A stretch of 64,000 nucleotides of DNA. It comes from a virus. The notes below the pieces were generated by a model. The model ran no database searches. It had not been told where the DNA came from and saw only the letters and a list, made by a program, of their open reading frames with translations. The stretch is from IMG/VR virus record IMGVR_UViG_3300036402_000045, positions 25,783 through 89,782 of that record; one strand, given 5' to 3'. The first letter of the stretch is position 1. Each line of letters starts with the position of its first letter. The translations under genes were made by a program, and so were the position numbers. This document shows positions 1 through 64,000 of this stretch, piece by piece.

Positions 1-283
1 CGACAACAAGCCATTGCCCAGTGTTCGGAAAATCCTGCCAATGCCCCCATGTCGGAAGATCCTCTTCTGGATTGCGATAGGTCGCTACAGCAACCACCCG
101 CACCGACTCAGGCTTGACCCAGATCTCTTCCGTGGAGAAGTCAGCATGAGGAACACTGACAAGCCGACACTGTTCCGAATCGTTGGAGCAGACAAGATAC
201 CGAGCACCGGATTCACGACGCTGTGCCCAGACGCCCGTGCCGTTGCCGACATAGACCACGATGTCACCGAGCTTCGGATTCAT
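1..283 (-). CDS. hypothetical protein (partial, runs off the window edge)
   Basis: ATG at 283 overlaps the stop of the upstream gene (TGATG); frame MNPKLGDIVVYVGNG... stays open to position 1. Confidence 0.6.
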   Translation of the reverse strand, partial: MNPKLGDIVVYVGNGTGVWAQRRESGARYLVCSNDSEQCRLVSVPHADFSTEEIWVKPESVRVVAVATYRNPEEDLPTWGHWQDFPNTGQWLVV

Positions 284-786
284 CAGTCTCCCGTCCCGTG
301 AGAAGGACGGATATACGGAGCGTTCATGGTGATCGTCGTGTGCTTCGCCACGATCTCAGCATCGATCTTGCCCTCCTGCACCGCCGCAGCAAGACCCGAT
401 GTATCGAGCGCCACGTTCACAGCGCTGGCGACACCGTTCGTCTTCAGAACGTCCATGAGCGCCCGCTGAACCTCCGCAGGAAGCTCGCTCAGGACGAGAG
501 AGCGCCGGTATGCCAAACGCCGCTGCGCGGGCTTGAGATCGCCGTAGAGAGCATCTCCGTCGATGTTGATGTTCTCGGTCTGGACCCGCGTGACCTTCGT
601 GCCGTCGTCAGCGGTCAGGCTCGTCGTTCCCCGAATCTGAAGCTCTTCGCAGATCGAATCCTGAATGCCCTTCTTCGTCTTCTTGGCACGACCCTCGATC
701 TCGGCTTGACGCTCGTACTCCGCGACGAGCACGAAGATCTCGGAGTCCTTGAGCCGCTTCTTAGCCTTCGTCGGCTTGTCAGGCAT
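283..786 (-). CDS. hypothetical phage protein
   Basis: Start MPDKPTKAKK at 786 after RBS AAGGAG; coupled to both neighbours. Confidence 0.75.
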   Translation of the reverse strand: MPDKPTKAKKRLKDSEIFVLVAEYERQAEIEGRAKKTKKGIQDSICEELQIRGTTSLTADDGTKVTRVQTENINIDGDALYGDLKPAQRRLAYRRSLVLSELPAEVQRALMDVLKTNGVASAVNVALDTSGLAAAVQEGKIDAEIVAKHTTITMNAPYIRPSHGTGD

Positions 787-1036
787 CGGCGTTCTCCTTT
801 CGGATTTCGGCCAGAGCAAGCTGCGCCACCAGTGACGACGCCTTGGCCTTCGAGAAGCCCGTGATCCCGTGAGCCTTGGCAAGCTCCCGGAGATCCTTGA
901 CCTTCATCGCTTCGAGATCCGCCACGCCGAGACGCTTGGACCGAGCGATGCACTCGTTCGGAACCGAAGTGCGGTTGGTCGTGTTGTGATGGGCGCGGCG
1001 ATCGTGCTTGGCCGAACGCTGGTTCTTGGTCGCCAT
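779..1036 (-). CDS. small protein with Rho-N/HeH-like domain
   Basis: DLEAMKVKDLRELAKAHGITGFSKAKASSLVAQL fits the Rho N-terminal helix-extension-helix pattern. Confidence 0.7.
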   Translation of the reverse strand: MATKNQRSAKHDRRAHHNTTNRTSVPNECIARSKRLGVADLEAMKVKDLRELAKAHGITGFSKAKASSLVAQLALAEIRKENADA

Positions 1037-1230
1037 CAGACCGCCGCCGTCTTCCGAACCGGACGGCGAAGAGCCGTGGCGATGCGGTCACACCGCGCCA
1101 GAAGAGCGGGCTTGTCAGCCTGAGCGATGAAGCGGTCCGAGCGAACAGCGAGCACCTTGTCAGCCACGACATTCCGGAGGTACTCAAGATCACTCCGCTC
1201 GATCTCGATTGTCACCTTGTTCTTGTCCAT
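1036..1230 (-). CDS. hypothetical protein (likely leaderless)
   Basis: ATG at 1230 lies 7 nt downstream of a -10 box; stop overlaps the next ATG. Confidence 0.7.
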   Translation of the reverse strand: MDKNKVTIEIERSDLEYLRNVVADKVLAVRSDRFIAQADKPALLARCDRIATALRRPVRKTAAV

Positions 1231-1237
1231 GCCCCTC

Positions 1238-1266
1238 ACCTTAGTAGAATGTTTCCGAAGTTGCAA
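1238..1266 (-). promoter_or_regulatory. sigma70-type promoter with operator-like spacer
   Basis: TTGCAA-N17(cttcggaaacattctac)-TAAGGT, then 7 nt, then ATG. Confidence 0.7.
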
Positions 1267-1279
1267 GTCGAAATTTCAG

Positions 1280-1750
1280 TCAGCGCAGATTTTGGAGAAT
1301 CGCTCTGCGCTCCATGAGCAGGATGCCCAAGAGGTTCGAGCCTGCCCAGTGTCCGGAAGGCGTGCGCGTCATGCCCCAGATCCGATCGCCCCAAGTGTTG
1401 CCTTCGACCAAGATGGCGTTGCCCGTGGCAAGCAGATCGTTAGCGAGCGTTTGGGTTTCCGAAAACTTGCATGACAGAGCGAAGCGCATGACTTCGATCT
1501 TCCGTTGCTCCCAGTCATCAGCGAGCGGAGCCTTGCGACCGAGCTTCTTGGCATTGCCCGCGTTGCTTGCCGTGAGAATGCGCTGTTGCCATTCAGGATC
1601 GTCTGTCTTCGCTGCCTGATAGTGATGTTCCACCGTGGCGTAAGGAACGCCCCTGAGACGATAAGGAGAGGCATAGAAGTTCGACAGGAACCCGTGCGGT
1701 CCGTCCAGCCGAAAGTCATCGATGATCGTGTAGCCCAACGCCTTCTTCAC
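1280..1750 (-). CDS. NADAR (YbiA-like) family protein
   Basis: FLSNFY, YATVEHHYQAAK, AKKLGR, LVEGNTWGDRIWG and GSNLLGILLM motifs. Confidence 0.92.
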   Translation of the reverse strand: MKKALGYTIIDDFRLDGPHGFLSNFYASPYRLRGVPYATVEHHYQAAKTDDPEWQQRILTASNAGNAKKLGRKAPLADDWEQRKIEVMRFALSCKFSETQTLANDLLATGNAILVEGNTWGDRIWGMTRTPSGHWAGSNLLGILLMERRAILQNLR

Positions 1751-2016
1751 TTCTCAAGCCCCTTCAGAAACTCAGTGACAAAAGCGAAACACTCGTCGTC
1801 CGTTGCGTCGTCAAACGCAACCGGCTCTGCTCCGTCTCCATACATGCGCCACCCAACAGCATCGGTGCCGTCGTCATTGGGAACCAATGCAAGAGCAAAG
1901 CCGCGAGGATGAAACACAACCCGGTTGATGAGCCAAAGCATTCCAAGGCTCCGAAGTTCCTCGAAGGAATGCACCGTCTCTTCGGGAACCGTGTCGAATA
2001 CGGACTTGCGCGTCAT
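1747..2016 (-). CDS. hypothetical phage protein
   Basis: MTRKSVFD...GMLWLINRVVFHPRGFALAL; 4-nt overlaps with neighbours. Confidence 0.7.
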   Translation of the reverse strand: MTRKSVFDTVPEETVHSFEELRSLGMLWLINRVVFHPRGFALALVPNDDGTDAVGWRMYGDGAEPVAFDDATDDECFAFVTEFLKGLEK

Positions 2017-2273
2017 TTCAGAATCTCGATCTCGTTGTCGTAGAAGTAGTAGATGTCGTGGAACCCGTTGATGCGGTCCATCAACCAATCGTGAACGGGA
2101 ATCCGAATCTCCGGACCCTGCCACGGACAAAGCAGAACCTTGTTCGGGTACTTGTCGGAGTCGTTCTCCAACAGAACGCCCTCAGACCCCTCGAAGAAGC
2201 GTCCAGAGGGATCGTTGTATGCAACCCGGACCCGAATGGCATCGGGGCTTGCAAGAGCCTCTTCGGGCGTCAC
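2013..2273 (-). CDS. hypothetical protein
   Basis: 86-aa ORF with translational coupling on both sides. Confidence 0.65.
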   Translation of the reverse strand: MTPEEALASPDAIRVRVAYNDPSGRFFEGSEGVLLENDSDKYPNKVLLCPWQGPEIRIPVHDWLMDRINGFHDIYYFYDNEIEILK

Positions 2274-4027
2274 AGGAGATCCCGAATGTTCTGGAGCGTG
2301 ATGCGCTCGATCTGTCGGCCACCGTCTCGCTCGATGGTCCGGTTGGCAAGCGCCCGCTTGTAGTTCAGGAGCGCTTCGATCCTCTGCTCGATCGTGTCTT
2401 CGGCCTGAAGCTCGATGACGTTGACCGTCGTGGCAAGAGCCTCCAGGCCACGCAGACCGCCCGCTGCGGAACGCCCGATGGCCTGATCGTTACCTGCCGG
2501 TGTCCAACCCTTGTCGGTGAAGACGACGTAGGTGGCAACGCCAAGGTTGATGGCCTCGCGGTTCGCATCGATGGTTCCGATGTAGAGCTTGCAATCCTCG
2601 TCGTTGTTGAACCTTCGGATTTCCTCCTGCCGACGACGCAGGTTGATCTCACCGGTGACATACGCCGGGGAATAAGCCTCAAGCTCCCGCTGGATGATGC
2701 GGGTTGCCTTGCTCCACTGGGAGAAGATGATCGCCTTCTCACCGTTGGCGACAAGCTCCCGAACGATGTCCTTCAGTTCGACGATCTTGGCCGAATCCTT
2801 CGACCCGCCGTAAAGCTCCGGAGAGAAGCAAGCCTGCTTCAGCCGGATGATCTGCGGAAGAGCACCGTTGATGTTTCGGATTTCGCCGTTGTCCATGCGA
2901 AGGATGAACTCGTCACGGATCTCGTTGTAGAGCGCCCGAGCTTCACGGGTCAGTTCGATCACGCGGGGAGCGATGATGACCTTCGGAAGATCCTTGAGCA
3001 CCTGATCCTTGCGACGACGCAGGGAGATGTTCTGAATGAAGTCCCGAAGCTCGCCCATCGGCTCCGGGCGGTAGCCAACCGTGGCACCGCCGTTCTTGAT
3101 GGAGATCGCGTCCACGAACCGGTCGTAGATCGGAAAGTCTTCCGGGTAGAGCTTGTGCAGAACGCTCCAGATCTCTTCCGGACGATTCAGGATCGGCGTG
3201 CCCGACATCATCAGCCAACGCTTGCCCTCAAGCTGGAAGAAGCCACGCGTGACCTGAGCATCCGGAGTCTTCACCCGATGGTGCTCATCAACCACGATGA
3301 AGTCGTACTCGAATCCGAAAAGCTCTTCGTTGGCGAACTCGTATCCGATGATCTTCTTGTGAACGTTGCCGTCCTCGTAGATCGGCTTGGCCCGGATCGC
3401 CTCAAAGTTGACGACGGTGATCTCGGCCCGCTTCTCGATCTGTGCAGAGCGCTCTGCGCGTGTTCCGTTGACGACCTGAACCTCGAAGTCGAACTTGTCC
3501 GTGGCTTCAGATTCCCAGTTGAACTTCGCGCTGTTCGGGCAGACGACGAGCGTGCGGAACTGCTTGCCCTTCTTCTCGGCCTTCACCGCCATGATGCGGA
3601 TCGCAGCCAGAAGCATGATGGTCTTCCCTAGACCCATCTCGTCATTGAGAAGATCGATCTCTTCCTCCAGGATCTTCCCGACCGCAACCTTCTGGAAGTT
3701 GTAGAGCTTGCCTTCGAAGCCCGGAATCCGAAGCTTCGGAATCGGCATATCCGCAAGCCGCTTCTCTTCGGCTCGCGTTAGCCGTGCGTAGACGCCCTTC
3801 GAAAGCTCTGCCATCGGGAACGCCAACGACAGACGATCGAAGTACCGCATGTTGAACCGGAAGAGCCACTTGCTCAATTCCTGGTCGTACTCCGCAACGG
3901 GATCGGTGCCGAGAGGAAGGATCTCGCGCATGATGACGCTCTGCGCCTCGTACTTCTCGCTGGAGTCACACATCAAGACGATGTGCTTGCCCCTCGGATC
4001 GTTCTTCTTCGACAAGGTGATCTTCAC
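2270..4027 (-). CDS. SNF2-family (SF2) helicase/translocase
   Basis: DEMGLGKT (Walker A), VVDEHH, SGTPILN, IIFSQW, EAINL motifs; GTG at 4027 is 7 nt after a -10 box. Confidence 0.92.
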   Translation of the reverse strand: MKITLSKKNDPRGKHIVLMCDSSEKYEAQSVIMREILPLGTDPVAEYDQELSKWLFRFNMRYFDRLSLAFPMAELSKGVYARLTRAEEKRLADMPIPKLRIPGFEGKLYNFQKVAVGKILEEEIDLLNDEMGLGKTIMLLAAIRIMAVKAEKKGKQFRTLVVCPNSAKFNWESEATDKFDFEVQVVNGTRAERSAQIEKRAEITVVNFEAIRAKPIYEDGNVHKKIIGYEFANEELFGFEYDFIVVDEHHRVKTPDAQVTRGFFQLEGKRWLMMSGTPILNRPEEIWSVLHKLYPEDFPIYDRFVDAISIKNGGATVGYRPEPMGELRDFIQNISLRRRKDQVLKDLPKVIIAPRVIELTREARALYNEIRDEFILRMDNGEIRNINGALPQIIRLKQACFSPELYGGSKDSAKIVELKDIVRELVANGEKAIIFSQWSKATRIIQRELEAYSPAYVTGEINLRRRQEEIRRFNNDEDCKLYIGTIDANREAINLGVATYVVFTDKGWTPAGNDQAIGRSAAGGLRGLEALATTVNVIELQAEDTIEQRIEALLNYKRALANRTIERDGGRQIERITLQNIRDLL

Positions 4028-4034
4028 AAGCACC

Positions 4035-4064
4035 AATCTAACAGCTTCGGAATGTTTACGTCAA
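4035..4064 (-). promoter_or_regulatory. sigma70-type promoter with operator-like spacer
   Basis: TTGACG-N18(taaacattccgaagctgt)-TAGATT. Confidence 0.7.
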
Positions 4065-4081
4065 GCGAATATTCGGAAACC

Positions 4082-4204
4082 CAGAGAGGGTCCGGTCGCC
4101 TTTCCCCGTCCGATCCCCCGCCAAGGGAATCGTGGGTTAGTGAACGCTTGGGGAAAAGCGCAGGCGACCTTGATCTCCGAAAGGCTGGAGACTGACCCTC
4201 TCTG
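4082..4204 (-). ncRNA. candidate structured non-coding RNA (~122 nt)
   Basis: Perfect 11-bp terminal stem 4082-4092/4194-4204; nested stems 4094-4101/4162-4169 and 4101-4107/4150-4156; hairpins 4111-4132 and 4174-4191; CGTATCA just upstream on the minus strand. Confidence 0.65.
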
Positions 4205-4209
4205 AGACT

Positions 4210-4216
4210 TGATACG
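4210..4216 (-). promoter_or_regulatory. CGTATCA promoter-like element
   Basis: Same heptamer precedes several start codons by 6-7 nt; here it precedes the structured RNA. Confidence 0.6.
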
Positions 4217-4220
4217 CAGA

Positions 4221-5060
4221 TCAGCGAACCTCGGAAGGCGTGATCTCGCTGCGTAGAATCCTCGCTCTGGCCCTCTCGATGCGCTCTGCGGCTGCGCGAG
4301 CATCGGCCTCGGCCATCTGTCGGCGTTGGGCCTCCAGACGCTCACGGCGCTCTCTGGCGATGCGCTCTTCCTCTGCTCGAACAGCCACCACGTTGACATA
4401 CCGGACCGGTGCCTGAATTCGGTACCGCGGGTGCTCCACTTGGCAGAAGTCTGAAGGGCAAGCGCCCTCCGTGCTGCCTTCGGACTGGGCGTTGCAATGA
4501 AAGCAACGAGGCGTGAACTCGATCGTCACGGCCCGCTGCGGGAAGTGAAGTGAACGCTCCGAGAAGAGCCGATCGCGGCCGATGTCGTGAACGAGCATCA
4601 GAAGCTCTTCGGCCATCGTCACGTACGTCTCTTCCGCATCAGAAGCGAACCGCCGCCACAGCTTCATCTCACCGCGACGCGTGATGTAGGCAAACGCCTT
4701 GTAACGCCCATCGATGTAGCGCTTGAGCACACGCTGACCCGTGAGATCGCCCGACGTAACGAGATGCACGTTGTAGCGGTGAGTTTCGGAAATCCCCGTA
4801 ACCTCGTAGACGCCATTGGGAACGTTCCAGCCATCGAACTCTGTCGCCACGTCATCGATGGAACGACCGGCAAGCTGCGTTGCCAGAGCCTCGACCGCTG
4901 CCGTCTGCTCCACGGTAAGGGTCAAGCTCGATCCGAGAACGTCGGAGTACCGCTGCATGTCTGCATGAAAGCGAACAGCCGGATCACTCAGGATCGAGAC
5001 AACCTGCGGGAACGCAGAGAACCACGCGGGATCGAGGTTGGTGATGTTGTAGGTCGGCAT
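4221..5060 (-). CDS. hypothetical protein with CxxC pair and C-terminal coiled coil (leaderless)
   Basis: 279-aa ORF; CFHC...CPSDFC; ATG 6 nt after a -10 box. Confidence 0.75.
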   Translation of the reverse strand: MPTYNITNLDPAWFSAFPQVVSILSDPAVRFHADMQRYSDVLGSSLTLTVEQTAAVEALATQLAGRSIDDVATEFDGWNVPNGVYEVTGISETHRYNVHLVTSGDLTGQRVLKRYIDGRYKAFAYITRRGEMKLWRRFASDAEETYVTMAEELLMLVHDIGRDRLFSERSLHFPQRAVTIEFTPRCFHCNAQSEGSTEGACPSDFCQVEHPRYRIQAPVRYVNVVAVRAEEERIARERRERLEAQRRQMAEADARAAAERIERARARILRSEITPSEVR

Positions 5061-5066
5061 ACAGAG

Positions 5067-5095
5067 ATCCTAAGGGATAAACATTCCGAAGTCAA
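5067..5095 (-). promoter_or_regulatory. sigma70-type promoter, spacer motif in inverted orientation
   Basis: TTGACT-N17(tcggaatgtttatccct)-TAGGAT-N6-ATG. Confidence 0.75.
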
Positions 5096-5121
5096 GACGG
5101 AGATTGCTAAGCGGCAGATTT

Positions 5122-5520
5122 TCAGCGATCGGAATAGAGGCTGTTGTGAGCCTTCACCCAATCACCATCAGCGATGAGCTTGCCACGGGGCTTACCGAGG
5201 TAGTGCCACGCAGAGCACTTGATCTCGGTGCCTCTGATCGGGTCGTGAGCAACCACGTCCCAAAGGGCATAGCCCGCACCGCGCTCCATACGGTCGATGC
5301 TCTTCCACGACGGACTGTTGTGTCGGAACGTCAGGACATCGCCGGTGATGGTGCCCGACTGATCGAGCTTGGCGACTGGGTAGCTGCCGAACTCAGAGAC
5401 GAAGTAGATCTTCCCCTCGATGGTGCAGTTCGGAATGATGTCCTCGTAGCCACCACGGTCGTTCCACGCGTTCGGTCGGAGCGTTCCGTACACGAAGCAG
5501 GAGATGAGATGGTCGCTCAC
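5122..5520 (-). CDS. gamma-glutamylcyclotransferase (GGCT/AIG2-like)
   Basis: FVYGTLR signature, YP motif, IDRME. Confidence 0.85.
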   Translation of the reverse strand: MSDHLISCFVYGTLRPNAWNDRGGYEDIIPNCTIEGKIYFVSEFGSYPVAKLDQSGTITGDVLTFRHNSPSWKSIDRMERGAGYALWDVVAHDPIRGTEIKCSAWHYLGKPRGKLIADGDWVKAHNSLYSDR

Positions 5521-6032
5521 TTCTGAGCCGCCTTTTCGAACAGGTCGATGATGACCGCAACATCGAAGGTGACGGTGTTGCCTTCGTTGCCTTGGAAGAA
5601 GGTGTAGTTCTCGTCTTCGACCAGACGAGTACCCGTGAGCGTCAGAACTTTCCGCTCAAACTTGATCCGCTGACTCTCTGATTCGATCCGCTTCAGAAGG
5701 TACTCTCTTTCGGAATCAAGCTGTTCTTGAACCCGCTCACGGAACCGCTCCGTCATCGGTGACAACGACTGGGGATGAGCAAGAACAGGAACCCACGTCA
5801 TGTTGTGGACGTTGAACGCCGCAAGAGCGACCTTCGTGGCTTGGCGCTGGACGCCGTACTCATCGGTGTAGCGCCCCTTCTTGTCGGCCTTGACGTACTC
5901 CTTCGTCTTGGCGTCCCGATACCAACGCTCGATGTCAAGAACGAGCGACAGGAACGGACGAGAGGACGAGTACCGACCACCGGGTCGGGAGTAGATGACC
6001 TCCCGACCCTGCTCGATCTCCGAAAGCTTCAT
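5517..6032 (-). CDS. hypothetical protein
   Basis: 171-aa ORF coupled to both neighbours. Confidence 0.7.
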   Translation of the reverse strand: MKLSEIEQGREVIYSRPGGRYSSSRPFLSLVLDIERWYRDAKTKEYVKADKKGRYTDEYGVQRQATKVALAAFNVHNMTWVPVLAHPQSLSPMTERFRERVQEQLDSEREYLLKRIESESQRIKFERKVLTLTGTRLVEDENYTFFQGNEGNTVTFDVAVIIDLFEKAAQK

Positions 6033-6898
6033 GCCTGCACCCCAGCGGCACGCAGAGCGGCCTCAAGAGCGTCACGGGACATCGTTCCCCGACCGGCGAT
6101 GTTGTGCGTTGCGGCAAGCCGACGAAGGGCGTCACGGTTCAAACCGGAAAGCCCGTCGTCGTCGGAACCAACGATCGCCCGCATGATGCCTTGTGCCTCG
6201 GCAAGCTCGTCATCGGTGTATTCCCGCTCTTCGCCGTCCTCGTCGTCCTCGATCTCGCCTGAGAGCATGGCGTTGATCTCATCGATCCCCTGCGCGGCCT
6301 CGTCCTCGATCAGAGCATCGACGTAATCGGCAACCGCCGCCATCGTCGTGTCGGACGGAACCTCTTCGACCACCAGACGGCCCGAGATGTTGTCGGCGCG
6401 TCCTTCGGAAACCAGCGCGTCCCATGTCTCCTGCGTGTAGATGGCGCGGGCCACGACACCGGGGATGCGGCCCTCACGAACCCGAGCACGGAACATCGTC
6501 GGCTTGGCGGCGTAGAAGAGCGAGCACGCCCAAGCGAACGAGTCCAGGCGAGAACCCGTCGAAGCGTTGATGTGCTGGCGCAGGCCCGTGAACAGATCGA
6601 TCACGGTGAACCGCTTCAGCGTCAGCGTTCCCGGCGTGTTCGCAGCGGACAGGCTCATGCGCTGGCCCGGTCGATAGCTGTACCGCTGCCAGATGTGACC
6701 GGCGACGTGGATCGTCGGCACCGGCAGCGACCGGTACGACTCACAGATCGCCGTGACCATCGGCATGACGGCCTCGATCTTCTCGGCGTCCGTCTCCAGA
6801 CGCCACGGCTTCGCCTCGAAGAGAGCGACAGCGGCAGCAACCGCATCCTCTCGGATCTCTCGGTACTTCAGGTGTGGCCGCTGAACGGTCATCGGCAT
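6029..6898 (-). CDS. hypothetical protein with acidic linker and C-terminal Rho-N-like domain
   Basis: C-terminus LSGLNRDALRRLAATHNIAGRGTMSRDALEAAL; RBS AAGGGAG. Confidence 0.75.
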   Translation of the reverse strand: MPMTVQRPHLKYREIREDAVAAAVALFEAKPWRLETDAEKIEAVMPMVTAICESYRSLPVPTIHVAGHIWQRYSYRPGQRMSLSAANTPGTLTLKRFTVIDLFTGLRQHINASTGSRLDSFAWACSLFYAAKPTMFRARVREGRIPGVVARAIYTQETWDALVSEGRADNISGRLVVEEVPSDTTMAAVADYVDALIEDEAAQGIDEINAMLSGEIEDDEDGEEREYTDDELAEAQGIMRAIVGSDDDGLSGLNRDALRRLAATHNIAGRGTMSRDALEAALRAAGVQA

Positions 6899-6930
6899 TG
6901 CGCTCCCTTTCGGTTGTAGTCGTCGTGCTG

Positions 6931-6959
6931 AGTATGGATCGGAATGTTTCCGATGTCAA
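6931..6959 (-). promoter_or_regulatory. sigma70-type promoter with perfect palindromic operator
   Basis: TTGACA-N17-CATACT; ATCGGAA-TGT-TTCCGAT at 6938-6954. Confidence 0.8.
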
Positions 6960-6968
6960 GAAGGTTTC

Positions 6969-7460
6969 TCATGCATCCTCGGTTTCCTTGTCACCAACCA
7001 GAAATCTCGGACCATTGACAGAGACGATCGCCCAACGGAACCAAAGCACCGTCTCGCAATCCCATCCGTAGAGATCGTGAGGCTGTGAGTGGCGCGTACG
7101 CCACTGACCCTCTTCGGTCAGGTGCATACCGTCGTACTCCCGAGCCATCGCTTCGAAGTCAAGACCGGTGGTATACCGATCCCCCACGCCGAACCGCTTG
7201 TGCAGATCATTGAGATCCGCAACGGTGTCAACGACAGCGAGGTTCGGGTTGTCGATCGTCTCCAGATCCCAGAGCGTGAACGGCGGTCCACCGAATTTTT
7301 CGGAAACACACCAGTCAACCCAATGGCTCTCGTTGGTCGGATGAGGGGGAGAAGTCCACAACCCACCACTGAGCGGCTTCTTCCACGGATGCGTGCAATT
7401 CACGATCGGCTTGAACGACTGATAACGAGGCTTCTTCACGCCTTGGAAGATGACCTTCAC
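6969..7460 (-). CDS. hypothetical phage protein
   Basis: 163 aa; KPLSGGLWTS, LDFEAMAREYDGMHLT, LYGWDCET. Confidence 0.75.
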   Translation of the reverse strand: MKVIFQGVKKPRYQSFKPIVNCTHPWKKPLSGGLWTSPPHPTNESHWVDWCVSEKFGGPPFTLWDLETIDNPNLAVVDTVADLNDLHKRFGVGDRYTTGLDFEAMAREYDGMHLTEEGQWRTRHSQPHDLYGWDCETVLWFRWAIVSVNGPRFLVGDKETEDA

Positions 7461-8419
7461 TGATCCGCCTTGCGCTTCTGCGGCTGGCCGTCAGGGAAGA
7501 GACGCTTCTGCGCCCTCTCGTCCTGCCTGCGCTCCAGATAGGCACGGATGGCGGCGTCCCTGCCCATCCCGTATTCGAAGCCCGTAGAGACAGCCACAGG
7601 CCGTGTCGGTGACGTTGCAGAACCCGTTCCCCGGTAAGACGGATCGGTTCCGAACCTCACCGCGATCTCTGCGGCGGTCAACACCTTCGGACGAGGACGA
7701 GGCCGGAACGTCTTCCGCTCCACGATGTCACCGTACGAAACGGCAAGCACCCGATCTTCGGAAACCGTCGAGAACTTCGTGAAGACGATATCCGGCTCAA
7801 GCTGAAGCAGAGCTTCCTTGTCCGAGGCCCAGATCAGGTTCCCGCGGTCGGTCCACCCGAGCGTCAACTGACGGCCCGTGCTCCGAGCGATGTAGATCGT
7901 GTCGGGTTCCGTGATCCGGCTGTAGACCGCAACCATCGCGCCCTTGATCTTCCGAAGCCCCTTGATGTGGCCCCACTTGTTGACCGCAGCGAAGATGGCC
8001 TCGGAGTCAACCTCGGTCTTCGGATCTTCCCGACCCGTCACGTCCAGAATCTCTTCGAAGTTCGTGAGAACGCCGTTGTGAACGCCCACGATGTCACCGT
8101 GCGGGATCGGATGGTTGTTCCGCACGTCAGCGGGATCACCGTTGGTGGCCCAGCGCGTGTGGCCGATGACCCAGTAGGCGTCATCCGAGACGTTCTTCAG
8201 AATGTTCTCCAGAGCGCTGTTCGTGTCACAGCGACCGGGGAACTTGGCCCACGTCACGTCGGGCTTCGTCGGATCGGTGTCCTTGTTCGGAACCCACTGT
8301 GCCCACCCGTAAGCGTGCGGTCCCTGTCGGACCAGAGCAGGGAAGAGGATGGCGGCGATCTGCGCCGTGCTCAGATCCTCTTCGTTCTCGTTGTATGAGA
8401 TTCCCCAAATTCTGCACAT
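7457..8419 (-). CDS. class II (Ntn) glutamine amidotransferase
   Basis: N-terminal Cys (MCRIWG), IGHTRWATNG, NNHP, HNGVLTN, VDSE. Confidence 0.92.
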   Translation of the reverse strand: MCRIWGISYNENEEDLSTAQIAAILFPALVRQGPHAYGWAQWVPNKDTDPTKPDVTWAKFPGRCDTNSALENILKNVSDDAYWVIGHTRWATNGDPADVRNNHPIPHGDIVGVHNGVLTNFEEILDVTGREDPKTEVDSEAIFAAVNKWGHIKGLRKIKGAMVAVYSRITEPDTIYIARSTGRQLTLGWTDRGNLIWASDKEALLQLEPDIVFTKFSTVSEDRVLAVSYGDIVERKTFRPRPRPKVLTAAEIAVRFGTDPSYRGTGSATSPTRPVAVSTGFEYGMGRDAAIRAYLERRQDERAQKRLFPDGQPQKRKADQ

Positions 8420-8447
8420 CGGCTATCGCCTTCCTCTCTCGTAGTTG

Positions 8448-8476
8448 ATTGAATCATGCTTCGGAATGTTTGTCAA
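8448..8476 (-). promoter_or_regulatory. sigma70-type promoter with operator-like spacer
   Basis: TTGACA-N17(aacattccgaagcatga)-TTCAAT. Confidence 0.7.
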
Positions 8477-8477
8477 C

Positions 8478-8714
8478 TCAGTCATCGTCAAGCGCGTTTT
8501 CGCAAACCGCCTGAATCGTGATGATCGCCGTCCTGAGTCCGTCCACGTCATCAAGAGACGTAGCTGCCGCCATTCCGATTGCGTGGACGTATCGCTCCCA
8601 CTTATCGCTTGCGACCTTGGCGCACTCGACCGGGATATCCAGCTTCTCTCCCCGGCTTGCGCGGACCTGCACAGCAATGGCCGCTTCCTCTGCTTGCTCG
8701 CGAGCGCCCATCAC
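8478..8714 (-). CDS. hypothetical protein
   Basis: 78-aa ORF coupled to the upstream gene. Confidence 0.6.
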   Translation of the reverse strand: MMGAREQAEEAAIAVQVRASRGEKLDIPVECAKVASDKWERYVHAIGMAAATSLDDVDGLRTAIITIQAVCENALDDD

Positions 8715-8971
8715 ATGCCCCTTACTCGTTCTGCGTTGGCAACTGCGTGCGCCACGATGTCGGGCGCGGCTTGAGCCGAGATGACGTTGAGCAGATTGTC
8801 AACGACATCACACAACGAGAGGATCGTGGCCTTCTGATCCTCAACGATCGGCTCCCAAATATCACAAGCGTCCTTCGCTGCTTGTCTCCGAGCGCAGATG
8901 TGAAGTGGATGCCTGTCGTCGCACGCCGACGAACAAGCTCCCGCCATGACCGTCTCTCGGACGCTCATCAT
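8711..8971 (-). CDS. hypothetical protein
   Basis: MMSVRETVMAG...; ATG overlaps the amidoligase stop. Confidence 0.6.
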   Translation of the reverse strand: MMSVRETVMAGACSSACDDRHPLHICARRQAAKDACDIWEPIVEDQKATILSLCDVVDNLLNVISAQAAPDIVAHAVANAERVRGM

Positions 8972-9906
8972 GCACCCACGAACCGACGCTGAGGCTTGGA
9001 GTCCTTCCAGAGAACCCGCAGGTTCTTCCAGTCCTCCTTTGACATGACCCGCTTCGTGTCCTTCGAGTCGGTCGTAAGGATCTGCTGGAGACGCAGGAGC
9101 ACGGCGTTTTCGGAAACCGTTCCCTGCTCCATCGAACCGAGCCTGTAGCTCTTCGCAACCGACCGGCTGTAGCCGTTGCGGGCATCGTCCACGATCGCCA
9201 TGCACAGAGCGAGGTAGGTCTGAACCCGACGAGGGTTGACGCTGCCGTTGAACACTCTGAACTCAACCGTGCCGTGGACCCAGTAGGAGCGGTAGTTGAC
9301 GGCGTAGTAGCGGTCCAGGCTGTTCGCCCACGCCCGTCCGTAACGGCTGTGCCTTCCGCTCTGGCCGAGGACGCCACGCCCGTTGGCGGTGTGACCGTCC
9401 CAAACGTTCTTCAGTTCCTCGATGGTCCGCACCTTCATAATCTCGCGGGCCGTCGCCTCCGGAACCGGCTTGCAGTACGTCGAAGCTCCGGTGCGGATCG
9501 TGTTCCAACCGCTCGAAGCGATGCGGTAGATCGCGTCCTCGAACTTGTAGAAGAACCGAGCAATCGCCGCCATCTGCTTTCCGGTCAGCGGAGTGCCGTC
9601 GTAGTTCTTCGCCTCGATGTGAACGTGGATGCCCGTCGCTTGTGAAGGCCGCATCCCGGCGTCCTGGAGAGCCTGAACCGCCGTGGTGACTTGCGCCCGT
9701 TGCGCCGGATCATCGAAGTCCAGCGGAGGGGAAACAAGCTCACCACCGCGGCTCACGGAACCGTCGTACTTCATCATCCAATCGGTCGGATCGTTTCCGG
9801 TGTGGCGACGACGCTCATCCTTGACGCCAAGACCAGCGGCACGAAGCGAAGCAATCGCATCGTCCATGTCACCCTCGAACTCGATCTCGATTCCGAAACG
9901 TCGCAT
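8968..9906 (-). CDS. putative amidoligase (COOH-NH2 ligase, Amidoligase_2-like)
   Basis: FGIEIE, DGSV, ELVSPPL, GIHVH, RYYAVN, TVEFRVFNGS motifs. Confidence 0.9.
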   Translation of the reverse strand: MRRFGIEIEFEGDMDDAIASLRAAGLGVKDERRRHTGNDPTDWMMKYDGSVSRGGELVSPPLDFDDPAQRAQVTTAVQALQDAGMRPSQATGIHVHIEAKNYDGTPLTGKQMAAIARFFYKFEDAIYRIASSGWNTIRTGASTYCKPVPEATAREIMKVRTIEELKNVWDGHTANGRGVLGQSGRHSRYGRAWANSLDRYYAVNYRSYWVHGTVEFRVFNGSVNPRRVQTYLALCMAIVDDARNGYSRSVAKSYRLGSMEQGTVSENAVLLRLQQILTTDSKDTKRVMSKEDWKNLRVLWKDSKPQRRFVGA

Positions 9907-9948
9907 TGGCTCCCTTGCCTGTCCTTGTCGGCTCGTCCCGACAACCTC

Positions 9949-9977
9949 ATTGAATCAGAATGTTTCGGTGGTGTCAA
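9949..9977 (-). promoter_or_regulatory. sigma70-type promoter with operator-like spacer
   Basis: TTGACA-N17(ccaccgaaacattctga)-TTCAAT; extra TTCCGAA immediately upstream and CGTATCA at 10009-10015. Confidence 0.7.
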
Positions 9978-10113
9978 CCGATTTCCGAAAGTTTCTCGGT
10001 CCTCTTGTTGATACGTCAGACGCGCTCGCGGTGGTTTTTCCACCACTCCCGAACCAAGACAGATCCAATGCTTCCAATCCCCCATCCGAACATCACCAAC
10101 AGGATCTCCCGCA

Positions 10114-10341
10114 TCACGCGGTCACTTCCTCGAACTCATAGCAACCCTTCAGAAATCGGGAGACGGCAGCGCCGACTGATCCGACCGGGTTGGCGGCGAC
10201 CTGCGAGATGTTGAGGAACACGGACTCTGGAACATCGGCGTACCGATAGACCCGTCCATTGGCGAACGTGACGACGCAATCGGTCCCGTCATACTCGATG
10301 ACCTGCACGCTGGAACTGTTGGCGACGGTGATGGTGGGCAT
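10114..10341 (-). CDS. KTSC domain protein
   Basis: SSSVQVIEYD...VTFANGRVYRYADVP...SVG pattern. Confidence 0.8.
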   Translation of the reverse strand: MPTITVANSSSVQVIEYDGTDCVVTFANGRVYRYADVPESVFLNISQVAANPVGSVGAAVSRFLKGCYEFEEVTA

Positions 10342-10361
10342 AGCGACCTTTCGGAAAGTGG

Positions 10362-10673
10362 TTAGAAGGAGTAGTCGTGGAACTTGTGGCGACCAGGCAC
10401 CAAACGGGTTCCGGTGTGCATGGACTGACCGCGCTGGACCCACTTGCCGTTCGAGCGCAGCGTGAAGATGATCTTGCGACCGTTCTCGTCTCGCTCATAG
10501 CTGTAGCTCTGGTCTTCGCTCATCCCGTGCGTGTCGGTTCGAGTGGCGGTGTCCTGCTGCCACGTCACGGACTTGCGAGAGGGAGAAGCGCCCACGATGG
10601 TTCCGGCGTGACGGTCGGACCACATGCAGATCGTTGCGCCTTCCCCGATCACGAAGCTCTGAAGGGTTTCCAT
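10362..10673 (-). CDS. hypothetical phage protein (leaderless)
   Basis: METLQSFVIGEGATICMWSDRHAGTI...HDYSF; ATG 6 nt after a -10 box. Confidence 0.75.
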   Translation of the reverse strand: METLQSFVIGEGATICMWSDRHAGTIVGASPSRKSVTWQQDTATRTDTHGMSEDQSYSYERDENGRKIIFTLRSNGKWVQRGQSMHTGTRLVPGRHKFHDYSF

Positions 10674-10679
10674 GCCCTC

Positions 10680-10708
10680 AGTCAACATCACTTCAGAATG
10701 TTTGTCAA
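10680..10708 (-). promoter_or_regulatory. sigma70-type promoter with operator-like spacer
   Basis: TTGACA-N17(aacattctgaagtgatg)-TTGACT. Confidence 0.65.
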
Positions 10709-10754
10709 CAGGAAATCTCACGGAACGTTCGGAAGGTCGGCGTATCATCCGAAC

Positions 10755-10861
10755 ATGACGAAAGAGGCAGCCATGTAACCGCCGCCCGAAAGGGCGGATT
10801 TCCTCTCAGTAGTCAACGAAGGGCAGGCGACTTGGGTGCCACTCAATCCCTGCCCTTCGTC
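10755..10861 (+). other. structured leader or small RNA with a 7-codon uORF
   Basis: CGTATCA 10741-10747, N7, then ATG (MTKEAAM*, 10755-10778); GAAA-loop hairpin 10782-10797; 12-bp stem 10816-10827/10849-10860. Confidence 0.45.
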
Positions 10862-10902
10862 GCGTCTTGACACCGATCCGGTTAGCGCTCCTTCGGAAAG
10901 GC

Positions 10903-11055
10903 ATGAGACAAGACGACCAATCCATACGGGAGATCAAGCGCCGGTGGGAACGCGAGGCCAAGGAGATGACGGACGATGAACTGGTTCACCGCATCTACTC
11001 CCGAAGGGCCAACCAGTACGACCGGGCCGAGGCCAAGAAGCGGAATCTCGTATGA
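10903..11055 (+). CDS. small hypothetical protein
   Basis: MRQDDQSIREIKRRWE...; preceded by GGAAAGG. Confidence 0.55.
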   Translation: MRQDDQSIREIKRRWEREAKEMTDDELVHRIYSRRANQYDRAEAKKRNLV

Positions 11056-11208
11056 CCCGCCTTCTCTACCGTTTCGGCCAGGATACCGACTTCAGAAAGT
11101 TCTCCTAACTACCATATAGATAGTTAGTGGATTCGATCGTTCTTCCACTCGGTACTACGTAGCCCGCGGTTATCAAGATACGCAATACCTTGATGTGGAA
11201 AACCGCGT

Positions 11209-11586
11209 TCAAGCTCTCTTCCGTTTGGCCTCGGCTTTGGGACGCTCGTAGACGTGAACCAGAATGGCAACAATCTTTCCGTCTTCACGGACCTGTTCTC
11301 GTCGCACATAGCCACGCTCAACGAGTTCCTTCATGGCCGACCTGACCGAGAACTCTCCATCGGTCTTGGCTTTGGAAAGTTCCTCTACAAAGAAGTGCCA
11401 GTCATCCGGTCGGCTAAGCATGAACGCGAGCAAGCCCGTGGCTTTGAAGCTCAAGAGCGGATCACGCAGAGTGTCGTTCTCTATGCGTGTGTACGTCTCA
11501 TGCTTCTTGATTCGGTGGATGGTCTTCGAATCGAGCGTCATCTGTCTGACGGCAAGGGAACTGACCTTCTGATTCTTGGCTGTCAT
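11209..11586 (-). CDS. winged-HTH phage replication-initiator-like protein
   Basis: YTRIENDTLRDPLLSFKATGLLAFMLSRPDDW...SAMKELVERGY; RBS AGGAG. Confidence 0.8.
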   Translation of the reverse strand: MTAKNQKVSSLAVRQMTLDSKTIHRIKKHETYTRIENDTLRDPLLSFKATGLLAFMLSRPDDWHFFVEELSKAKTDGEFSVRSAMKELVERGYVRREQVREDGKIVAILVHVYERPKAEAKRKRA

Positions 11587-11771
11587 GTTGTATGCTCCTG
11601 CTTGGTATCGGGACAGGTGCCACCGTACACGGCCCCCACTATCCGAGCGCTCGTCGCTAACGGAGAAGGGGGCCGTGTCGCGTCTACCCTCGGCCACGGA
11701 GCCTGGTCGTTGTGTGTCCCGTAGCGACGGGATCAGCGACCGGCTCCACCTACTTTGCGTATCGTTGTGAT

Positions 11772-11912
11772 GCGGGAGGACTAAGAGCACACCGAGGCTC
11801 TGGCGAGCGCTTACAACACCAGGCCGAATCCATCGCTAGGCCAGGATGGAAGGCAAACACTCATCCCGGTAACGGGTTCGCTCAACGTCCAGAGATAGAG
11901 GCGTCCTCCCGC
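11772..11912 (+). ncRNA. candidate structured non-coding RNA (~141 nt)
   Basis: Perfect 10-bp terminal stem GCGGGAGGAC/GTCCTCCCGC; inner stems 11798-11803/11889-11894 and 11805-11809/11879-11883; starts 7 nt after CGTATCG (11758-11764). Confidence 0.6.
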
Positions 11913-11927
11913 TCTACACTTTCGGAT

Positions 11928-12098
11928 ATGCGGCGACAGAAGCTCGATCCGGATCTCAAGGCCAAGCTCAAGGCCGCACGTCTGCTTCGGAATGAGCGCC
12001 CGTCGTTAGGACTGAAAACCCGTCTACACGACGAGGTAGAGCGCAGACCCAACAGCCTTGACGATCCCGACACGACCGCAAGGGACGCTCTGGATTAG
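11928..12098 (+). CDS. small basic hypothetical protein
   Basis: MRRQKLDPDLKAKLKAARLLRNE... Confidence 0.45.
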   Translation: MRRQKLDPDLKAKLKAARLLRNERPSLGLKTRLHDEVERRPNSLDDPDTTARDALD

Positions 12099-12105
12099 CC
12101 GCCTG

Positions 12106-12112
12106 CGTATCA
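12106..12112 (+). promoter_or_regulatory. CGTATCA promoter-like element (leaderless dnaB)
   Basis: CGTATCA-N7-ATG with no RBS. Confidence 0.65.
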
Positions 12113-12119
12113 GGCATAT

Positions 12120-13394
12120 ATGACCGATCTCGACGGGGCGCTTGTCGCCTATGCCGTCCGTCGTCCGCTTGGGTTGACCGAGCTTCAGCGCGCTGGCATC
12201 ACAACTGAGTACCTGACCGATGACTATGCGAAGGCATGGGATTGGGTCAACCGCATGAAGCGCCAGCACGGTGCGATCCCTTCGCTTCGGGTCGTGCAGC
12301 AGCGCTATGCGGATCTCGATCTCACACCCGCTCGTCAACGAGACGTGCCGATGCTGGTTTCCGAAGTGAAGCAGCGGAAGAAGCTCATCGATTTCCACGA
12401 CGCAATCGAAAACGCTTCCTCTACCGCTCGATCGGTGGACGACATCGACCGTGCGCTCTCGCAGCTTCAGGCCCAACTCAACAGCCTCAACGTACAGGGG
12501 TTGGGCAACCAGTCGATCGTTGACCTGTTCAGCCGTTCCGCCAAACGACGGATGATGAAGGATCTGAAGCAGCGCCGGTCCGGGAAGATGATCGGCATCC
12601 CCACGGGGCTGAAGCGCTTCGACTTCGTGACGGGAGGACTCGTTTCCCGAAAGATGGTCGTCGTCATGGCGCGTACCGGCGTCGGCAAGTCATGGCTCAA
12701 CCTGCTCTTCGTTGCGAGCGCTGTCCTCAACGGCAACAAGGTCGTGCTCTATCCGTTGGAGATGACGCTGGAGGAAACGGCTCTTCGCCTCTACACGATC
12801 TTCAGCCAGAAGATGTTCCGAGGAAGCGACACTCTGAAGAACCTCGATCTGACGATGGGACGCTTCAGCCCTCGCAAGGTCGTGCGCCTGCTCAACATGC
12901 TGGAGGACAAGTACGAAGGTCAGTTGTTCGTGGCCGACGTTGCGAGCCTCAGCGATCCCTACACGCCCGAGCGGGTGGAGTCTGAAGTTGAGCTTTACAA
13001 GCCCGACATGTTCTGGGTCGATTACCTCACGCTCCTGAAGGCCCCGAACGGTCGCAGCGGTGCGGAGGACTACACATCGATCAAGGTGCTCTCCAACGCC
13101 ATCAAGGGGATCGCACAGCGACAGGGGTGTGTCGGTGGTGCATCGGCTCAGGTGAACCGCGACGCCATGAAGGTGCGAAGCTTCATCCCCCGTGTTGAGC
13201 ACATCAGCTACGGCGATTCCATCGGCCACGATGCGGATCAGATTCTTTCACTGGGGAGGAAGGATGAGCACCTTTACTACGGCCTCGTCAAGAACCGTGG
13301 CGGTCCCGAGATCGGGCGCACGCGCATGAAGGCGTTCTTCGATGAAGGACGTATCGAAGAGGACGAGCAACAGGAGTCCGAGGATGACGATTGA
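12120..13394 (+). CDS. dnaB: DnaB-like replicative helicase
   Basis: GIPTGL, ARTGVGKS (Walker A), LEM, VDYL, AQVNR, SIGHDAD, KNRGG. Confidence 0.92.
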   Translation: MTDLDGALVAYAVRRPLGLTELQRAGITTEYLTDDYAKAWDWVNRMKRQHGAIPSLRVVQQRYADLDLTPARQRDVPMLVSEVKQRKKLIDFHDAIENASSTARSVDDIDRALSQLQAQLNSLNVQGLGNQSIVDLFSRSAKRRMMKDLKQRRSGKMIGIPTGLKRFDFVTGGLVSRKMVVVMARTGVGKSWLNLLFVASAVLNGNKVVLYPLEMTLEETALRLYTIFSQKMFRGSDTLKNLDLTMGRFSPRKVVRLLNMLEDKYEGQLFVADVASLSDPYTPERVESEVELYKPDMFWVDYLTLLKAPNGRSGAEDYTSIKVLSNAIKGIAQRQGCVGGASAQVNRDAMKVRSFIPRVEHISYGDSIGHDADQILSLGRKDEHLYYGLVKNRGGPEIGRTRMKAFFDEGRIEEDEQQESEDDD

Positions 13395-13551
13395 GTTCAT
13401 GCGCTGTCCCTCCTGCAACAACGAGCACCTTAGGGATCATTGCGAAAGCCCGTCGTGCCCGTGGAAGAAGTGTCGCAACTGCAATGCGTACGGTCCCAAG
13501 TCACCGAATCCGAAAGTTCCGTGGCGTTCCGACAAGAAGGATGAACGATGA
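13384..13551 (+). CDS. small Cys-rich zinc-finger protein
   Basis: CPSC...HC...C...CRNC. Confidence 0.6.
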   Translation: MTIEFMRCPSCNNEHLRDHCESPSCPWKKCRNCNAYGPKSPNPKVPWRSDKKDER

Positions 13552-13802
13552 CCGGTCCCGATGAAGAGGCATTCCGTCAGCTTGCCAAGCAGGACACTCG
13601 GAAGTTCGTCATCACACAGGCGTTCGCGCACGGCTTCGTAACCCAAGTGATTCCGGTGATGACCCCAGACGGCGAGCACGAACAACAAATCCGCATCGAG
13701 GGGCCGTGGATGGAAGTCGGCTACTACGAGGAAGCTCTGTTCATCAAATCCTCAGCGATGCCCGCCTCAACGGTAGCGAAGTTCGAAGTGGTTTCCGAAT
13801 GA
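13548..13802 (+). CDS. hypothetical protein
   Basis: 84-aa coupled ORF with RBS. Confidence 0.65.
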   Translation: MTGPDEEAFRQLAKQDTRKFVITQAFAHGFVTQVIPVMTPDGEHEQQIRIEGPWMEVGYYEEALFIKSSAMPASTVAKFEVVSE

Positions 13803-14278
13803 AGCTCTTGGTCTGTGGCTCCCGTGATTGGGACGACGAGAACACCATCTGGTCGATCCTCGACGGCTACTACGAGAACGACACACTGGGCCACCTGACA
13901 GTCACGATGGCGTCGTTCACATTGATCGAAGGCGGGGCCAAGGGAGCGGACGCTTGCGCTCACCGATGGGCAAAGAACAGCCCGCTGCATTCGCACAACG
14001 AGCGACCTGATGATCCGGAGTTCCGTCACGTCACGGTCAATGCGAAGTGGGACGAGCATCATCCCAAGTGGTGTCCTTCGGACTGGTGCGCCGCGCGGGA
14101 CTACTGCGTTGGTGCCGGTCCTCGTCGCAACCAACGAATGATCGATCGACACAAGCCCGATCTCGTTCTCGCATTCAAGAACGGGTTCAACTGGAAGCTC
14201 AACAAGGGCGGCACCGAAGACATGGTTTCCCGCGCCATCGCAGCAGAGATCGATTACTACGTGATCGGAAGGAAGTAA
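13799..14278 (+). CDS. SLOG family (DUF2493/YspA-like) protein
   Basis: LLVCGSRDW, IEGGAKGAD, AGPRRNQRM, GGTEDM. Confidence 0.85.
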   Translation: MKLLVCGSRDWDDENTIWSILDGYYENDTLGHLTVTMASFTLIEGGAKGADACAHRWAKNSPLHSHNERPDDPEFRHVTVNAKWDEHHPKWCPSDWCAARDYCVGAGPRRNQRMIDRHKPDLVLAFKNGFNWKLNKGGTEDMVSRAIAAEIDYYVIGRK

Positions 14279-14985
14279 TGCCCCGCACCAAGCTCAAGGA
14301 GCATCCGGCTCCGTTCTCGAACGTCATCCTCGATCAGTTGCGGATCATGGTTGCCGCCGAACAAGAGCGCCGTCATGGATTTGGAATGTCTACCAACCTA
14401 AGACTTCTCGATCCGTTCGCTGGCATAGGGAAGATCCACAACATCGGCGGTCACGGAATCAAAACCGTAGGCGTAGAGCTTGAACCCGAATGGGCCGCAT
14501 GGCACGCTGCGACCATCGTTGGCAACGCTCTGGATCTGAAGTTCCGCAGACACAGCTTCGACATCATCGCGACCAGCCCGTGTTACGGAAACCGGATGGC
14601 CGACCACCACAACGCACAGGACGGCTCACACAGGCGTAGCTACAAGCACTACCTCGAACGTGACCCTTCTCCCATGAGCGCAGGGGTCATGTATTGGGGA
14701 GACGAGTACCGGGAGTTCCACACCGAAGTCGTCATCGAGCTTGACCGTGTGCTGCGCCCCGGTGGTCTGGTGCTCTGGAACATCTCCAACCACAAGAAGA
14801 CGATCAACAAGGGACAGCCCGCCGTAGAGCAGAAGGTCAGCGAGTGGTACATGGCGCTGTTCCTCGGCATGGGTTGGACCCTCCAAGAAGTGCGCCCGAT
14901 CAAGACGCCCCGCTACAAGTACGGATCGAATTCCGAAACCCGTACCGAGTTCGAGTTCATCATCGCCATGAGAAAGCCGTTCTAA
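14278..14985 (+). CDS. DNA amino-methyltransferase (N4C/N6A type)
   Basis: LLDPFAGIG (motif I), TSPCY (SPPY-like motif IV), RVLRPGG. Confidence 0.8.
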   Translation: MPRTKLKEHPAPFSNVILDQLRIMVAAEQERRHGFGMSTNLRLLDPFAGIGKIHNIGGHGIKTVGVELEPEWAAWHAATIVGNALDLKFRRHSFDIIATSPCYGNRMADHHNAQDGSHRRSYKHYLERDPSPMSAGVMYWGDEYREFHTEVVIELDRVLRPGGLVLWNISNHKKTINKGQPAVEQKVSEWYMALFLGMGWTLQEVRPIKTPRYKYGSNSETRTEFEFIIAMRKPF

Positions 14986-15351
14986 TTGCCCGACAACTAT
15001 CACTTCGACCTGACCGGCGTAGACCTAGAAACCTGCATGAAAATCGCGTTCGCCAACGCACCAGGAAACAAGGCAGAGGCGTGGAAAACAGAGGAAGAAG
15101 GAACGATTCTGATCCTTTGTTGGTCGAACGCAAGTAGCAACTGCAATCCCTTGCCTGCGCCCATGAACGCAGAAGACGCCGTTGCCTTTGTGCGGTCTTG
15201 GCTGCGGTCGGTTCCTTACCCGCCCCGACCAATGCACGACGGAGACAACCGACCAGGCCATCGCGTCTACAACGAGCAATGGGGTCATGTACGCGGCGGG
15301 CACTACGACTTCGTGGCGATCGAGCCGACTTGGCTCATGTACGGAAAGTAA
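14986..15351 (+). CDS. hypothetical phage protein
   Basis: 121-aa ORF ending PTWLMYGK. Confidence 0.65.
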   Translation: MPDNYHFDLTGVDLETCMKIAFANAPGNKAEAWKTEEEGTILILCWSNASSNCNPLPAPMNAEDAVAFVRSWLRSVPYPPRPMHDGDNRPGHRVYNEQWGHVRGGHYDFVAIEPTWLMYGK

Positions 15352-15356
15352 ACGGA

Positions 15357-15929
15357 ATGTTCCTGTCTGACCACGACATCATCGAAGCCGTCGCCACGGG
15401 TGCTCTTGAGATCACACCGTTCGACCCAGAGGCCGTCCAGCCTGCGTCTGTTGACCTGACGTTGGACGACAAGCTCTTGGTCTTTCACCACGACACGGTG
15501 CGGATCGACCCTCGCGAGGAAGTGCAGATGAAGAGCCTTCCGAAGCGTTTCCGAAACGCACCACCGGAGTTCATCCTGAAGCCGTTCCAGTTCGCTCTTG
15601 CGGCGACCCGAGAGAAGGTGTCGTTGGGTCCGGGACTCGTCGGAAGGCTCGAAGGCAAGTCGTCTCTCGGGCGTCTCGGGCTGACGAGCCACGTCACGGC
15701 GGGCTTCTTCGATCCGGGCTTCAGCGGATACGCAACGCTGGAGTTGTTCAACGCGAGCGGCAAGCCCTTCGTGCTCATCCCTGGCATGAAGATTTGCCAG
15801 ATGAGTTTTGCTCTCACGGTCACACCATCGGTCAACCCGTACGGCTCCGACAAGCTCACGTCGAAGTACCAGAATCAAGAGCGCGGTCCAAAGGGATCGC
15901 AGTACCACAAGAACTTCGAATCCAAGTGA
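15357..15929 (+). CDS. dcd: dCTP deaminase
   Basis: LSDHDI, QPASVDLTL, EGKSSLGRLGL, AGFFDPGFSG, TLELFN, SKYQNQ. Confidence 0.95.
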   Translation: MFLSDHDIIEAVATGALEITPFDPEAVQPASVDLTLDDKLLVFHHDTVRIDPREEVQMKSLPKRFRNAPPEFILKPFQFALAATREKVSLGPGLVGRLEGKSSLGRLGLTSHVTAGFFDPGFSGYATLELFNASGKPFVLIPGMKICQMSFALTVTPSVNPYGSDKLTSKYQNQERGPKGSQYHKNFESK

Positions 15930-16078
15930 GAAAGTTCCGATTCCACAACACCCGCGTTGACATCGAGATCGAAGCCGAAGACGCTTACGATGCTTGGCAA
16001 AAGTGGGGCAAGGAAAACCCCAAAGAAGCCGTCCACACCGTCATCTGTACCGACATCACGGAGGAAAATTCCGAATGA
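15926..16078 (+). CDS. small hypothetical protein
   Basis: GTGA-coupled ORF. Confidence 0.55.
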   Translation: MRKFRFHNTRVDIEIEAEDAYDAWQKWGKENPKEAVHTVICTDITEENSE

Positions 16079-16503
16079 AACCCACCATCGGCAGAATCGT
16101 CATCTACCGCACGGACGGTCGCAACGGTTTGATCTACGACCTGCCCGCGATCATCACCGTCACCAAAGACACGCATCCTGGTGACTACCCAGACGGCAGG
16201 CTCAACCCTTTGCCGGTCCCTGAGAGCGAAGATCATGTTCACCTGACGGTCTTCACGCCCGGTGGATTCGGAACGAGCATCCTTCCGTCCGGACCCGAAT
16301 GGCAGACGGAAGTGGCCGGAACCAAGATCGATATTCCGGTAGCCAACCCTTCGTCGGACCTGTTCCCTGACAGCAAGCAGCTTGTCCCTGGTTCGGGCAC
16401 CTACGTCGAACTCAATGTTCCGTTCTTCTTTCCCGACACGGACTCCAAGCATGAGTTCTTGGATATTCCCTCCCGTTCGTGGCGTTGGCCCGAGCGCGTC
16501 TGA
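16075..16503 (+). CDS. hypothetical phage protein
   Basis: MKPTIGRIVIY...PAIIT...HLTVF...WRWPERV. Confidence 0.75.
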   Translation: MKPTIGRIVIYRTDGRNGLIYDLPAIITVTKDTHPGDYPDGRLNPLPVPESEDHVHLTVFTPGGFGTSILPSGPEWQTEVAGTKIDIPVANPSSDLFPDSKQLVPGSGTYVELNVPFFFPDTDSKHEFLDIPSRSWRWPERV

Positions 16504-16835
16504 TGAAAGAGAACCTGAAGCAGTGGCAGGACAGCGCCGGAAGTTCGCTCCTTGACGTATCCGGATCAGCGACACAACCAATGTTGAAGATCCACGTCGA
16601 TGAAGTTCGGAAAAGCCTTCCGACCGCAGAGACGTTCCTTGTCCTTCGCATGGCTCCTGCCGCAACCGGAGGGATTGTCTCCTTCGAAAACAGCGTGGGC
16701 ACGATCCTGGCCCGACTCAACCCTGACGGCTCCACCTACTTCGATCCGAGCTACACGCCCGACGAAGCCGCGGAGGACTTCTGGCGCGCCCTCGGAGTCA
16801 TTGCCAGCTATTACACCGAAGTCACCGAGCGGTGA
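16503..16835 (+). CDS. hypothetical protein
   Basis: TGATG-coupled ORF. Confidence 0.65.
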   Translation: MKENLKQWQDSAGSSLLDVSGSATQPMLKIHVDEVRKSLPTAETFLVLRMAPAATGGIVSFENSVGTILARLNPDGSTYFDPSYTPDEAAEDFWRALGVIASYYTEVTER

Positions 16836-17881
16836 ACGCAGCAGACCTTGGGATCGATGACGTTCTCGATGTAGTTCGGAATGTCTTTGGCATCGAAGGG
16901 GAAGTCCGCAAGACCAACCGTGGTCCGCAGATGCAATTCCTCTGCGTCGTGCATCAGGACTCTGATCCTTCTGCGGACGTTCACCTGGAGACGGGCTACT
17001 GGAACTGTTGGTCGTGCTCTGCCGGTGGCGACATCATCGATCTCGGAGCACGCGCGACAGGCAAGAAGCGGAAGGACATCAGGAAGCTCCTGGTTCCCGA
17101 CAATCCCGATGCCAAGCGTGCTGCCGTTGCCCGCCGTGCAAAGGCCGTACGCGGCCTCCTGAGGGCCACTGAGAAGCCTTTGGCTATCAAGTCGATCATC
17201 GACATTCCGCAGGACTACCCGACCGGTGGGAACTTCCGGTATCTCCGAGATCGTGGGTTCACCAAGGGCACGCTGGACTACTGGGGAATCCGCTACGTGA
17301 GGGAACAGGAGTTGCCGAGAGAGAACGGCAAGCCTTTCACGATCACCAACGCTTTCGGAATTCCGATCCGAGACGAGCACGGCGAAGTCATCGGCTGGTG
17401 CTACCGAGCTTCCCCGCAATCCGAGGCATGGTTCCAGAAGATCCGCTACATCTACACACCGGGCCTCCAGAACGTCCTGAACCAGACGTGGTACGGGCTG
17501 TGGGAGAACTGGGACTCGAAGGAGATCACCGTCACCGAAGGTGCCTTCGATGCGATCTGGAACTGGCAATGCGGCTACCCCGCCGTCGCCGTTCTCGGGA
17601 ACCAGGCGAAGCAGATCGTCAAAATCCGAAAGTTGATGCACTTCCGCCACGTCACCCTGTTCCTGGACCGTGACCGAACGGGTGCCGAGATCACCGAGTA
17701 CCTCGGGTCGGAACTCACAAAGCGTGGTGTTCCCGTTGACGTAGCGAGGTTTTCGTCGTTCATGGTTGGCCGTGACGGGAAGCCCGCAAAGGACTCTCAA
17801 GACCTGTGCCCGCTGGACGTTGATCTGTGTCACGTCCGCGCACTACCGTATGGCATCTGGAAAGGACGAGCCGTAGCTTGA
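16832..17881 (+). CDS. DNA primase (CHC2 zinc finger + TOPRIM)
   Basis: CVVHQD..PS...WNCWSC; VTEGAFDA; LDRD. Confidence 0.9.
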   Translation: MNAADLGIDDVLDVVRNVFGIEGEVRKTNRGPQMQFLCVVHQDSDPSADVHLETGYWNCWSCSAGGDIIDLGARATGKKRKDIRKLLVPDNPDAKRAAVARRAKAVRGLLRATEKPLAIKSIIDIPQDYPTGGNFRYLRDRGFTKGTLDYWGIRYVREQELPRENGKPFTITNAFGIPIRDEHGEVIGWCYRASPQSEAWFQKIRYIYTPGLQNVLNQTWYGLWENWDSKEITVTEGAFDAIWNWQCGYPAVAVLGNQAKQIVKIRKLMHFRHVTLFLDRDRTGAEITEYLGSELTKRGVPVDVARFSSFMVGRDGKPAKDSQDLCPLDVDLCHVRALPYGIWKGRAVA

Positions 17882-17906
17882 CGAGCTAACGGAAACTTTC
17901 TAGTAT
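17878..17906 (+). promoter_or_regulatory. sigma70-type promoter of the sigma-like gene
   Basis: TTGACG-N17(agctaacggaaactttc)-TAGTAT. Confidence 0.7.
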
Positions 17907-17924
17907 TGGGAGCAAGAGAGGAAA

Positions 17925-18344
17925 GTGACCTTGGCACAGACGGCGGTAGCTACGGATTGGGCGGAACGCTTCGAGGCGGCACAACCCGCGTACATGGGGA
18001 AGATCAGACGGTTCGCACGCCAGAAGGCGTCGATGCGGTATATCCCCGGTTACGACGAGTGCGACTTCGAGAACGACTTGCTCGAAGTGCTCTGGATGGC
18101 GTGTCGAACGTACGACCCGAACAAGGGTGCGAGCTTCAACACGCTGTTCTGGCAGATGAGCTTCAACCACGTCATCAGCCTCCACCGAAAGGCGTCTTCC
18201 CAGAAGCGGGTCGGGGACTACGAGCGCATCAGCCTCGATGTCGAAGAGATCCGGGAAGCCATTTCCGAACTTCGGGCCGATCCCTCTGCGGAGGATGAAT
18301 ACCTGGCCCGTCTTGCGGTTACGGAACGCTGGCGGTCTTCCTAA
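17925..18344 (+). CDS. short sigma-factor-like protein (region 2 only)
   Basis: DFENDLLEVLWMACRTYDPNKGASFNTLFWQMSFNHVISLHRK matches sigma70 region 2; 139 aa with no recognisable region 4. Confidence 0.75.
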   Translation: MTLAQTAVATDWAERFEAAQPAYMGKIRRFARQKASMRYIPGYDECDFENDLLEVLWMACRTYDPNKGASFNTLFWQMSFNHVISLHRKASSQKRVGDYERISLDVEEIREAISELRADPSAEDEYLARLAVTERWRSS

Positions 18345-18366
18345 AACCGTTTGCGTATCAGTAAGC

Positions 18367-18573
18367 GTGGACGAAGACCGGAAGATCGCAAGGCTGGAAG
18401 AGAAGCGGGCATCCCGCTTCCTGGATGCCCTCGCAAGAGATCCCTTCGTTTGCATCATCGTCACCAACGACGGCCAAGTGCAGATCGTCAGTTCGCAGAT
18501 TTCGGAAGAACACCTTCTGCGTATCAAGAAGGTCTTGAAGGAGATCGAAGACGACAATGCCCTCCAAGACTGA
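18367..18573 (+). CDS. hypothetical protein (leaderless)
   Basis: CGTATCA (18354-18360)-N6-GTG. Confidence 0.65.
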   Translation: MDEDRKIARLEEKRASRFLDALARDPFVCIIVTNDGQVQIVSSQISEEHLLRIKKVLKEIEDDNALQD

Positions 18574-19009
18574 CCAAGCCTGGTTCGCCGGATTGGTTGA
18601 CGGCGAAGGATGCTTCACGTTCTCCTGGCAGCGGACGCTCCATCTGGCATTCATCCTTGGCATGACGCATGAGCGCACCATCCAGCGTGCAAGCGTCATT
18701 CTGGAACACGCGGGCGTTCCGCAGACAATGAAGATTCGTGCAAAGTCCGCAGCGGACAAGCCGGAATGGAAAACGTTCTACGAGATTCGGGTCCAGAACT
18801 TCGACGGCGTGCTTAGGGTGTGCGAGTTCATTCGGCCTTTCTCTGTCACGAAGTTCCAGTACGCCGAAGAGTTTGCGGACGTGATCCGACAGATCCAGAG
18901 GACGCCTGTGGGCAACCGTTCGGAAAGTCTTCGCGGACCTGTTCACGAAACTGCGTATCAGAGATTGATGAAGAGTTTCAGGCCGCAAATCGAAAGCGAA
19001 GGAGAGTAG
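18557..19009 (+). CDS. free-standing LAGLIDADG homing endonuclease-like protein
   Basis: AWFAGLVDGEGCF motif; IRPFSVTK. Confidence 0.8.
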   Translation: MPSKTDQAWFAGLVDGEGCFTFSWQRTLHLAFILGMTHERTIQRASVILEHAGVPQTMKIRAKSAADKPEWKTFYEIRVQNFDGVLRVCEFIRPFSVTKFQYAEEFADVIRQIQRTPVGNRSESLRGPVHETAYQRLMKSFRPQIESEGE

Positions 19010-19789
19010 ATGCCCGCAGCTACCGGAAAGGGGTTGACGCCGAAGACGTTCGGCGGGTTGTCAAAGACCCGTAGCGCGTCGGGCGCTTCCGCCTTTCCCC
19101 GTGTCAAGCTGAAGGACGACGAAACCGTTTCCCTCCAGTTCTTCGGAAGCATCGAAGACGAGGACTCGTTCAAGGAGTTCGATCAGCACCAGTGGCGAGA
19201 GAAGTATTGGAACTACGTCGCCTGCCTCGGTGACGATTGCCCGCTCTGCGACGACGAGGACGACGACGTTTCGAAGCAGCACTACCGCTTCGTTGCGCTC
19301 GTCTACAACCACGACGAGAAGCAGGTTCAGGTACTCGAAGGTCCGGGCACGATGGCGCAGCGGATCATTCTGAAGGCAGAGCGTCGTCCGGAGTCGTTCG
19401 TCAAGCGGACTTGGGACGTAACCCGTCTCGACACGACGCCAACGTCGTACGACATCGACCAGAGCGACCAGAAGCCGATCAACCTGCGCCAGAAGAACCG
19501 GCTCGATCTCCAGGCTTACATCGATGAGTCTGCGGCCCGGTACTTCGGAAAGAACGCTCCCCGTCCCGACAAGAGCGGGAAGAAGGCCGGTCGGAAGTCA
19601 GCCCTCGATGATGACGACGAGGATTACGACGACGACGAAGAGACGTACACCAAGGCCGATCTCATGGACATGAGCGCCCGCGAACTGAAGACGACGGCCA
19701 AGCAGTTCAAGGTCCGTCTCGTTGACAGCAGCGGTGACAAGAAGAGCAAGCAGCAAGTCATCCGAGAAATCCTCAAGAAGCAGAAGTAA
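19010..19789 (+). CDS. single-stranded DNA-binding protein (gp32-like) with C-terminal HeH-like domain
   Basis: H...ACLGDDCPLC Zn motif, acidic tract, C-terminal helical domain; RBS GAAGGAG. Confidence 0.7.
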   Translation: MPAATGKGLTPKTFGGLSKTRSASGASAFPRVKLKDDETVSLQFFGSIEDEDSFKEFDQHQWREKYWNYVACLGDDCPLCDDEDDDVSKQHYRFVALVYNHDEKQVQVLEGPGTMAQRIILKAERRPESFVKRTWDVTRLDTTPTSYDIDQSDQKPINLRQKNRLDLQAYIDESAARYFGKNAPRPDKSGKKAGRKSALDDDDEDYDDDEETYTKADLMDMSARELKTTAKQFKVRLVDSSGDKKSKQQVIREILKKQK

Positions 19790-19823
19790 CCCCACCATCC
19801 AACGGAAAGAGACACGACAACAC

Positions 19824-20405
19824 ATGCCGAAGAAGAGCGCAGCAGACGCCCTCAAGGAAGCCTTCAACGACTTCATCGATGAGCTTGCCGCCGCCGGTCC
19901 TGCCGACGACGACGAGTTCGAGGACGATGAGGATCTGGAGGACGAGGATTCCGAAGAGGAAGAGGACGACGATGAGGACGAGGACGAAGAGATCCCCGTC
20001 TACACCGAGAAGCAGCTTGCGAAGAAGAGCAAGGAAGAGCTTCTGGTCATCGCCAAGGCCCTCGATCTCGACACGACCCGCAAGCGCGAGAACACGCTGC
20101 GGACCATGATCCTCGAAGCCCAGTCCGAAGAGGATGAGGACGACGAAGAAGAGTCCGAAGACGAGGACGACGAGGACTGGGACGACGAGGACGATTCCGA
20201 AGACGACGAGGACGATGAGGACTCGGACGACGACGAGGATGACGACGACGAGGACTGGGACGAGGACGACGAGGATGACGAGGACGAGGCTCCTGCCAAG
20301 TCCAGCAAGGCGTCCAAGTCCGCGAAGAAGTCCACCAAGAAGGCCGCTGGCACCCCCAAGAAGTCCACGGGGGCGAAGAAGGCCACCGCACGGAAGCGCC
20401 GGTAG
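19824..20405 (+). CDS. very acidic protein with central HeH-like domain and Lys-rich tail
   Basis: Two D/E tracts flank YTEKQLAKKSKEELLVIAKALDL; tail AKSSKASKSAKKSTKK... Confidence 0.8.
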   Translation: MPKKSAADALKEAFNDFIDELAAAGPADDDEFEDDEDLEDEDSEEEEDDDEDEDEEIPVYTEKQLAKKSKEELLVIAKALDLDTTRKRENTLRTMILEAQSEEDEDDEEESEDEDDEDWDDEDDSEDDEDDEDSDDDEDDDDEDWDEDDEDDEDEAPAKSSKASKSAKKSTKKAAGTPKKSTGAKKATARKRR

Positions 20406-20825
20406 ATGGCCGACGAGAACGTCCTTCTCAACAAGGCCATCGCTCACGCCAACCGAGCAGAAGAGCTTGCGCGGGAAGGGTTCCTGGAGGTTGCGGATCT
20501 CCACGACTCGATCGCCAACACCTTCCGTTCGCTGGCCCATGAGGTTCGTGTGGGCAAGTCCAAGCGGAAGTACGAAGGGGTTTCCGAAACCTTCGAGCTT
20601 CCGTACACGATGACCAACGAGCTTCGCGGTGCGGAGAAGGACGTTCCGCCGCCGACGTTCGTGTCCAACTACTTCGGTGCTCAGGGCGAAGCTCCCCGCG
20701 GTATCGGTCAGGAGATCCCCGGCGTCCCCGGTGGCTTCATGCAGCAGACCGAGGCCGCACGCGTCGCATTCGGTGAAGACACCGACGCCGACCATGAGGT
20801 TGACGGAGACAGCACCAAGTCGTAG
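20406..20825 (+). CDS. hypothetical protein
   Basis: 139-aa ORF abutting the upstream stop. Confidence 0.7.
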   Translation: MADENVLLNKAIAHANRAEELAREGFLEVADLHDSIANTFRSLAHEVRVGKSKRKYEGVSETFELPYTMTNELRGAEKDVPPPTFVSNYFGAQGEAPRGIGQEIPGVPGGFMQQTEAARVAFGEDTDADHEVDGDSTKS

Positions 20826-20862
20826 ATTCACCGGTCCTACGGCTGGCGAATTCGCTGGTTGA

Positions 20863-20894
20863 AAGAGAGCAGGGGCTTCGGTCCCTGCTCTCTT
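20863..20894 (+). terminator. terminator-like hairpin
   Basis: AAGAGAGCAGGGGC-TTCG-GTCCCTGCTCTCTT. Confidence 0.65.
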
Positions 20895-20915
20895 CGCGTC
20901 TGCGTATCACTAGGC

Positions 20916-21701
20916 ATGACCGAAGAGATCACCTTCCGGAGTGATTTCGCCATATCTGTTGTTGACGAGATGGCGAATGACGAGTCGGTGTTGCGGGCCA
21001 TGCTCGTTGCCACCGACAAGGTTCCTACTGGCTCTGCCGAAACCACGGCCAACACGGGACGGATCAACGCCCTGATGCGAGATCGGCACGGCACTCCGTT
21101 CGAGCACAACAGCATCATCTTCTACGCGGAGGCCCCGATCTTCGTCTTCCGTGAGTGGCACCGCCACCGCATCGGAATCTCGATCAACGAGCAGAGCGGG
21201 CGGTATTCCGAACTTCCGCCCATGTTCTACGTCCCGCCTCGCCATCGTCCTCTCGTCAAGGTCGAAGGCACGAAGCAAATGGCCTACGAAAACGAGCTTG
21301 CGAGCGATGAGCAGTACGCCAGAAAGATCGCCGGAGACAAGCGGGTGATGGCAGCGGCCTATCGGGAGTACGAACGGCAGCTTGAGGACGGGATCGTGAA
21401 AGAGTCCGCTCGCAACTGCCTTCCGGTCAGCATCTACTCAAAGATGTTCTGGACTTGCAACGCCCGTTCGCTCATGGCGTTCCTGTCGCTCCGTGTTCGC
21501 AAGGGTCCGTTCTGGAACCAGACCGAGACGCTTGACGGTGTTCCTACGGACTACTGGACGCAAGACCCCGAAGGTTCGGTTTTCCCGAGCAAGCCTGCTT
21601 GGGAGATCGATGCGTGTGCTCAAGCGATGGAGCAGTTGTTCGCAACGCTCATGCCGGTCACGCACGAAGCGTTCCTGAAGCACGGTCGCGTTGCTCCATG
21701 A
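20916..21701 (+). CDS. thyX: FAD-dependent thymidylate synthase
   Basis: HGTPFEH and REWHRHRIGISINEQSGRY (RHRx8SxRY-type motif); leaderless after CGTATCA 20903-20909. Confidence 0.93.
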   Translation: MTEEITFRSDFAISVVDEMANDESVLRAMLVATDKVPTGSAETTANTGRINALMRDRHGTPFEHNSIIFYAEAPIFVFREWHRHRIGISINEQSGRYSELPPMFYVPPRHRPLVKVEGTKQMAYENELASDEQYARKIAGDKRVMAAAYREYERQLEDGIVKESARNCLPVSIYSKMFWTCNARSLMAFLSLRVRKGPFWNQTETLDGVPTDYWTQDPEGSVFPSKPAWEIDACAQAMEQLFATLMPVTHEAFLKHGRVAP

Positions 21702-22081
21702 ACGATCCCACGAAGCACCTTGATCTTTCTGACCCCGCCAACGCTGCGAGCTTGCGCCTGCACGTTGACATCTGGGTCAAGCAGGAAAGGAAGCACTACG
21801 CCGACGTGAAGTACGCCGAGGATCAGAAGGGCCGTCAAGATCTGATCTCGGACACGACGAACTTTCCGAACTTCGACGGTCCCGAAGGAACGACGTGGAT
21901 CACGTTCCTCACGAACTACCTCGGTCGCGCACAGCGCTTCGGGGTCAACACACCGCAGGGTCGTCAGCAGCTAGGCAAGCTCATCGCCACCGCAACACAC
22001 TGTCTGGAAACTGCCGTGATGGTTCACGGTCGGCTCCCCAAGCCCGGAGTTCCGTCCGGAGAAATCGAGGAATGGACATGA
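21698..22081 (+). CDS. hypothetical protein, possibly MazG-like all-alpha NTP pyrophosphohydrolase
   Basis: Helical pattern ERKHYADVKY...WITFLTNYLGRA...KLIATATHCLE, next to thyX. Confidence 0.45.
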   Translation: MNDPTKHLDLSDPANAASLRLHVDIWVKQERKHYADVKYAEDQKGRQDLISDTTNFPNFDGPEGTTWITFLTNYLGRAQRFGVNTPQGRQQLGKLIATATHCLETAVMVHGRLPKPGVPSGEIEEWT

Positions 22082-22428
22082 GACACGCACGCGAGGACTA
22101 CGAGGCCATCCAGCCTTTCCCCACGAAGCGTCCGCATCACGTCAGGATCGACGGCAACTTGGTGATGAATATCCAGGGTGACATCGAACACCTGGGCAAG
22201 CACATGGACCCGATCATTCCCGACGACGAGCCGGTCTTCATCATCCGTGCGAAGGACATCGTTGGTCCCGAGACGGTTCGCATGTGGGCGCAGTTCTCTG
22301 AAGACGCCGGTGCAGATTCCGAACTTGTCTTCAAGGTCCGTGAGTGGGCGCAGGAGATGGAGAACTACGCAGCCATCCACTACAACGGCGGCAAGGTTGC
22401 CGACACGCCCGAAGGGATTCTGAAGTGA
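22078..22428 (+). CDS. hypothetical phage protein
   Basis: HAREDY...IPDDEPVFIIRAKD motif. Confidence 0.7.
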   Translation: MRHAREDYEAIQPFPTKRPHHVRIDGNLVMNIQGDIEHLGKHMDPIIPDDEPVFIIRAKDIVGPETVRMWAQFSEDAGADSELVFKVREWAQEMENYAAIHYNGGKVADTPEGILK

Positions 22429-22655
22429 CCTACTGGCGAGTTCTATTCGTTGGTGGTCAAGAGATGTTCCTGGCAACCAAGTCCGAAGACACCGACATCA
22501 TTCCGGCCCTTGGCGAAACGGAGTTCATGTTCGTCACCGCAGACGATCACAATTCTCCTGTTCTCATTGGGCCAACCCGCAACCTCTTGACGATCACCAA
22601 GGCATCGCAAGAGATGTATGACGAGTTCACCCAAAAGAACGGAGTTCTGAAGTGA
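22425..22655 (+). CDS. hypothetical protein
   Basis: GTGA-coupled ORF. Confidence 0.6.
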   Translation: MTYWRVLFVGGQEMFLATKSEDTDIIPALGETEFMFVTADDHNSPVLIGPTRNLLTITKASQEMYDEFTQKNGVLK

Positions 22656-22951
22656 GCGACATCGCACAGCCAACATTCATCTTCAACATGGGCGACCGTG
22701 TGAAGGACGTTGTGAGCGGCTACGAGGGCATCGTCATGGCCCGGTTCGAATACTGGACCGGGTGCAACCACTACGGCGTTGAGGGACAAGCTCAGGTGGG
22801 AACCAAGCTGCCCTACGAGAGCTTTGATGAGCAACGCCTTGAAGTGGTTCAGTCCAACGCCGTGCGACTGGCACGGGACTACAAGGCAGAACCCGCTTCT
22901 CGTCGTTCCCCTGACGCCGCCGCTCCACGCGACCCCCACCGACCGGCCTGA
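22652..22951 (+). CDS. hypothetical phage protein (SH3-like barrel)
   Basis: MGDRVKDVVSGYEGIVMARFEYWTGC...FDEQRL. Confidence 0.7.
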   Translation: MSDIAQPTFIFNMGDRVKDVVSGYEGIVMARFEYWTGCNHYGVEGQAQVGTKLPYESFDEQRLEVVQSNAVRLARDYKAEPASRRSPDAAAPRDPHRPA

Positions 22952-22961
22952 AAGGTTTCCA

Positions 22962-23243
22962 ATGGACTTCGGAGAGATTCCGCCCGAGGCCGAGGCACAG
23001 CGTCCTTGGCTCAAGAAGATCAACATCGGACCGCCCCGTGATGACGAAGCTGGCGTGATCGGTTCGTTGCCTGCGCTCATGGGCAACGAAGTCAAGGAGG
23101 GCATTGGGGAGATCGGCGTTATCCGAATCTGTGCCACGCCAAGCTCTGACGATCTCCTGCGCCTTCAGGCCGGTGAGAAGATCTGGATCGAGATCTGGTC
23201 GTCCGTGATGTATCCGATCGCAATCGAAGTCGGCAAGACCTGA
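22962..23243 (+). CDS. hypothetical protein
   Basis: RBS GAAAGG; coupled to the next gene. Confidence 0.65.
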   Translation: MDFGEIPPEAEAQRPWLKKINIGPPRDDEAGVIGSLPALMGNEVKEGIGEIGVIRICATPSSDDLLRLQAGEKIWIEIWSSVMYPIAIEVGKT

Positions 23244-23521
23244 TGATCGTTGCGAAGTTCCTGGCCCCTCCGGGCTTCGACTGGCGGTTCGAGGATCACC
23301 CTCGCTATGGCCGCATGTGGCATCTCGGCAAGGTGCTTGACCCCACCGACCCTTGGAGCCGCCAGTACGTCCCGATGGGCCGAATGGGCCGGGACTTCGC
23401 TCCGATGTGGACCGTGACCGAAGAGACGTTGCGAGTCGCCTTTTATCCCGCGCTTGTTATCCGAATGATTCTGGAAGAAAGCGCACACCACCTGAAAGTC
23501 ATCGAAACCCACCATGCCTAA
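23243..23521 (+). CDS. hypothetical protein
   Basis: 92-aa coupled ORF. Confidence 0.6.
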   Translation: MIVAKFLAPPGFDWRFEDHPRYGRMWHLGKVLDPTDPWSRQYVPMGRMGRDFAPMWTVTEETLRVAFYPALVIRMILEESAHHLKVIETHHA

Positions 23522-26500
23522 CCGTTTTGCACACCTTCACCTTCACGACGAGTATTCGATGCTCGATGGTCTAGGGAAGATTCCGGAGTACGTGTCTCGC
23601 GGGAAGAAGCTGGGGATGCAGCACATGGCCCAGACCAACCACGGCAACATCGCTGGCGCACCTGACTTCTACAAGGAGTGCAAGGCGAACGGGATCAATC
23701 CGATCCTCGGTTGCGAGTTCTACTTCGTGCCCGATGTGACCACGGTGGCCGAAGACATGAAGCGACGACGCAAGGAGTCTGAGCACGACGATGCAGAGGC
23801 CAACCGATACCACGTCGTCTTCCTCGCTAAGAACGAGGACGGGTTCAAGACGCTCGTTGATCTCAACAGCGAGTCTCACCGGAACTACTACTACAAGCCC
23901 CTCATCGATCGCAGCATGGTCGAAGCTCTCGGATCAGAATCCGAAAATCTCATCGTGCTGTCTGGGTGTGCTGGCTCCATCCTTTCCCGCAAGGCACTTC
24001 ACGCTTCGAGGGACGAAGCTCTCGATGAGGCCCGCTGGTGGAGCGAGCAGTTCGAGTCCTTCTACATCGAGCTTCAGCATCACAACGCTCCGGACGATCG
24101 AAAGCTCAATCAACGACTGGTTCGCATCGCGAGAGATCTCGCCCTCCCCCACGTCATCACCAACGATCCCCACTACGTCGTCGCAGAACAGGCCGAGGCC
24201 CACGATTGCCTTCTGGCCGTTCAGACCGCAGCAGACGTTGATGATCCTGATCGATTCCGGTTCGAGGGAGAAGGCTTCCACCTGAAAGGCCGCAAGGAGA
24301 TGGAGCGCACGTTCCGCGGCTACCGAGAAGACGTGTGGCGTCCTGGCCTTGACAACTCTCTGAAGATCGCCTCAGAGATCAACATCACGATTCCCGCTTG
24401 GGACACCCGGACCTGGCACATTCCGAATCTCCCCGGCGTCACCGATCCTGATACTCGCGTCAAGGAGCTTGCGGTCAAGGAACTAAAGCGACGTGGCTGG
24501 GACAAGAAGCCCGAGTACGCCGAACGCCTGCGCTACGAGCTTCCGAAGGTTCGCAAGGCCAAGATCACCGGGGCGATGCTCATCACCCGTGACGCTCTGC
24601 GCTACGCCAAGCGCAAGGGCTACCGAGTCGGTCCGGGCCGTGGTTCGGTGTGCGGCTCACTGGTGGGCTACCTCATCGGCATCCACAAGATCGATCCCGT
24701 CAAGTACGACCTGCTCTTCGAGCGGTTCCTGAACCCTGAGCGCCCGAAGATGCCCGACATCGATTCGGACTTTGAGCGCGCTCACCGTGACGACGTGATC
24801 GAGTATTCGATTCGGAAGTTCGGCGCTGACAACGTGATCCGTGTCGCGGCGTTCTCAACCATGCAGGCGAAGGGAGCGTTCCAGTCCCTTGCTCGCGCCT
24901 ACGGCATCGATCACATTCAGCGCAACCGTCTGACGAAGGAGATGCTGGAGGACGAGGAAGGCAACACCGTTCTCCCGGAGGAAATCCGAAACAACTATCC
25001 CGAGCTTGTCGAACGGATGAAGCAGATCGAAGGTCTAAAGAAGGGGATCTCCCGGCATCCCGCTGGGATCGTGATCCTCCAACCCGAAGACCCGATCAAG
25101 GAACTGATCCCCGAGATGTGGATCGCCGGTTCGAAGAAGATGGTCGGGCAGTACGACCTGGACACGGTTTCTGATCTCGGACTGTTCAAGCAGGACTACT
25201 TGGTGATCCGAGCGCTGGACACGATCGAGTGGACATGCCGGTTCGTGAAGGAGCGCCACGGCATCGACATCGATCCCGACGAGTGGGTTCCGGATGAAGA
25301 GAAGTACGACAGCCGGATCTACAAGATGCTGGCGGCTGGCAAGACCGCTGGCGTGTTCCAGATGGAAGGCGGCACGAACCACCGAGGCATCCAGCAGATC
25401 AAGCCCACAAAGTTCGAAGACATCGTTTCGTGTACGTCTCTCTATCGAGCCGGTCCGCTCGACGCTGGTGCGGACAAGCGCTTTCTGGAGAACCGAGCAG
25501 ACGGCATCGTGCGCGTCATGCACAAGTCCCTGGAACCGATCCTCAATACCACTTGGGGAGAGATGATCTACCAGGAGCAGATGTTCCGAATCTTGAACGA
25601 GGTTGCGGGCTTCTCTTGGGCAAGGGTTGACGACGCCAAGACCGCTGTGTCGAAGAAAGACCCCGAGAAGATGGCGAAGCTGAAGGACGAAGCCATCGCT
25701 GGGTTCATGCGGATCGGCGGCATGTCCGAGTCAAAGGCCGAAGAAGTGTGGGCGATGATCGCTGCACAAGCGACCTACCTCTTCAACCGTTCGCACGCCG
25801 TTGCGTACTCGATGCTCTCCTACCAGACGGCACGGCTGAAGTACCTGTACCCGCTGGAGTACCTGGCCGCTCTTCTCGCCACTGTGGAGCCGAAGAACAA
25901 GACCGACATCGCGAAGCGTGAGCGCTACATGAGCGAAGTCGTTCTTGAGGGTTTCCGAATCTTGGCACCCGACATCAACAAGTCCGCAGAGCGTTTCCGC
26001 CCCGAAGGGAAGGACGCTGTTCGCTTCGGCTTCTTCGACGTGAGTGGGATCGGTGAGAAGACCGCCCCCAGATTGGTCGCAGAGCGCCCCAGAGGGGGCT
26101 ACAAGAAGCTCGCAGAGGTCCGGGCGGCTGGAATGAACGCCAGCGCCATCCAGGCCCTCAGCGAGAGCGGAGCGCTCGAAGCCATTGGCATGAAGACCAC
26201 AAAGGCGTTGCAGGAGACGCGACTGAAGTGGCAGTTCGAGGACAAGATGCTTCCGATCCGTCAGAAGTTCGAGAAGAAGGTCAAGCTCCCGACGAACAAG
26301 GACGGCCAAGTCGTCATCATCGGTGAGATCAAGAAAACCGAGATCCGTCCCACAAAGCGAGGGACCAACTTCTGCACTTGGGTTCTCCAGTGGGCACCGG
26401 GGATGGAATACAAGGTCAACATCTGGGACTCGGCATTCGATCTCTTCGAGATTCCGAAGGGCCGTGTCGTTCAGGTGAGCGGCAAGTGGCAAGCCGACTG

Positions 26501-26552
26501 GCAAAACGTGTCCGTTGGGGACTCCGATCAAGTGCGCCTGGTACGGGCGTAG
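23514..26552 (+). CDS. dnaE: DNA polymerase III alpha subunit (family C)
   Basis: PHP domain HLHLHDEYSMLDG, GPGRGS, FERFLNPER, PDIDSDF, FNRSHAVAY, C-terminal OB fold; no intein seen. Confidence 0.97.
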   Translation: MPNRFAHLHLHDEYSMLDGLGKIPEYVSRGKKLGMQHMAQTNHGNIAGAPDFYKECKANGINPILGCEFYFVPDVTTVAEDMKRRRKESEHDDAEANRYHVVFLAKNEDGFKTLVDLNSESHRNYYYKPLIDRSMVEALGSESENLIVLSGCAGSILSRKALHASRDEALDEARWWSEQFESFYIELQHHNAPDDRKLNQRLVRIARDLALPHVITNDPHYVVAEQAEAHDCLLAVQTAADVDDPDRFRFEGEGFHLKGRKEMERTFRGYREDVWRPGLDNSLKIASEINITIPAWDTRTWHIPNLPGVTDPDTRVKELAVKELKRRGWDKKPEYAERLRYELPKVRKAKITGAMLITRDALRYAKRKGYRVGPGRGSVCGSLVGYLIGIHKIDPVKYDLLFERFLNPERPKMPDIDSDFERAHRDDVIEYSIRKFGADNVIRVAAFSTMQAKGAFQSLARAYGIDHIQRNRLTKEMLEDEEGNTVLPEEIRNNYPELVERMKQIEGLKKGISRHPAGIVILQPEDPIKELIPEMWIAGSKKMVGQYDLDTVSDLGLFKQDYLVIRALDTIEWTCRFVKERHGIDIDPDEWVPDEEKYDSRIYKMLAAGKTAGVFQMEGGTNHRGIQQIKPTKFEDIVSCTSLYRAGPLDAGADKRFLENRADGIVRVMHKSLEPILNTTWGEMIYQEQMFRILNEVAGFSWARVDDAKTAVSKKDPEKMAKLKDEAIAGFMRIGGMSESKAEEVWAMIAAQATYLFNRSHAVAYSMLSYQTARLKYLYPLEYLAALLATVEPKNKTDIAKRERYMSEVVLEGFRILAPDINKSAERFRPEGKDAVRFGFFDVSGIGEKTAPRLVAERPRGGYKKLAEVRAAGMNASAIQALSESGALEAIGMKTTKALQETRLKWQFEDKMLPIRQKFEKKVKLPTNKDGQVVIIGEIKKTEIRPTKRGTNFCTWVLQWAPGMEYKVNIWDSAFDLFEIPKGRVVQVSGKWQADWQNVSVGDSDQVRLVRA

Positions 26553-26571
26553 GAAGGACGTATCACTAGAT

Positions 26572-26850
26572 ATGTCAGGAATCACGATCAAGAGCATCAA
26601 GGACTTCAAGATCTATCCAGCGGTCAAGGTGCTCCCTCGCGTTTGCGAGAGGCCCGAGCACATGACAACGCACGACACGCTAGGTCTTCGGTGCTTCAAC
26701 GCCGAAGGTCCGGAGTTCAAGAGCGGGGGCGAAATACGCAAGCACATGTGCGTGTTCCGCCACGATCACTACGGCACCCTGCACTACGCCGTTGTGTTCG
26801 ACAACGACGGTATCCCCACTTGGTACGAATGGGGATGGGCGAGTGCCTGA
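26572..26850 (+). CDS. hypothetical protein (leaderless)
   Basis: CGTATCA (26559-26565)-N6-ATG. Confidence 0.65.
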   Translation: MSGITIKSIKDFKIYPAVKVLPRVCERPEHMTTHDTLGLRCFNAEGPEFKSGGEIRKHMCVFRHDHYGTLHYAVVFDNDGIPTWYEWGWASA

Positions 26851-27142
26851 CTACGGCAACCACAACAAGGGCTTCAAGCGCATGGCGCTGCCCGAGGCCA
26901 AGAAGGAGTGCAACACCAAGCTCGACTCCTACGTCCGAGCCGAATGCAACCGGTGTGAGATGGCGGTCATGCTCCACTGTTCGGATTGCAATATTCAGAT
27001 CACCGGATGCTTCTGTTCGGACGAGGACCGCTTCGGAAAGAACGAGGCGATCCAGAAGATGATCGACCGCATGGGCTTCGAGAAGGCCAAGGAAAAGCTC
27101 ACCCGTCAAGGGATCTGGGTTCCTCCGGGAGTGAAGGGCTAA
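26843..27142 (+). CDS. Cys-rich hypothetical protein
   Basis: CNRC...CSDC...CFC. Confidence 0.65.
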   Translation: MPDYGNHNKGFKRMALPEAKKECNTKLDSYVRAECNRCEMAVMLHCSDCNIQITGCFCSDEDRFGKNEAIQKMIDRMGFEKAKEKLTRQGIWVPPGVKG

Positions 27143-28221
27143 TGCCTCGCAAGACCACAGAGAAGGTCGAACTGACTCCCGCTGGACTCGCTGCGGCGAT
27201 GAACAAGAAGTGGGGTCCAGGAACAATGATGATGGGGAACGACCCTTCCCTCGTCATCGAACGTCTACCGACCGGAATCTTGTCGGTGGACTACGCCATG
27301 AAGGGCGGCTTCGCAAGAGGCCGTCACGTCGAACTATTCGGATCTGCAAACGTCGGGAAGACGGCTCTTGCCTATCGCCTAATGGCGATGACCCAACGTG
27401 GCGGTGAGCGGGTCGGCTACGTCGATGTGGAGAAGACGTTCGATCCCGACTTCGCTGGGCATCTCGGCGTTGACGTGAAGACGATGGCGTACCACAAGCA
27501 GATCAACGCGAACCGTGTCGTTGACTTCCTGGACGTTCTGCTTCGATCCGAGATGTACGGCGTCCTCTGCGTGGACTCCATCGCCGCGCTGACGCCCAAG
27601 ATCGAGATCGATTCCGATATGGAGACGACCGGATCAATGGGCATGGAGCAAGCCAAGCTCATGTCCAAGGCCCTTCGGAAACTCACGACCGCCAACGACA
27701 GGACGCTCATCATCTGGATCAACCAGACCCGTGATTCCGTGGGTGGCATGTTCGCCAAGAAGAACGTCACATCTGGTGGGCGCGCGATGGGCTTCTATGC
27801 TTCGACCCGCATCGAGATGGTCCGAACGGAGACGATCAAGAAGAAGGGCAAGATCGTAAATCCGAAGAACGGCACCATCACCGAGTCGGACGTGGCAACG
27901 GGTCATCGAGTCCTTTTGCGTATCGAGAAGGACAAGACGGGTTCCGCCAACCCGTTCGACCAGACGAGCTTCGTGTTCTCCTACGAGGACGCGAACATCG
28001 ATCACCTGGAAGACCTGATGTACGTCGGACGACAGGCGGGTGTCGTCCACAAGAGCGGTACGGAGCGTTCGGAGAAGTGGTGGGTCGAAGGCTACGAGGA
28101 CGACAAGCAATCGGGACGCACGCGGTTCAAGCGGTGGCTCAAGAACAACCCCGCCGTCGCTGACGAACTGGAAGAGATGATCTGGGAAGATTCCGAACCC
28201 GAGGACGAAGAAGACGAGTAG
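27142..28221 (+). CDS. recA: RecA-like recombinase
   Basis: PTGILSVD, GSANVGKT, VDSIAALTP, INQTR, SGGRAMGFYAS. Confidence 0.95.
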   Translation: MPRKTTEKVELTPAGLAAAMNKKWGPGTMMMGNDPSLVIERLPTGILSVDYAMKGGFARGRHVELFGSANVGKTALAYRLMAMTQRGGERVGYVDVEKTFDPDFAGHLGVDVKTMAYHKQINANRVVDFLDVLLRSEMYGVLCVDSIAALTPKIEIDSDMETTGSMGMEQAKLMSKALRKLTTANDRTLIIWINQTRDSVGGMFAKKNVTSGGRAMGFYASTRIEMVRTETIKKKGKIVNPKNGTITESDVATGHRVLLRIEKDKTGSANPFDQTSFVFSYEDANIDHLEDLMYVGRQAGVVHKSGTERSEKWWVEGYEDDKQSGRTRFKRWLKNNPAVADELEEMIWEDSEPEDEEDE

Positions 28222-28535
28222 TGGCGGGATTACCGGAGTGGTTCCACAAGGACCGAGAACGACAGAACACGCGATCTAGAAAGCAGGAACGTGACTACGC
28301 GCAAGAGCGACAAGGGAAAGTCCAACCCGGGAGCGGAAGTAGCTGGCGACGACCCCAAGATGTCCAAGAAGAAGGGTTCCTCACCCAACTCAAGTTCACG
28401 GACAAAGACTCCTTCACCATCAAAGCGAGCGAGTGGAAAGCGATCCGCAACGACGCGCTCCGGGACGGCAGGGAACCGCGCCTCGTCATCGAGTTCTCAA
28501 AACACGGGTTCACTGTTGCCGTTTCCGAATCCTGA
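28221..28535 (+). CDS. Holliday-junction-resolvase-like PD-(D/E)xK nuclease
   Basis: SRKQE...QPGSGS...DV...QLK. Confidence 0.7.
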   Translation: MAGLPEWFHKDRERQNTRSRKQERDYAQERQGKVQPGSGSSWRRPQDVQEEGFLTQLKFTDKDSFTIKASEWKAIRNDALRDGREPRLVIEFSKHGFTVAVSES

Positions 28536-28545
28536 AGACCGGGAG

Positions 28546-28755
28546 ATGGAGCGGGAGGGGACCGTCACCATCAACTTCGTGACGTATGGCCGGAAGGATC
28601 AGGCCGAGAAGACAGCACAGCAGATGGTCAAGGATCTCCAGGTTCGTCAGCACAGCATCGTCCACGCCGCTTTCGACGGCAGCGAGCTTCAGATCAATCG
28701 CAAGTGGTCAACCCCGGTGCTCGATCACGACCATGACGAGCCGGTCGTTGACTGA
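28546..28755 (+). CDS. hypothetical protein
   Basis: RBS GGGAG; coupled to the next gene. Confidence 0.55.
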   Translation: MEREGTVTINFVTYGRKDQAEKTAQQMVKDLQVRQHSIVHAAFDGSELQINRKWSTPVLDHDHDEPVVD

Positions 28756-28943
28756 TGGCGGGCAAGAAGAACGAACTGTGGATTCTCATCGCTTTGGTGT
28801 CTGCGCTGTTCCTCGTCGTTGTGATGTGGCTGTCACTGACGATGATTGCTGACAACGCCAACGATCAAGAGCGAAACATCAAACGGTGCCTGCGGATCGA
28901 GAATTCCGAAGCCGCTCTTCGATGTGTGGCTAGCGAAATCTGA
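28755..28943 (+). CDS. small membrane-anchored protein
   Basis: N-terminal hydrophobic helix LWILIALVSALFLVVVMWLSL. Confidence 0.65.
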   Translation: MAGKKNELWILIALVSALFLVVVMWLSLTMIADNANDQERNIKRCLRIENSEAALRCVASEI

Positions 28944-29365
28944 TGATCGACAAGGAAGCTCGGATCATTCTGAAGCGCTGGACTCGCTGCCAGTATTACG
29001 TCTACCTCCGTCCGCTGGACTACCGCTTCTACAACCCGACCGCTGACTTCGCCGTTCACTGGAAAGTGACGGTGGAGTACCGAGGGCTGGGTTACAAGCA
29101 ACACGTCGGAGAGGGCATGAACCTTTCCGAAGTAATCAAGAAACTGGGCCTAGAGGTTCCGCTGAACAAGCCGAAGCTGTCGCCCCGAGCTTCAGTCCCG
29201 CGCCCAACCACCGTGGCGAAGATCAACGTCAATATCCGAAAGAACCCCGGTCGGGTGAAGCTGACCCAGAAGTTCGTTGACGACGCCAGAGGCGATGCGG
29301 AGGCGATGCCCGCCAACGGGGGCGTCCGGAAGCGGAAGAAGAAGCCTCATGCCCGTCGCAAGTGA
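28943..29365 (+). CDS. hypothetical basic protein
   Basis: 140-aa coupled ORF. Confidence 0.65.
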   Translation: MIDKEARIILKRWTRCQYYVYLRPLDYRFYNPTADFAVHWKVTVEYRGLGYKQHVGEGMNLSEVIKKLGLEVPLNKPKLSPRASVPRPTTVAKINVNIRKNPGRVKLTQKFVDDARGDAEAMPANGGVRKRKKKPHARRK

Positions 29366-30245
29366 CCGCAGCATTCTGAAGTCGTTCGTCAAGCACATTC
29401 AGGAGAAGGACGTTGATCCGTTCACTCCATTGATCGATGCGTACCTCACGAAGCGAGAGCTTCCCAAGTACCGAGACAGACGGCTGAAGGAGTTCAGCTT
29501 CCCGGTGCTGGAGCGCCCTCGTCCGTTGGGCAGGTTGTCTCCCTCTGCCCTCTGTGGCTGCGAGAGACAGGCCGCGTTCAAGATGCTGGGGGTTGAGGGC
29601 CGCAAGCGGGTTGACGCCGACACAGAGTTGGTCTTCATGGACGGTCATTGGCGTCACCACAAGTGGGACTACATCTTCCTCGACATGCAGGCGATGTTTC
29701 CGAACAAGATCAAGGTGCTCTCCTACGAGGACAACATCAAGATCCCGCACCTGTTCATCGCTGGCTCGTTGGACATTCATGTTGCTGTCAAGATGGATGG
29801 TCGCTGGGTTCGCTACGTCATCGACTTCAAAGGAGCGAACGACTGGGCATTCCAGTACGTCCACAAGAACCACGCTCCGAAGCCCGAACATCTCCTTCAG
29901 GTGCTCCCCTACATGCGAGCCAAGAAGTGCCGCAAGGGAGCGGTGATCTACGACTCCAAGAATCGAAACAACTTCTACATCTTCACCTTCGACTTCAACG
30001 CGAAGGAATGGAAGATGGTTCGCCGCTGGGCCGGTCGGGTGCTCGATCAGCTAGAGCGGAATGTTCTGCCGCCCACGTCTCCCGATTGCACCAAGGGCAA
30101 CTTCATGGGAGACAAGTGCCCGTTCCGAGGACTCTGCTATGGCCCGAAAGACGACGACCGGATCGAGCAAGAGATCTTCCAGCAATGGCAAGGACTCGAA
30201 GCTCTCTGGGAAGAAGGACTTGCGATCGAAGCCGAAATCTTCTAA
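29349..30245 (+). CDS. Cas4-like / PD-(D/E)xK exonuclease
   Basis: SPSALCGCERQ, GSLD, VIDFKG, Q...Y, C-terminal C...CPFRGLC. Confidence 0.8.
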   Translation: MPVASDRSILKSFVKHIQEKDVDPFTPLIDAYLTKRELPKYRDRRLKEFSFPVLERPRPLGRLSPSALCGCERQAAFKMLGVEGRKRVDADTELVFMDGHWRHHKWDYIFLDMQAMFPNKIKVLSYEDNIKIPHLFIAGSLDIHVAVKMDGRWVRYVIDFKGANDWAFQYVHKNHAPKPEHLLQVLPYMRAKKCRKGAVIYDSKNRNNFYIFTFDFNAKEWKMVRRWAGRVLDQLERNVLPPTSPDCTKGNFMGDKCPFRGLCYGPKDDDRIEQEIFQQWQGLEALWEEGLAIEAEIF

Positions 30246-30618
30246 TGATGCCTATAGCGAGGTACGGGCGGTCCTCGAACCGTTGCTTGAATTCTTCGCG
30301 GCGGGGGATGATGTGTTCACCGAACACGATTCATTTGATCCGGCACACCTACACGCCTCTCTTGGAAGGATCTATCGAAGTTGGAAGGTTTGCCGTACCG
30401 CTTTGGACCCGGAATTCGACCCGGAGAGATTCAGCTACGAGCGGAAGCAGAAGCGGCGTGCTTCGGATTCACCCAGTCCGATCAGCCGAACCCGTTCTAC
30501 GGTCCCGAAGTCGATCTCCGCAACGAACCGCAAGCGGACCGCGACGCCAGAGAAGAAGTCGCCAAAGCCATCTGTTCGTCGTGCAAGCTCAAGTGGCCGT
30601 GCCTCGAATGGGCGATAG
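30139..30618 (+). CDS. hypothetical protein with long overlaps on both sides
   Basis: ATG 30139 after GAGGA; helical core DAYSEVRAVLEPLLEFF...IYRSWKVCR fills the gap 30246-30380. Confidence 0.5.
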   Translation: MARKTTTGSSKRSSSNGKDSKLSGKKDLRSKPKSSNDAYSEVRAVLEPLLEFFAAGDDVFTEHDSFDPAHLHASLGRIYRSWKVCRTALDPEFDPERFSYERKQKRRASDSPSPISRTRSTVPKSISATNRKRTATPEKKSPKPSVRRASSSGRASNGR

Positions 30619-31031
30619 CCACCGAGGAAGAGTGGGGCGTGTGGGGCGAGATGCCCCCGCAGGATCGCAAGAGGTTTCGGAAATGGCTGCGGAAGACCAA
30701 GCGCAATGAGAAGCCCAAAGGCTCCAGCCTCAAGAACCTCGTCACGCTCTGGCTCCAAGTCGAAGAGCGCAACCGCAAGCGTCGGGAGCGAGAAGCCAAG
30801 AAGCAAGCCCAACCTCAAGCAAAGGTCGTCAAGCTCACACCGCGCCCTGGTGGTGATGGGACTCGATCTGTCTCTGACCGCAACCGGGTTGGTGGTACTG
30901 GACGGGCTACGGGTTTGTCGGTGGCGGCTTCTCCGAACGGAACCAGTAGGACAGCAAGGCCAGTCCCTCGGGCTGCTTCCGTCAGGCAAGTACCGGGGGC
31001 ACCAAGAGGATCGAATCGAGTGGTCCGTTAG
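30381..31031 (+). CDS. whiB: WhiB-family transcription regulator
   Basis: AAC...AKAICSSC...C...GVWG; start uncertain. Confidence 0.85.
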   Translation: MEGLPYRFGPGIRPGEIQLRAEAEAACFGFTQSDQPNPFYGPEVDLRNEPQADRDAREEVAKAICSSCKLKWPCLEWAIATEEEWGVWGEMPPQDRKRFRKWLRKTKRNEKPKGSSLKNLVTLWLQVEERNRKRREREAKKQAQPQAKVVKLTPRPGGDGTRSVSDRNRVGGTGRATGLSVAASPNGTSRTARPVPRAASVRQVPGAPRGSNRVVR

Positions 31032-31374
31032 CCATATCCGAAAGGCGTGGCGTAAGTTCCGCCCCGATCTTGTCGTGATCGAGGACTACGCCTACGGCGC
31101 TCGCGGCAGGGGCTTGACCGGCATCCATGAGCACGGAGGCGTGGTCCGGAACTTCCTGTACCGAGTCGATGCCCCGTTTGTGGTGGTGCAGAACGCCGTC
31201 ATCAAGCAGTACGCAACGGGATCAGGCAAAGCCACGAAGCCTGAGATGGTTGCCGAGGCGAAGACTCACTGGCCCGAGCTTCCAGACATGCGAGAGAACG
31301 ACAACCTCGCAGACGCCTACTTCATGGCACATTTCGGAAACACGAACTACTCATCCCTGGTGCAGAATGCTTGA
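30850..31374 (+). CDS. ruvC: RuvC-like resolvase
   Basis: MGLDLSLTATG, VVIED, KQYATGSGKATK, DNLADA; start uncertain (frame open from 30706). Confidence 0.85.
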   Translation: MVMGLDLSLTATGLVVLDGLRVCRWRLLRTEPVGQQGQSLGLLPSGKYRGHQEDRIEWSVSHIRKAWRKFRPDLVVIEDYAYGARGRGLTGIHEHGGVVRNFLYRVDAPFVVVQNAVIKQYATGSGKATKPEMVAEAKTHWPELPDMRENDNLADAYFMAHFGNTNYSSLVQNA

Positions 31375-31399
31375 CAGCAGAATGTTTCCGTTCTAGCCT
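31371..31399 (+). promoter_or_regulatory. sigma70-type promoter with operator-like spacer
   Basis: TTGACA-N17(gcagaatgtttccgttc)-TAGCCT-N7-ATG. Confidence 0.75.
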
Positions 31400-31406
31400 G
31401 GAGCAC

Positions 31407-31625
31407 ATGAACACGAAGCAGTTGAAGGAGCGGTTGGAGAAGATCAACGTCCTTGACGAGAAGCCCGACCCCGAAGCCGCTCACTCCGAGCAGGACGATC
31501 TGATCGTGGCGTTTCTTGCTGAGATCGTTGACAACAAATACCGCAACTACAACCGTCTTCGGCAACACGCTGAGCTTCTTCTGAAGTTGGCGACCGATGA
31601 CCAGAGAGAGCGGTGGTACGCGTGA
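31407..31625 (+). CDS. hypothetical phage protein
   Basis: DPEAAHSEQDDL...RWYA; leaderless start. Confidence 0.7.
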   Translation: MNTKQLKERLEKINVLDEKPDPEAAHSEQDDLIVAFLAEIVDNKYRNYNRLRQHAELLLKLATDDQRERWYA

Positions 31626-32002
31626 TCGCCGCTTCCGGCGTTCGCTTCGACGGTCTTGACCTGTTGGTGGTCTTGGCCCTCGTCTCCATCATCGTCGTGC
31701 TGGTGTCGCTCTACTTCGTAACCTTCGGCAAGAAGGTCGATGACGACATCGATCGTCTACTGAAGACCACCGGCCCGAAGCTCTCAATGGACGAGATGGA
31801 TGGGCTTCTCCGGACCGATTACCTGGCTCTGTTGACGCCGAACCTGAGCGCCACCCCCTACTTCCTTGACAGTGGAACCTCACTCCCGAAGCTGTGGAGC
31901 TTGATGGACGAGGAATGGAAGTACGGGATTTCCGAAAGTCCCATGCCCACTCCGTTCTACGACTGGGCCAATGAGCGGCCCGTTCCGCTGGTGAACTGGT
32001 GA
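31622..32002 (+). CDS. membrane-anchored hypothetical protein
   Basis: One strong transmembrane segment near the N-terminus. Confidence 0.65.
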   Translation: MIAASGVRFDGLDLLVVLALVSIIVVLVSLYFVTFGKKVDDDIDRLLKTTGPKLSMDEMDGLLRTDYLALLTPNLSATPYFLDSGTSLPKLWSLMDEEWKYGISESPMPTPFYDWANERPVPLVNW

Positions 32003-32220
32003 GCGCGGACCTGCCGGGAGTGCTTCCTCCCGTCCGCATCCCGAAGGACTGGAAGGAGCGGGCCGACCTCGCCAACTTCGCTGGCCTCTCGGACGACGAA
32101 AGGGCTGCTCTGGACGCATGGTGCGCCCTGGAACAGCGGGAGTACGAGGCCCGTCTACGGCGAGCGATGGAACGTGACGGCGACCTGCCGATGGCGTCCG
32201 CATCCGACGAGAAGGCATGA
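31999..32220 (+). CDS. hypothetical protein
   Basis: Coupled ORF. Confidence 0.6.
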   Translation: MSADLPGVLPPVRIPKDWKERADLANFAGLSDDERAALDAWCALEQREYEARLRRAMERDGDLPMASASDEKA

Positions 32221-32732
32221 GCTACCGAGGCAGCGCGTCGCTCTCGGACAACGGTTGGTATCGCTACGACCTGGAACGGAAGTGGGAGCGAGTCATAACC
32301 CGCAAGGTCGTCTGGGTCATGCTCAACCCGAGCACCGCCGATGCTCGATTCGATGACGCCACAATCCGAAAGTGCGTGAGCTTCTCCCAGATATGGGGCT
32401 TCGACGGCATGGCTGTGGTGAACCTGTTCGCCTACCGGTCCACCAATCCCAACGTTCTCGCCAACCTGCACGACAAGGGCCATGCACGCGGACCCGAGAA
32501 CCCTGGATACATCAGAAGCCACATCAACGACCGCGAGACACAACTAGTGGTGGCTGCTTGGGGAGCCAACGTCAACAAGATGGGCCTGCCCCGTTACAAC
32601 ATCGAAGCATGGTGTCGTGCGGCCAAGAAGCCCCTTCGGTGTCTCGGAACCAACAAGGACGGTTCTCCCAAGCACCCTGGTCGTATCGGTTACGGAACGC
32701 CCCTAGTACCTTTCGGAAAGTACGAGACATGA
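32217..32732 (+). CDS. DUF1643 family protein
   Basis: YRYDLERKW, MLNPSTAD, DDATIRKC, VNLFAYRST, AAWG, PKHP. Confidence 0.9.
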   Translation: MSYRGSASLSDNGWYRYDLERKWERVITRKVVWVMLNPSTADARFDDATIRKCVSFSQIWGFDGMAVVNLFAYRSTNPNVLANLHDKGHARGPENPGYIRSHINDRETQLVVAAWGANVNKMGLPRYNIEAWCRAAKKPLRCLGTNKDGSPKHPGRIGYGTPLVPFGKYET

Positions 32733-32902
32733 ACGCTCGAAGCGTTGAGTGCCCGGTCTGTAAAGCCAAGCCCGGACAGCGGTGTTCAGAGGCCAGATCC
32801 TTGAGTCTTCCATGGGGACGATCTCATCCGTCCCGAGTCCAGAAGGCTGCGAAATGCGTATCAACAGAAGATGACCAAGAGACGATCGCGCAAGAAGACT
32901 GA
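32729..32902 (+). CDS. small zinc-finger protein
   Basis: CPVCKAKPGQRC...HPSR. Confidence 0.6.
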   Translation: MNARSVECPVCKAKPGQRCSEARSLSLPWGRSHPSRVQKAAKCVSTEDDQETIAQED

Positions 32903-33395
32903 ACCCTCCTGGTGGTGGGTTGAAGGACTTCGGAAACTGTCCGGAGTGAAGGTCTGGTATCCGCTCTACTGCTCGAAGACCGAAGCGGGCGCGCAACAAA
33001 TCCAGCGCATGTGTGCTGGCGAGGCGCGGCGTATGCGAGAGGGTTTAGCTACAACTAAAGACGCCTCCACCCTCAAGGGCTACAGGGAGTTCCGAGTCGT
33101 TCCCGATAGCGAACAGGGAGTTCGCTGTAGCGAATGCACGTCGAACTACCTCAAGCGCATCAAGCGAGACGGCAAGCGGCTGTGGAAGTGCCTGAACTGC
33201 GGCCATGTGTGGGAGCGGGAAGCCTTTACCGAGTTGGTGCATGACACCAAGACCGTTTCAAAGGCCCCTACAGGGCCTTCTAAGGCTTCGAACCGCCCTG
33301 CGAAGGGTGTTGACGCTGCGAGGCGTGCTTCCGGACGGGAGAAGAAGCCACAGAAGCCGGTCCGTTCCACCCGAAAGGGTCGGAAGATCCGCTAG
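32871..33395 (+). CDS. zinc-ribbon hypothetical protein (leaderless)
   Basis: CSEC...CLNC; CGTATCA (32857-32863)-N7-ATG. Confidence 0.7.
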   Translation: MTKRRSRKKTEPSWWWVEGLRKLSGVKVWYPLYCSKTEAGAQQIQRMCAGEARRMREGLATTKDASTLKGYREFRVVPDSEQGVRCSECTSNYLKRIKRDGKRLWKCLNCGHVWEREAFTELVHDTKTVSKAPTGPSKASNRPAKGVDAARRASGREKKPQKPVRSTRKGRKIR

Positions 33396-33576
33396 AGCCT
33401 GACTCGGCTGGGCTGCTCGTCTCAAAGAGGTTCCCAGGCGTTTTCCGAAAGAAGCTGATCGTCAACCTCTTCCCAATCCTGCCCGTCGTAGTTCTCCAGG
33501 AACGCGAAGAAGCTCGCTGCCATGTCCACGATCCCGAGGGCACGAACAGCGAGCTTCTTCAGTTGACGCACGAAGC

Positions 33577-34017
33577 TCAGACCTTGAAGACCTTCGCCAT
33601 GACGAGGTACACGATGATGGCGCAGGCAGTAGCGAGCAACGCCGTCTGCCAATCAAGATGACCGTCTTCGTTCGGAGTCTTCTTCCCGCGAACCGTGGCA
33701 CCGGGAATCATCTTGAGACGAGCCGGATCATCCGAAGGGCGCTTGGCCGAGAGGTAGTCGGCGGCGAGGCCAGCACCAGATCCAACGGACAAGCCGATGG
33801 CAATGAGGGAGTAGGCGTTCATCTTCGCCAGCGAGCCGCCGATGTCGATCTGCGAAGCGAAGTCGGTCTGTGCGTAGAGCACGACGGCGACAACGCCCGC
33901 AAGCCAAGCGGAGGCCGTGGTCACGATGCCGTTGATGTCGCGGTTCGTGAGGTACTTGGTGAAGTCGATCACCTTCTTCACCAACGCCAGCATTGCGAGT
34001 ACGGGTACGAATTCCAT
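33577..34017 (-). CDS. holin-like membrane protein
   Basis: Several hydrophobic helices; RBS AAGGAG; downstream of the endolysin. Confidence 0.65.
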   Translation of the reverse strand: MEFVPVLAMLALVKKVIDFTKYLTNRDINGIVTTASAWLAGVVAVVLYAQTDFASQIDIGGSLAKMNAYSLIAIGLSVGSGAGLAADYLSAKRPSDDPARLKMIPGATVRGKKTPNEDGHLDWQTALLATACAIIVYLVMAKVFKV

Positions 34018-34025
34018 TCTGCTCC

Positions 34026-34604
34026 TTACGGGTTGGTGGTGGTGGTCGTGGAAGGAACGACCGGTGCCGGAACACTTCGTACCTCTCGGCACGCGTCCCG
34101 AACCTCGGGGATCTGAACATTCGGAATCTGAGGACGGAGAGATTCGAGGACGATCCGATTGTTCTCTTCGGTCTTGCAATCCACGGCTTCGATGATCTGG
34201 TTCACAAGCAACTGAGTTGACGCCACCTGTGAAGCCGTGGCTTCAGGCCCCGTCACCTTCTGAAGAATCGCTAGCGAGGAAGCGGTGTTGTCGATCGCTG
34301 TGCGGTTGTCACGACTGAACTGGCGCTGGTCCCAGTAAGCCAGTCCTGCGAGCACAAACGCCGCTGCGAAGACAACACATGCGAGCTTGAACCAACGACG
34401 GTCCCGCTCGCGTTCTTCATCCCCCTGCTGAACCTTGATCGTCAGGGTCTTCGTTGCTACCGCCAGTTCCCCGACCTTCTCGGCCATCATCGTCATCGAG
34501 GCCGTGAGGCCAACCAGAAGATGAACTTTCAGAGTTTCCTCTGACTCCGATGGGAGTGACGGAGGCGTCTGAAACGCCGTCTGTTCGTCGTTCGGTCCTG
34601 TCAC
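34026..34604 (-). CDS. membrane protein (lysis module)
   Basis: Single central transmembrane segment after a coiled coil. Confidence 0.65.
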   Translation of the reverse strand: MTGPNDEQTAFQTPPSLPSESEETLKVHLLVGLTASMTMMAEKVGELAVATKTLTIKVQQGDEERERDRRWFKLACVVFAAAFVLAGLAYWDQRQFSRDNRTAIDNTASSLAILQKVTGPEATASQVASTQLLVNQIIEAVDCKTEENNRIVLESLRPQIPNVQIPEVRDACREVRSVPAPVVPSTTTTTNP

Positions 34605-34745
34605 GAAGTCGCTCTGCTTTCTCAGTCACGGATTGAGCAAGGAAGACGATCTCGGTCGTCAACTGATTGATGGCATCCACGATGGCGTCTGTGTCGTCGT
34701 CTACCGCAACCAAGTCTACGACCTGCTTCCTTATAGACACGTATA

Positions 34746-35114
34746 TCACCCACCCCGTCGATGTTCAGAAGCGGCTTCTCGCTCAAGAGCGTCCAACCGA
34801 TCGACCAGTCTGTCAAGTGCGGGCAGGATGACATCGTTGGTGTTTTGGAGCGCAAGCTGATATGCGGTAAGCGCCGGGAACACCTTCTCCATCATCAGAG
34901 TTTTTGACGCGGCCTCGGCATCGTCAGTCCTCTTGCGCTCAGCGTTGCGGTCTTCAATGGCTTGGTCGTAGAGCTTCCCGCGCACGACCTGACCAGTAAG
35001 CCAAGCGATGACGATCAGACCCAGCAGCCCGTACTGCGCCCAACCCGGTAGGGGTTCGGCAACGCTTGGACCGTTAGCGGCCACCAGATAGCTGATCCCA
35101 GTCAGGAGGGTCAC
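34746..35114 (-). CDS. membrane protein (holin-like)
   Basis: QYGLLGLIVIAWLTG followed by a coiled coil. Confidence 0.65.
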   Translation of the reverse strand: MTLLTGISYLVAANGPSVAEPLPGWAQYGLLGLIVIAWLTGQVVRGKLYDQAIEDRNAERKRTDDAEAASKTLMMEKVFPALTAYQLALQNTNDVILPALDRLVDRLDALEREAASEHRRGG

Positions 35115-35403
35115 CCCGACGCTCCTTCCAAGTCCAGTTCTTCTCGGCGGGGGTCTTCGCTATGAAGACGAGAGCCAAGATGATTCCGCCGATGTTGAAA
35201 GCCGTGTATCGGGTGATGCCGTCTCCGATGTGATCGAGAGCATTCAGCCCTGCGGCGATGGCGAGCATCGCTGCGCTCAGGTGCAACCAAGCAGGTTCGG
35301 AAAATCTCTTGAGCCATCGTGCCGCTCTCCAGAACAGCACGAAAGCCGCCAAGACTCCCGCCACCGCTGTCATCACACGGGAGATGTCCAAGGCAAGCAC
35401 CAC
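35074..35403 (-). CDS. three-TM membrane protein
   Basis: Three hydrophobic segments. Confidence 0.65.
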   Translation of the reverse strand: MVLALDISRVMTAVAGVLAAFVLFWRAARWLKRFSEPAWLHLSAAMLAIAAGLNALDHIGDGITRYTAFNIGGIILALVFIAKTPAEKNWTWKERRGDPPDWDQLSGGR

Positions 35404-35412
35404 CTTTGTCGG

Positions 35413-36369
35413 CTACTCCGTAACACTGACCTGCACATGGGCAGGCCATCCCGGTGCCCATCCTTCGACCGAGAGGATCGTCCCGTTGCTGCCGGGAAGG
35501 TCATCGGCAGCGAAGCCGAGCTTGGCGTTCTGGTACTTCTGGTCAGCCTCCGGGCGCAGGCCAGGTTCGAGAGCACCCTTGATCTGGGTCTTCGACCACG
35601 GAAGACGGACCCAACCGAACCCGGCATAGGGACCGGAGCTTCCGGTTCCAACGATCACGTCGTAGGTGTTCAACTGCATGTCAATTTCCTCCGATGAGAG
35701 AAGCGTGAGCCACGCCGGGGGCGCGGGAGTTGGCGGCGTTGGTTCGGAAATCACCATGCCACCACGAACGAACTGCATTACTGCACCGCCAGGGCAAGCG
35801 GTCTGCTTCCAATCGGCATGAACGTGCCGCTCGGTTCCGGAGCCGCGGGCCTCGTACCACTCGAAGACATTCCGAAGTCCACGTCGGGCATCCACAGTGA
35901 ACTCATCGCCCTCGCCCATCAAGACGCAATGGGCGTAGCTGCGATCGTTCCCGGTATTGGTGCCGTTGGCAGCCGTTCGCCATCCGTACCAGCGTCCTTC
36001 GAAGATGAACCCGTGACGGCAAGTGACATCGGAATATGCGATGTCATTCCAGCCCTGGTGCTCCATGTGGTACTTCTGAATTCCACGGAGCTTGGTGGCG
36101 CAGGACGTGTGCGGATAGTCCCCGAGGCCCGGACCTTCCCAGTGGGCCGTGTTGCCGCGTGCGGTCGTTAGACCGGTCCTGCCCGTTGCGGCCTTGGCTC
36201 CCCAAGAAACCCGAGGGATGAACTTCGCAGGCGGCGGCGTTCCCTTGACGCTGAGGATGGCGTTCTGGAAAGGCGGGGACTCGATCTGGCCGACGTACTC
36301 CAGAACCTCGTAAAGCTCCAGGAGATCCGCAGGAACGGAAAGATGTTCTGCTTCGAGAAGCTCAGTCAA
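35413..36369 (-). CDS. endolysin, N-acetylmuramoyl-L-alanine amidase (Amidase_2/PGRP-like)
   Basis: RVSWGA, IQKYHM...GWNDIAY, FEGR, H.D...TACPG. Confidence 0.85.
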   Translation of the reverse strand: MTELLEAEHLSVPADLLELYEVLEYVGQIESPPFQNAILSVKGTPPPAKFIPRVSWGAKAATGRTGLTTARGNTAHWEGPGLGDYPHTSCATKLRGIQKYHMEHQGWNDIAYSDVTCRHGFIFEGRWYGWRTAANGTNTGNDRSYAHCVLMGEGDEFTVDARRGLRNVFEWYEARGSGTERHVHADWKQTACPGGAVMQFVRGGMVISEPTPPTPAPPAWLTLLSSEEIDMQLNTYDVIVGTGSSGPYAGFGWVRLPWSKTQIKGALEPGLRPEADQKYQNAKLGFAADDLPGSNGTILSVEGWAPGWPAHVQVSVTE

Positions 36370-37144
36370 GGGGACTCCTGAATGCTTGGTAGAGCGTCGC
36401 GCCGAACTGCGGCGTCTGCGGATAGGACGGAGAAGGCAGCGCCAAACGGATGCGGCGATACCACTCGCGGAACGTCTTCACGTCAGGACCGAGAGCATCG
36501 ATGGCCGCTCGGGTGAAGGCTCCGTTGGGACGATTTCCGAAGGAGGCGTCGTAGCTGTATTCCGGATCGTCGCAACCCGAGATCAGAACCGGACCGCTTC
36601 GACTCGTCGCCCGGATGAACGTGCGCTCTGCGGCGATGGCAGCCTCGACGCTCACGGGAACCGAAGGGATCAAGCCGGGAGAGATGAACTTCGGCTTTCC
36701 GGGAGGGGGAGCAGACGCCATGATCCCTCGGGCCACGGTTCCGGAGTGGCAGGAATCCGAAAGAACCGTGATCTGCGTTCCGTGGCGAGCACGGCCAAAG
36801 ATCGTGTGCATCTCGTCATCGATGAGAAGGCCACCGCTGGCGTAGTCGTGACAGCACAGCGCTTCGTCACGACCATCCGGCTCGTCACCGTCGCCGTCCG
36901 GAACCCACGTCCCGTGACCCGAGTAGCAGAACACGAACCGATCCCGGTACTTCATCGAATCCACGATGCCGAGAAGTTCAGCCACGATCCGGGCCTTGGT
37001 AGCCGAGGAATCCAGAAGCGTCGTGACGGTGTAGCCGCGCGACTGAAGAACCTGTGACCAGTCCATCGCATCGTTGATGCAACCGGAAAGATCTCCCGCT
37101 CCGGGGTAGTCGTTGATCCCTACGCACAAGGCAATACGTCGCAT
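36362..37144 (-). CDS. caspase-like peptidase C14 (metacaspase)
   Basis: ALCVGINDY, LSGCINDA, YSGHG (catalytic His), DSCHSG (catalytic Cys), GAFT. Confidence 0.93.
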   Translation of the reverse strand: MRRIALCVGINDYPGAGDLSGCINDAMDWSQVLQSRGYTVTTLLDSSATKARIVAELLGIVDSMKYRDRFVFCYSGHGTWVPDGDGDEPDGRDEALCCHDYASGGLLIDDEMHTIFGRARHGTQITVLSDSCHSGTVARGIMASAPPPGKPKFISPGLIPSVPVSVEAAIAAERTFIRATSRSGPVLISGCDDPEYSYDASFGNRPNGAFTRAAIDALGPDVKTFREWYRRIRLALPSPSYPQTPQFGATLYQAFRSPLD

Positions 37145-37453
37145 CTACCCATTCTCCTTCGTGTCGGGCGCGGGTTGCGGAACTGCCCGCTCAGCCCGGA
37201 GACGCATCGTGGCCTGTTCCAGCGTTTCCTTCTCGACCAAGATCTCCGCTTCCTTCAGGAGATCGGGCTGGTCCTTCAGAATGTCAACCTGATCCTGACC
37301 GACCTTGTAGGAGCGCGACTCGCCATTGGCAAGCTGCAACACGACAACGACATCACGAACTACTTCGGTTCGCTGAAGGTCTGGATGCCAGATGGTGATG
37401 CCCGCAGAAAGCGTGCGGGGGTCTTTCTGCACGACGGGCGGCTTCTTAGGCAT
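37145..37453 (-). CDS. hypothetical protein
   Basis: 102-aa ORF within the operon. Confidence 0.65.
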   Translation of the reverse strand: MPKKPPVVQKDPRTLSAGITIWHPDLQRTEVVRDVVVVLQLANGESRSYKVGQDQVDILKDQPDLLKEAEILVEKETLEQATMRLRAERAVPQPAPDTKENG

Positions 37454-37727
37454 GACTGATCTTCTTTCCGGTGGTCTTGCGGGGCTTGGGGGTCGTTACC
37501 CGACCGTTGTGCTTCGGCCTGTCCTTCATCGCTGCTTCCAGAGCTTCGGTCAAGCTCACCTTCTCCTGCGAGATCTGCTCGATCACCGCATCGAGCACGG
37601 TGTTCTCTCGAAGAAGCTGTGCGTTCTTTCGCTCCAGCGCCCGGACATAGGCGTTGATGTCCAGATTGATTCCGCCCTCTGGAGCTTCGGGTACTTCGGG
37701 AACCTGCTTTTCCGGTTGCGGCGTCAT
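37446..37727 (-). CDS. coiled-coil hypothetical protein
   Basis: Follows the tail fibre gene; heptad pattern. Confidence 0.65.
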   Translation of the reverse strand: MTPQPEKQVPEVPEAPEGGINLDINAYVRALERKNAQLLRENTVLDAVIEQISQEKVSLTEALEAAMKDRPKHNGRVTTPKPRKTTGKKISHA

Positions 37728-37755
37728 GCGCTCTTCTCCTTGTCTTGGTCGGCCA

Positions 37756-40080
37756 TCAGGCTGCCTTCTTCTTCAGAGCATCAACTTCTTCGGAAAGCTC
37801 TCGAACCGCCTGCCACAAGATAGCGAGTACGCCGAGAGGCTGGACACCCTTGGTTTCGAAGACTTCCTTGTCGTTGGTGTTGCTCTTCAGCATCGTCCGG
37901 TGGACAACTTCAGGAGGCAGGGTCGTTGCGTCGAATCCGAAATTGTCTCGATCGGAATCCGAGTTTTCACCCGGACGCCACTTGAACTTGATGGGGGTGA
38001 TGGCCTTCACCTTGTCAAGCTGTCGTCCCGCAGAAGCCTTCAGTGGCTCGATGTTTCGCTTCAGCCGCGGATCGGATTGATCCACATGCACACCGGCATG
38101 AGAGTTGCGCCAAGCGGTTGACGCTTGGTTGACGTGGCGAGCGGCACCGACACCGAAGCCGTCGTGGTAGCGCCCAGCCTCGATGGAAACGTCCCATGCA
38201 GCAGACGTGATGGCGGTGTAGCTGTAGGACTCATGGCGAACGCCGTCATCGCCTGAGTGCCAGTAGGAGCGGTGAACCGTATCGCCCGCATCTTTCCAAT
38301 ACAGACTGTCTCGGGTCATCGACATCGCTTGCCACGAATAGTTGTAGCCGTTGCTGCTTACCTCGAAGCCCGCGACGTTTGCGTTGCTGATGACGACACT
38401 CCATGTGTTGCCGTCAAGCCTCAACGATCCGCTCGTCGTGTAGAGGCCGGTGTTGCCGTAGATCTCTCCCATTCGGACTGTTCCGCCATAGGCGTAGATG
38501 TAGTCCTGAACGTAGAACCCGCTCGCGTAGAACTTCCCGCGGAACGAACCGCCTGTGTAGAACTGGTGAGAAGTGTTGCCTTCGTACAAGGGACCGTCAG
38601 CACCGGAACTGTAATAAATCCGATGACTCGCGTCGGTCGCTGCACGGAAGCGAATGGCGTAGTCGTTGAGTGCAAGCTGACCAACAATGGAAACCGCCGC
38701 AGACTGAAGATAGATCTGCGTATTGGCAAACATCTGAATGTCGCCCTGAGTTCCGGTTCCACCGATGAAGTCGATGTAAGGCTGCGGGGCGTTGACGTTG
38801 CTGATGCGCGGACCTTCGATCCGAACAGCACCGCGACCAGAAGCGTTGACAGCGATGATTCGACCAGGGACAGACTCGCCAGCAATCCCGGTGTAAAGCT
38901 GAATGCCTCCGAAGCCAGGTCCGATGTCGGTGCGAACACCTGAGGTAGCAGTTTGGAATGTTCCACCCGTGAAGATGCCACCGGTCACGGTTCCGCTGAA
39001 CGTTCCTCCCGTGGCGTTGACAGTACCGGTGAAGGTTCCCACTCCTGTCGTTGCATCAAGGATCACGGTTGGCGTACCGGCCTGATAAAGCCGGATGCCT
39101 TGATCGTTGATGAAGATTCCGGAAGTACCGGCACCGCCGGTGGGGTTGCCGATCTTGAACTGCCCGCCTGCTCCGATGTTGATCGTCTTGGCGAGAATCG
39201 TTGAAGCATCGAGCAAGCGGTTGACGTTCAGAGTGTTCACGTCGATGCGATCACCACTCATCACACCGAACTGGATCTTGGCCGCATTCAGATCTGCGAT
39301 CACCATCGAGTCGTTCACGCCACCGGCAACAGCGCTGGCTGAAGCCGTCCAAGGCCCTTGGTTGCCGGAAGAGTCGATTGCAGCAACGCGCCCGTACCAA
39401 GTTCCTTCGGTGATGATGTCGTTGAAGGCAACGATGGTGGCGCTCGATCGCATGGTCCGCTTGTTGGCGGTGTTGAACGCCAATGACGTATCGACTTCGA
39501 TCTCGTACAAGCCTTCGCCATAAGCCACGTCACGGGCCTGTGCTTGCGTCAGACCGGTGAACTTGACGATGACGGACGTTGCGCCCCGGAAAGCCGTCAC
39601 GCCGCTCACAGCGGGCGGTGCGGTCAGATCATGGCCCGTGGTGATGTCGTTCCAGCCACTCGTTGTGCCCTGGTTGCCGATGCGGTTGATCGGAGTGATT
39701 CGGATTCCGTACGTCGTGTCAGGCTCCACCGGCTCGAAGCGGAAGTTCGATCCCGCCGTCCGAGCGATCTGGCCCAACTGATAGACGCCTGTGACCTTCT
39801 TGGCGATCTCGACTTCGTAGTCGATGACATCGGAAGTCCCAACCAACGGAGCGTCCCAGTCCACGTTGATGTAGACGACATCGAACGAGGCTCCGCTGGT
39901 CAGGACAATGTTCTGAACCGCGGACGGATTCGTTGCCGTGATCGCAACTCCACCGATGATGACCGACGTGAAAGCAGGAGATCCGCCCGGAGGAACGACC
40001 GCGTTGGGATTGCTGATCGTCTGCTCCAGCGTGTGAAGCCTCTTGTCAATGCTGTCCAGGATCTTCGCTGCGTCCATCAC
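37756..40080 (-). CDS. tail tip/fibre protein with FN3-like domains and C-terminal S74 intramolecular chaperone
   Basis: FN3-like VEPDTTYGIRITPIN; SDPRLKRNI...WQAVREL. Confidence 0.8.
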   Translation of the reverse strand: MMDAAKILDSIDKRLHTLEQTISNPNAVVPPGGSPAFTSVIIGGVAITATNPSAVQNIVLTSGASFDVVYINVDWDAPLVGTSDVIDYEVEIAKKVTGVYQLGQIARTAGSNFRFEPVEPDTTYGIRITPINRIGNQGTTSGWNDITTGHDLTAPPAVSGVTAFRGATSVIVKFTGLTQAQARDVAYGEGLYEIEVDTSLAFNTANKRTMRSSATIVAFNDIITEGTWYGRVAAIDSSGNQGPWTASASAVAGGVNDSMVIADLNAAKIQFGVMSGDRIDVNTLNVNRLLDASTILAKTINIGAGGQFKIGNPTGGAGTSGIFINDQGIRLYQAGTPTVILDATTGVGTFTGTVNATGGTFSGTVTGGIFTGGTFQTATSGVRTDIGPGFGGIQLYTGIAGESVPGRIIAVNASGRGAVRIEGPRISNVNAPQPYIDFIGGTGTQGDIQMFANTQIYLQSAAVSIVGQLALNDYAIRFRAATDASHRIYYSSGADGPLYEGNTSHQFYTGGSFRGKFYASGFYVQDYIYAYGGTVRMGEIYGNTGLYTTSGSLRLDGNTWSVVISNANVAGFEVSSNGYNYSWQAMSMTRDSLYWKDAGDTVHRSYWHSGDDGVRHESYSYTAITSAAWDVSIEAGRYHDGFGVGAARHVNQASTAWRNSHAGVHVDQSDPRLKRNIEPLKASAGRQLDKVKAITPIKFKWRPGENSDSDRDNFGFDATTLPPEVVHRTMLKSNTNDKEVFETKGVQPLGVLAILWQAVRELSEEVDALKKKAA

Positions 40081-41165
40081 GCACCTTCGTTGAAAGTCAG
40101 TTCGATCTCGTCAGTCGCAGGTCGCCAGGTCTTCGTCTTGATTCGTTCCGAAATATCGGCCTGGATGATCCCGGCATCAATGAGAATCGGAAGGGTGTCG
40201 CCTTCGGAACAATCTTTGAGGTAGTCCCGCACCACCGTACCGTCAGCGCTACGAATGAAGCGCGGAACGGTACAGGTAGGGATGAAGATCGGCTTCTTTC
40301 GCAGATTGACTTCCCGAGTGGCCTTGTCATTGAGCCACGTCACGTCGTTCTGAGATCCTTCGGAAACCACGGATTGCATCACGCCGTACTCAACCGAAGC
40401 GGGAACGTTCTCGACGTTCTGCTCGAACTTCACGCCGCCATTGGACCCGCCCGTGACATAAGCGTGAGTCGTGATGCCCAGACCGTCAGCCTCAACGCTG
40501 AACTTCAACATGTCTCGGCGGGTTCCGTCTGCCTTCCAGACAAGCTTCATATTCTTCTTGAGCGAACCACGCTGCGGATAGAACGGGGTCCAGAGACGTT
40601 GCCCCGTCGCATCACTGATGATGGCCCAGTCGAACCCGTCCTCAAGCTCCGTGAACTCAGTGAGCAGATCGAAGATGAAGGCGTGATCGGCCCGGTCATA
40701 CTGACGACTCCTGATGTGAGTCGTCCCGGCGAACACAGCGGAGTTGATGTTCAGATTCCGGTTCGCCTGTGTCGCCACCGACTGTGCGTACTGCACAAGG
40801 TTCCAGCCAATCGTGCGCTGCTCGACCGATGTGTAGATCAACGTCGCATCATCAATGATGCGCTTTCGGAAATAGCTTCCGAGTCCTTCGCAGTAGATCG
40901 TGATCTTCGTCATGTCACCGCTGTATCGCCACGGGACACCCCAAGCGATGAGATCGTCATCGTCCCAGACCTGGACTTCGTTCTTCACCAGAGCAAACGT
41001 CTTGGAGGCGTTGCGGATCGGATCGATCTCGATGCTGAACTGCTCAGGCTCGTTGAGCTTCCACACAACTTCGGAAACGTTGGCTCCGATGAACTCAGAA
41101 AGCTGACCACCGGATCGATTGACGACCTGAACCCGCGGCTCGCTCACGAATACGTGTCCCGCCAT
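40077..41165 (-). CDS. minor tail protein (Tal/hub-like)
   Basis: Position after Dit; typical size and composition. Confidence 0.7.
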   Translation of the reverse strand: MAGHVFVSEPRVQVVNRSGGQLSEFIGANVSEVVWKLNEPEQFSIEIDPIRNASKTFALVKNEVQVWDDDDLIAWGVPWRYSGDMTKITIYCEGLGSYFRKRIIDDATLIYTSVEQRTIGWNLVQYAQSVATQANRNLNINSAVFAGTTHIRSRQYDRADHAFIFDLLTEFTELEDGFDWAIISDATGQRLWTPFYPQRGSLKKNMKLVWKADGTRRDMLKFSVEADGLGITTHAYVTGGSNGGVKFEQNVENVPASVEYGVMQSVVSEGSQNDVTWLNDKATREVNLRKKPIFIPTCTVPRFIRSADGTVVRDYLKDCSEGDTLPILIDAGIIQADISERIKTKTWRPATDEIELTFNEGA

Positions 41166-41977
41166 TCGACCGTGATTGTGGAAGAAGCTCCTGTGTTCCC
41201 AACGTCACGGTTGACGGTCAGCGTGTTGTTGCCCGGAAGGATGGCGAACCACTGGGAATCGTTCGCAAGAAGATCATGGTCAACCACGCCGCCCTTTGAA
41301 ACGGTCTTGGTCGCGAAGTCAACGACGATCGACTGACCAGCCGTGAGGACGTTCGTGATCTTCAGTTGCCGTGCATCGTCCTCGGTGCTCTGGATGCGGG
41401 GGTTCGTTGCCGGTCCGTTGATCGTGATCTTCGGAAGGTATCCGTCCCGGAAGTCACCGGCGTTGACGACGACACCGCTGTTGGTGGTAGCTCCGCTCGC
41501 CACGACGATGTTCTGGGTCTTGAGAACCAGCCCGTAGATGATCGGATCAGGAGCGGTGAACTGCACCACGACATCGGGAGATCCCATTGCCGTCTTGTAG
41601 TCCGAGGGAATGTCTCGCTTGTCGCACCGAACCCACAAGAACTTCTTGATCCCGTTCCTTCGGAAAGCAAGCTGCTCCAGGTTCGCGACGTAACGCCTGC
41701 GCGGAAGCTGAAACGTCGATTGCAGTAGAGCGATCATCGCTTCGGTCGTTGCCGGTGAGAAGTCGGGCTTGATCTTGCATGTGACGATCTTCTTCCGAAG
41801 CACGGCAAGACCAGGAACCGATCCGTGGTCACCTTCGATGTCGAGATCACCACCACTCACGTCGGCCATCGAGAGCAGGCCGTCAGCCGACTCGTTGACG
41901 TACGCCGTTCCAGCACCCCACAAGAAGCCCCGGAACTCGTACTGATAATCGGCTACGAGAAGGTCGCCAACGGCCAT
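41144..41977 (-). CDS. distal tail protein (Dit)
   Basis: Directly after the tape measure gene; F.APDP..YG, PKITING, PGNNTL, WRD. Confidence 0.8.
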   Translation of the reverse strand: MAVGDLLVADYQYEFRGFLWGAGTAYVNESADGLLSMADVSGGDLDIEGDHGSVPGLAVLRKKIVTCKIKPDFSPATTEAMIALLQSTFQLPRRRYVANLEQLAFRRNGIKKFLWVRCDKRDIPSDYKTAMGSPDVVVQFTAPDPIIYGLVLKTQNIVVASGATTNSGVVVNAGDFRDGYLPKITINGPATNPRIQSTEDDARQLKITNVLTAGQSIVVDFATKTVSKGGVVDHDLLANDSQWFAILPGNNTLTVNRDVGNTGASSTITVEWRDTYS

Positions 41978-41978
41978 C

Positions 41979-44900
41979 TCAACGTCCTCTCGGTCGAATC
42001 ATCTTGGCCCACATGAACTCGTTGACGATCTCCGGAGCGTCTGCGTCCGTATGAGCTTCCAGGTTGAACGTGTCGTTGTAGTAGTTGTTCGTCTCCCCTT
42101 GCGTTGCCCCGGCGGAAGGAGCGGCGTACGCCCCCGGAGGCACGTACGAAGGAGACGACATCAGAGACTCAAGCATCGACTTTGGAACAACCGTGTCCAT
42201 CGAGGAATTGACGAGATCCGTCATGTTCCGGAGTGCAGCGTCAACAGCGGGAACGTTGCCATCGATCCCGACAGCGAGGCCCTGCATGAGTTGTCCACCG
42301 ATTTCGGAAAACACCTTCGAAGGCGACGCGATCTTCCATCCCTTGCCGAGATCACCAGGGAGCTTGTCGATGATCCAATTCCAGATCGGCTTGAGGCTGT
42401 TGTCGAATGCCCACTTGATGCCATCGCGCAGCCCGTCGATCAAGGCACGGCCCTTGTCGTAGAGCCACCCACCGGCACCGGAGAAGTTGTCCATCAAGGT
42501 GCTCCAGATTGTGCCGCCGATGGTTCCGATGGTTCCCAACACCCACCGAACGCCATCCATAAAGCCTTCGATGACCAAGGCCCCAGCCGAGGACAGCCAT
42601 CCTCGGACGGTGTTGAACCCCGTGGTGATCCAGGAAGCAATGTTCCAAGCGATGCCTCGGATGGTGTCACCGAGCGAGAAGACGCCATCAATGAAACCCT
42701 GGATGATGTCAATTCCGATGTCCATCATCAGACGCGACGGTGAGTGCATCCGGAAGAGATTTCTGATGGGGTTGATGAAGAAGTTGGTGAACCACTCCTT
42801 CACCTTTCCTACAAGGCCGGAGAAGAAGTCTCCGATCACAAGAAGACCGTCGTAGAAACTCGGACCGATGGTGTTCTTGAAGTAGTCGTAGATCTGGGGG
42901 TAGTTCGAGGACAACGCTCCGATCAGACCACCGATGATCGCTCCAGCAACCGTCCCAACGCCCGGAACAGCCGAACCGATCATGGCTCCGGTCATGGCTC
43001 CCGACATCGCGCCGCCGATAGTGGTGCCCCAGTCAAACCCGGCCTTCTTCGCAGGCCCCTTGTTGTTGTTGACGGTGTTGATAAGACCATCCAGATACTT
43101 CTGAAGATCTGCGTTGGTCGGAAGACCCCACGAAGCAGGATCGACACCAGCGCCACCAACGCTGTCATCGGCGGGAACAGGATCGGGAACATTCGGAGCC
43201 TTGGCAAGCGTGTCTGCCATGCCCTTGAACTTGTCCTTCATGTCTCCCGCAGGCATGGAGTCGGACAACTTCTGAAGTTCTTCGCTAAGAGCGTGCGCTT
43301 CGTCACCCGAGTCGAAGATCTCTCCCCGAGCAAGAGCCTGTTGCTTCCGCATCTCGACGTTGGCCTTGGCTACGCCGAACAGCGCATCTTCGTAGCTGTT
43401 GTATGCGTCCGTGATCTCCCGAGCCGCGCGACCTGTGCGGACATCGTTGAGATCAAGTTCCGCCTGACGAACACTCTGAATAGCCTTGGCTACGTCAAGC
43501 TGTGCGTCCCTGTACGCGTTCTGTGCGTCAACGAGATACTTACCGTCCCCGAATTCCTTCCGAAGATCTGCGAGATCACGTTCCTTCTCGGTGATGTCCC
43601 GAGCAGCACCAGCGGCATCGCGGTGAGCCGCTGCGATCTCTCGCTCGATTCGTGCGATCTCTCGATTGCGTGCCGTTTCATCACGGAGATCGGAAAGCTT
43701 CTTCTCGCCATCGCTTACATCGTCTTGTGCGTTGGCAACATCGTTGCGAGCTTCCGCCAAGGTGAGTTCTGCGTCAGCGATGTCCCGAGCCGAAGCACCT
43801 TCTTGACGAAGGTACTGAAGCTGCCACTCGGCGTCTTGAGCGAACTGGTCAGCACGACCGAGCTTCGTTCGAGCGTTGGCAAGATCCTGTTCGGCGTCAG
43901 CGATCTTCTCCAGGTAGTCAGCGCCCCGAAGATCAACAAGCTGCTGTTCGAGATCGATGATCTTTTCGGATATCCCGATTTGCTTGTCCCGAGCATCGGC
44001 CAGATTGCTCTCCGCGTCAGCGATCTTGGCTTCCGCAATCTCCCGAGCATGGTCAAGGTTGTATTCGGCCTTGGCGAGATCACGGGCCGCTTGCTCCTGC
44101 TGGTTGCGGGCCTGAGCAAGCTCAAGTTCTGCCCGCTCGATCTCGCGGGTCGTGTCGTAGTTCTCGGCAAGAACCCGTTGGTAGTTCCGCTGAGCATCCT
44201 CAACGCCCTTGAGAGCCGCTTCCTGTCCTCTCTGAGCGTCTACAAGCCCAAGATGGGCCTGTGCTAGTGCCTCCAGCCGATCACGAAGCTCACGGGCAGC
44301 CTTAGCCGCCTTCTTGAGATTGCCTTCCTCTTGGATGAGCTTCGGATCAACAGCGCCGGTGGCGTCATCGAGATGCAGCGTCTCGTCTGAAAGAGCGGCA
44401 GCGCTCTTCGCAGTGTCCTGCTGCTCCTTGCCGAGCTTGTTCGTAACGACTCCGAGGGCGATGGTTCCTGCCGTAAGCAGGCCCATTGCGAGAAGCCCGC
44501 CCCTGGCTCCCTTGCTCATGCCACCAGCGGCCTGCCCAGCGGCCCCAGCGACACCGACCTTGCCCTGGTTCGCCATCGCCTGAGCACCCTGCGCTGCAAG
44601 AGCGAGGGCTTCCAATCCGGATTGTGCGCGGTAACCCGAAATCTGAACGATGCCAGCGGCACGCTCGAAGTTCGCCGCCATGAGCGTTGCTTCGGCTCCG
44701 GTAGCAGCAAGGATCTGCGGAAAGCCCGCGAAGGAACTTCGAGCATTCTGAATCGACACCATGATCTGATTGAAAGCATCACGGGCGATGAGAAGTCTCG
44801 GAGCGAGAAGCAGGAACCCGGCAACCACAGCCGAGAGCAGGCCGATCAAACCGCCGAAGAGCAACAAGACGGCCTTGAGGGGTCCGGGAAGAGCGCCGAA

Positions 44901-46100
44901 CCCGAGGATCATCCGGGACAGGAAGTTGATGACCATTGCGAGCTTCGGAAGGAACATCTGACCGAAGACCGCAGCGTTCTGGTCAACGATATTCCGAAGC
45001 AGAACCAACTGGCCCGAAAGCGTGTTGGCCTTCTCCGCACTCAACTCCTGGAGAGCGTTCGAGTTCGTGAGCCACTTTCCAGTAGCACCGAAGATCGCAT
45101 TGAGGTTCCGCTGCTCGTCTCCAACCGATCGAGTACCACCGGCAAGAGCGATCAGAGCTTGGGCCTGACGGACTTCCTTGATCCCGAGCGCGTCGAGAAC
45201 CTTGATCTGCTGTTCGTATCCGCCACGGAGATGACCGAGGCCGGTCATCAGATCCGCAAACGCTTCACCGGGAGCGGAACGGAACTTGTCCACGAACTGC
45301 GCCGCTGTCATGTTGGCGGTGTCTGCGAAGAGGTTCAGTTCCTTGTTGGAACCCGAGACTCCCTTCGACACAGCACGCGCCATGTCAGCGAAGGTCTTGT
45401 TGATTGCAGTACCGCCAGCCTCAGCACGGGGTCCGAGGGACAAGACCGCAGCGGACAGACCAAGAACCTGATCCCACGCAACGCCCGCAGCCTGAGCCGC
45501 AGGAGCGATGCGCTTCGCCATATTCAGAATTTCGGTTTCCGTGGCGGCGGTGTTGCGTCCGACTTCAAGCAGGACGTTGGCGAACTGTTCCCACTGACTA
45601 ACGGGAACCTGCATGACGTTGACAACGCGTGCGAACTCATCGACCGATGCAGAAGTCAGGTCGGTGGTGGCGATGAGGTTGCCCATAATGCGGGAGAACT
45701 CACCGAGGAACTTGTTCGGAACACCAAGAGCCGCACCCTGCGATGCAAGGTCGGCGATCTGCGATGCAGCGATCGGCGTCTGTCGAGCTACGGCACGAAG
45801 GTCAGCTTCGATCCCCTTCAGTTCCTCACCAGTCGCACCTGAAGTGCGCTGGACTTGAAACATCGAGTCCTGCCAGTCCTTTGCCGCCTTGATCGCATAG
45901 CCGACACCAGCGGCCATCGCGGCGGGCAGAGCGGCGAACTGGAGGCCGAGGTTCTTGACGCCCCACCAGTTCGTTGCAACGACCTTCGAAAGCTGGTCGA
46001 GTCCGCTCTGCGCCTGCCGCGCAGCGTTGACGGCTCCCTGAGCGTTACCGGTGATCGTGTATGTCGCGGTGCCGAGGCTTCCACCACCCATTCCGCTCAT
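41979..46100 (-). CDS. tape measure protein (TP901-like core)
   Basis: 1373 aa, Ala/Gly-rich, coiled coils, HSPSR and ASPSK motifs. Confidence 0.92.
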   Translation of the reverse strand: MSGMGGGSLGTATYTITGNAQGAVNAARQAQSGLDQLSKVVATNWWGVKNLGLQFAALPAAMAAGVGYAIKAAKDWQDSMFQVQRTSGATGEELKGIEADLRAVARQTPIAASQIADLASQGAALGVPNKFLGEFSRIMGNLIATTDLTSASVDEFARVVNVMQVPVSQWEQFANVLLEVGRNTAATETEILNMAKRIAPAAQAAGVAWDQVLGLSAAVLSLGPRAEAGGTAINKTFADMARAVSKGVSGSNKELNLFADTANMTAAQFVDKFRSAPGEAFADLMTGLGHLRGGYEQQIKVLDALGIKEVRQAQALIALAGGTRSVGDEQRNLNAIFGATGKWLTNSNALQELSAEKANTLSGQLVLLRNIVDQNAAVFGQMFLPKLAMVINFLSRMILGFGALPGPLKAVLLLFGGLIGLLSAVVAGFLLLAPRLLIARDAFNQIMVSIQNARSSFAGFPQILAATGAEATLMAANFERAAGIVQISGYRAQSGLEALALAAQGAQAMANQGKVGVAGAAGQAAGGMSKGARGGLLAMGLLTAGTIALGVVTNKLGKEQQDTAKSAAALSDETLHLDDATGAVDPKLIQEEGNLKKAAKAARELRDRLEALAQAHLGLVDAQRGQEAALKGVEDAQRNYQRVLAENYDTTREIERAELELAQARNQQEQAARDLAKAEYNLDHAREIAEAKIADAESNLADARDKQIGISEKIIDLEQQLVDLRGADYLEKIADAEQDLANARTKLGRADQFAQDAEWQLQYLRQEGASARDIADAELTLAEARNDVANAQDDVSDGEKKLSDLRDETARNREIARIEREIAAAHRDAAGAARDITEKERDLADLRKEFGDGKYLVDAQNAYRDAQLDVAKAIQSVRQAELDLNDVRTGRAAREITDAYNSYEDALFGVAKANVEMRKQQALARGEIFDSGDEAHALSEELQKLSDSMPAGDMKDKFKGMADTLAKAPNVPDPVPADDSVGGAGVDPASWGLPTNADLQKYLDGLINTVNNNKGPAKKAGFDWGTTIGGAMSGAMTGAMIGSAVPGVGTVAGAIIGGLIGALSSNYPQIYDYFKNTIGPSFYDGLLVIGDFFSGLVGKVKEWFTNFFINPIRNLFRMHSPSRLMMDIGIDIIQGFIDGVFSLGDTIRGIAWNIASWITTGFNTVRGWLSSAGALVIEGFMDGVRWVLGTIGTIGGTIWSTLMDNFSGAGGWLYDKGRALIDGLRDGIKWAFDNSLKPIWNWIIDKLPGDLGKGWKIASPSKVFSEIGGQLMQGLAVGIDGNVPAVDAALRNMTDLVNSSMDTVVPKSMLESLMSSPSYVPPGAYAAPSAGATQGETNNYYNDTFNLEAHTDADAPEIVNEFMWAKMIRPRGR

Positions 46101-46113
46101 CTACGGGACTCCC

Positions 46114-46467
46114 TCATTTTCGGAACATTGACGCCGGATCTCGGAACCGGCCCTTCTTCGCTGGTATCGCCTTCAGCCCTACCCCTGCTACTTCCTTCTT
46201 CGCTTCGTAGACCGGTGCTTCTCGCTTCGGCGGATTGAGAAGCTGGCTGATCCTCATCCGAACTTTCTGTTCTCCCTGCTTCTTGGTCTTTGCTCCTTCC
46301 CCGGCTTCACGAAGCTCGTTCTCGACGTACGCACCCCAGAGGTACACAGCCTCGTCAAAGCAGTAGGCCGTGTAGGGATCGTCAAGACCCATGATGTCGC
46401 TGGGCCTAGTCCCCCATGTCTGCGCCTGCCGGTACAGAGAGAACATCGATTTGCGATTCCGCACGAA
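46114..46467 (-). CDS. tail assembly chaperone extension (frameshift product, or own ATG at 46446)
   Basis: Overlaps the chaperone gene in the +1 frame; WGTRPSDIMG...AYCFDEA. Confidence 0.7.
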   Translation of the reverse strand, partial: FVRNRKSMFSLYRQAQTWGTRPSDIMGLDDPYTAYCFDEAVYLWGAYVENELREAGEGAKTKKQGEQKVRMRISQLLNPPKREAPVYEAKKEVAGVGLKAIPAKKGRFRDPASMFRK

Positions 46468-47032
46468 ACCGGGCCAGGTCAGCGGCAGCCCCCTGAGCAA
46501 CCGCGTAGACGTACATCTTGTCCTGCAACACGACGTTGAAGATCGAGACGGTTCCCGCAGGCGGTCGCCACTTGTTGATCCGATCGGCGTACTGCTTGTC
46601 GTCTTCGGAATCATCACGAACGTCGGGCATCGAGAACTTCGGTTCGAGCACGGCGTTGCAGAAAACCGAATCGAGAAGGTTCATCAACTGCTGCATGACC
46701 TTCATGTCCTTGGCCGACTCTTCGGGGAAGACGTTCGACCCGGTTTCCTGCATTTCCGAAACGATCCCGGCAAGCGGGTTGGGGATGCGACCCGTCGCCA
46801 GCATGATTGGCATGTCCATCGTCCGCTGCATACGAACGACGTTGCCCGAGGGAAGAGGTGTCACGAACCCCTCTTCGGCGGGAGCGGTGGACTGACCCCA
46901 TTCGGACGCCGACGTGACCTGGAGATCATTCGGATTTCGGGGGTCCACCTGCTGTGCTTCGGTGGTGCGACCCTTGTGGGTCGTCTTCTTTGCTGAGGCC
47001 ACTGCCTTCTTAGCAGGGCGGTCTGTCGGCAT
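46406..47032 (-). CDS. tail assembly chaperone
   Basis: Between the major tail and tape measure genes; LPSGNVVRM; RBS AAGGAG. Confidence 0.8.
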   Translation of the reverse strand: MPTDRPAKKAVASAKKTTHKGRTTEAQQVDPRNPNDLQVTSASEWGQSTAPAEEGFVTPLPSGNVVRMQRTMDMPIMLATGRIPNPLAGIVSEMQETGSNVFPEESAKDMKVMQQLMNLLDSVFCNAVLEPKFSMPDVRDDSEDDKQYADRINKWRPPAGTVSIFNVVLQDKMYVYAVAQGAAADLARFRAESQIDVLSVPAGADMGD

Positions 47033-47071
47033 CTGTGCGCTCCTTGACCTGAGTAGTTGGTGGATCGGAAG

Positions 47072-47605
47072 TTAGACGATGGCGGTCTGCGTCTCGTTCT
47101 GCACGAAGTCGTAGATGCGACGGTCCGACGAACGCCCGATGGCGCGACCGGAAGCACCGGTCAGCCAGAAGGCACCATCGGCCATCTCACCGGAAAGCTC
47201 TCCGGTGGCACGGCAGCGGTACAGCAAGACGTGGAAGTCGCCACCCGAGTCCGAGATGGCCTGACCTTCGACCTGGAAGTACGGACGTGCATCAGTATCC
47301 GCCTTTCGGAAGGTCTTGATCTGGTTGGGCGTGGTGCCCGTCTCGATGATGGTGCCGCCGAACATGGACTTGACGGCCTCGAAGCTGATGCCGCCGCCTT
47401 CCAAGTCCCAGTCAGCGGAAGCGCCCATGCCTCGGACGGCAACAACGCCGTCGTCACCACGAAGCTCTTCGAAGTCTTCCGTCTCCGAGAAGGAGAACGT
47501 CCGAGCGTTGGGAAGGTCAACTGAAGCGCCCGCCGTTTCACCAGTCAGCGGACGAATCTTCACGTCGCGCAGACCGAACGGGAGCGGCTGGAATCCGATG
47601 GGCAT
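47072..47605 (-). CDS. major tail (tube) protein
   Basis: PFGLRDVKI, ELRGDD, LYRCRA; position. Confidence 0.8.
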   Translation of the reverse strand: MPIGFQPLPFGLRDVKIRPLTGETAGASVDLPNARTFSFSETEDFEELRGDDGVVAVRGMGASADWDLEGGGISFEAVKSMFGGTIIETGTTPNQIKTFRKADTDARPYFQVEGQAISDSGGDFHVLLYRCRATGELSGEMADGAFWLTGASGRAIGRSSDRRIYDFVQNETQTAIV

Positions 47606-47832
47606 TAGACCTTTGCCTCCTTAGCAAGATGGGTCTTGGTGGGAATGATGCTGTTGGGATCTCGGTACTGCTTGGTGTTGACAAGATCCCCGGTGACGGG
47701 ATGGAAGTAGTGGAAGACCACGACACCCGGCTCATCGCAACACGGCTTCCAACGGCACTTGACTTCAATCAAGCCATCGTCGGTGAGAACCGCATGGAGA
47801 TGGGACGAGCAACGAAGCTCCACTTCTGCCAT
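47605..47832 (-). CDS. small zinc-binding protein (Mu Com-like)
   Basis: ELRCSSHLH...LIEVKCRWKPC. Confidence 0.55.
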   Translation of the reverse strand: MAEVELRCSSHLHAVLTDDGLIEVKCRWKPCCDEPGVVVFHYFHPVTGDLVNTKQYRDPNSIIPTKTHLAKEAKV

Positions 47833-48479
47833 TACGAAGTCCGGGTGCTCCCGCCGACCGTCCCACCGCCGCCACCAGTGGAACCACCAGTGGTCGTGCC
47901 TGCTCCGGAAACTGCGGAACCGGTGTGTGCGGGTGACGAAGGGGAAACTTCCGATGTTGCGGGCTGCTCGTTCTGAACGAGATCGACAAGAGCCTCCTGA
48001 AGCTCTTCCTGGTTCATCTTCGTGCGGCCCTTGATGTTCTTCTCCTTGGCGTACTCCAGCAACTCGGCGCGCGTGGCGTCGGAGCTTCGGATCTTCGCCA
48101 AGATCTCTTCACGGGCGTTGGCCTGTGCAGCGCCAGCCCGAGCGCTCTCGAACGCAGCATCGAGAGCGGCCTGACGAGCCTCTTCCTCTTCGGCCAGCGT
48201 CTTCTGCTGGCCCTCGCGAAGACCCATGAAGGTCTTCTGGTGATCGTTGAGCGGAGTGCGGACGTAATCCGTCACGTCCATGAACGAGTCGTTGAGGATC
48301 AGGTGCTCCCAAACCTCGTCCGAGATCTCGCTGAACGGCTCCGCATCGGTGTCGATCGTCCAACCGTTCTTCCGGTTGAACTCGACATGCACGGGAAGAC
48401 CTTCGGAAAGAACGTCACTGAAGGTGTCACCCTTCAGAAGCTCCTTCACGTCAGCCGTCCCCATATACTTCAGCTTCAT
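47832..48479 (-). CDS. hypothetical virion-region protein with Rho-N-like domain
   Basis: TRAELLEYAKEKNIKGRTKMNQEELQEAL. Confidence 0.7.
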   Translation of the reverse strand: MKLKYMGTADVKELLKGDTFSDVLSEGLPVHVEFNRKNGWTIDTDAEPFSEISDEVWEHLILNDSFMDVTDYVRTPLNDHQKTFMGLREGQQKTLAEEEEARQAALDAAFESARAGAAQANAREEILAKIRSSDATRAELLEYAKEKNIKGRTKMNQEELQEALVDLVQNEQPATSEVSPSSPAHTGSAVSGAGTTTGGSTGGGGGTVGGSTRTS

Positions 48480-48497
48480 TTCAGAATCTCCTTCTGC

Positions 48498-48824
48498 TCA
48501 GGGCAGGTTGATGACGGCCATCGTGACCGTTGCGGTGGCGCTGAACTGAACGGTCACAAGACCGTTTGCGTCGTTGAACAGAGCAGCGTCCAGCGAGATC
48601 AAACGGTCCTGCCCAGCCGGGACAGCGATGACTTGGTTGGGAACAGTGACGTGCCCCATCCGACCGACACCGACGAGGGTGACGTTGATGGAAGCGCCGC
48701 TGCCGTTCCGAACCAGAAGGACAGTGACGCCACCCGGATTCGGAACCGTGTCGCTTGCGCTGACGGCGTTGTAGACCGGCGCGACACCGACCGGGGTTGC
48801 AACTTGAGCCTGTAGTGCTGCCAA
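48498..48824 (-). CDS. small beta-rich virion protein
   Basis: 108 aa; RBS GAAGGAG. Confidence 0.7.
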   Translation of the reverse strand: MAALQAQVATPVGVAPVYNAVSASDTVPNPGGVTVLLVRNGSGASINVTLVGVGRMGHVTVPNQVIAVPAGQDRLISLDAALFNDANGLVTVQFSATATVTMAVINLP

Positions 48825-48839
48825 CTCCTTCTCCCTTGT

Positions 48840-49283
48840 TTAGTTGCTGACGGTGAAGCGGGCCGTGCCAAAGCGTACCCCGCTATGTTGATCGGGGTCC
48901 GTAATGCGCTGTGACACTCCATCCCATCTGGAATAGGAGCATCGGAACGTTGTTCCGTCCTCGACAACGGTGAACGGAACCATTCCTTTGACAATCCTTC
49001 TGATCTCTCGGAGGATCAGATTGATGCGTCCGTAGTCCCCGAGTTCGTCGTAGACGTAGAACGTGTAGATCCGCATCTCGGCGTTGGAAGTTTCGGAAAC
49101 CTCCTGGAACGGTGACGACGGAAGCTCGTTGTAGACAACGTACGGGAACTCAGGGATCTCGAAATTGTCGCCCTCGCCAAGAGCACCGGACGAATAGAAC
49201 CACGGCTGTTCAGTCCTGCGAACAGCGAATATCGCCTTGAGCGCGTCGTCGTCGTTGATGGTGGTGAACAGATGCGCGTCCAT
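48840..49283 (-). CDS. tail terminator-like protein
   Basis: PEFPYVVY; position in the head-tail block. Confidence 0.65.
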   Translation of the reverse strand: MDAHLFTTINDDDALKAIFAVRRTEQPWFYSSGALGEGDNFEIPEFPYVVYNELPSSPFQEVSETSNAEMRIYTFYVYDELGDYGRINLILREIRRIVKGMVPFTVVEDGTTFRCSYSRWDGVSQRITDPDQHSGVRFGTARFTVSN

Positions 49284-49852
49284 CAGGTCATCGTCCTGAT
49301 CTTGTCCCCGATTTGCGGAGCAAAGTGGTGGATGGTCGGAAGGACGATGGCGTACTTGCCGCCCCATCGGACTTCGAGCCAGATGCCGTAGTAGATGTCC
49401 TTGCCGTGTCCGAGGAAGATTGTGAAGTGGGTTGCGTCACTCCACACAACAGCGCCCTGGAGTCCTTCACGCGCATCAGTCGTTCGGTCTTTCCACGGAG
49501 CGTTGTCCTTGGCCCAAGCAACCATCTCGTCCTTGAGAGCTTCGATCTTCTGGCGCAGGGGGCCGTCGCCAGTGAACTTGATCCCGTACGCCTCCATGTT
49601 GTCAGCGACTTCGGAAAGCCCCTGCCAAGCGAAGCCCCATCCACCACCGAAGCGACCGGATGAGTCACGAACCTGCTGACGGTGGTACTCCCGGTAAATG
49701 GCGGAACCCCAGTCCTCTCCAGAGTTGGACTGGAACGGGACGTTGGTTCGGAAACCGCCGTTGGACATCGGCCTCGGCATCCGGGCGGAACCGGGAACGC
49801 GACGGCCACTGGTGCCGGGAATGGGAGCGGAACGGTTGTAGCCACTAGCCAC
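49283..49852 (-). CDS. HK97 gp10-like neck protein
   Basis: AKDNAPWKDRTTDAR, YGIWLEVRWGGKYAIVLPT. Confidence 0.75.
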   Translation of the reverse strand: MASGYNRSAPIPGTSGRRVPGSARMPRPMSNGGFRTNVPFQSNSGEDWGSAIYREYHRQQVRDSSGRFGGGWGFAWQGLSEVADNMEAYGIKFTGDGPLRQKIEALKDEMVAWAKDNAPWKDRTTDAREGLQGAVVWSDATHFTIFLGHGKDIYYGIWLEVRWGGKYAIVLPTIHHFAPQIGDKIRTMT

Positions 49853-50213
49853 GGCGGTCCACCCATCCCTTCCGCTGATATTCCGAAGTTACGGGATCGA
49901 TCTTGAAGACCCGATAGTCCTCGCCGTTGACGGTGAACTCGTCATCTTCCTGAATGTCGTCGCCCTGCTCTCCGATAAGCACGTAACCCGCGGCGATTCG
50001 CTGACCGTTCAAGGTCGTGATGACAACGGGGTTGCCGCTCACCGAACCGAAGTAGCGAATGACAGGAGCAAGATCGATTGCATCATCGACACGACGAATG
50101 CCACCAGCAGCGGTACGAACCTGCTCTCCCTTGCGCCGAAGCTGGATCTCGGTCCCGAACTCCGCAATGAGGTTCGCGGTCGTCTTTCGGTTTTCGTCCG
50201 TGTAGATGCTCAC
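49845..50213 (-). CDS. head-to-tail stopper-like protein
   Basis: Position; DIQEDDEFTVNGEDYRV. Confidence 0.65.
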   Translation of the reverse strand: MSIYTDENRKTTANLIAEFGTEIQLRRKGEQVRTAAGGIRRVDDAIDLAPVIRYFGSVSGNPVVITTLNGQRIAAGYVLIGEQGDDIQEDDEFTVNGEDYRVFKIDPVTSEYQRKGWVDRRG

Positions 50214-50950
50214 GATCCGGTCCAGTTCCCGGAAAGCACGGAAGCGAAGCGCTTGAGCGGGTAAACCCGAACGTGCTCGCTGTAACCAGAGAACGGTGTG
50301 CCTTCCACCAGCGAGTCATTCGACTGATCGAGGCACACAACCCGTCCGACGACTCTCCAGCCGCTCCTGAAGGCTTCCAGGACGTTCTCAGCCCGTTCTG
50401 CGAAGTTGTCGGCCATCTCTTGCGCCTGGTGGAACTTCTGCGAGAGCGCACGGGAGCTTCCAGACTCATCGATGTCGATCAACTCGGCGTAATGAGCCGC
50501 CTTTGCCCGCCAAGCGATCGAAGCAGCGGAGTTGATGTCACCGCCACCTTCATTCAGAATCAATTGCAGATCATGGTTCGAGAAGAACGCATCTGCTTCG
50601 GTCTTGTTCGTGGGAATGCGATCTCCAGCCATCATGCGGAGAAACGCAACGTCATCGAACGTGACCGCCATACCGGGAAGAACGACTTCGAACCATTCCT
50701 CTCCCGGCGAAACGGGACCGCCGAGATAGGTGCCGGTCCAAACGGCTCGATACCAACCGATGCCTTCGGTGGCTTCCCACTCTGCGCTGTAGCTGCCAAG
50801 CCCTTGCCACTCTGGAACGACCGGACCGAAAACCGAAACTCCGTCAGCGTTGAAGATCTCGAACGCAGGAGCGGTCACATCGACGGGAAGGCCACCCGCG
50901 TTCCGGTAGGTCGTGGTCATCGTGACGGTCTGGTCTTGGACAGCCTGCAT
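50210..50950 (-). CDS. head-to-tail adaptor with N-terminal Ig-like domain
   Basis: LRMMAGD...FFSNHDLQLIL...AASIAWRAKAA. Confidence 0.7.
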   Translation of the reverse strand: MQAVQDQTVTMTTTYRNAGGLPVDVTAPAFEIFNADGVSVFGPVVPEWQGLGSYSAEWEATEGIGWYRAVWTGTYLGGPVSPGEEWFEVVLPGMAVTFDDVAFLRMMAGDRIPTNKTEADAFFSNHDLQLILNEGGGDINSAASIAWRAKAAHYAELIDIDESGSSRALSQKFHQAQEMADNFAERAENVLEAFRSGWRVVGRVVCLDQSNDSLVEGTPFSGYSEHVRVYPLKRFASVLSGNWTGS

Positions 50951-50974
50951 TTCGGAAACCCTTTCCTACGTCAA

Positions 50975-51012
50975 GAGGGCCGAGCCAGGTTGTGACACCC
51001 GACCCGGCCCTC
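50975..51012 (-). terminator. intergenic hairpin after the capsid block
   Basis: GAGGGCCG ... CGGCCCTC inverted repeat. Confidence 0.45.
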
Positions 51013-51035
51013 CATTCTGCACTTGTGAAGCGGAA

Positions 51036-51575
51036 CTACTCCGACGACTCCGAGGCAGCCTGACGGCGGCGAGCGGACTTCTTCGCGGCCTGAGCCTTCT
51101 TCGCCCGGACGCCACCGCTGCGAACCCGAGAAACCTGCTCTTCGGGATCGTCGGTGTTCAGCCCAAGCTCATCCTGCTCTTCCGCGATGGCCGCACGGCG
51201 CTGGTCGTCCTCTTCCTCATCGGAAAGCTCGTCCTCATCGGACTCACGGCTCTCTTCGAGGGAACGACGCTTCTTCGCGTGCACGGCCTGGACTTCGGCC
51301 TCCTGCCACGGCTTCGGCTTCGTCGGGTCCGAGAAGCGGGCGACGACTTCAGCAGCCTCGTCCTCTTCGTGAACCTCGTCGTACTCCGACTGGGTGGCGA
51401 CTTCGAGAACGCCACGACCAAGCTGCACACGAACGTACGCAGCCTGATCCTCGTCCTCCGGGAACTCCTTCACGTCCAGCCCCGCAATCGACCAGCCGCT
51501 TCCTCCGGTGACATCGGCCACCATCTGAAGAGCAAGGCGATTGGCGAGACGAACGAATGAGGGGTCGTTCGGCAT
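51036..51575 (-). CDS. acidic hypothetical protein
   Basis: RBS AAAGGAG; follows the major capsid gene. Confidence 0.7.
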   Translation of the reverse strand: MPNDPSFVRLANRLALQMVADVTGGSGWSIAGLDVKEFPEDEDQAAYVRVQLGRGVLEVATQSEYDEVHEEDEAAEVVARFSDPTKPKPWQEAEVQAVHAKKRRSLEESRESDEDELSDEEEDDQRRAAIAEEQDELGLNTDDPEEQVSRVRSGGVRAKKAQAAKKSARRRQAASESSE

Positions 51576-51596
51576 CTTTCGGATTCTCCTTTCGCC

Positions 51597-52703
51597 TTAG
51601 ACGCTGGGCGGCGTCGGGCCGGGGTTGGTGGCGAGGTTGGTCGAGTAGTCCAGAACCATGCGACCATCCTTGAAGATGTTCGCGAAGCCCGTGATGATCG
51701 ACACGTACTCGCCCTCGATCTGACGGGACACGATCCGCTCGCTCTCGATGAGAAGCGGCATGGCCGTCAACTGGATGAAGGCACGGGCGACATCGATCAG
51801 GATGATCTTCTTCGCGGGCACCGAGTCGTGGACGAAGATGTCCTGCGACGTGGGGAGAGGCGTGGTGACGTTGAGCGTCACCGGCGAGGGCGTCGTGGCA
51901 CCGGCCCCGACCGTCCGCTGGAACTCCGGAAGGTTCAGGATGGTGACGGCATCCGACTCGTTGGTGAGCATGACCGTGCTGTTGCGCCCGATCCTGCGGA
52001 ACCGAATCCACGCACGCGTGAGATCGGAATACAGGAGCGTGTTGGCGGTCGCAGCGCCGATCACGGGAGCCGCTTCGGAAGCATCGGCCTGGTCACCGTT
52101 GATGGCGATGTTGATGAGATCTCGATCGAGATCGGCACCAAGCTGCGTGCCAAGCTCTTCGAAGTAGATCGCGGCCAGGTCGATCGGGGTGAACATGATC
52201 GACTCGTAGGTCTGCTTCAGACCCCGCGCCTTCTTCTTGATCGTGACCTGCTTCTCACGCCAGGTGATGATCTCGCCTTCGGGGATCGTCGCACCCTCAT
52301 TCACGTCCCGAAGCTGAACTTCGGAACGATCCGTGAGGCTGGTGAAGTCCATGAAGGGCATCGTGAGGCCGGTGCCTCCGATGTTCTCTTCGGCGGCGAT
52401 GAGGCCGCGGAAGAACGGGGTGTATTCCAAACCCCGTCGGATGGCGTCGCGGAAGATCTCCGGGAACAGCCAGCGATTCAACTCGCTGGTGTTCAACATC
52501 TTCTCGACGGTCATCTCCTTCATCTCGATGCCGAGGGACCGGTAGAACTTCTCCGGGGTCATCTCGTCATCGAAGGACTCCTTCAGGAACGACTTGAGAG
52601 ACACGTCCTTGCGGTTCTTCCGAAGCCGCTGCATCTCCTTGTGGAACGCCTCCATCGGGAAGGATTCCTTGTCGAGCGCTGTGGTGCTGAACTTGGTCGG
52701 CAT
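51597..52703 (-). CDS. major capsid protein (HK97 fold)
   Basis: 368 aa; VNEGATIP, ESERIVSRQIEG; strong RBS GGAGGA; position after the decoration gene. Confidence 0.85.
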   Translation of the reverse strand: MPTKFSTTALDKESFPMEAFHKEMQRLRKNRKDVSLKSFLKESFDDEMTPEKFYRSLGIEMKEMTVEKMLNTSELNRWLFPEIFRDAIRRGLEYTPFFRGLIAAEENIGGTGLTMPFMDFTSLTDRSEVQLRDVNEGATIPEGEIITWREKQVTIKKKARGLKQTYESIMFTPIDLAAIYFEELGTQLGADLDRDLINIAINGDQADASEAAPVIGAATANTLLYSDLTRAWIRFRRIGRNSTVMLTNESDAVTILNLPEFQRTVGAGATTPSPVTLNVTTPLPTSQDIFVHDSVPAKKIILIDVARAFIQLTAMPLLIESERIVSRQIEGEYVSIITGFANIFKDGRMVLDYSTNLATNPGPTPPSV

Positions 52704-52723
52704 GACTGTTTGTTCCTCCTTCC

Positions 52724-53140
52724 CTAGCTTGCAGCCGTGATGAGAACGTCAACCTTGACGGCTGCGCCCGCGGCTGGCATGAGTGCGATTCCGATTGTGG
52801 CGACACCGCCGCCTGCGGCGAGCAGAGCGCCCGCAGCCCCGATGCCGACGTTTGCACCGGCAGCGAACGCGCCACCGGAAGTCATCCGTCGAACCATGAC
52901 GCCACGGGCTTCCACCGTGACATCACCGGGAACCTTGTTGACCGGAAAGTTTCCGGTGCCTGCCTGACGCATCTTGTTGGCGACTGACACGAAGCCCACA
53001 ACAGGCTTCGTCCCGTCAGCAAGACCGCACTCGTACGGGCCGGTAACCATGACCGGATCTCCGACAGCGAGCGCGACCTGTGCCTCCAAGGTGATCGCCA
53101 GCAGGCCGGTGATCTTCCCTCCTGCGGCCTTCGTGACCAT
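52724..53140 (-). CDS. capsid decoration/cement protein
   Basis: Gly/Ala-rich 138-aa protein between protease and capsid genes. Confidence 0.7.
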   Translation of the reverse strand: MVTKAAGGKITGLLAITLEAQVALAVGDPVMVTGPYECGLADGTKPVVGFVSVANKMRQAGTGNFPVNKVPGDVTVEARGVMVRRMTSGGAFAAGANVGIGAAGALLAAGGGVATIGIALMPAAGAAVKVDVLITAAS

Positions 53141-53206
53141 TGCTTGATGTCCCTCCTTCGGGGGTGTGTAGCCGAGTATGCCCTACGAACTGCTCAATTC
53201 CCGAAA

Positions 53207-55015
53207 CTACGAATGCAGCCGGGAAACCTTCTCGTCGTCATCCTTCTGCCACTCGATGTCACCAGCGGGGGTCCGCTCGTTCACATCGTCTCCAGCGGGA
53301 ACAGAAGACCGACGACTGGCCTTCTGCGGGAACTTGGCTCGCGCCATGTCCTTGTTCTCTTCGATGAGGCCCTTGATGAGATCCACATCGTCACCGCATC
53401 GAGCCAGGATCTTCTCGAACAGTTCGGTCTTGACCGGAACCGTGTCAGCGCTCTTGTGCGCCTTCACGTACCAGTCAATCGCTTCTGCTCGAAGCTCGAT
53501 CAGGAACGTCTCTCCGATCGCGGCCTTTTCGGAAAGAGCCTTGTGTTCGGCACCGAGAGCGGCGAAGACGGCGGGAAGTGCGTTCTTCCTACTGGCCTTC
53601 TTTGCGGCATCGATGATTGCGGCGGGAAGACCTGCGGAGGTTGCGAGAGCGACAACGTTCTGATCCGTTTCCGAATCCACGTTCTCATCCTCGTCATCAT
53701 CCTCCGGCTCACGGTCGGAATCGTCGTCTTCCTCGTCGTCGTCACCGCTCTCGGCGTCGTCCTCGTCGGACGCAGCGGCGGTCGCTAGACCCCCTTCGTG
53801 TTCCGACCCTCCTGCTTCGGCGTCCCCGCCGACTTGCTCTTCGCCGCCGCCGTCCCCTTCGACGGAGCGGCCTTGAAGGTCGATTGCTTGATCCGGGTCC
53901 CCCGCATCATGTTCGACCAGCCCTTCGATCCCTTCGCCATCAGGTGCTTCCTCGCTTTCATCGTTGTCGGTGGTTGCTGCCTTGCCGAGACTTCCGATCT
54001 CGTCCGTCTCGGGGTCGAACTGCCAGATGAGCTTCTGGTCATCGACCCACTTCAGAGTCCCGTCCTCGTTCTCGGTCACGCCGAAACGCATCCGAGCTTC
54101 GGTCACACGCCGCGGCTCCTTGTGGAGCGGAAGCGCATCGGACTCGGATTCCGAAAGACCGATGATCGGAACTCCCTTCGCTGCGGCCTTCATCACCGAA
54201 GCGAACTCGGGCGTCTTCTCCAGGGCAGCGAAATACTGCGCGCCCAAGAAGACCTGCGAAAGCTCGTACATGTCCTTCGGGTCATCGAAGTCCCGGATGC
54301 ACTTCTGAGCGCCGCTGGTCTTGGGGTCGCACGGTGTCGGCCAACCCCAAGCGTCCTCTTCGGCGTCCTCGGTGTAGTAGAGGCCCTTGTCGTGCCCGTT
54401 CTGGCACCACCAGCCCCACGACGAGAACGGAGCCTTGCAGAAGGACAGGGAGCACTCATCGGAACCGAGCATGACGCCAACCGAAACGGCCCAGTTGATT
54501 CCGAAGTCGATGTCCTCGATGAAGCCCTTGTTCTTCTCCGTGTTCGGCACGTAAACCTCGTTGGTGAGGAACAGCGCCGAATCGACCTTCTTGGTGTCGG
54601 TTCCGAAGATCCGACCCACAGCGTTCTCGACCTTGTAGACGTGATCGAGCATGTAGCTCTTGCCGGTCGGTGAGAACGGCTGCTCCAGGGCCGCAAAGCC
54701 CTTTACGCACTCGGTCTTGAACCGATCATCGTCCCGGTCCGGAATGTCGTTGCACGACAGCGTGGTGAAAGCCACGACTTCATCGGCGGTGACGGCCTTG
54801 CGGGTGAACTTGTTGATCCGCTCCAACTGCTCGTCGGTCGGACGCATCGTGGCCCCGGTTTCGGAAACCAGATCGTCGCCACCATCGGTGGTCTTGACGA
54901 GAGCGGCACGCTTGTCGATGAGTCCCTTGCGGGCCTTGATCGCGTCCCTGTCGTCAGCGACAGCCGACGAGAGCTTGACCTTCTGGGGATGCTCTCGCTT
55001 CTTCAGCACCGTCAC
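53207..55015 (-). CDS. capsid maturation protease-scaffold fusion
   Basis: DRDDDRF, MLDH, AVSVG, YELSQVFLGAQ; acidic linker and helical C-terminus. Confidence 0.75.
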   Translation of the reverse strand: MTVLKKREHPQKVKLSSAVADDRDAIKARKGLIDKRAALVKTTDGGDDLVSETGATMRPTDEQLERINKFTRKAVTADEVVAFTTLSCNDIPDRDDDRFKTECVKGFAALEQPFSPTGKSYMLDHVYKVENAVGRIFGTDTKKVDSALFLTNEVYVPNTEKNKGFIEDIDFGINWAVSVGVMLGSDECSLSFCKAPFSSWGWWCQNGHDKGLYYTEDAEEDAWGWPTPCDPKTSGAQKCIRDFDDPKDMYELSQVFLGAQYFAALEKTPEFASVMKAAAKGVPIIGLSESESDALPLHKEPRRVTEARMRFGVTENEDGTLKWVDDQKLIWQFDPETDEIGSLGKAATTDNDESEEAPDGEGIEGLVEHDAGDPDQAIDLQGRSVEGDGGGEEQVGGDAEAGGSEHEGGLATAAASDEDDAESGDDDEEDDDSDREPEDDDEDENVDSETDQNVVALATSAGLPAAIIDAAKKASRKNALPAVFAALGAEHKALSEKAAIGETFLIELRAEAIDWYVKAHKSADTVPVKTELFEKILARCGDDVDLIKGLIEENKDMARAKFPQKASRRSSVPAGDDVNERTPAGDIEWQKDDDEKVSRLHS

Positions 55016-55117
55016 TTGCGGATCTCCTTGCCCTTGCCCTGGAACGTCTTGCCGGAATTGGCAACCTTCTCTGCGATCTTCGCTTCCGGAGGATTCTCGC
55101 CCTTCGGAGTGTCCTTC

Positions 55118-56635
55118 TCAGACTTCTGCGAAGTCTTGCTCATCTTCATCCTCCGATGAGAGTAGTCGAGTATGTGCTTTGCCCTCCGAAACCGGTGCGG
55201 TACCGGAATCGGAATTGCTTTGGGTGTCGTCCTGCTTTCCGCTCGCACCCTTCGGCGGTGACGGAGGACGGTCGAACGCTTCCTTCGGCTCGTTCTCTCC
55301 GTGACGGTTCGCAACCTGGATCTGATCGATGATGCCCAGATACCAAAGCATGTGGCTGTTGGCGATCTCCGCAGCCTCCGCTTGCGCTTCACCGAGACGG
55401 TTCAGCGTGCGGTTCTCCTGGAAGTTCAGAGAGATGGAGTTCGGCTGCTCGATGCCCGGAGCCATCGTGACCATGAGCCAGTAACCCGACTCGATCATGC
55501 GCTTGGCTGCGCGCTGGTACTTCCGGGTGTTGCGAAGGATGATCTCGTAAGCAACCCCGGCATAAGTTTCCGTTGTTGAGTACGAACGACCCTGGACCGA
55601 AGGCATCGACTTCAGACCCGAGAAGACCATCTCTTCGTTGGCCTTGTGAATGTTCGTGGCACCAGCGGCATTGCCACCGATGTTCCACGTCGTTGTCGTC
55701 ACGTCATCGAAGTGAACCATGCCGCCGTCGCGCACCATCTCTTCCGCGACGGTGACGTACTGATCCAGATACTCACCAGCACGAATCGCAAAGTCATCGT
55801 CAGACTCCCCCGGCTGCGGGGAAAGCCGCTCGATGGTGAGATCGATGACAGCGAGCAGACCGATCTTCTTCACGATCTGCGCCATGTTGTGAACCATGTC
55901 CCGCTGAATCGCAATGTTTGACAACGCTGCGAGGAACGGCGGGGTTCCGTACGGAGAACCCGGAGCGGCATCGAAAGCGAAGTAACGGAAGGTCAACTCG
56001 TTGAGCTTGACGCAGTTGTTGATGAGCGTCTTGCCCTCGTCGCGAGCCTTCTGAAGCTGCGTTCCGAAAAGCATCTGGTACGGGAGGTAGCGGCCCTCGT
56101 CGTCATCCCAGAAGAATCGGATCACCTTCGGGTTGATGTCGATGAAGTCGATGACATCGGTGAGTTCGTCGTTCAAGACCCACTCGCCGCACATCGCTCC
56201 GTACGTTGCGGCTTGATCCAGAAGCTTGTCGATCACACCGTCGATGCCGCCATGAGCTTCCTGGATCGTCCGAGCCTTGTTCTCCAGAAGCTCCTTGACA
56301 CGCCTCTGTCGAAGTTCGGAATTCGCAACGATGAAAAGCTCATGCCCGCTGTTTGCGAGCATCTTGATGTTCTCGACGGCCTGGGAGTAGTCCGGGTTGT
56401 ACGTCGCCAGAAGCTCGACGTAATCCAGCGTCTCCCACGGAAGCCCGTAAGACAGCCCCTTGTAGCTCTGGAAGAGCTTCTTGACCTGATTGGTGGCTGT
56501 TGGCTCACCAACCTCTGCCGAAGTCACACGGCTCGTCTTGAGGCTCTTCCCAGCCGCACGCAGGGCGCGGATTCGCTGCTCGTCTTCCGAAAGATCGGAA
56601 GCGAGACGCTTCAGCTTGCTGGGACTGGCTGCCAC
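55118..56635 (-). CDS. portal protein
   Basis: 505 aa upstream of the protease; SPYGTPP, STTETYAGV. Confidence 0.75.
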   Translation of the reverse strand: MAASPSKLKRLASDLSEDEQRIRALRAAGKSLKTSRVTSAEVGEPTATNQVKKLFQSYKGLSYGLPWETLDYVELLATYNPDYSQAVENIKMLANSGHELFIVANSELRQRRVKELLENKARTIQEAHGGIDGVIDKLLDQAATYGAMCGEWVLNDELTDVIDFIDINPKVIRFFWDDDEGRYLPYQMLFGTQLQKARDEGKTLINNCVKLNELTFRYFAFDAAPGSPYGTPPFLAALSNIAIQRDMVHNMAQIVKKIGLLAVIDLTIERLSPQPGESDDDFAIRAGEYLDQYVTVAEEMVRDGGMVHFDDVTTTTWNIGGNAAGATNIHKANEEMVFSGLKSMPSVQGRSYSTTETYAGVAYEIILRNTRKYQRAAKRMIESGYWLMVTMAPGIEQPNSISLNFQENRTLNRLGEAQAEAAEIANSHMLWYLGIIDQIQVANRHGENEPKEAFDRPPSPPKGASGKQDDTQSNSDSGTAPVSEGKAHTRLLSSEDEDEQDFAEV

Positions 56636-56638
56636 GGC

Positions 56639-57433
56639 CTACTCGTCGTCTTCGGACTTGACGGCAGAGAGCTTGGCGGAACCTCGCTTGCCGGTCGCAC
56701 GACGGGACTCACGGTTTTCGGATTCCCCCACCGGAGCATCCGTGGTGCCCTTGGTCGGAAGGTTCCCGCCCGCCGCCTTCAACTCCGTGCGGTAGCGAAG
56801 AACGAGTTCCTTGAGGGTCTTCATCGCCTCTTCGGATTCCTTCGCCTGCTGCTCCATCTGCGCCTTCTCCTGCTCGTTGAGAGCAAGAACGCCGGTGAGG
56901 GCGATGGCCTTCAGCGCACGACGACGACGCTGGCGATGGCTGATGAATTCCTCTTCGAGACGACGGAGGTAACCACCCTGCGTCTGGCCCTGCTGGTCGG
57001 TCTGCCCAACGAGAAACACCTTGCGAGCGTTCTTCAGATCGTTCGGAGTGATCGTGACCCCGGCGTCGGCAAGACGCTTCTTCTTGCGGCTGAAGCTCTT
57101 CTGCTGTGCCGCAGCGCGTTCACGAAGGGAAGCAGCCGAATTCCGATACCGCTCCTGCTCCGCACGCTTGTCAGCGAAAGGATCTTCGGGATCGTCATCG
57201 TCGTCGGTCGCCTTGGGCGGCGGCGGGATGGTTCCGAGCGCCGTTGCGCGAGCCTCGTCGTTGGCCGCTGCAACCTCGCTGACCCAAGCCTGCTGTGCGA
57301 CTTCGACCGCTTCGTTGACCAACGCCTGCTTCCGTGCTTCGGAAATCGAACCATCGGAAACGTCGTCCTCGTAGTTCGAGGGGTCAACGAACCGAAAGTC
57401 CAGATCCTCGATGGGATCAGTGTTCGTGGGCAT
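56639..57433 (-). CDS. hypothetical charged helical protein
   Basis: 264 aa; RBS AAAGGA. Confidence 0.7.
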   Translation of the reverse strand: MPTNTDPIEDLDFRFVDPSNYEDDVSDGSISEARKQALVNEAVEVAQQAWVSEVAAANDEARATALGTIPPPPKATDDDDDPEDPFADKRAEQERYRNSAASLRERAAAQQKSFSRKKKRLADAGVTITPNDLKNARKVFLVGQTDQQGQTQGGYLRRLEEEFISHRQRRRRALKAIALTGVLALNEQEKAQMEQQAKESEEAMKTLKELVLRYRTELKAAGGNLPTKGTTDAPVGESENRESRRATGKRGSAKLSAVKSEDDE

Positions 57434-57500
57434 CTATGTCCTTTCGATACGTAACTATGGGAGAGAGAATAGCCATGTTCGGATTTCGAACGTCGAACCG

Positions 57501-60500
57501 CTAGGCAGGAGCAAGAACCGAAACGGTCCCGGCGCTGCCTCGCCACTTCAGGGCACCGCCTTCGGAATACAGCAGACCACCGGCGACATTGGTAGTGGGA
57601 ACGGTTGTCGCATCTGCAATCTTCACGACCCCCACACCACCACCAAATCCAGAAGTGTCCACGAACAGACTCAAGTTGCCGTCTGCGTGGGTTCGCATCA
57701 CAGTTCGCGTTGGCACAAGTGCATCCACGAAACGATTCGGTCCAATGTCAGTGAACTGAGCGGCACCGCTCGCTGTGATGCGGGCCACAACAGTTGCCGC
57801 CGAATTCTGAATCTGAAGCAAGTCACCGGTTTGACCAGCGAACCCCCGAGCGACAAAGGCAACTTCGGATGCCGACTTTGAGCCGGTGATAAGTGCCCCC
57901 GGTGCTCCGCTGCCCGCCAGCCCCCCGACACGGACTTGACCCCAAGCGTCGAGCACACCGCTCGCAGTGGGAACGGTGACATTACCGGACCCGTCGATGC
58001 GGAACATCGACGTGGCTCCATTTCGGAAGTTCCAACCCGATCCGGCGTTGCCGCCTCGGTGGTCAAAGAAGAACTGATGCGCCCCGGCATCAGTGGTGTA
58101 GACAGCCATCTCGCTTCCCGTACCGGGGAATGCGAGTTCACCGCCGAGGTATGTCGGACCTCCGTACGAGGCGAATCCTCCAGAAGCGGTGACCTTTGCA
58201 AGAACTGTCCCTGCCGAGTTCTGCCATTGAGTCAAGTCACCCGTCTGCGAGACAGCACCCTTGACAATCAATCCAATCGAAGCGGCATTACGGGCATTGA
58301 TTTGAGTAGTCGCACCAAGTTCCAACAACCGTGCTCCACCAGCGCCCGCAGTGTCAGCACCGTAGAAGCCCATCGAATAGTTGACGGGATCGTTCTGAGT
58401 GATCTTGTTCTGGCCGTTATTGAAGACAACCGAATGCGTGCCGGTCAAGGTGAGTAGGGCACCGTTGGTTCCGGTCAGACCTGACCTGCCACCACGAATG
58501 TCAGCGGCGTAAAGAACATCTGCCTCGGGGTATCCGTCCGCAGCGACACGGAAGAAGGAAGCACCACCCGAGTTCTCAGCCCGCAGAGTCGGAGCGACCT
58601 GACCAGCCATGGCCTTGAAGTGCAGAGTGGCAACCGGAGGTTCGGAAACACTGACACCAGTGAAACCATTTCCGAACACGCGACCTGTTGAATCGACCTT
58701 GGCAAGAACCGTTCCCGCCGAGTTCTGCCACTCTTGAAGGTTTCCGGTTTGAGAAACAGCGCCCTTCGCTACCAAAGCAGCCAGTGAAGCCGAAGCTGGC
58801 GTAACAGTGGTGGGTCCAGCAGAAGCGATGAACAACCGATCTGTGGTGCCGGTCAAGTCACGAACCTTCCAGTCCGTGCCGAACACTCCAATCTGCCAAT
58901 ACCGCACGCCGCTCTGCTGTTCGATGTAAGTGTCGGTGCTGCCGTTGTTTCTGAAATACTGACCATTAGCAACGAACGTCGTACCGGCGGTTACCGAAAC
59001 ATTCGTCCCTACGGTGAGCTTGACGGCACCGCCCAGAAGAAACTCCAAGGACGCTCCGCCGTTCTGGTACATGCCGTATTGACCGGTCGTTGCTCCGAAT
59101 CCGTAGCCGGTGTAGTAGGGGACCAAGTTCTCGCCGTTGGCACGAACCCTAGAAAGAACCGCTCCTGCGGAGTCTTGCCATTGCGTGAGATCGGCGGTCT
59201 GTGCGGCGGCAGCCTTAGCCAGCAGCGGAACATCGGTGGCGGCGACGGCGCGCGCCTGGACGGCACCGTTGAAAATCGTGGTCGGACTCGTACCGGGAGT
59301 GAACTGAGCGGCCATGACCGCATTCACCGTGTCACGAATGAAGTAACTGCCGCCCGTCGAGTAGGTGAGCCACTTGTTGTCGTAGGTCGTGCCAACACCA
59401 GCAGGGAGAGTAAGACCGTTCAAAGACCAGATTGTTCCGTTGTTGTCAACCGTAGCGTTCAAGACTCCGGCGTCTGAGTAGAACGAAGTGGTACTCGTAC
59501 CCACTTGGAACTTCGGAGTGATCGAAGCGCCAGCAGTACCGGAAACAACAGCGAAGATGTTGACAAAGTTGCCTTGCGCCCGAATACCGGCAACCGTTCC
59601 GGTGGAATCACGACTCGTTGTCGCGCCCGCACCGCGAATGTTGTATCCAAGCCACGGATGGCCGTTGGCAAGGTCGCCACCAACCGTCGAAAACGTGCGC
59701 CCGTGGAAACGAACTTCGCCACCAGCAGCAGGAACGTAGAGAAGCGGATTGTCTGCCGAGTCCTTGATCTGAAGAGCATCAGCAGTAGCAGAGGCGGCGA
59801 GCTTGACCAACAGACCTGGCGTGGACGGGCTGGACACGATCGAACTGAGTTGAGCATTCTGATTCGTCGCTGTACCGGCGTGAACACGCGAGTCGAAGTA
59901 CGAAACCGCTGCATTGGCGTCAGCACCGGGCTGGAGCGTTTCGTGCATCCGAGAGTTGACCGCATCTCGGAAATACATCGTTGAGCCGCCAGCGGTGTAG
60001 AAGAGCCACTTCAGCGCTCCCGCAGGTTCGAAGTAGATGCCGGGGTTGCTTCCCGCCATACGAACCTGACCCTCAGACGGCCAAGCCGCAGCCAATCCAA
60101 GAGCGATACCGCCGAGATGACTGATCCGCATAAGCGGATTGCTCGAAGCCTCATCCTCGATGATGAAGGGAGCGCCGTTGGCCGTTGCTCCTGCCGGGTT
60201 CTTGACGCGTACACCATTGGCGTTGACAGCAGGGTAATGAGAAGTGCTGCCTGCGTTGTCGATTCGCACTCGCTCGACAATTCCTGTAGTGGCGCTGAGG
60301 GTTGTGTAGAACGAGATACGACCGGGAGCCGAACCAGCAGCAAAGGGAGCATCGCTCGTCAGGTCGATGGCAGCGGCGGTGCGATAGCTGCCTCCGTCAA
60401 AGCCCCATGCGAGCAGGCGACCCATAACTCGGTTGGCAGCGTCGAGAGCCGTCGTGCCCGCCATAGCCCTTCGGAAATCGATCCCCGCCGAGGCCGTGGA

Positions 60501-63500
60501 ACTCTGGCGATCGAGATACGCCATCGTCGCGGAGCCATCGTCGCGGACGTGGATGATCGAACCCTGTCCCTGCGCGTCGCCCAAGGTTCCAACGCCAAGA
60601 CCCTGATGGAAACGGGGATAGCCAGCGCCGGTGACGCGAGCCAAGACCGTCGAAGCGGAGTCTTGCCACTGCGTCAGGTCACCGGTCTGTGAAGCAACAC
60701 CACGAAAAGCAGCAACGGCGACGCTAGCCGTATAGGTCGTGAACTGAACTCCAGGACCGCCACCACCAGTGGGAATGAACTGAAGCGGCGTACCGGTCCA
60801 TTCGATTATGTTGGTGGCCTTGATTCCGAACTGAGCACCGCCCACCGTTGAACCACGGAAGAGGTAGTGCGAACCGTTGTTGGTCCTAGCTTCGAACAGG
60901 GCGCTACCCAGTAGTCCTCCGACACCGGCAGGAGACATCACTGAGTTCCAACCAGTAGGGCCGACCGCCGAGTAGACGGCTCCGGTGGAGTCCTGCCACT
61001 CACTCAAGTTCGCTGTCTGCGAGACGTGCGCTCTGAGAGCGATCGGAATCGCTCCGGGTGAATGGTTTGAAGCATCAATGAGAACCTGAAGCGGAACACC
61101 AGACTTCAGAATCATCGTGCTTGAGGGCGATGCCAGAACTGCTCCGGAAGCACCGTTCTTCAAAACCTGGAAGATAGGAGTTTCCGAACCAGGAGCAGAG
61201 CGGAGCGTGAATCCCGTGGTAGACGCGTCGTACGAAGTCACACCACCCGCTTCATTGATCTTCGTAAGCACGGTGGAAGCGCTGTTGCGTACCTCAAGCG
61301 CATTACCGGTGTGTCCAGCGCTCAGACCGATGACTTGCATGATGGTGCCCGCTGCGGACTGGGCAAGCGGGTTGATGACCAAACCACCCTCGGAGCCAAT
61401 GTCGAGGCGGCGTCCCCACACAGCACCAGACGTGAAAACCGAAAACATTCCGCGACCGTTGGTGATCGAGACGTTTTCCTTGCCGCCCGTGATTGACGCG
61501 TACGCCGCAGGAGCAAGGTTTTCTCCAGAAGACAATGCCTCGAACTGGATGACAGGACCGACACCCGCTCCCCAAGGCTTGAAGGAGCGCAGCGTCACAT
61601 CGCCGCCGTTGCCCGCCGTCCCGTTGGAGATCGCAGGAGCATTCGGATTCAGCAACATGAGAGTTTCGGAAATTCCGTTATGCCAAGACTCGATCGAAGC
61701 TGCCTGAATGTCACCGGCAACCGAACCGGCAGACGCAACTGACGCGACATCAGCAGCGGTCTTGGCGTAGGAGAAGGTGGTGGCTGTTGTAGCGGTGATC
61801 GAGAAGTTTCCGTTGAAGGTGGCGTCAACGCCCGCCACCGACACGCGGCGCCCAACAGACAATCCATGAGCAGCAGCGGTCGTGATGGTTGCAACGTTTC
61901 CGGTCAGGGCCTTGTTGGTGACGGTGGCTGCTACGCCCCTTCCGTTGACCTTCAGGCCAGTGAATGCGCCGCCGCCAGGAGTGACTAGAACACCCTGACC
62001 CGGATTCAACTGGAGATCGCTGCCCGTGGGAGTGGAGATCCACGTATAGCCGTAGCTTGCGAGGCCGAGGGCCATGCGTCCGTATCCGTCAATGGTGAAA
62101 GCAGAAGCGGCCTTGGTGGTGTCGTAGGCATCTATGAACGCAGCACCTTGTCCCGCGTTGCGAGCGTTCAAAGACGAACCCTGAATGAGTCCAGCAGCCG
62201 TGATCTTGGCGACGATTGCCGCAGCAGAATCCTGCCACTGGGCCAGATCACCGGTCTGTGCAGCAGCGCCGCGGGTGATCTGACCAACAACACTTGCGGC
62301 AGAGATGTTCGCGTGAATCATCGCGGCAGGAGCGACGGTTCCAAGACCCAAGCGGCCTTCGGTGGTGATCCGAGCAAGCTCCATCCCGGCAATGGCCGTG
62401 CCGTACGCCCCGTAGTTGAAACTCACCAGAGCGTTCGAACCCTGGACCGATCGCGTGCCTCGTTGCAGAACAATTCCGATGTCGTCGCCCAACGACGGAT
62501 CGGAAATGATTCCAAGACGACCGTTTGACGATCCACGGAAGTACGTACCTGCCGTGAAACCGCCGTTCGGGGCGCTCATGTCACTGGTAGCCATTCGGAA
62601 CTGAAGTGCTCCACCACCGGGGTAGTAGTCGATGGCCCCTTGTGCCTGAAGCTGGAGAGCGGGCGTCGTACCGGCCGTGGACTGAATCCAAGTCGTATAC
62701 GTTCCGTCAGTCGAACGACTGAAATACATTCCTAGATCCGTGATCTTCGATGTCTGGTTGGCGACCTGGCTCGTTGCGTAGAACGACTGTCCGCTCGCAT
62801 CAACCCACTGGCGCTTTGCAGATGCAGAATCTTGCCACTCCTGAAGGTTTCCGATTTGGGCAGCAGCGCCGCGCACCAACAACCCAACCTTGTCGGCGGC
62901 AGGAAGCACCGCAACCACCGTGGCCGGTCGGTTTCCGCCAGTTGCGCCGCCCGCGAAGATGCTTTCGCCTTGGGGGTTTGCCATGCCAGCAGCAAGCTGA
63001 ACGCTGCCTCCGCTTACGGCGCTGGTAAACCGAGCAACGCCTACGTAATAACCGGTATCGGTGACATCAAGAAGCGGAACACCGGACTGGGCAGGAGTGT
63101 TGATCCTGGCCTTCCAGGTACCGGCGTTGTCATGCCACTCCTGAAGACTGGCGCTGTTTCCAACCGCTCCCCGAACGACCGCGCCGATGTGACCGTTGGT
63201 AGTGCTCGCCAGAACCCCGAGGGCCGCTCCGTAGACGCCGTTGCCTCCGTTGGCGAACAATCCGAACGTCGTGGAGATATAGGGCGAGTAGATGTTTCCG
63301 GTTGAGGAAACCCGAGCAAGAACCGCACCCACAGGGTCTTGCCACTCCTGAAGGTTGGCGGTTTGAGCCGTGAATCCTCTAACAGCGATCCCTCGATAGT
63401 TCGCGGCGGTGGGCACAATCAAAACATTTGGGTCCGCAGCAGGACGAAGGAACACCGACCCGCCAACCGAGAAGGCGTCGTCCGTCTTCAGAGTGTCAGC

Positions 63501-63941
63501 AGCAGACCGATAGAGGTTTACATCAGCACCGAAGTTCATGGTGGCGTCGAACCGCTTCGCTCCCGTGATCGTCTGTGCCGTTGCCAGCGTGACGTAGTTG
63601 TTTGGGAGCAGATTCAGTTCGATCTGCGTTGCGATGTCGATCGGCTTCCACCGAGCGGTTCCGGTATCCCACGCCAGAACGCTGTCTTGAGCAAGTCCCG
63701 CAAGCGCAACGTCCTTCAGACCCGCGATCGTGTGCGGTCGGTCAACGAACTGCGCCTCGACCTGATCCAGAGCCGCCTGCACGTCTCCAGCGGTAACCCA
63801 GACGTTTCCCGTGGCGTCGTAGGCGATGTTCGGAGCCGTGTCGGGCGGATAAACCGCAAACAACGACGACACTTCGATGATGTCGGGCGCGTCCTCGCGA
63901 ACGAAGACACGATCAACGATGTCCATTGAAGTGACGGTCAT
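57501..63941 (-). CDS. giant repeat-containing fibre/structural protein
   Basis: 2146 aa, Gly/Ala/Thr-rich; about 13 copies of a ~30-aa xxKGAxxQTGDLxxWQxSAGxVLAxV motif. Confidence 0.8.
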   Translation of the reverse strand: MTVTSMDIVDRVFVREDAPDIIEVSSLFAVYPPDTAPNIAYDATGNVWVTAGDVQAALDQVEAQFVDRPHTIAGLKDVALAGLAQDSVLAWDTGTARWKPIDIATQIELNLLPNNYVTLATAQTITGAKRFDATMNFGADVNLYRSAADTLKTDDAFSVGGSVFLRPAADPNVLIVPTAANYRGIAVRGFTAQTANLQEWQDPVGAVLARVSSTGNIYSPYISTTFGLFANGGNGVYGAALGVLASTTNGHIGAVVRGAVGNSASLQEWHDNAGTWKARINTPAQSGVPLLDVTDTGYYVGVARFTSAVSGGSVQLAAGMANPQGESIFAGGATGGNRPATVVAVLPAADKVGLLVRGAAAQIGNLQEWQDSASAKRQWVDASGQSFYATSQVANQTSKITDLGMYFSRSTDGTYTTWIQSTAGTTPALQLQAQGAIDYYPGGGALQFRMATSDMSAPNGGFTAGTYFRGSSNGRLGIISDPSLGDDIGIVLQRGTRSVQGSNALVSFNYGAYGTAIAGMELARITTEGRLGLGTVAPAAMIHANISAASVVGQITRGAAAQTGDLAQWQDSAAAIVAKITAAGLIQGSSLNARNAGQGAAFIDAYDTTKAASAFTIDGYGRMALGLASYGYTWISTPTGSDLQLNPGQGVLVTPGGGAFTGLKVNGRGVAATVTNKALTGNVATITTAAAHGLSVGRRVSVAGVDATFNGNFSITATTATTFSYAKTAADVASVASAGSVAGDIQAASIESWHNGISETLMLLNPNAPAISNGTAGNGGDVTLRSFKPWGAGVGPVIQFEALSSGENLAPAAYASITGGKENVSITNGRGMFSVFTSGAVWGRRLDIGSEGGLVINPLAQSAAGTIMQVIGLSAGHTGNALEVRNSASTVLTKINEAGGVTSYDASTTGFTLRSAPGSETPIFQVLKNGASGAVLASPSSTMILKSGVPLQVLIDASNHSPGAIPIALRAHVSQTANLSEWQDSTGAVYSAVGPTGWNSVMSPAGVGGLLGSALFEARTNNGSHYLFRGSTVGGAQFGIKATNIIEWTGTPLQFIPTGGGGPGVQFTTYTASVAVAAFRGVASQTGDLTQWQDSASTVLARVTGAGYPRFHQGLGVGTLGDAQGQGSIIHVRDDGSATMAYLDRQSSTASAGIDFRRAMAGTTALDAANRVMGRLLAWGFDGGSYRTAAAIDLTSDAPFAAGSAPGRISFYTTLSATTGIVERVRIDNAGSTSHYPAVNANGVRVKNPAGATANGAPFIIEDEASSNPLMRISHLGGIALGLAAAWPSEGQVRMAGSNPGIYFEPAGALKWLFYTAGGSTMYFRDAVNSRMHETLQPGADANAAVSYFDSRVHAGTATNQNAQLSSIVSSPSTPGLLVKLAASATADALQIKDSADNPLLYVPAAGGEVRFHGRTFSTVGGDLANGHPWLGYNIRGAGATTSRDSTGTVAGIRAQGNFVNIFAVVSGTAGASITPKFQVGTSTTSFYSDAGVLNATVDNNGTIWSLNGLTLPAGVGTTYDNKWLTYSTGGSYFIRDTVNAVMAAQFTPGTSPTTIFNGAVQARAVAATDVPLLAKAAAAQTADLTQWQDSAGAVLSRVRANGENLVPYYTGYGFGATTGQYGMYQNGGASLEFLLGGAVKLTVGTNVSVTAGTTFVANGQYFRNNGSTDTYIEQQSGVRYWQIGVFGTDWKVRDLTGTTDRLFIASAGPTTVTPASASLAALVAKGAVSQTGNLQEWQNSAGTVLAKVDSTGRVFGNGFTGVSVSEPPVATLHFKAMAGQVAPTLRAENSGGASFFRVAADGYPEADVLYAADIRGGRSGLTGTNGALLTLTGTHSVVFNNGQNKITQNDPVNYSMGFYGADTAGAGGARLLELGATTQINARNAASIGLIVKGAVSQTGDLTQWQNSAGTVLAKVTASGGFASYGGPTYLGGELAFPGTGSEMAVYTTDAGAHQFFFDHRGGNAGSGWNFRNGATSMFRIDGSGNVTVPTASGVLDAWGQVRVGGLAGSGAPGALITGSKSASEVAFVARGFAGQTGDLLQIQNSAATVVARITASGAAQFTDIGPNRFVDALVPTRTVMRTHADGNLSLFVDTSGFGGGVGVVKIADATTVPTTNVAGGLLYSEGGALKWRGSAGTVSVLAPA

Positions 63942-64000
63942 CGAGTGACTTGCTCCTTGATCGTGACGGTGCCCTCAGCCCACGGGATCTTGATGATGTC
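63938..64000 (-). CDS. 3' end of an upstream gene (partial)
   Basis: Open frame ...DIIKIPWAEGTVTIKEQVTR* with ATGA coupling to the giant gene. Confidence 0.55.
   Translation of the reverse strand, partial: DIIKIPWAEGTVTIKEQVTR

Follow-up and report, generated by a model that had tools for sequence, protein, structure and literature searches.

Why would a phage repeat one seven-letter word, TTC(C/G)GAA (TTCSGAA), through its whole genome? The phage in question is an uncultured one from soil; in its genes and early promoters alike, the word recurs at intervals of about 500 bases. The window analyzed here is a stretch of 64,000 bp (contig bases 25783-89782) from a contig of 89,782 bp (G000) that is 88% complete according to CheckV. 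A sequence-only reading of the window had estimated about 120 copies at roughly one per 500 bp, had given 13 example coordinates, and had put the chance expectation at about five, with a GC content of about 60% judged by eye. An exact count yields 121 copies, or one per 529 bp; all 13 examples are among the counted positions, the zero-order expectation is 5.9, and the GC content is corrected to 58.8% by base counts. The whole contig contains 185 copies, which corresponds to one per 485 bp, or 2.06 per kb.

Abundance of the word and its excess in coding DNA

Dinucleotide-preserving shuffles of the window contain 13.81 ± 3.54 copies (100 shuffles, maximum 27, none reaching 121). A comparison with high-order Markov models had been suggested: the count exceeds the expectations under orders 1 to 3 (13.1, 24.1, and 28.0 copies in the window), whereas under a maximal-order model the 7-mer does not stand out, its 6-mer sub-words already containing the excess. 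TTCSGAA is the top 7-mer of the window, with 121 copies against 74 for the runner-up, and the most frequent 8-mer (TTCGGAAA, 57 copies) and 9-mers (GTTTCCGAA, 26; TTTCCGAAA, 21) are extensions of it. The copies had been described as often extended at the flanks; 69 of the 121 are extended on at least one side, but the full TTTCSGAAA is found in only 21. The core is a 7-bp near-palindrome to which the flanks contribute at most a W on each side. TTCGAA and TTCNNGAA are not enriched (1.1-fold); the one-base center is therefore required. Among odd palindromes, TTCSGAA ranks first in the contig and in the related phage G004 and second in the related phage G001, at 5.3- to 6.0-fold. The one-mismatch words (n = 425) are led by the outer-letter variants ATCSGAA/TTCSGAT (110) and the center variants TTCWGAA (50), whose excess of 2.1- to 2.25-fold is near the level of the control words introduced below. 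Doubled heptamers amount to 18 pairs in the whole contig, and the helical phasing of the sites is weak.

Based on 138 ORF calls made for this analysis, 108 of the 121 window copies and 150 of the 185 contig copies (81%) are located in ORFs, in line with the earlier statement that most copies lie inside genes and in varied frames. The excess over a codon-preserving expectation is borne out as well. Synonymous shuffles of the window (200 runs) contain 34.0 ± 4.5 copies with a maximum of 47, against the 121 observed, and those of the whole contig 63.1 ± 4.5 against 185; since 35 non-genic copies are fixed in the contig shuffle, the comparison for coding DNA is about 28 against 150. Codon permutation of the contig leads to 49.5 expected copies against 185. 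The synonymous-shuffle expectation is somewhat low, because the control words AAGSCTT and GAASTTC also exceed it, by 1.7- to 1.9-fold. A first-order codon (dicodon) model, which is very conservative, predicts 57.5 copies against 106 in the window genes and 79.7 against 151 in the contig (z about 8), with coding copies 1.9-fold over expectation.

Each of the six classes of orientation and frame is 3.3- to 11.5-fold over the synonymous shuffle, and the enrichment is also found between genes. Ser-Glu pairs are encoded by TCC-GAA in 64 of 163 instances, though GAA is the minor Glu codon. The enrichment in every frame and in both orientations, together with the overuse of TCC-GAA, supports the earlier proposal that selection acts on the DNA rather than on the protein. 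The heptamers have no orientation that is consistent across the three motif-bearing phages; in frame 2, where the center letter is synonymous, the ratio of the two orientations is 50:19 in G000, 20:24 in G001, and 8:9 in G004. One doubled copy is located within a gene:

15538..15555, plus strand: doubled heptamer, TTCCGAA gcgt TTCCGAA, within the gene for dCTP deaminase

Conservation at synonymous sites, another of the suggested checks, is partial. Where codons can be aligned between G000 and G001, 7 of 59 sites coincide in column, where chance predicts about 0.08, but the other 52 are not positionally common to both, and none of 50 alignable sites is common to G004. The shared columns argue for some purifying selection, or site-level constraint; at homologous positions in the relatives, near-cognate words are frequent. 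Such high turnover would also be expected if the heptamer were an iterated word comparable to cyanobacterial HIP1, made and kept by biased repair or conversion ("molecular drive") and not by its use in binding; methylation-dependent mismatch repair, as proposed for HIP1, provides a model for this drive. The near-cognate words at homologous positions agree with this explanation, as does the strong purging of 6-bp palindromes from the contig (26 of 64 hexamer palindromes are absent). Similar words in other palindrome-purged phages (TTCCGGAA and TTCCAGAAA, unchecked) count in its favor too. The lead of the outer-letter variants (110 of 425) resembles the outer-letter bias described in the available part of Elhai 2015 (PMC4390886), although the excess of these variants is close to that of the control words. 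Nevertheless, we consider molecular drive unlikely. The seven shared columns against 0.08 expected argue for some site-level constraint, and drive leaves the fixed placement in promoter spacers and the under-dispersed spacing described below unexplained. Furthermore, searches with the methylase profiles for N6_N4, C5, and D12 (PF01555, PF00145, and PF02086) find nothing in the motif-rich phages G001 and G004, and return one sub-threshold match in G000 and matches in 12-14 of 14 control genomes.

Early promoters and spacing along the genome

The word had been placed at sigma-70-like early promoters, where it indeed occupies fixed places. In about eight such promoters, that of g037 among them, it lies within the spacer or immediately upstream of the -35 element, at offsets from the -35 start of 5 or 10-13; further copies are located around -45 to -60. 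These promoter composites are found at contig positions 15093, 15470, 18478, 29846, 30877, 32741, 34258, and 36490, and in a scan of window positions 1-12200 for sigma-70-like promoters three of four sites carry the word. The claim that a doubled form sits in promoter spacers holds in part: the form occurs there, but doubled copies are a minority (the 18 pairs of the contig), and most promoter spacers contain a single heptamer. The promoters and promoter-like composites in the window are the following:

4035..4078, minus strand: early promoter TTGACG-18-TAGATT heading the SNF2 helicase gene, with 9 of 12 consensus matches and TG before the -10 element; spacer heptamer 4046-4052 and a further heptamer, 4072-4078, immediately upstream of the -35 element
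5067..5095, minus strand: early promoter TTGACT-17-TAGGAT; heptamer 5084-5090 begins within the -35 hexamer
6931..6959, minus strand: early promoter TTGACA-17-CATACT with 10 of 12 consensus matches; spacer with two one-mismatch heptamers as an inverted 7-3-7 pair (ATCGGAA aca TTCCGAT)
8448..8476, minus strand: promoter-like composite TTGACA-aaca-TTCCGAA, heptamer 8460-8466 in the spacer
10680..10734, minus strand: promoter-like composite TTGACA-aaca-TTCTGAA (center variant), with a perfect heptamer upstream at 10728-10734; in back-to-back arrangement with the CGTATCA element at 10741

The suggested under-dispersion of the sites is observed in the contig (CV 0.79 against 0.99 ± 0.07 for random placement, P = 0.0002), where gaps of less than 100 bp number 16 against 34 expected and ORFs without a site 49 against 63.6 expected. 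Even spacing is absent from G001 (CV 1.08), and G004 displays a trend only (CV 0.75, P = 0.07).

Copies also cluster in a non-coding region at 12.9-13.7 kb that is origin-like in appearance. This cluster would fit a site for a phage enzyme, be it the target of a methylase or other modification activity, a site-specific nickase or topoisomerase site, or a preferred start site for primase. Short odd palindromes are typical enzyme sites, and the contig encodes a topoisomerase (phrog_6247, E 3.9e-110), a DnaG-type primase, and a methylase-like ORF:

14278..14985, plus strand: g075, methylase-like, a rival reader or writer of the word, with a sub-threshold N6_N4_Mtase match (24.9 bits, cut-off 26.7); found only in this contig

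We regard an enzyme site as quite improbable. The methylase-like ORF and the topoisomerase are without a relative in G001 and G004, the primase is also present in motif-free relatives, and an enzyme site offers no reason for the enrichment or for the placement in promoter spacers. Restriction-type palindromes are heavily avoided (TTAA occurs 0 times against 77 expected), which suggests that the phage DNA is not broadly protected by modification. The earlier alternative that the heptamers mark DNA for modification is weakened, the sole methylase-like ORF being sub-threshold and unique to the contig.

Relatives, hosts, and the candidate reader

The word is dense in two near-complete relatives (G001 and G004) and absent from three (G002, G003, and G308). 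Compared to a reversed-word control, there are 185 against 22 copies in G000 (8.4-fold), 134 against 7 in G001 (19-fold), and 32 against 12 in G004, where the full 9-mer accounts for 24 of the 32 copies (0.2 expected). The motif-free records contain 5 (G002), 6 (G003), 4 (G308, 100% complete), and 1 (G307). Three of the 138 ORFs are present in G001 and G004 but not in G002, G003, and G308:

contig 19010-19249, plus strand: g037, candidate reader, a stand-alone protein of 79 aa with a sigma-region-4-like HTH, 6.5 kb left of window base 1
5122..5520, minus strand: g060, putative GGCT-like protein, not a DNA binder
33577..34017, minus strand: g108, membrane-protein ORF, holin-like by its hydrophobic segments

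A profile search finds g037 in G000, G001, and G004 and in none of G002, G003, G308, and G307. It is the single DNA-binding gene whose presence tracks the word, and the two non-DNA-binding genes have the same presence pattern; the association comprises three near-complete positives and one 2-kb fragment against three near-complete negatives. The fragment, a 2,037-bp metagenome contig with a 72%-identical g037 homologue, contains 5 heptamers against 0.2 expected. No g037 homologue was found in 50,697 GenBank phage records. The identical 9-mer is used in tandem arrays by unrelated viral contigs without a g037 homologue; the word is thus not exclusive to the g037 family.

Judged from its sequence, g037 probably has an N-terminal helix and, after it, the whole of region 4 of a sigma factor, which is a tetrahelical HTH of the sigma-4/LuxR-GerE kind. 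Its Pfam matches are weak and below the gathering cut-offs (Sigma70_r4_2, 20.6 bits, cut-off 25.7; HTH_23; Sigma70_r4, 17.9 bits, cut-off 24.1), and it weakly matches phrog_686, "HTH DNA binding protein". For a profile of 12 homologues, two of which have a precomputed PF04545 match, the best solved relative is region 4.2 of WhiG (7lq4_A, E 1.7e-5), with high similarity across a 25-residue HTH stretch, and two other sigma factors are matched at E 0.0015-0.0017. Three of four genomes (G000, L031, and G001) have the word at the g037 operon promoter, where a -35/-10 pair encloses a perfect or one-mismatch copy in its spacer and is preceded by one to three perfect copies; the g037 promoter of G004 is without a heptamer copy.

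We tentatively propose, with a confidence somewhat short of even, that the heptamers are weak operator half-sites, arrayed over the whole genome, for a phage DNA-binding protein, for which g037 is the best candidate. Bound in a promoter spacer or upstream of the -35 element, g037 would exclude the host holoenzyme, and this exclusion would result in autoregulation of g037 and in shut-off of the early leftward operons. With the approximately 150 in-gene copies, the phage chromosome reaches about 2 sites per kb. The density is at least 8-fold over any sampled Actinomycetota genome, so high that a reader of only 7 bp could partition onto the phage DNA and cover it evenly. Coverage by g037 could mark, organize, or protect the phage DNA, or recruit polymerase. 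In the earlier suggestion that a phage protein coats or organizes the genome, the phage-encoded reader is the best-fitting part, while coating and organizing are possible roles, without the support of even spacing in G001. We interpret single heptamers as half-sites because a palindrome of 7-9 bp is too short for the usual footprint of a dimer with two HTHs; the rarity of full 7-2-7 or 7-3-7 pairs (18 pairs) and the weak helical phasing speak against this interpretation. The role inside genes may be the primary one, since the g037 promoter of G004 has no copy and 26 of the 32 sites in G004 are inside genes.

The reader might instead be another phage protein, with g037 acting as a local regulator only. 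One candidate is g071; another is a gene product that may be encoded in the 12% of the genome not covered by the contig, which is 88% complete. The HTH protein at 11209 had been named as a candidate before:

11209..11586, minus strand: g071, replication-initiator/DnaD-type winged-helix protein (phrog_4707, E 6.7e-22; HTH_36 below cut-off), found only in G000 and G001

It contains a DNA-binding domain and is present in exactly the two high-density genomes, G000 and G001, the only ones with an excess of the relaxed variants AATCCGAA and ATCCGAAA, and sites cluster in the putative origin region. However, G004 lacks g071 and still possesses the word (24 full 9-mers, 0.2 expected), and initiators normally bind clustered iterons and not 185 dispersed sites. 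Another phage protein as the reader is in our view quite improbable. Further candidates named earlier fared no better: relatives of the Rho_N/HeH protein g045 are also present in motif-free phages, the other Rho_N match (window 779-1036) has no relative in any of five genomes, and neither WhiB nor LAGLIDADG was matched among the 60 of 138 ORFs scanned with Pfam.

Alternatively, the word may be read by a host protein, the phage accumulating it to pass as "self"; examples are a nucleoid protein or a regulator of the host, or a Chi-like attenuator of its RecBCD, AddAB, or AdnAB nuclease. The density and evenness of the sites suit a signal that is needed every few hundred bases, the phage encodes its own RecA and a Cas4-like exonuclease, no Gam-like inhibitor was found among the 60 ORFs scanned with Pfam, and the lineage pattern could follow host range instead of g037. 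On the other hand, the word is not comparably dense in 301 sampled genomes of the Actinomycetota (the phylum of a Gaiellaceae MAG), taken as a stand-in for the host of the phage. There the density peaks at about 0.26 per kb, compared with 2.06 per kb in the phage contig, and the excess over the reversed-word control is at most about 4-fold, or up to 4.7-fold where a genome has no more than 14 copies, against 8.4-fold in G000 and 19-fold in G001. In this sample, a host enrichment equal to that of the phage, which had been named as a refutation, is not seen. Moreover, the three motif-bearing phages differ in GC content (58.6, 59.0, and 51.4%) and in their purged palindromes (GGATCC 0 against 51 copies, ATCGAT 54 against 0, AGCT 332 against 0), and therefore probably meet different hosts. 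A Chi-type orientation bias is seen in one frame class of G000 only, and not in G001 or G004. Recognition by a host factor seems unlikely to us.

Comparison with known systems

Chi sites of bacterial chromosomes, by which a processive machine recognizes DNA as "self", are short and over-represented like the phage word. They also lack symmetry, show strand skew, and are enriched in the chromosome of the host; these traits are not found here, where the word is a near-palindrome without consistent skew and the 301 Actinomycetota genomes, which may not include the true host, are not dense in it. The array also differs from operator lattices of the ParB/KorB type: the ParB N-terminal domain (PF02195) is found in none of five records, including G000, G001, and G004, whereas the control search finds it in 11 of 14 genomes.

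According to the available part of Elhai 2015 (PMC4390886), cyanobacterial HIP1 (GCGATCGC) and the alternate HIPs are likewise a single palindrome repeated about once per 0.5-1 kb in all frames of coding DNA, and their function is unsettled, as it is here. The HIPs described there are chromosomal, GC-rich, and of even length, with a cognate orphan methylase (PMC4390886), whereas our word is phage-borne, of odd length, and placed at promoters, with no methylase in two of the three motif-bearing genomes.

The operators and stoperators of Cluster A mycobacteriophages, as covered in the available part of PMC9283540, are similar in that a single phage protein is believed to work both at early promoters and at numerous places across the genome. 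The stoperators are 13-bp asymmetric sites, slightly more than 20 per genome, located at promoters and in short intergenic gaps with an orientation tied to transcription, and they are read by a monomeric two-domain immunity repressor of 183 aa (L5 gp71-type) in temperate phages (PMC9283540). The array described here is denser than and unlike these sites, as had been suggested: a 7-bp near-palindrome in 185 copies, mostly in genes and inconsistent in orientation, with a sigma-4-like protein of 79 aa as candidate reader.

The dyad repeat of Cluster O mycobacteriophages such as Corndog is also a short palindrome found genome-wide in a siphophage, between and inside genes and without clear orientation, and it is absent from host genomes; its authors suggest a binding site for a phage regulator of unknown role (PMC4351075, available part). 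With its commonest center, AAA, the Corndog word contains the letters TTCGGAA (PMC4351075). The 15-bp core of the Cluster O repeat (GTTCGGNNNCCGAAC) is not enriched in the window, with one one-mismatch match against 0.53 by chance. In the same part of that account, the Cluster O word is a 17-bp palindrome of 7-3-7 form (TGTTCGGNNNCCGAACA), of which 70 kb contain about 34 invariant copies, or one per 2 kb, mostly intergenic or near gene starts and at positions conserved among five phages (PMC4351075). In contrast, the word of the soil phage is 7 bp long, occurs once per 485 bp, lies in genes in 81% of its copies, and has a high turnover.

Heptamer abundance, anatomy and spacing

There are 121 copies of the palindromic heptamer TTCSGAA (TTCCGAA or TTCGGAA) in the window and 185 in the linear contig around it (G000), a single 89,782-bp viral contig, probably from a soil metagenome, that is 88% complete by CheckV. 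The window spans bases 25783-89782 of this contig, and every 5-kb bin of the contig holds 5-16 copies. The sequence-only reading had estimated about 120 copies; an exact count confirmed 13 of its 13 example positions. TTCSGAA is the most frequent 7-mer of the window (121 versus 74 for the next), its extensions are the top 8- and 9-mers, and it is A+T-rich although the surrounding DNA has 58.8% G+C. Dinucleotide shuffles of the window yield 13.8 ± 3.5 heptamers, with none of 100 attaining 121, and Markov models of order 0, 1, 2 and 3 predict 5.9, 13.1, 24.1 and 28.0. These lower orders and the shuffles were used in place of the maximal-order ranking, in which TTCSGAA is not the top word because its 6-mer sub-words already hold the excess.

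The codon null models rest on 138 ORFs of our own calling (a crude codon-score caller, 89% coding). Shuffling synonymous codons within ORFs predicts 34.0 ± 4.5 heptamers in the window and 63.1 ± 4.5 in the contig; this shuffle left the 35 copies outside ORFs unchanged, so that the coding comparison is about 28 expected versus 150 observed. Codon permutation gives 49.5 for the contig. A first-order codon model accepts the observed codon pairs as given and therefore soaks up part of the signal; it predicts 79.7 versus 151 observed in the contig, and 57.5 versus 106 in the genes of the window. The excess claimed from the sequence alone thus persists after codon and dicodon correction. All six orientation-by-frame classes lie above the synonymous shuffle (3.3- to 11.5-fold), and TCC-GAA encodes 64 of the 163 Ser-Glu pairs, GAA being the minor Glu codon. 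Two control words reach 1.7- to 1.9-fold over the same null, and a moderate excess, like that of TTCWGAA and outer-letter variants (2.1- to 2.25-fold), therefore carries little meaning. TTCGAA and TTCNNGAA are at 1.1-fold only; exactly one base must part the two triplets of the heptamer. A 7-bp word at about two per kb has reshaped codon choice over a whole 90-kb genome. Since a synonymous rewrite of the genes would remove this lattice of copies, it matters to the engineering and codon recoding of phage genomes.

The flanks carry little information past the W that adjoins the core: when the 185 sites are read with G at the centre, A follows the core in 90 and T in 48. Intergenic copies read TTCGGAA-W-G-T-T, and the symmetric 9-mer TTTCSGAAA predominates in two heptamer-bearing relatives, G001 and G004. 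A longer conserved unit is absent, and the copies are therefore not a mobile element.

Heptamers are even along genes and over gene classes, at about two per kb. Spacing is under-dispersed in the contig (gap CV 0.79 versus 0.99 ± 0.07 for random placement, P = 0.0002) but not in G001 (CV 1.08), and in G004 there is a trend only (CV 0.75, P = 0.07). Gaps below 100 bp number 16 in the contig versus 34 expected, the variance-to-mean ratio is 0.7, and 49 ORFs are without a site versus 63.6 expected. Helical phasing or doubling is limited to weak peaks at offsets 9 (7 versus 2.5 expected) and 11 (5 versus 2.5), with 18 heptamer pairs in the whole contig, and an orientation relative to transcription is present in G000 only. 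Residues under the word are slightly less conserved than elsewhere, both against motif-free relatives (identity 0.40 versus 0.45) and against motif-bearing ones (0.39 versus 0.47), a small effect that we do not take as evidence.

Turnover among relatives and genes that track with the word

Searches with the capsid protein found 13 related viral contigs; whole-record heptamer counts, with the reversed word as control, are given below for ten records.

Heptamer and control counts in related viral contigs
G001 (81 kb): heptamer 134, control 7
G004 (78 kb): heptamer 32, control 12
G002: heptamer 5, control 3
G003: heptamer 6, control 3
G308 (81 kb, terminal repeats, 100% complete): heptamer 4, control 8
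G307: heptamer 1, control 2
G310 (16-kb fragment): heptamer 20, control 1
G005 (fragment): heptamer 7, control 1
G309 (fragment): heptamer 0, control 2
G311 (fragment): heptamer 1, control 1

The full 9-mer accounts for 24 of the 32 copies in G004, versus 0.2 expected. Capsid identity to G000 is 77% for G001 and 62% for G004, with the motif-free G002 (69%) and G003 (66%) between them; the motif-bearing genomes are therefore not mutual closest kin. Most sites lie in genes in G001 (107 of 134) and in G004 (26 of 32, with none in a recognisable promoter). Where codons of G000 and G001 can be aligned, 7 of 59 G000 sites fall at the same column versus about 0.08 by chance, a figure derived from 45 G001 sites over a 31.4 kb alignment; the corresponding match in G004 is 0 of 50, and blastn blocks share 1 of 11 and 1 of 10 sites. 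Few columns are shared, yet seven stand against 0.08, and density is therefore kept far more than single sites, with some site-level constraint.

G001, the closest relative, also has a second over-represented word, AAASTTT (39 versus 2.5 expected), often as AAAGTTTC or AAACTTTC beside the heptamer, and 87 copies of GGCGCC versus 25. Relatives in culture are distant: megablast of window 20000-28000 against cultured phages gave at most 1% query coverage, and tblastn with the 602-aa head-region protein gave hits of only 24-32% identity (five unannotated 'Bacteriophage sp.' from human fecal samples, and Flavonifractor phage Cormatin).

Among the five near-complete relatives, tblastn places only 3 of the 138 ORFs in G001 and G004 and in none of G002, G003 and G308.

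ORFs with the same presence pattern as the heptamer
contig 19010-19249, + strand: g037, 79 aa, outside the window
window 5122-5520: GGCT-like enzyme, same pattern as g037
window 33577-34017: membrane protein, same pattern as g037

The presence of other genes does not follow the heptamer. G000 alone has the methylase-like ORF, the SLOG ORF, ThyX and the topoisomerase, and dCTP deaminase is confined to G000 and G001; the motif-free G002 shares the amidoligase and GATase genes, and primase, DnaB, DnaE, RecA and SNF2 are in all genomes. The candidate readers proposed from the sequence alone fare no better. The initiator-type winged-helix HTH protein g071 (window 11209-11586) is found in G000 and G001 only and so does not follow the word; that g071 or another phage protein is the reader strikes us as very unlikely. 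The Rho_N protein g045 is in all genomes, motif-free ones included, and Pfam scans of 60 of the 138 ORFs gave no WhiB or LAGLIDADG match. A ParB link is rejected, as no ParB domain was found in G001 or G004. The heptamer might instead be the target of an enzyme, such as a methylase; N6_N4, C5 and D12 methylase domains were searched for in G001 and G004 and none was found, so that the methylase link is rejected, and we consider an enzyme target in general very unlikely.

Other domains noted in and beside the window
contig 24516-25493 (L002 10517-11494), - strand: DNA topoisomerase just left of the window, phrog_6247, E 3.9e-110, no relative in G001-G004
window 1280-1750, - strand: NADAR domain, E 3e-29
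window 10114-10341, - strand: KTSC domain
window 29349-30245, + strand: Cas4-type exonuclease, phrog_1706/1990
window 32217-32732, + strand: DUF1643, E 4e-34

The candidate reader g037 and heptamers in promoters

A profile of 12 g037 homologues finds one copy each in G000, G001 and G004, and no match in G002, G003, G308 and G307. Pfam matches (Sigma70_r4_2, HTH_23 and Sigma70_r4) are weak and all under the cut-offs; the protein also matches phrog_686, 'HTH DNA binding protein'. Among solved structures the profile comes closest to region 4.2 of the Streptomyces sigma factor WhiG (7lq4_A, E 1.7e-5), with high similarity over the 25-residue HTH, and two other sigma factors come next; in an alignment judged by eye the stretch N-terminal to the HTH resembles region 4.1. 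The family is small: of 1.84 billion representative clusters, 230 match at E ≤ 0.001, and the stricter E ≤ 1e-10 leaves 25. Its members are nearly all 60-115 aa long, and tblastn of g037 against 50,697 GenBank phage records gave no match. According to a recent preprint (10.64898/2026.10.05.756390), small mycobacteriophage HTH proteins are able to mimic sigma domains on the host polymerase; a Pfam scan gave no match of g037 to PF25684, and these proteins are therefore a parallel rather than a family to which g037 belongs.

A 2-kb metagenome contig (L031) with a 72%-identical g037 homologue has five heptamers, of which two lie in the promoter region, versus 0.2 expected in all; in contigs with more distant HTH matches (32-47% identity; 51-77% G+C) the heptamer is not enriched. 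The promoter of the g037 operon bears a heptamer in G000, L031 and G001, and does not in G004; where present, this is the layout of a putatively autoregulated regulator.

The 35 heptamers outside ORFs lie in 10.7% of the DNA, at twice the density within ORFs. Many belong to a repeated gene-strand composite of TTGAC(A/G/T), 4-7 bases, TTCCGAA, 3-6 bases and a -10-like hexamer, often with one to three further heptamers directly upstream of the -35 element and with the start codon a few bases past the predicted transcript start. Eight composites lie at most 61 bp from a start, and two others are farther from called starts.

Promoter composites
contig 15093, 15470 and 18478: outside the window
window 4064, 5095, 6959, 8476 and 10708: inside the window

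A sigma-70 consensus scan of window 1-12200 found four sites, which is not above shuffles (2.6); all three on the gene strand have a heptamer or a one-mismatch form. Protein that occupies both the spacer and positions -45 to -60 should, by general operator logic, keep the holoenzyme out. At window 10673-10708 the ORF caller places the start of gene 10362-10688 within the composite; a leaderless start at the ATG at about 10673, a few bases past the -10-like hexamer, is more probable.

A second promoter-like class reads (T)TG-CGTATCA, 6 bases, then ATG, with at least nine copies 13-14 bases ahead of a start and one more 18 bases ahead.

CGTATCA elements
window 12106, 18354, 20903, 26559 and 32857, + strand
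window 57451, - strand: 18 bases ahead of the start
contig 5493, 7239 and 8368, - strand

The distance to the start implies leaderless transcripts of replication and late genes. No heptamer was found at a fixed distance from these promoters, and the word is therefore not a -35 element for this class. About 12 kb left of the window, non-coding contig 12900-14100 resembles a replication origin: six perfect heptamers lie in contig 12962-13670, two 7-2-7 inverted pairs TTCGGAA-cg-TTCCGAT lie at contig 13047 and 13092, and TGTGGACAA, which we take to be an actinobacterial-type DnaA box, occurs twice within a 31-nt inverted repeat at contig 13450-13536.

Our leading reading, held tentatively and built on sequence comparison, is that g037 reads the heptamers, shuts early operons and covers phage DNA. 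The protein would be made early from a promoter under its own control. A single heptamer would be a weak half-site for it, with tighter binding where copies pair or cluster, and early leftward operons would thereby be shut down. Copies within genes would lift the site density of the phage far above that of the host, and a reader of 7 bp would then sit mostly, and evenly, on phage DNA. If the link to g037 holds, one 79-aa protein and one 7-bp word form a testable pair, the virus would tell its own DNA from the host's by site density and not site length, and the purpose of such a cover would emerge.

Host, palindrome purge and known iterated words

A lysin scan gave no match that could point to the host, and relatives of ThyX are spread over many phyla. 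We infer a host in the Actinomycetota from leaderless TTGAC-type promoters, protein-atlas neighbours and DnaA-box-like words. Among 301 genomes from the phylum of a Gaiellaceae MAG (11 of them unpublished, and given in aggregate only), heptamer density reaches about 0.26 per kb (e.g., 339 in 1.3 Mb), and the ratio to the reversed word about 4, excepting genomes with 14 copies or fewer; in the phage contig the corresponding values are 2.06 per kb and 8.4.

The three motif-bearing genomes are purged of palindromes. The median observed/expected ratio of 6-bp palindromes is 0.29-0.31 in them versus 0.67-0.74 in three motif-free genomes; for non-palindromic hexamers it is 0.96-0.99. In G000, 26 of the 64 hexamer palindromes have zero copies, and observed versus expected counts are 0/55 for GGATCC, 0/51 for GCCGGC, 0/51 for GACGTC, 0/45 for GTCGAC, 0/41 for GAGCTC and 0/77 for TTAA. 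G001 lacks 35 of the 64, with AGCT at 0 versus 262 and CGCG at 1 versus 549 expected, and the purged sets of the two genomes are unlike. This is classic restriction avoidance at an extreme, and it shows how strong selection on word content is in these phages. It also suggests that their DNA is unmodified and that phages sharing the heptamer face unlike restriction exposure, and both points speak for a reader encoded by the phage rather than a host-specific one. The word could still serve a host factor or act as a Chi-like signal; given the differing purged sets, we regard this as unlikely.

The reading by g037 can be extended. Sigma region 4 normally contacts the polymerase flap. A stand-alone region 4 domain of the phage might read an evenly spaced, roughly 500-base lattice of words as a viral 'self' code, so that a protein of very low sequence specificity covers only phage DNA. 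The lattice would then exemplify a broader, so far undescribed group of iterated TTCC..GAA-type words (TTCCGGAA, TTCCAGAAA) in palindrome-purged phages. We think this joint reading rather unlikely; under it, the cover might anchor host RNA polymerase by way of the region 4 flap contact, or shield or organise the DNA. A scan of viral contigs for paired 9-mers gave at least 80 loci; the 30 densest include no further lattice genome. The densest are tandem arrays in unrelated viral contigs: L111, L127 and L149 (in G312-G314; 28-35 kb, 61-65% G+C) carry TTTCSGAAA head-to-tail at a 9-bp period. Each record has 8-11 copies, 8-10 of which lie within about 500 bp; the arrays flank, on both sides, a small ORF with an excisionase-type HTH, and no g037 homologue was found in these records.

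Among the papers listed in searches on the heptamer, on iterated palindromes, on over-represented palindromic words of phages, on stoperators and on Cluster O, we found no published description of the heptamer or its arrangement, and by title and abstract the literature on highly iterated palindromes (HIPs) plus phage returned only cyanobacterial work. The cyanobacterial HIPs (PMC4390886) share with the heptamer their density and their writing within genes, and do not share the methylase link. A repair drive like that proposed for HIPs could account for the heptamer, and we give it a small probability. Two cases of phage-wide arrays of short words are well studied: the Cluster A stoperators, whose role is established (PMC9283540), and the Cluster O 17-bp repeats, whose role is not (PMC4351075). 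The heptamer lattice is most like the Cluster A operator/stoperator system in its working, and most like the unexplained Cluster O repeats in its looks. It departs from both in site length, symmetry, location, copy number and reader: Cluster A and Cluster O have a few dozen long sites each, whereas here a 7-bp word at about two per kb changes position rapidly from one relative to the next and is found together with a very small sigma-like protein.

Follow-up and report, generated by a model that had tools for sequence, protein, structure and literature searches.

A non-coding gap of 184 nt (4037-4220), or 156 nt when counted from the -35 hexamer of the downstream promoter, separates a 279-aa gene from an SNF2-family helicase gene on the minus strand of a phage genome. 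The question is whether this gap encodes an RNA in its own right, serves one of its two neighbors as a leader or a unit end, or has no function at the RNA level. The preliminary description took it for a non-coding RNA with its own promoter, for example a polymerase decoy like 6S RNA or Ms1, a protein sponge or an anti-defence RNA. The part of this proposal that stands is a non-coding, structured and strand-specific stretch that belongs to no Rfam family and lies behind a promoter-like motif; the decoy idea does not, and the sponge and anti-defence roles are guesses. The structure and its place behind the motif are real and unlikely to be a product of chance. The reading that we tentatively prefer, with somewhat less than even confidence, is that the candidate is a stable phage RNA which is made separately and binds protein. 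As the argument is built on a single sequence, its weight is moderate.

Setting and fold of the intergenic gap

The window, i.e., the whole 64-kb stretch of DNA that was analyzed, spans positions 25783-89782 of a virus record that is 89,782 bp long and has a G+C content of 57-61%; the phage genome is estimated to be 88% complete. A single sequencing run is listed as containing this DNA, a soil metagenome DNA run that is probably its origin; no RNA run is listed. No match was returned by a blastn search of GenBank phages with positions 3000-6000 of the window, and the SNF2, portal-like and capsid-like proteins share 22-35% protein identity with their best GenBank phage matches. Judged from these comparisons, the phage seems to represent a clade without a close cultured relative. 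In full-text literature searches, no description was found of the CGTATCA motif discussed below, of this phage clade or of this RNA.

The features of the locus are collected in Table 1. Searches of Pfam and PHROG with the 279-aa gene returned no match. The SNF2 gene probably starts at GTG 4027, because its homologues begin with MKI..., and no Shine-Dalgarno sequence is present upstream of this codon. The host-type promoter of SNF2 contains a TTCCGAA-type operator, and a second host-type promoter is found at 5095-5067 (TTGACT-17-TAGGAT). Both promoters end 6-7 nt ahead of the start codon of their gene, and these early genes therefore also appear to be leaderless.

Table 1. Features of the locus and the sigma-like gene, in window positions
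Feature	Position	Strand	Remarks
Structured core	4082..4204	-	Three-armed; 43 pairs within 123 nt and two branch points
Closing helix, 5' arm (AGAG... style)	4194..4204	-	GACCCTCTCTG; 11 bp with 4082-4092
Closing helix, 3' arm (...CUCUCUG)	4082..4092	-	CAGAGAGGGTC; followed by GGUUUCC
Hairpin 1	4173..4192	-	6 bp with 8-nt loop AGCCUUUC; pair probabilities 0.85-1.0
Arm 2 with inner three-way junction	4094..4169	-	8-bp stem GGTCGCCT (4094-4101) / AGGCGACC (4162-4169)
Hairpin 3	4144..4161	-	6 bp, loop UUCCCC; loop alternatively pairs with GGGGAA at 4102-4107
Hairpins 4/5	4105..4136	-	Include the 9-bp apical hairpin 4111-4132 with two U-G pairs
Unpaired junction UCACUAA	4137..4143	-	Longest open stretch besides loop 1
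CGTATCA, promoter-like -10-type motif	4210..4216	-	TG at 4217-4218
Predicted transcript 5' end (A4203 or G4202)	4202..4203	-	Placed by the 6-7 nt spacing from motif to start codon
Host-type promoter of SNF2, TTGACG-18-TAGATT	4035..4064	-	Agrees with the consensus at 9 of 12 positions; second hexamer preceded by TG
SNF2-family helicase gene	2270..4027	-	ORF 2270-4036, likely start GTG 4027; Pfam SNF2-rel_dom, 2.9e-36
279-aa gene	4221..5060	-	Function unassigned; upstream of the candidate; stop codon 4 nt before CGTATCA
139-aa protein resembling sigma-70 region 2	17925..18344	+	Candidate CGTATCA reader; family of 11 proteins

The gap had been described at the outset as almost fully base-pairable, and a comparison with shuffled sequences bears this out. 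The minus strand of 4082-4204 folds with -65.3 kcal/mol (z -5.53), and none of 200 dinucleotide shuffles folds as well; when the motif is included (4082-4216), the values are -65.4 kcal/mol and z -5.39. The plus strand reaches -59.1 kcal/mol at a z of -3.24, and one of its 200 shuffles folds as well. It folds less well because four of the 43 pairs are G-U on the minus strand and become A-C mismatches when read on the plus strand, and within these folding models the asymmetry favors an RNA read from the minus strand. All 43 pairs have a probability of at least 0.77, and the minimum-energy and centroid structures are identical. The 11-bp closing stem, the side hairpin, the second stem and the apical hairpin named in the preliminary description are all recovered at the same positions. 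The third pairing, TTTCCCC/GGGGAAA, which had been listed as a competitor, is possible at a cost of 3.7 kcal/mol (-61.6 versus -65.3). The exposed bases are confined to loops of 8, 6 and 4 nt and the 7-nt junction, and nearly all others are helical.

The energy of the candidate was also set against a genome background of 125-nt segments, taken at arbitrary frames in steps of 25 nt on both strands of the whole 89.8-kb genome (7,174 folds). The means are -39.0 and -40.4 kcal/mol, with a standard deviation of approximately 6.7, and the lowest value is -64.4. The candidate thus lies below every one of the 7,174 segments, with the qualification that it was optimally framed and the segments were not. 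After regression on G+C, its z is -4.0, and 3 of the 7,174 segments, which again lack the optimal framing of the candidate, are as extreme. Two other extreme spots in the genome have z values of -3.9 and -4.2, and one of them is inside a gene. From this comparison, the fold of the candidate stands at the very top of this genome, yet it is not alone in its class. The core contains no ATG or GTG. The stretch 4082-4204 is non-coding and, in the folding models, exceptionally structured in a strand-specific manner.

For the complements of the loops, no significant antisense target was found. The complement of loop 1 occurs four times elsewhere, in one case 15 nt before a gene start. As a separate observation, the junction UCACUAA lies within a 13-nt same-sense match (E 0.21) to genome positions 10828-10840, a repeat-rich non-coding region outside the window.

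The CGTATCA motif and a sigma-like protein

The preliminary description placed the beginning of the paired region behind CGTATCA at about the distance at which this motif precedes start codons elsewhere, and the spacing is confirmed here. Five bases (AGUCU) separate the motif at 4216-4210 from the closing helix, and an ATG or GTG without a Shine-Dalgarno sequence follows the motif by 6-7 nt at 15 of its 21 sites in the whole genome. The window holds 10 copies against 3.47 expected, a number reached in none of 100 shuffles. A TG is usually located one or two bases upstream of CGTATCA, and no -35 element is conserved across the sites. In light of its sequence context, CGTATCA is read as a -10-type promoter element that would give leaderless mRNAs. 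A preprint on Thermus phages describes -10 elements that are class-specific and give transcripts most of which are leaderless (bioRxiv 10.64898/2026.04.20.719267).

When the same spacing is applied to the candidate, the predicted first base, A4203 or G4202, falls on base 2 or 3 of the closing helix, and the predicted RNA begins flush with a helix of 9-10 bp. Such an arrangement is rare at random positions: a helix of at least 11 Watson-Crick pairs that starts 4-10 nt downstream is found at 23 of 3,000 control positions, and one of at least 10 pairs at 44 of 3,000. Among the 33 CGTATCA or CGTATCG sites of the genome, four are followed by a helix of at least 10 pairs. The second of these four (candidate 2, 11758-11912) lies before a DnaB-like helicase gene, and its fold is no better than that of shuffled sequences (z -1.29).

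A potential reader of the motif is the 139-aa protein listed in Table 1. Eight of the 11 members of its family match Pfam Sigma70_r2 (best E 2.8e-8), and the copy in the window gives a sub-threshold match to Sigma70_ECF (E 0.015, 15.6 bits versus a cut-off of 21.1). Compared with the PDB, the family profile scores best against FliA and CnrH, two sigma factors, and does so weakly (E 0.02-0.07). A direct scan of the whole genome did not detect Sigma70_r2, and the resemblance emerged via the family members. A small sigma-like protein with region 2 alone would fit a promoter class that lacks a -35 element.

Relatives and the syntenic site

Relatives of the SNF2 protein are numerous, with 763 at E <=0.001 among 8,000 scored and the closest at 82, 77, 74, 71 and 71% identity. 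The protein itself gave no pattern match in IMG/VR. With the SNF2 alignment, 39 pattern stretches and two confirmed loci were obtained from IMG/VR, of which only L001 (53% identity) is a true relative. The JGI metagenomes yielded at least 599 stretches and, among the matches listed, four loci; one is the same contig as L001, and three contain only the 3' part of SNF2 and are thus without the upstream region. The GTDB genomes yielded 176 stretches, none of which was confirmed. The single usable relative from the IMG/VR, JGI (among the matches listed) and GTDB scans is an 81,346-bp genome, G001, in which SNF2 is 53% identical. In a tblastn comparison, 39 of 108 crude ORF predictions match this genome, and the order is conserved apart from one inversion.

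At the syntenic site of G001, the region between a 218-aa ORF and SNF2 holds a host-type promoter, a 98-aa ORF and a hairpin, and the candidate is absent. The 218-aa ORF is a possible counterpart of the 279-aa gene (P0121), with a weak BLASTP match (E 0.19). Since G001 carries a different, self-contained cassette here, the slot is variable, which is consistent with an accessory RNA gene. The idea that the candidate is a remnant of one of these genes was rejected: with the 98-aa and 218-aa ORFs as queries against 3500-5600, the best tblastn match (E 0.019) is on the wrong strand and falls over SNF2.

The relative uses CGTATCA in the same way, before leaderless GTG starts. Additionally, divergent CGTATCA/CGTATCG motifs at 7161 (+) and 7106 (-) of G001 are followed by structured stretches with z values of -4.06 and -2.45. 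These two units are found ahead of the G001 orthologue of the DnaB-like helicase gene, the place that candidate 2 occupies in the window; the helices that close them are short and, by the random-position control, not significant.

Searches with the RNA itself returned no homologue. A blastn search of G001 with short words gave only chance-level matches. A covariance model built from the single sequence found only the candidate in 185,699 bases of retrieved loci (including G001) and in its own genome, and nothing in 151 Planctomycetota genomes, a search that was run without a positive control. Among the contigs of the soil metagenome DNA run, a comparison at 80% likeness gave one identical contig, three short unrelated pieces and no variants. 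None of three conceptual proteins from open frames that cross the RNA is present in the protein collection.

A pattern of the two exact 11-mer ends had no match in IMG/VR. In the GTDB genomes, the two 11-mers, 95-125 nt apart, occur four times, on four contigs of three Planctomycetota MAGs. There they form the ends of long palindromes that belong to a low-copy family, and the three genomes have 3, 4 and 8 end matches. One flank of these palindromes has a few more bases in common with the candidate; the palindrome interior is unrelated to it and has no Rfam match. By a rough estimate, chance alone would give about two matches to 22 fixed bases in 596 Gb, and the matches, four in number, amount to one family. 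The match is probably coincidental and was counted neither as homology nor as a host assignment.

Competing readings and known structured RNAs

The structure might instead be a cis-acting 5' leader, in which case the SNF2 operon would have CGTATCA at 4216 as an additional, later promoter and the fold would stabilize the mRNA or make the polymerase resistant to termination. A canonical intrinsic terminator was tried as an identity for the structure and rejected: a consensus scan of 3800-5300 returned no terminator-like site, and the tail after the helix, GGUUUCC, has no U-tract. With no canonical terminator between the structure and SNF2, transcription may continue into SNF2. In favor of a leader, mRNA is known to be protected from 5'-end-dependent decay by a helix at its very 5' end. 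The same tandem order is found at 10015-9906, where CGTATCA is followed by a host-type promoter and then by an amidoligase gene with a Shine-Dalgarno sequence, so tandem promoters of this kind seem to occur in the phage, and a leader function stays alive. Two further CGTATCA sites, at 18520 and at genome 22166, likewise drive leadered genes with a Shine-Dalgarno sequence. However, a CGTATCA transcript reaching SNF2 would have a leader of approximately 176 nt and then a start codon without a ribosome-binding site; because SNF2 has its own promoter 7 nt before a GTG that lacks a Shine-Dalgarno sequence and is placed for leaderless initiation, such a transcript would be expected to translate SNF2 poorly. 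The comparable 100-nt leader from CGTATCA at 10015 is unstructured (z -0.99), the three-armed fold goes far beyond the needs of end protection, and G001 has no such leader before SNF2. A leader function is therefore considered unlikely.

The second alternative is an elaborate hairpin at the end of a transcription unit, which would be the terminator or 3' stabilizer of the 279-aa gene and would leave CGTATCA incidental or inactive. Hairpins with an AGAG.../...CUCU stem are located at unit boundaries at 20864-20893 and at genome positions 5502-5540, 21391-21438 and 20180-20234, and the closing helix shares their style and begins 17 nt after the stop codon. A comparison with the boundary hairpins of this phage and of G001 shows agreement in the sequence style of the stem base and in a length of 10-13 bp, whereas their loops measure 4-31 nt and the candidate encloses 101 structured nt with well-determined helices of their own. 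The order also differs: three CGTATCA sites are preceded by such a hairpin, but here the motif comes first and is spaced for a start at the first base of the helix. Other early units adjoin without a hairpin, as in the 61-nt gap 5061-5121, and the missing U-tract noted above also counts against a terminator. We regard a unit-end role as rather improbable.

The weakest alternative is inert or selfish DNA, either a MITE-like insertion with 11-bp terminal inverted repeats or a DNA-level signal without an RNA function; perfect inverted ends, absence from the syntenic site of G001 and the two 11-mers shared with the Planctomycetota palindromes would fit it, but no target-site duplication is visible, the element is single-copy in the phage with none in G001, its interior is branched rather than one long palindrome and is unrelated to the Planctomycetota elements, the four 11-mer matches make up one family where about two are expected by chance, and the G-U asymmetry favors a minus-strand RNA, so this origin is very unlikely.

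The preferred reading, a stable RNA of the phage that is made separately, draws on the exceptional strand-specific fold, the enriched CGTATCA, the sigma-like family, the promoter that SNF2 has of its own, the unstructured leader at 10015 and the cassette in G001. Against it stand the tandem layout at the amidoligase gene, which fits a second, later SNF2 promoter equally well, the z values near -4 elsewhere in the genome, the poor fold of candidate 2 and a G001 genome without the element. In the proposed mechanism, RNA polymerase, probably directed by the small sigma-region-2-like protein, would begin transcription 6-7 nt behind CGTATCA, at A4203 or G4202. The transcript is predicted to fold into a compact three-armed structure in which the first ten bases pair with the last ten. 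The closing helix may end or trim the transcript and would shield both ends from exonucleases, which would leave a stable RNA of approximately 122-125 nt. Because almost all bases are locked in helices, the RNA would act in trans by binding protein rather than by long antisense pairing, and its protein-bound role could be that of a decoy, a sponge or a scaffold. The element lies between two early genes in a slot of variable content and would in this respect resemble a 'moron' made of RNA.

A broader proposal, which is speculative and doubtful as a whole, is that a separate regulatory layer exists in this phage clade. A sigma protein with region 2 only would read the -10-only CGTATCA and drive both leaderless mRNAs and compact RNAs with a closing helix at the first transcribed base (candidates 1 and 2 and the two units of G001). 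As stable particles acting in trans, they would bind proteins of the host or the phage when the phage switches to replication, and would constitute an undescribed class of phage RNA effectors. If the candidate RNA is made and stable, the few structured non-coding RNAs known from phages would gain a new, unrelated family, in this case from a soil phage clade. The motif, the leaderless genes and the sigma-like protein together provide a testable model of phage gene timing, in which the candidate RNA would be a clean reporter for the CGTATCA promoter class.

The comparison with known RNAs agrees with the earlier statement that the structure is neither a tRNA cloverleaf nor a simple terminator. 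ARAGORN predicted no tRNA gene in the whole window, and no match to the tRNA clan was found in Rfam. At gathering thresholds, none of the 4227 models of Rfam 15 matched the window, and a search of 3900-4400 relaxed to E up to 10 was equally empty, so no Rfam family claims the candidate. A bacterial Y RNA was considered and rejected, since TROVE (PF05731), the domain of its Ro partner protein, has no match in the genome (an estimated 88% complete, so that absence is not absolute), in a search that found its positive controls, and no Rfam match exists. A retron msr/msd was rejected as well, with no match to the reverse transcriptase family PF00078 (RVT_1) in the phage genome. With no TROVE protein and no reverse transcriptase, both readings are without a partner.

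6S RNA takes the form of a long, unbranched rod in which a large bubble at the center imitates an open promoter. The candidate resembles 6S RNA and Ms1 as a small, stable, highly paired RNA with paired 5' and 3' ends; however, its 123-nt fold is three-armed, with two branch points and no rod or central bubble, and even the relaxed Rfam search (E up to 10) gave no match to a 6S model. The polymerase decoy proposed in the preliminary description is thus not supported. Phage small RNA genes that run from promoter to terminator are similar in that they are short non-coding intergenic units with their own promoter-like signal, a terminal helix and no Rfam family; they have no sequence relation to the candidate, the fold of which rests on one sequence.

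Further likenesses in outline exist to RNAs with joined ends or a place at a transcript start. The phi29-type pRNA is approximately 120 nt long, with a helix of its 5' and 3' ends, a three-way junction and its own promoter, which starts at that helix. The candidate agrees in size, end helix, three-way junction and a promoter signal at the helix. A pRNA model is present in Rfam, and the candidate has no Rfam match; to our knowledge, pRNA occurs only in small phi29-like phages, and the candidate belongs to a 90-kb phage. The put RNAs of HK022 are two simple stem-loops that act in cis, by antitermination, on the polymerase that made them. The candidate would likewise be a structured RNA at the very start of a phage transcript, ahead of a long operon, but differs from put in its 11-bp end-to-end helix, its three arms and the separate promoter between it and the operon.

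The CGTATCA motif and putatively leaderless genes

Across the whole genome, an ATG or GTG lies 6-7 nt beyond CGTATCA, with no Shine-Dalgarno sequence, at 15 of the 21 sites. This arrangement suggests that the phage has a class of promoters yielding leaderless mRNAs. The motif usually has a TG a short distance upstream throughout the genome, and the putative promoter class is shared with the related phage G001. The early genes behind two host-type promoters seem to be likewise leaderless, because these promoters end 6-7 nt before the start codons. A 14-mer built around TTCCGAA is common to the spacers of both promoters, where its two copies have opposite orientations. Two genes downstream of the SNF2 gene, a NADAR-domain protein (Pfam, 3.2e-29) is encoded at window positions 1280-1750 on the minus strand.

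A Sigma70_r2 match in Pfam is obtained for 8 of the 11 members of the family of a 139-aa ORF (best E value 2.8e-8), and the window copy gives a sub-threshold ECF-sigma match only. The protein looks like a minimal sigma factor with region 2 only, and this putative factor could be the reader of the -10-only CGTATCA motif.

Positions of the features (genome, coordinates of the whole virus record; L012-L015, loci from Planctomycetota MAGs)
Feature	Sequence	Position	Strand	Description
CGTATCA sites	window	10741, 12106, 18354, 18954, 20903, 26559, 32857	+	
Host-type promoters	window	4035-4064; 5067-5095	-	TTGACN, 17-18 nt, TAnnnT
139-aa ORF	window	17925-18344	+	family of 11 proteins
AGAG/CUCU hairpin	window	20864-20893		stem start AGAG, stem end CUCU, then (T)CGCGT
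AGAG/CUCU hairpins	genome	5502-5540; 21391-21438; 20180-20234		as above
Candidate 2	window	11758-11912	+	CGTATCG, 7 nt, then 10-bp end-to-end helix
Divergent CGTATCG/CGTATCA sites	G001 (L007)	7106; 7161	-; +	within 6970-7290
Long palindrome	L012	2792-2916		
Long palindrome	L013	6069-6212		
Long palindrome	L014	760-888		
Long palindrome	L015	1714-1859		

Palindromes, repeats and other folded stretches

The Planctomycetota loci, retrieved with the two 11-mer ends of candidate 1 (the folded stretch between the 279-aa gene and SNF2), carry a low-copy family of 125-146 bp palindromes with conserved ends in Singulisphaera, Planctomycetaceae and Gemmataceae MAGs. The palindrome ends are flanked by TTAAC/GTTAA-like bases, and no Rfam family is matched by these palindromes.

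Two further minus-strand stretches of the window fold strongly: 22505-22650 (z -3.87), a gap between plus-strand genes that folds on the antisense strand, and 48335-48475 (z -4.16), which is intragenic. Upstream of the window, genome positions 10300-11500 comprise approximately 1.2 kb of non-coding DNA with many short repeats (TAGG-rich and GGGGTTC words), which may be an origin or a genome terminus; CCACAGG iteron-like repeats are present near genome 13451-13515.

Structures associated with CGTATCA-type sites

Three of the AGAG/CUCU hairpins are followed 9-25 nt downstream by a CGTATCA site, and these hairpins look like terminator-promoter cassettes without U-tracts. The overall fold of candidate 2 is not better than that of its shuffles (z -1.29). 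A 56-aa ORF (11928-12095) lies downstream of it and is not preceded by a Shine-Dalgarno sequence. Also downstream is the gene for the DnaB-like helicase (12120-13394; phrog_19, 2e-46). In G001, a multi-hairpin stretch follows each of the divergent sites, with z values of -2.45 (minus-strand site) and -4.06 (plus-strand site), and these structured sites, located upstream of the DnaB-like helicase orthologue, are the positional counterpart of candidate 2.

Follow-up and report, generated by a model that had tools for sequence, protein, structure and literature searches.

Base pairing at the 5' terminus is an established means by which bacterial mRNA is stabilized. What defines the 5'-terminal stem-loop stabilizers is that their helix starts right at the 5' end of the RNA. 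The known examples (E. coli ompA and papA, B. subtilis aprE) are short local hairpins, and the cryIIIA STAB-SD element is an SD-like 5' stabilizer. Promoter-proximal antitermination RNAs include the put RNAs of phage HK022, which consist of two defined stem-loops, and among closed-end RNAs 6S RNA, Y RNA/YrlA and the retron msr-msd all have families in Rfam. The reference list of PMC3997798 includes Emory 1992 and Bouvet & Belasco 1992 on 5'-terminal base pairing and mRNA stability, together with a title on a polypurine stabilizer of phage SP82.

The locus studied here lies in a window of 64,000 nucleotides (bases 25783-89782 of an IMG/VR virus record with a length of 89,782 bp and an estimated completeness of 88%) with a G+C content of 58-60%. 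Judged by DnaB, the nearest cultured relatives of this virus are actinophages, at only ~26% identity, and its host is probably an actinobacterium from soil. A non-coding gap of 341 nt (11587-11927) separates two divergent units. On the minus strand to its left is the gene for a 125-aa winged-helix protein (11209-11586; phrog_4707 6.7e-22, phrog_186 2.6e-11) that resembles the N-terminal domain of replication initiators or DnaD-like loaders and has AGGAG 7 nt 5' of its ATG. On the plus strand to its right, a 56-aa gene with no known family (11928-12098) is followed by a CGTATCA promoter word (12106-12112) and, 7 nt further on, by the ATG of a DnaB-like replicative helicase (12120-13394; PF03796 1.2e-20, phrog_19 2.2e-46). 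The plus-strand genes run as a long co-oriented block from 11928 to about 33 kb.

A first-pass annotation of the sequence had proposed that 11758-11912 on the plus strand encodes a structured small RNA (candidate 2), with the same architecture as a second element at 4082-4204 (candidate 1). The reading that we prefer, tentatively and with a little less than even confidence, is that 11772-11912 forms a lineage-specific 5' untranslated leader of the 56-aa gene mRNA, with a long-range helix flush with its 5' end and possibly with read-through into dnaB. Transcription from the TTTGCGTATCG promoter would start at approximately G11772, and the first 10 nt of the RNA would pair with a 10-nt segment whose last base is 15 nt upstream of the AUG, so that the 5' end would be buried in a helix and 121 nt lacking a fixed fold would be looped out. 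If it forms in the cell, such a 5'-flush helix may shield the leadered mRNA from 5'-end-dependent decay. The promoter class appears otherwise to drive mostly leaderless mRNAs, which would be protected equivalently by a ribosome on the 5'-terminal AUG.

Compared with the 5'-terminal stem-loop stabilizers, candidate 2 would be similar in that its helix is placed at the predicted first base without a 5' overhang, upstream of a translated gene and with no terminator-like site between. Unlike the short local hairpins of ompA, papA and aprE, the 5' arm of candidate 2 has its partner 121 nt away, ending 15 nt before the AUG, and the start is a predicted one. A plain hairpin would suffice as a 5' shield, which counts against the leader reading and leaves the 141-nt loop-out, with a partner 121 nt away, unexplained. 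Like the SD-like 5' stabilizers of Gram-positive bacteria, the 5' arm of candidate 2 holds GGGAGGA with no start codon in range, and the same 8-mer, GGGAGGAC, is also present behind another CGTATCA site, at -1217. Unlike in those stabilizers, the predicted fold has the whole run paired to the CCUCC arm, which would hinder 30S binding, and the leader reading offers no explanation for an SD-like arm held in this way. The resemblance to promoter-proximal antitermination RNAs such as the HK022 put RNAs lies in the predicted position of a non-coding RNA immediately downstream of a phage promoter, where a co-oriented block begins; unlike put, candidate 2 has no defined interior fold, and separate promoters serve dnaB and the genes after it. 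Candidate 2 also shares with 6S RNA, Y RNA/YrlA and the retron msr-msd the pairing of 5' and 3' ends in a closing helix, but differs from them in having no Rfam match, no reverse transcriptase and no defined interior. A retron msr-msd was rejected as an identity for the element, PF00078 (reverse transcriptase) having no match in the 89.8-kb, 88% complete record. Literature searches, which did not use the word CGTATCA, returned no report of the element or of the CGTATCA promoter class.

Promoter words and the predicted transcription start

Upstream of the candidate RNA is a promoter-like word, TTTGCGTATCG (11754-11764, plus strand), which is a G variant of the phage's TGCGTATCA class. CGTATCA behaves as a real promoter class in this phage. 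The word was found 10 times in the window compared to 3.47 expected, a count reached by 0 of 100 shuffles, and its strand was that of the flanking long open frames at 10/10 window sites. Across the genome, 15 of the 21 CGTATCA sites were followed by ATG or GTG after 6-7 nt (the 18954 case may be an internal ATG), and in a related phage (G001) and a related locus (L082) the word precedes leaderless GTG starts too. The sigma-70-like promoters (TTGACA ... TAnnnT) were similarly placed, with ATG or GTG ~6-7 nt past the -10 hexamer in 6 of the 9 listed. Start codons positioned 6-7 nt past the promoter words imply that the mRNAs of this phage are mostly leaderless, and leaderless mRNAs are described as common in Actinobacteria (PMC3898074 and PMC4633059). 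By Pfam, a phage sigma factor with region 2 was absent from the record.

To score the word at 11758, we derived a weight matrix from the 15 CGTATCA sites that are leaderless and used a cut-off score of 5. It scored 9.2 and was the only site to reach at least 5 within 11560-12010 on either strand. Like several A-variant sites it has an upstream TTTG, and it is located in the non-coding gap and oriented toward the next gene. A second G-variant site, at -15203, has an ATG 7 nt on. The bare CGTATCG word was not enriched (8 found compared to 5.99 expected), which counts against the leader reading. The earlier proposal that a single promoter class serves both candidates was therefore borne out for CGTATCA, by its enrichment and start-codon spacing, and weakened for candidate 2, which carries the unenriched bare G variant.

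The core of the word, CGTATCG at 11758-11764, is followed 7 nt later by GCGGGAGGAC at 11772-11781, the same spacing as in the N7 leaderless sites. With start codons after 6-7 nt in this promoter class, the spacing makes the start of the closing helix coincide with the predicted 5' end of the RNA. The predicted transcription start would thus be G11772, the first base of the 5' arm.

The closing helix and the interior between its arms

The 5' arm GCGGGAGGAC is perfectly complementary over 10 bp to the 3' arm GTCCTCCCGC (11903-11912), with a start-to-start distance of 131 nt. All of the helices drawn in the first-pass annotation were confirmed in the sequence, including the closing helix 7 nt past CGTATCG, the interior stems CTCTGG/CCAGAG (11798-11803 with 11889-11894) and GAGCG/CGCTC (11805-11809 with 11879-11883), and the two hairpins TCCATC/GATGGA (11829-11834 with 11845-11850) and CCCG/CGGG (11865-11868 with 11873-11876). 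A fold with all of these helices enforced had an energy of -53.1 kcal/mol compared to a minimum free energy (MFE) of -53.5, so the original drawing is energetically possible. In the folding model it is one among many near-equal folds: pair probabilities were 0.89-1.0 for the closing helix and 0.19-0.62 for the drawn interior helices, and the MFE structure accounted for ~1% of the ensemble. The closing helix was retained when the fold was extended to 11960, into the 56-aa gene.

Comparison of the whole stretch with shuffled sequence depended on where its ends were set. For 11758-11912 the z values were -1.29 (plus strand) and -2.71 (minus strand), and for 11772-11912, cut exactly at the repeat, the plus strand gave z -2.64. 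The last value is inflated because the ends were picked for their pairing; 14 nt more returns it to -1.29. A fair control keeps both arms and dinucleotide-shuffles the 121-nt interior (n=400). In this control, 136 of 400 shuffles folded as well or better on the plus strand (z -0.37) and 138 of 400 on the minus strand (z -0.39), and the interior alone gave z -1.07 and -0.55, respectively. The interior (11782-11902, plus strand) therefore offers several weak stems as alternatives and lacks a defined fold, as would be expected of any 121-nt sequence with such a composition. The claim of a structured RNA held for the robust closing helix and failed for the branched interior, which was at chance on both strands. 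Nothing in candidate 2 exceeds chance apart from the closing helix and the register in which it stands to the promoter class. An interior at chance counts against the leader reading as well, the sole structural signal being one 10-bp repeat.

The minus strand of the candidate 2 stretch had an MFE of -60.0 kcal/mol, 6.5 kcal/mol better than the plus strand, and this too does not favour a plus-strand RNA. It agrees, as does the better z of the minus strand, with a different and in our view improbable explanation in which the signal belongs to the other strand or to the DNA itself. The stretch would then be part of the promoter region or long 5' UTR upstream of the divergent DnaD-like gene, or the arms of the repeat and the hairpins next to them would serve in protein binding or as features of a replication origin. 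No promoter of the minus-strand gene was found in 11587-11750, which is filled by two hairpins, so that this promoter should be located further right, and the context is that of an initiator-like protein, a gap and a helicase. These points are opposed by the minus-strand interior, which folds at chance, by the lack of any minus-strand promoter-like site within 11750-11960, and by the arm word, which was not repeated beyond chance (11 matches at up to one mismatch compared to 10.05 expected). A replication origin at the gap was rejected in view of this non-iterated arm word and of a better candidate region ~24 kb to the left, where a large repeat-rich gap holds a cluster of DnaA-box-like words.

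Inverted repeats of this length were frequent. Pairs with a seed of at least 10 within 250 nt numbered 53 in the window, and perfect pairs of at least 10 bp with an outer span of 60-260 numbered 39 in the 89.8-kb genome. Six of the latter were wholly non-coding compared to ~2.1 expected from crude gene calls, and four of these six come from two large gaps, rich in repeats, that the window does not include. A 10-bp inverted repeat taken alone is thus ordinary, and the 39 repeats in the genome count against assigning a function to this one.

The position of the repeat relative to the promoter word was less ordinary. A perfect helix of at least 10 bp starting 3-8 nt past the word was found at 3 of the 33 CGTATCR sites in the genome: 4216 on the minus strand (11 bp), 11758 on the plus strand (10 bp) and -13434 on the plus strand, antisense within a gene. 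As the first-pass annotation had described, both candidates therefore carry a perfect helix of 10-11 bp starting at the predicted transcription start. The background rate measured at 4000 random positions was 0.00425 per site, or 0.14 expected of 33, giving a Poisson probability of ~4e-4 for at least three such sites and of ~0.009 for at least two, in what was a post hoc test. The antisense case at -13434 is presumably due to chance, and that such chance cases occur counts against the leader reading. This is moderate evidence that the register of helix and promoter word is not accidental. A fourth in-register case, of 9 bp, is made by two neighboring promoter-plus-ATG words and looks like chance. 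None of the 57 CGTATCR sites in the five related phage records (G001-G005) was followed by an in-register helix of at least 10 bp, the best being 9 bp at G001 54746.

It is possible, though we regard it as rather doubtful, that the region is a leader or merely holds promoters or operators, and that the 10-bp repeat is a coincidence without functional RNA structure. The fold energy left unchanged by interior shuffling, the abundance of such repeats in genome and window, and the third start-site helix lying antisense within a gene are all as this explanation would have it. So is the absence of detectable conservation in the collections searched, and the element was originally picked out by eye, which entails large multiple testing. 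The per-site chance of a helix of at least 10 bp in register is low, however, and two of the cases are situated in non-coding gaps downstream of this promoter class, one of them being candidate 1, which is independently well folded.

The 56-aa gene and comparative searches

The leader reading depends on what follows the 3' arm. The ATG of the 56-aa gene is 15 nt past that arm, and the intervening 15 nt contain no purine-rich (GGAGG-like) run. In a scan of 11100-12300, nothing terminator-like was listed on the plus strand from the 3' arm onward. No CGTATCA-type word is found directly before the ATG of the 56-aa gene in this phage, which puts the expected start of its mRNA at 11772 and the length of the leader at 156 nt.

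Judged from its homologues, the 56-aa frame is a real, conserved gene. A protein of the same length (P0122, 56 aa) is 58% identical, with the first eight and last four residues the same, and this protein and a DnaB homologue (P0003, 87% identical) probably derive from one ENA contig of 2,169 bp. A more distant homologue (pairwise E 6e-5) was found before dnaB in locus L082, at 1077-1271. That gene starts 7 nt past CGTATCA (CGTATCA-N7-GTG) and is leaderless. Neither Pfam nor PHROG has a family for the 56-aa protein. Coding across the element itself was considered and rejected: none of five overlapping frames, including 11712-12098, matched a Pfam family, the sole PHROG row had an E of 0.084, and the homologues of the small protein share the same start methionine. 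A tRNA-like element at L082 636-812 was likewise discarded, with ARAGORN and Rfam negative and z -0.98.

DnaB proteins at 73-89% identity exist (P0002-P0006). Nucleotide searches with 11000-12500 and 11000-13400 against the phage collection gave no match, and a single-protein DnaB search of viral_contigs gave no relative. Searching with a DnaB alignment (A1), we kept 80 loci from viral_contigs (best 54%) and 17 from metagenome_contigs (best 57%), and found none in genome_contigs. The comparison set consisted of the phage's own genome, five related phage records (73-81 kb) and 14 metagenome loci. BLAST of the 341-nt gap against the five related records returned chance rows only (E 0.26 and 0.29). 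Synteny was not kept among the related loci: the DnaD-like gene was present only in L002 (the same contig as L085), where it is co-oriented with dnaB, and the small 56-aa gene only in L082. No sequence variants were found in the gap among contigs of one DNA run, which is probably the source of the record.

Structure-based searches gave a similar picture. Covariance models of candidate 2 (R1) and candidate 1 (R2) found only their own sources in the comparison set, with the next rows at E of at least 0.58. No counterpart of candidate 2 was thus found in the five related phages or the 14 metagenome loci, which counts against the leader reading. Searches of each model against the other candidate (R1 with 4078-4208, R2 with 11772-11912) gave no cross-match at E up to 10, the sensitivity of such single-sequence models being low. 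The Rfam search suggested in the first-pass annotation was performed with Rfam 15 and gave 0 matches at the gathering score in the whole window and none in ten related loci; at E up to 10, 11550-12130 returned nothing meaningful, the sole row being H19_2 (13.3 bits compared to a gathering score of 50, E 0.88). ARAGORN found 0 tRNA or tmRNA genes. The two arms at a distance of 105-135 nt were found in 0 stretches of viral_contigs and in 74 stretches of genome_contigs from unrelated prokaryote taxa, where R1 scored at best 20.9 bits (E 0.07), which we judged to be little above the share of two identical arms. A miniature inverted-repeat mobile element or a host-derived element was not supported, with one copy in the genome and arms found elsewhere without a matching interior.

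Candidate 1, the left half of the gap and the nature of candidate 2

Candidate 1 (4082-4204, minus strand) lies behind a CGTATCA at 4216-4210 and, in contrast to candidate 2, has a well-defined, strand-specific fold. As a whole it gave z -4.51 with an MFE frequency of 0.18. In the arms-kept control on the minus strand only 3 of 400 shuffles were as good (z -3.04; interior alone z -3.55, 2/400), compared to 72 of 400 on the plus strand (z -0.85; interior alone z -1.20, 51/400). By these folding statistics, candidate 1 has the look of a genuine RNA fold that is specific to one strand. In the 341-nt gap that holds candidate 2, the left half also folded far better than chance, with 11590-11757 giving z -4.66 on the plus strand and -3.24 on the minus strand, and with none of 200 shuffles matching it on either strand. 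This part, outside the flagged coordinates, contains two long hairpins (~11624-11682 and ~11698-11747). The hairpins are upstream of the predicted plus-strand start, and a promoter of the divergent gene located further right would place them in the 5' UTR of that gene. A model of 11590-11757 (R3) found no homologue. Both candidate 1 and these hairpins are statistically stronger than candidate 2.

The two candidates resemble one another in promoter word class, in a perfect helix of 10-11 bp at the predicted start and in their location in a non-coding gap. They had been proposed to form an RNA family, and this was not upheld: each model missed the other candidate, neither Rfam nor the related phages gave a match, and what the two have in common is architecture. 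The existence of candidate 1, with the same layout and promoter class and a good fold, nonetheless lends something to an explanation we consider unlikely, namely that candidate 2 is a discrete closed-end RNA of ~140 nt, made from its own gene or cut from the leader between 11912 and the AUG, and acting in trans, for example by protein binding. With its helix flush with the predicted 5' end and its 3' side closed, such an RNA would be nuclease-resistant, and PMC10986025 reports abundant non-coding RNAs from intergenic regions of actinophages. The explanation is opposed by the lack of a terminator-like site in the scanned region, by the conserved gene 15 nt further on, by an interior that folds no better than shuffles, by the absence of an Rfam family even at E up to 10 apart from the H19_2 row, and by the lack of similarity to candidate 1 by covariance model.

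The same evidence on terminator, neighboring gene and interior indicates that candidate 2 is probably not a separate small RNA gene, as had first been proposed. A 5' UTR of the 11928 frame, which the first-pass annotation had named as the contrary case, is the more economical reading given the promoter, the absence of a terminator and the conserved gene. A broader and improbable conjecture is that closed-end RNA domains (candidates 1 and 2, and perhaps others in relatives) arise at the few places where CGTATCA-class promoters of this largely leaderless phage fire into non-coding sequence, each with a first base that also opens a long-range helix, and that they are cut off or persist as stable 5'-derived RNAs acting in trans, for example as a protein decoy or scaffold; these would constitute a class of phage RNA that has not been described and that is set apart by its architecture and not by its sequence.

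The main effect of this analysis is a lowered claim: candidate 1 is the only one of the two "sister" RNAs with a fold better than chance, and the best-folded part of the gap (11590-11757) falls outside the region that had been flagged. If its closing helix is functional, candidate 2 would be one more case in the still small set of structured leaders from uncultured actinophage-like viruses, and would show by what means a phage with a reliance on leaderless mRNAs can protect or control its rare leadered ones.

A promoter class for leaderless mRNAs

The whole genome has 21 sites of the word TGCGTATCA, and at 15 of them an ATG or GTG lies 6-7 nt further on; examples are at window positions 10741, 12106, 18354, 20903, 26559 and 32857. 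With this spacing, TGCGTATCA behaves as a second class of promoter that gives leaderless mRNAs. Of nine listed sigma-70-like promoters, six likewise have a start codon about 6-7 nt past the -10 hexamer. A Pfam search of the record gave no Sigma70_r2 domain.

The 5' arm of candidate 2

The 5' arm of the closing helix of candidate 2 (11758-11912, plus strand) lies behind the promoter word CGTATCG. The whole arm is contained in a four-codon frame, ATG CGG GAG GAC TAA (11770-11784), that starts 5 nt past this word. The word-to-ATG spacing is 1 nt shorter than at the 16 sites whose start codon lies at N6-7, and the candidate 2 RNA therefore probably begins inside or just past this ATG. On its two strands together, the genome has only four copies of the 8-mer GGGAGGAC (11774-11781), and the arms of candidate 2 account for two of them. 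Another is on the minus strand at about -1217 (negative coordinates lie left of the window), 7 nt past a further CGTATCA (-1203). A UCCUCC downstream of this copy could pair either with GGGAGGAC or, alternatively, with the Shine-Dalgarno run of the next gene.

Folded elements, and loci of relatives

Candidate 1 (4082-4204, minus strand) is well folded and strand-specific, with an energy z-score against shuffled sequence of -4.51, a minimum free energy structure frequency of 0.18 and a z-score of -3.04 when only the interior was shuffled and the closing-helix arms were kept. It is flanked by a CGTATCA word (4216-4210) and by the sigma-70-like promoter that serves the SNF2 helicase gene, and a covariance-model search of relatives returned no homologue. 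The left half of the intergenic gap that holds candidate 2 (11590-11757) also folds far above chance, and does so on both strands (z -4.66 on the plus strand and -3.24 on the minus strand; none of 200 shuffles was as good on either). Two long hairpins are predicted within it, at about 11624-11682 and 11698-11747, and a covariance-model search with this region found no homologue.

In the related phage locus L082, the homologue of the 56-aa gene that follows candidate 2 in the window (11928-12098) is leaderless. This locus contains some 170 nt of non-coding sequence (636-812), with a sigma-70-like promoter on one side and a CGTATCA word on the other, in which a possible GGAGAG/CUCUCC closing pair and a T-arm-like hairpin were seen; its fold gave a z of only -0.98, and ARAGORN and Rfam searches of it were negative. 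In L002 (related record G001), a minus-strand CGTATCA at 1355 is directed into a strong GC hairpin within 1300-1420 that doubles as the end of a convergent gene, and a CGTATCG word (1411-1417) lies upstream of the DnaD-like gene, which in this relative is co-oriented with dnaB. In L006 (3001-6360), DnaB is matched in three separate segments, covering residues 4-351, 337-376 and 366-424, over a span of 3.4 kb, suggesting inteins or inserted elements in the helicase gene of that phage.

Non-coding stretches left of the window

Two large non-coding stretches rich in short repeats, 987 and 819 nt long by crude gene calls, lie at about 10,500-11,480 and 12,900-13,720 of the full record (window coordinates of about -15288 to -14302 and -12879 to -12061). 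Words clustered in both orientations around -12330 to -12230 resemble the actinobacterial DnaA box. The region may be an origin or a DnaA-binding region, and the cluster hints at an actinobacterial host.
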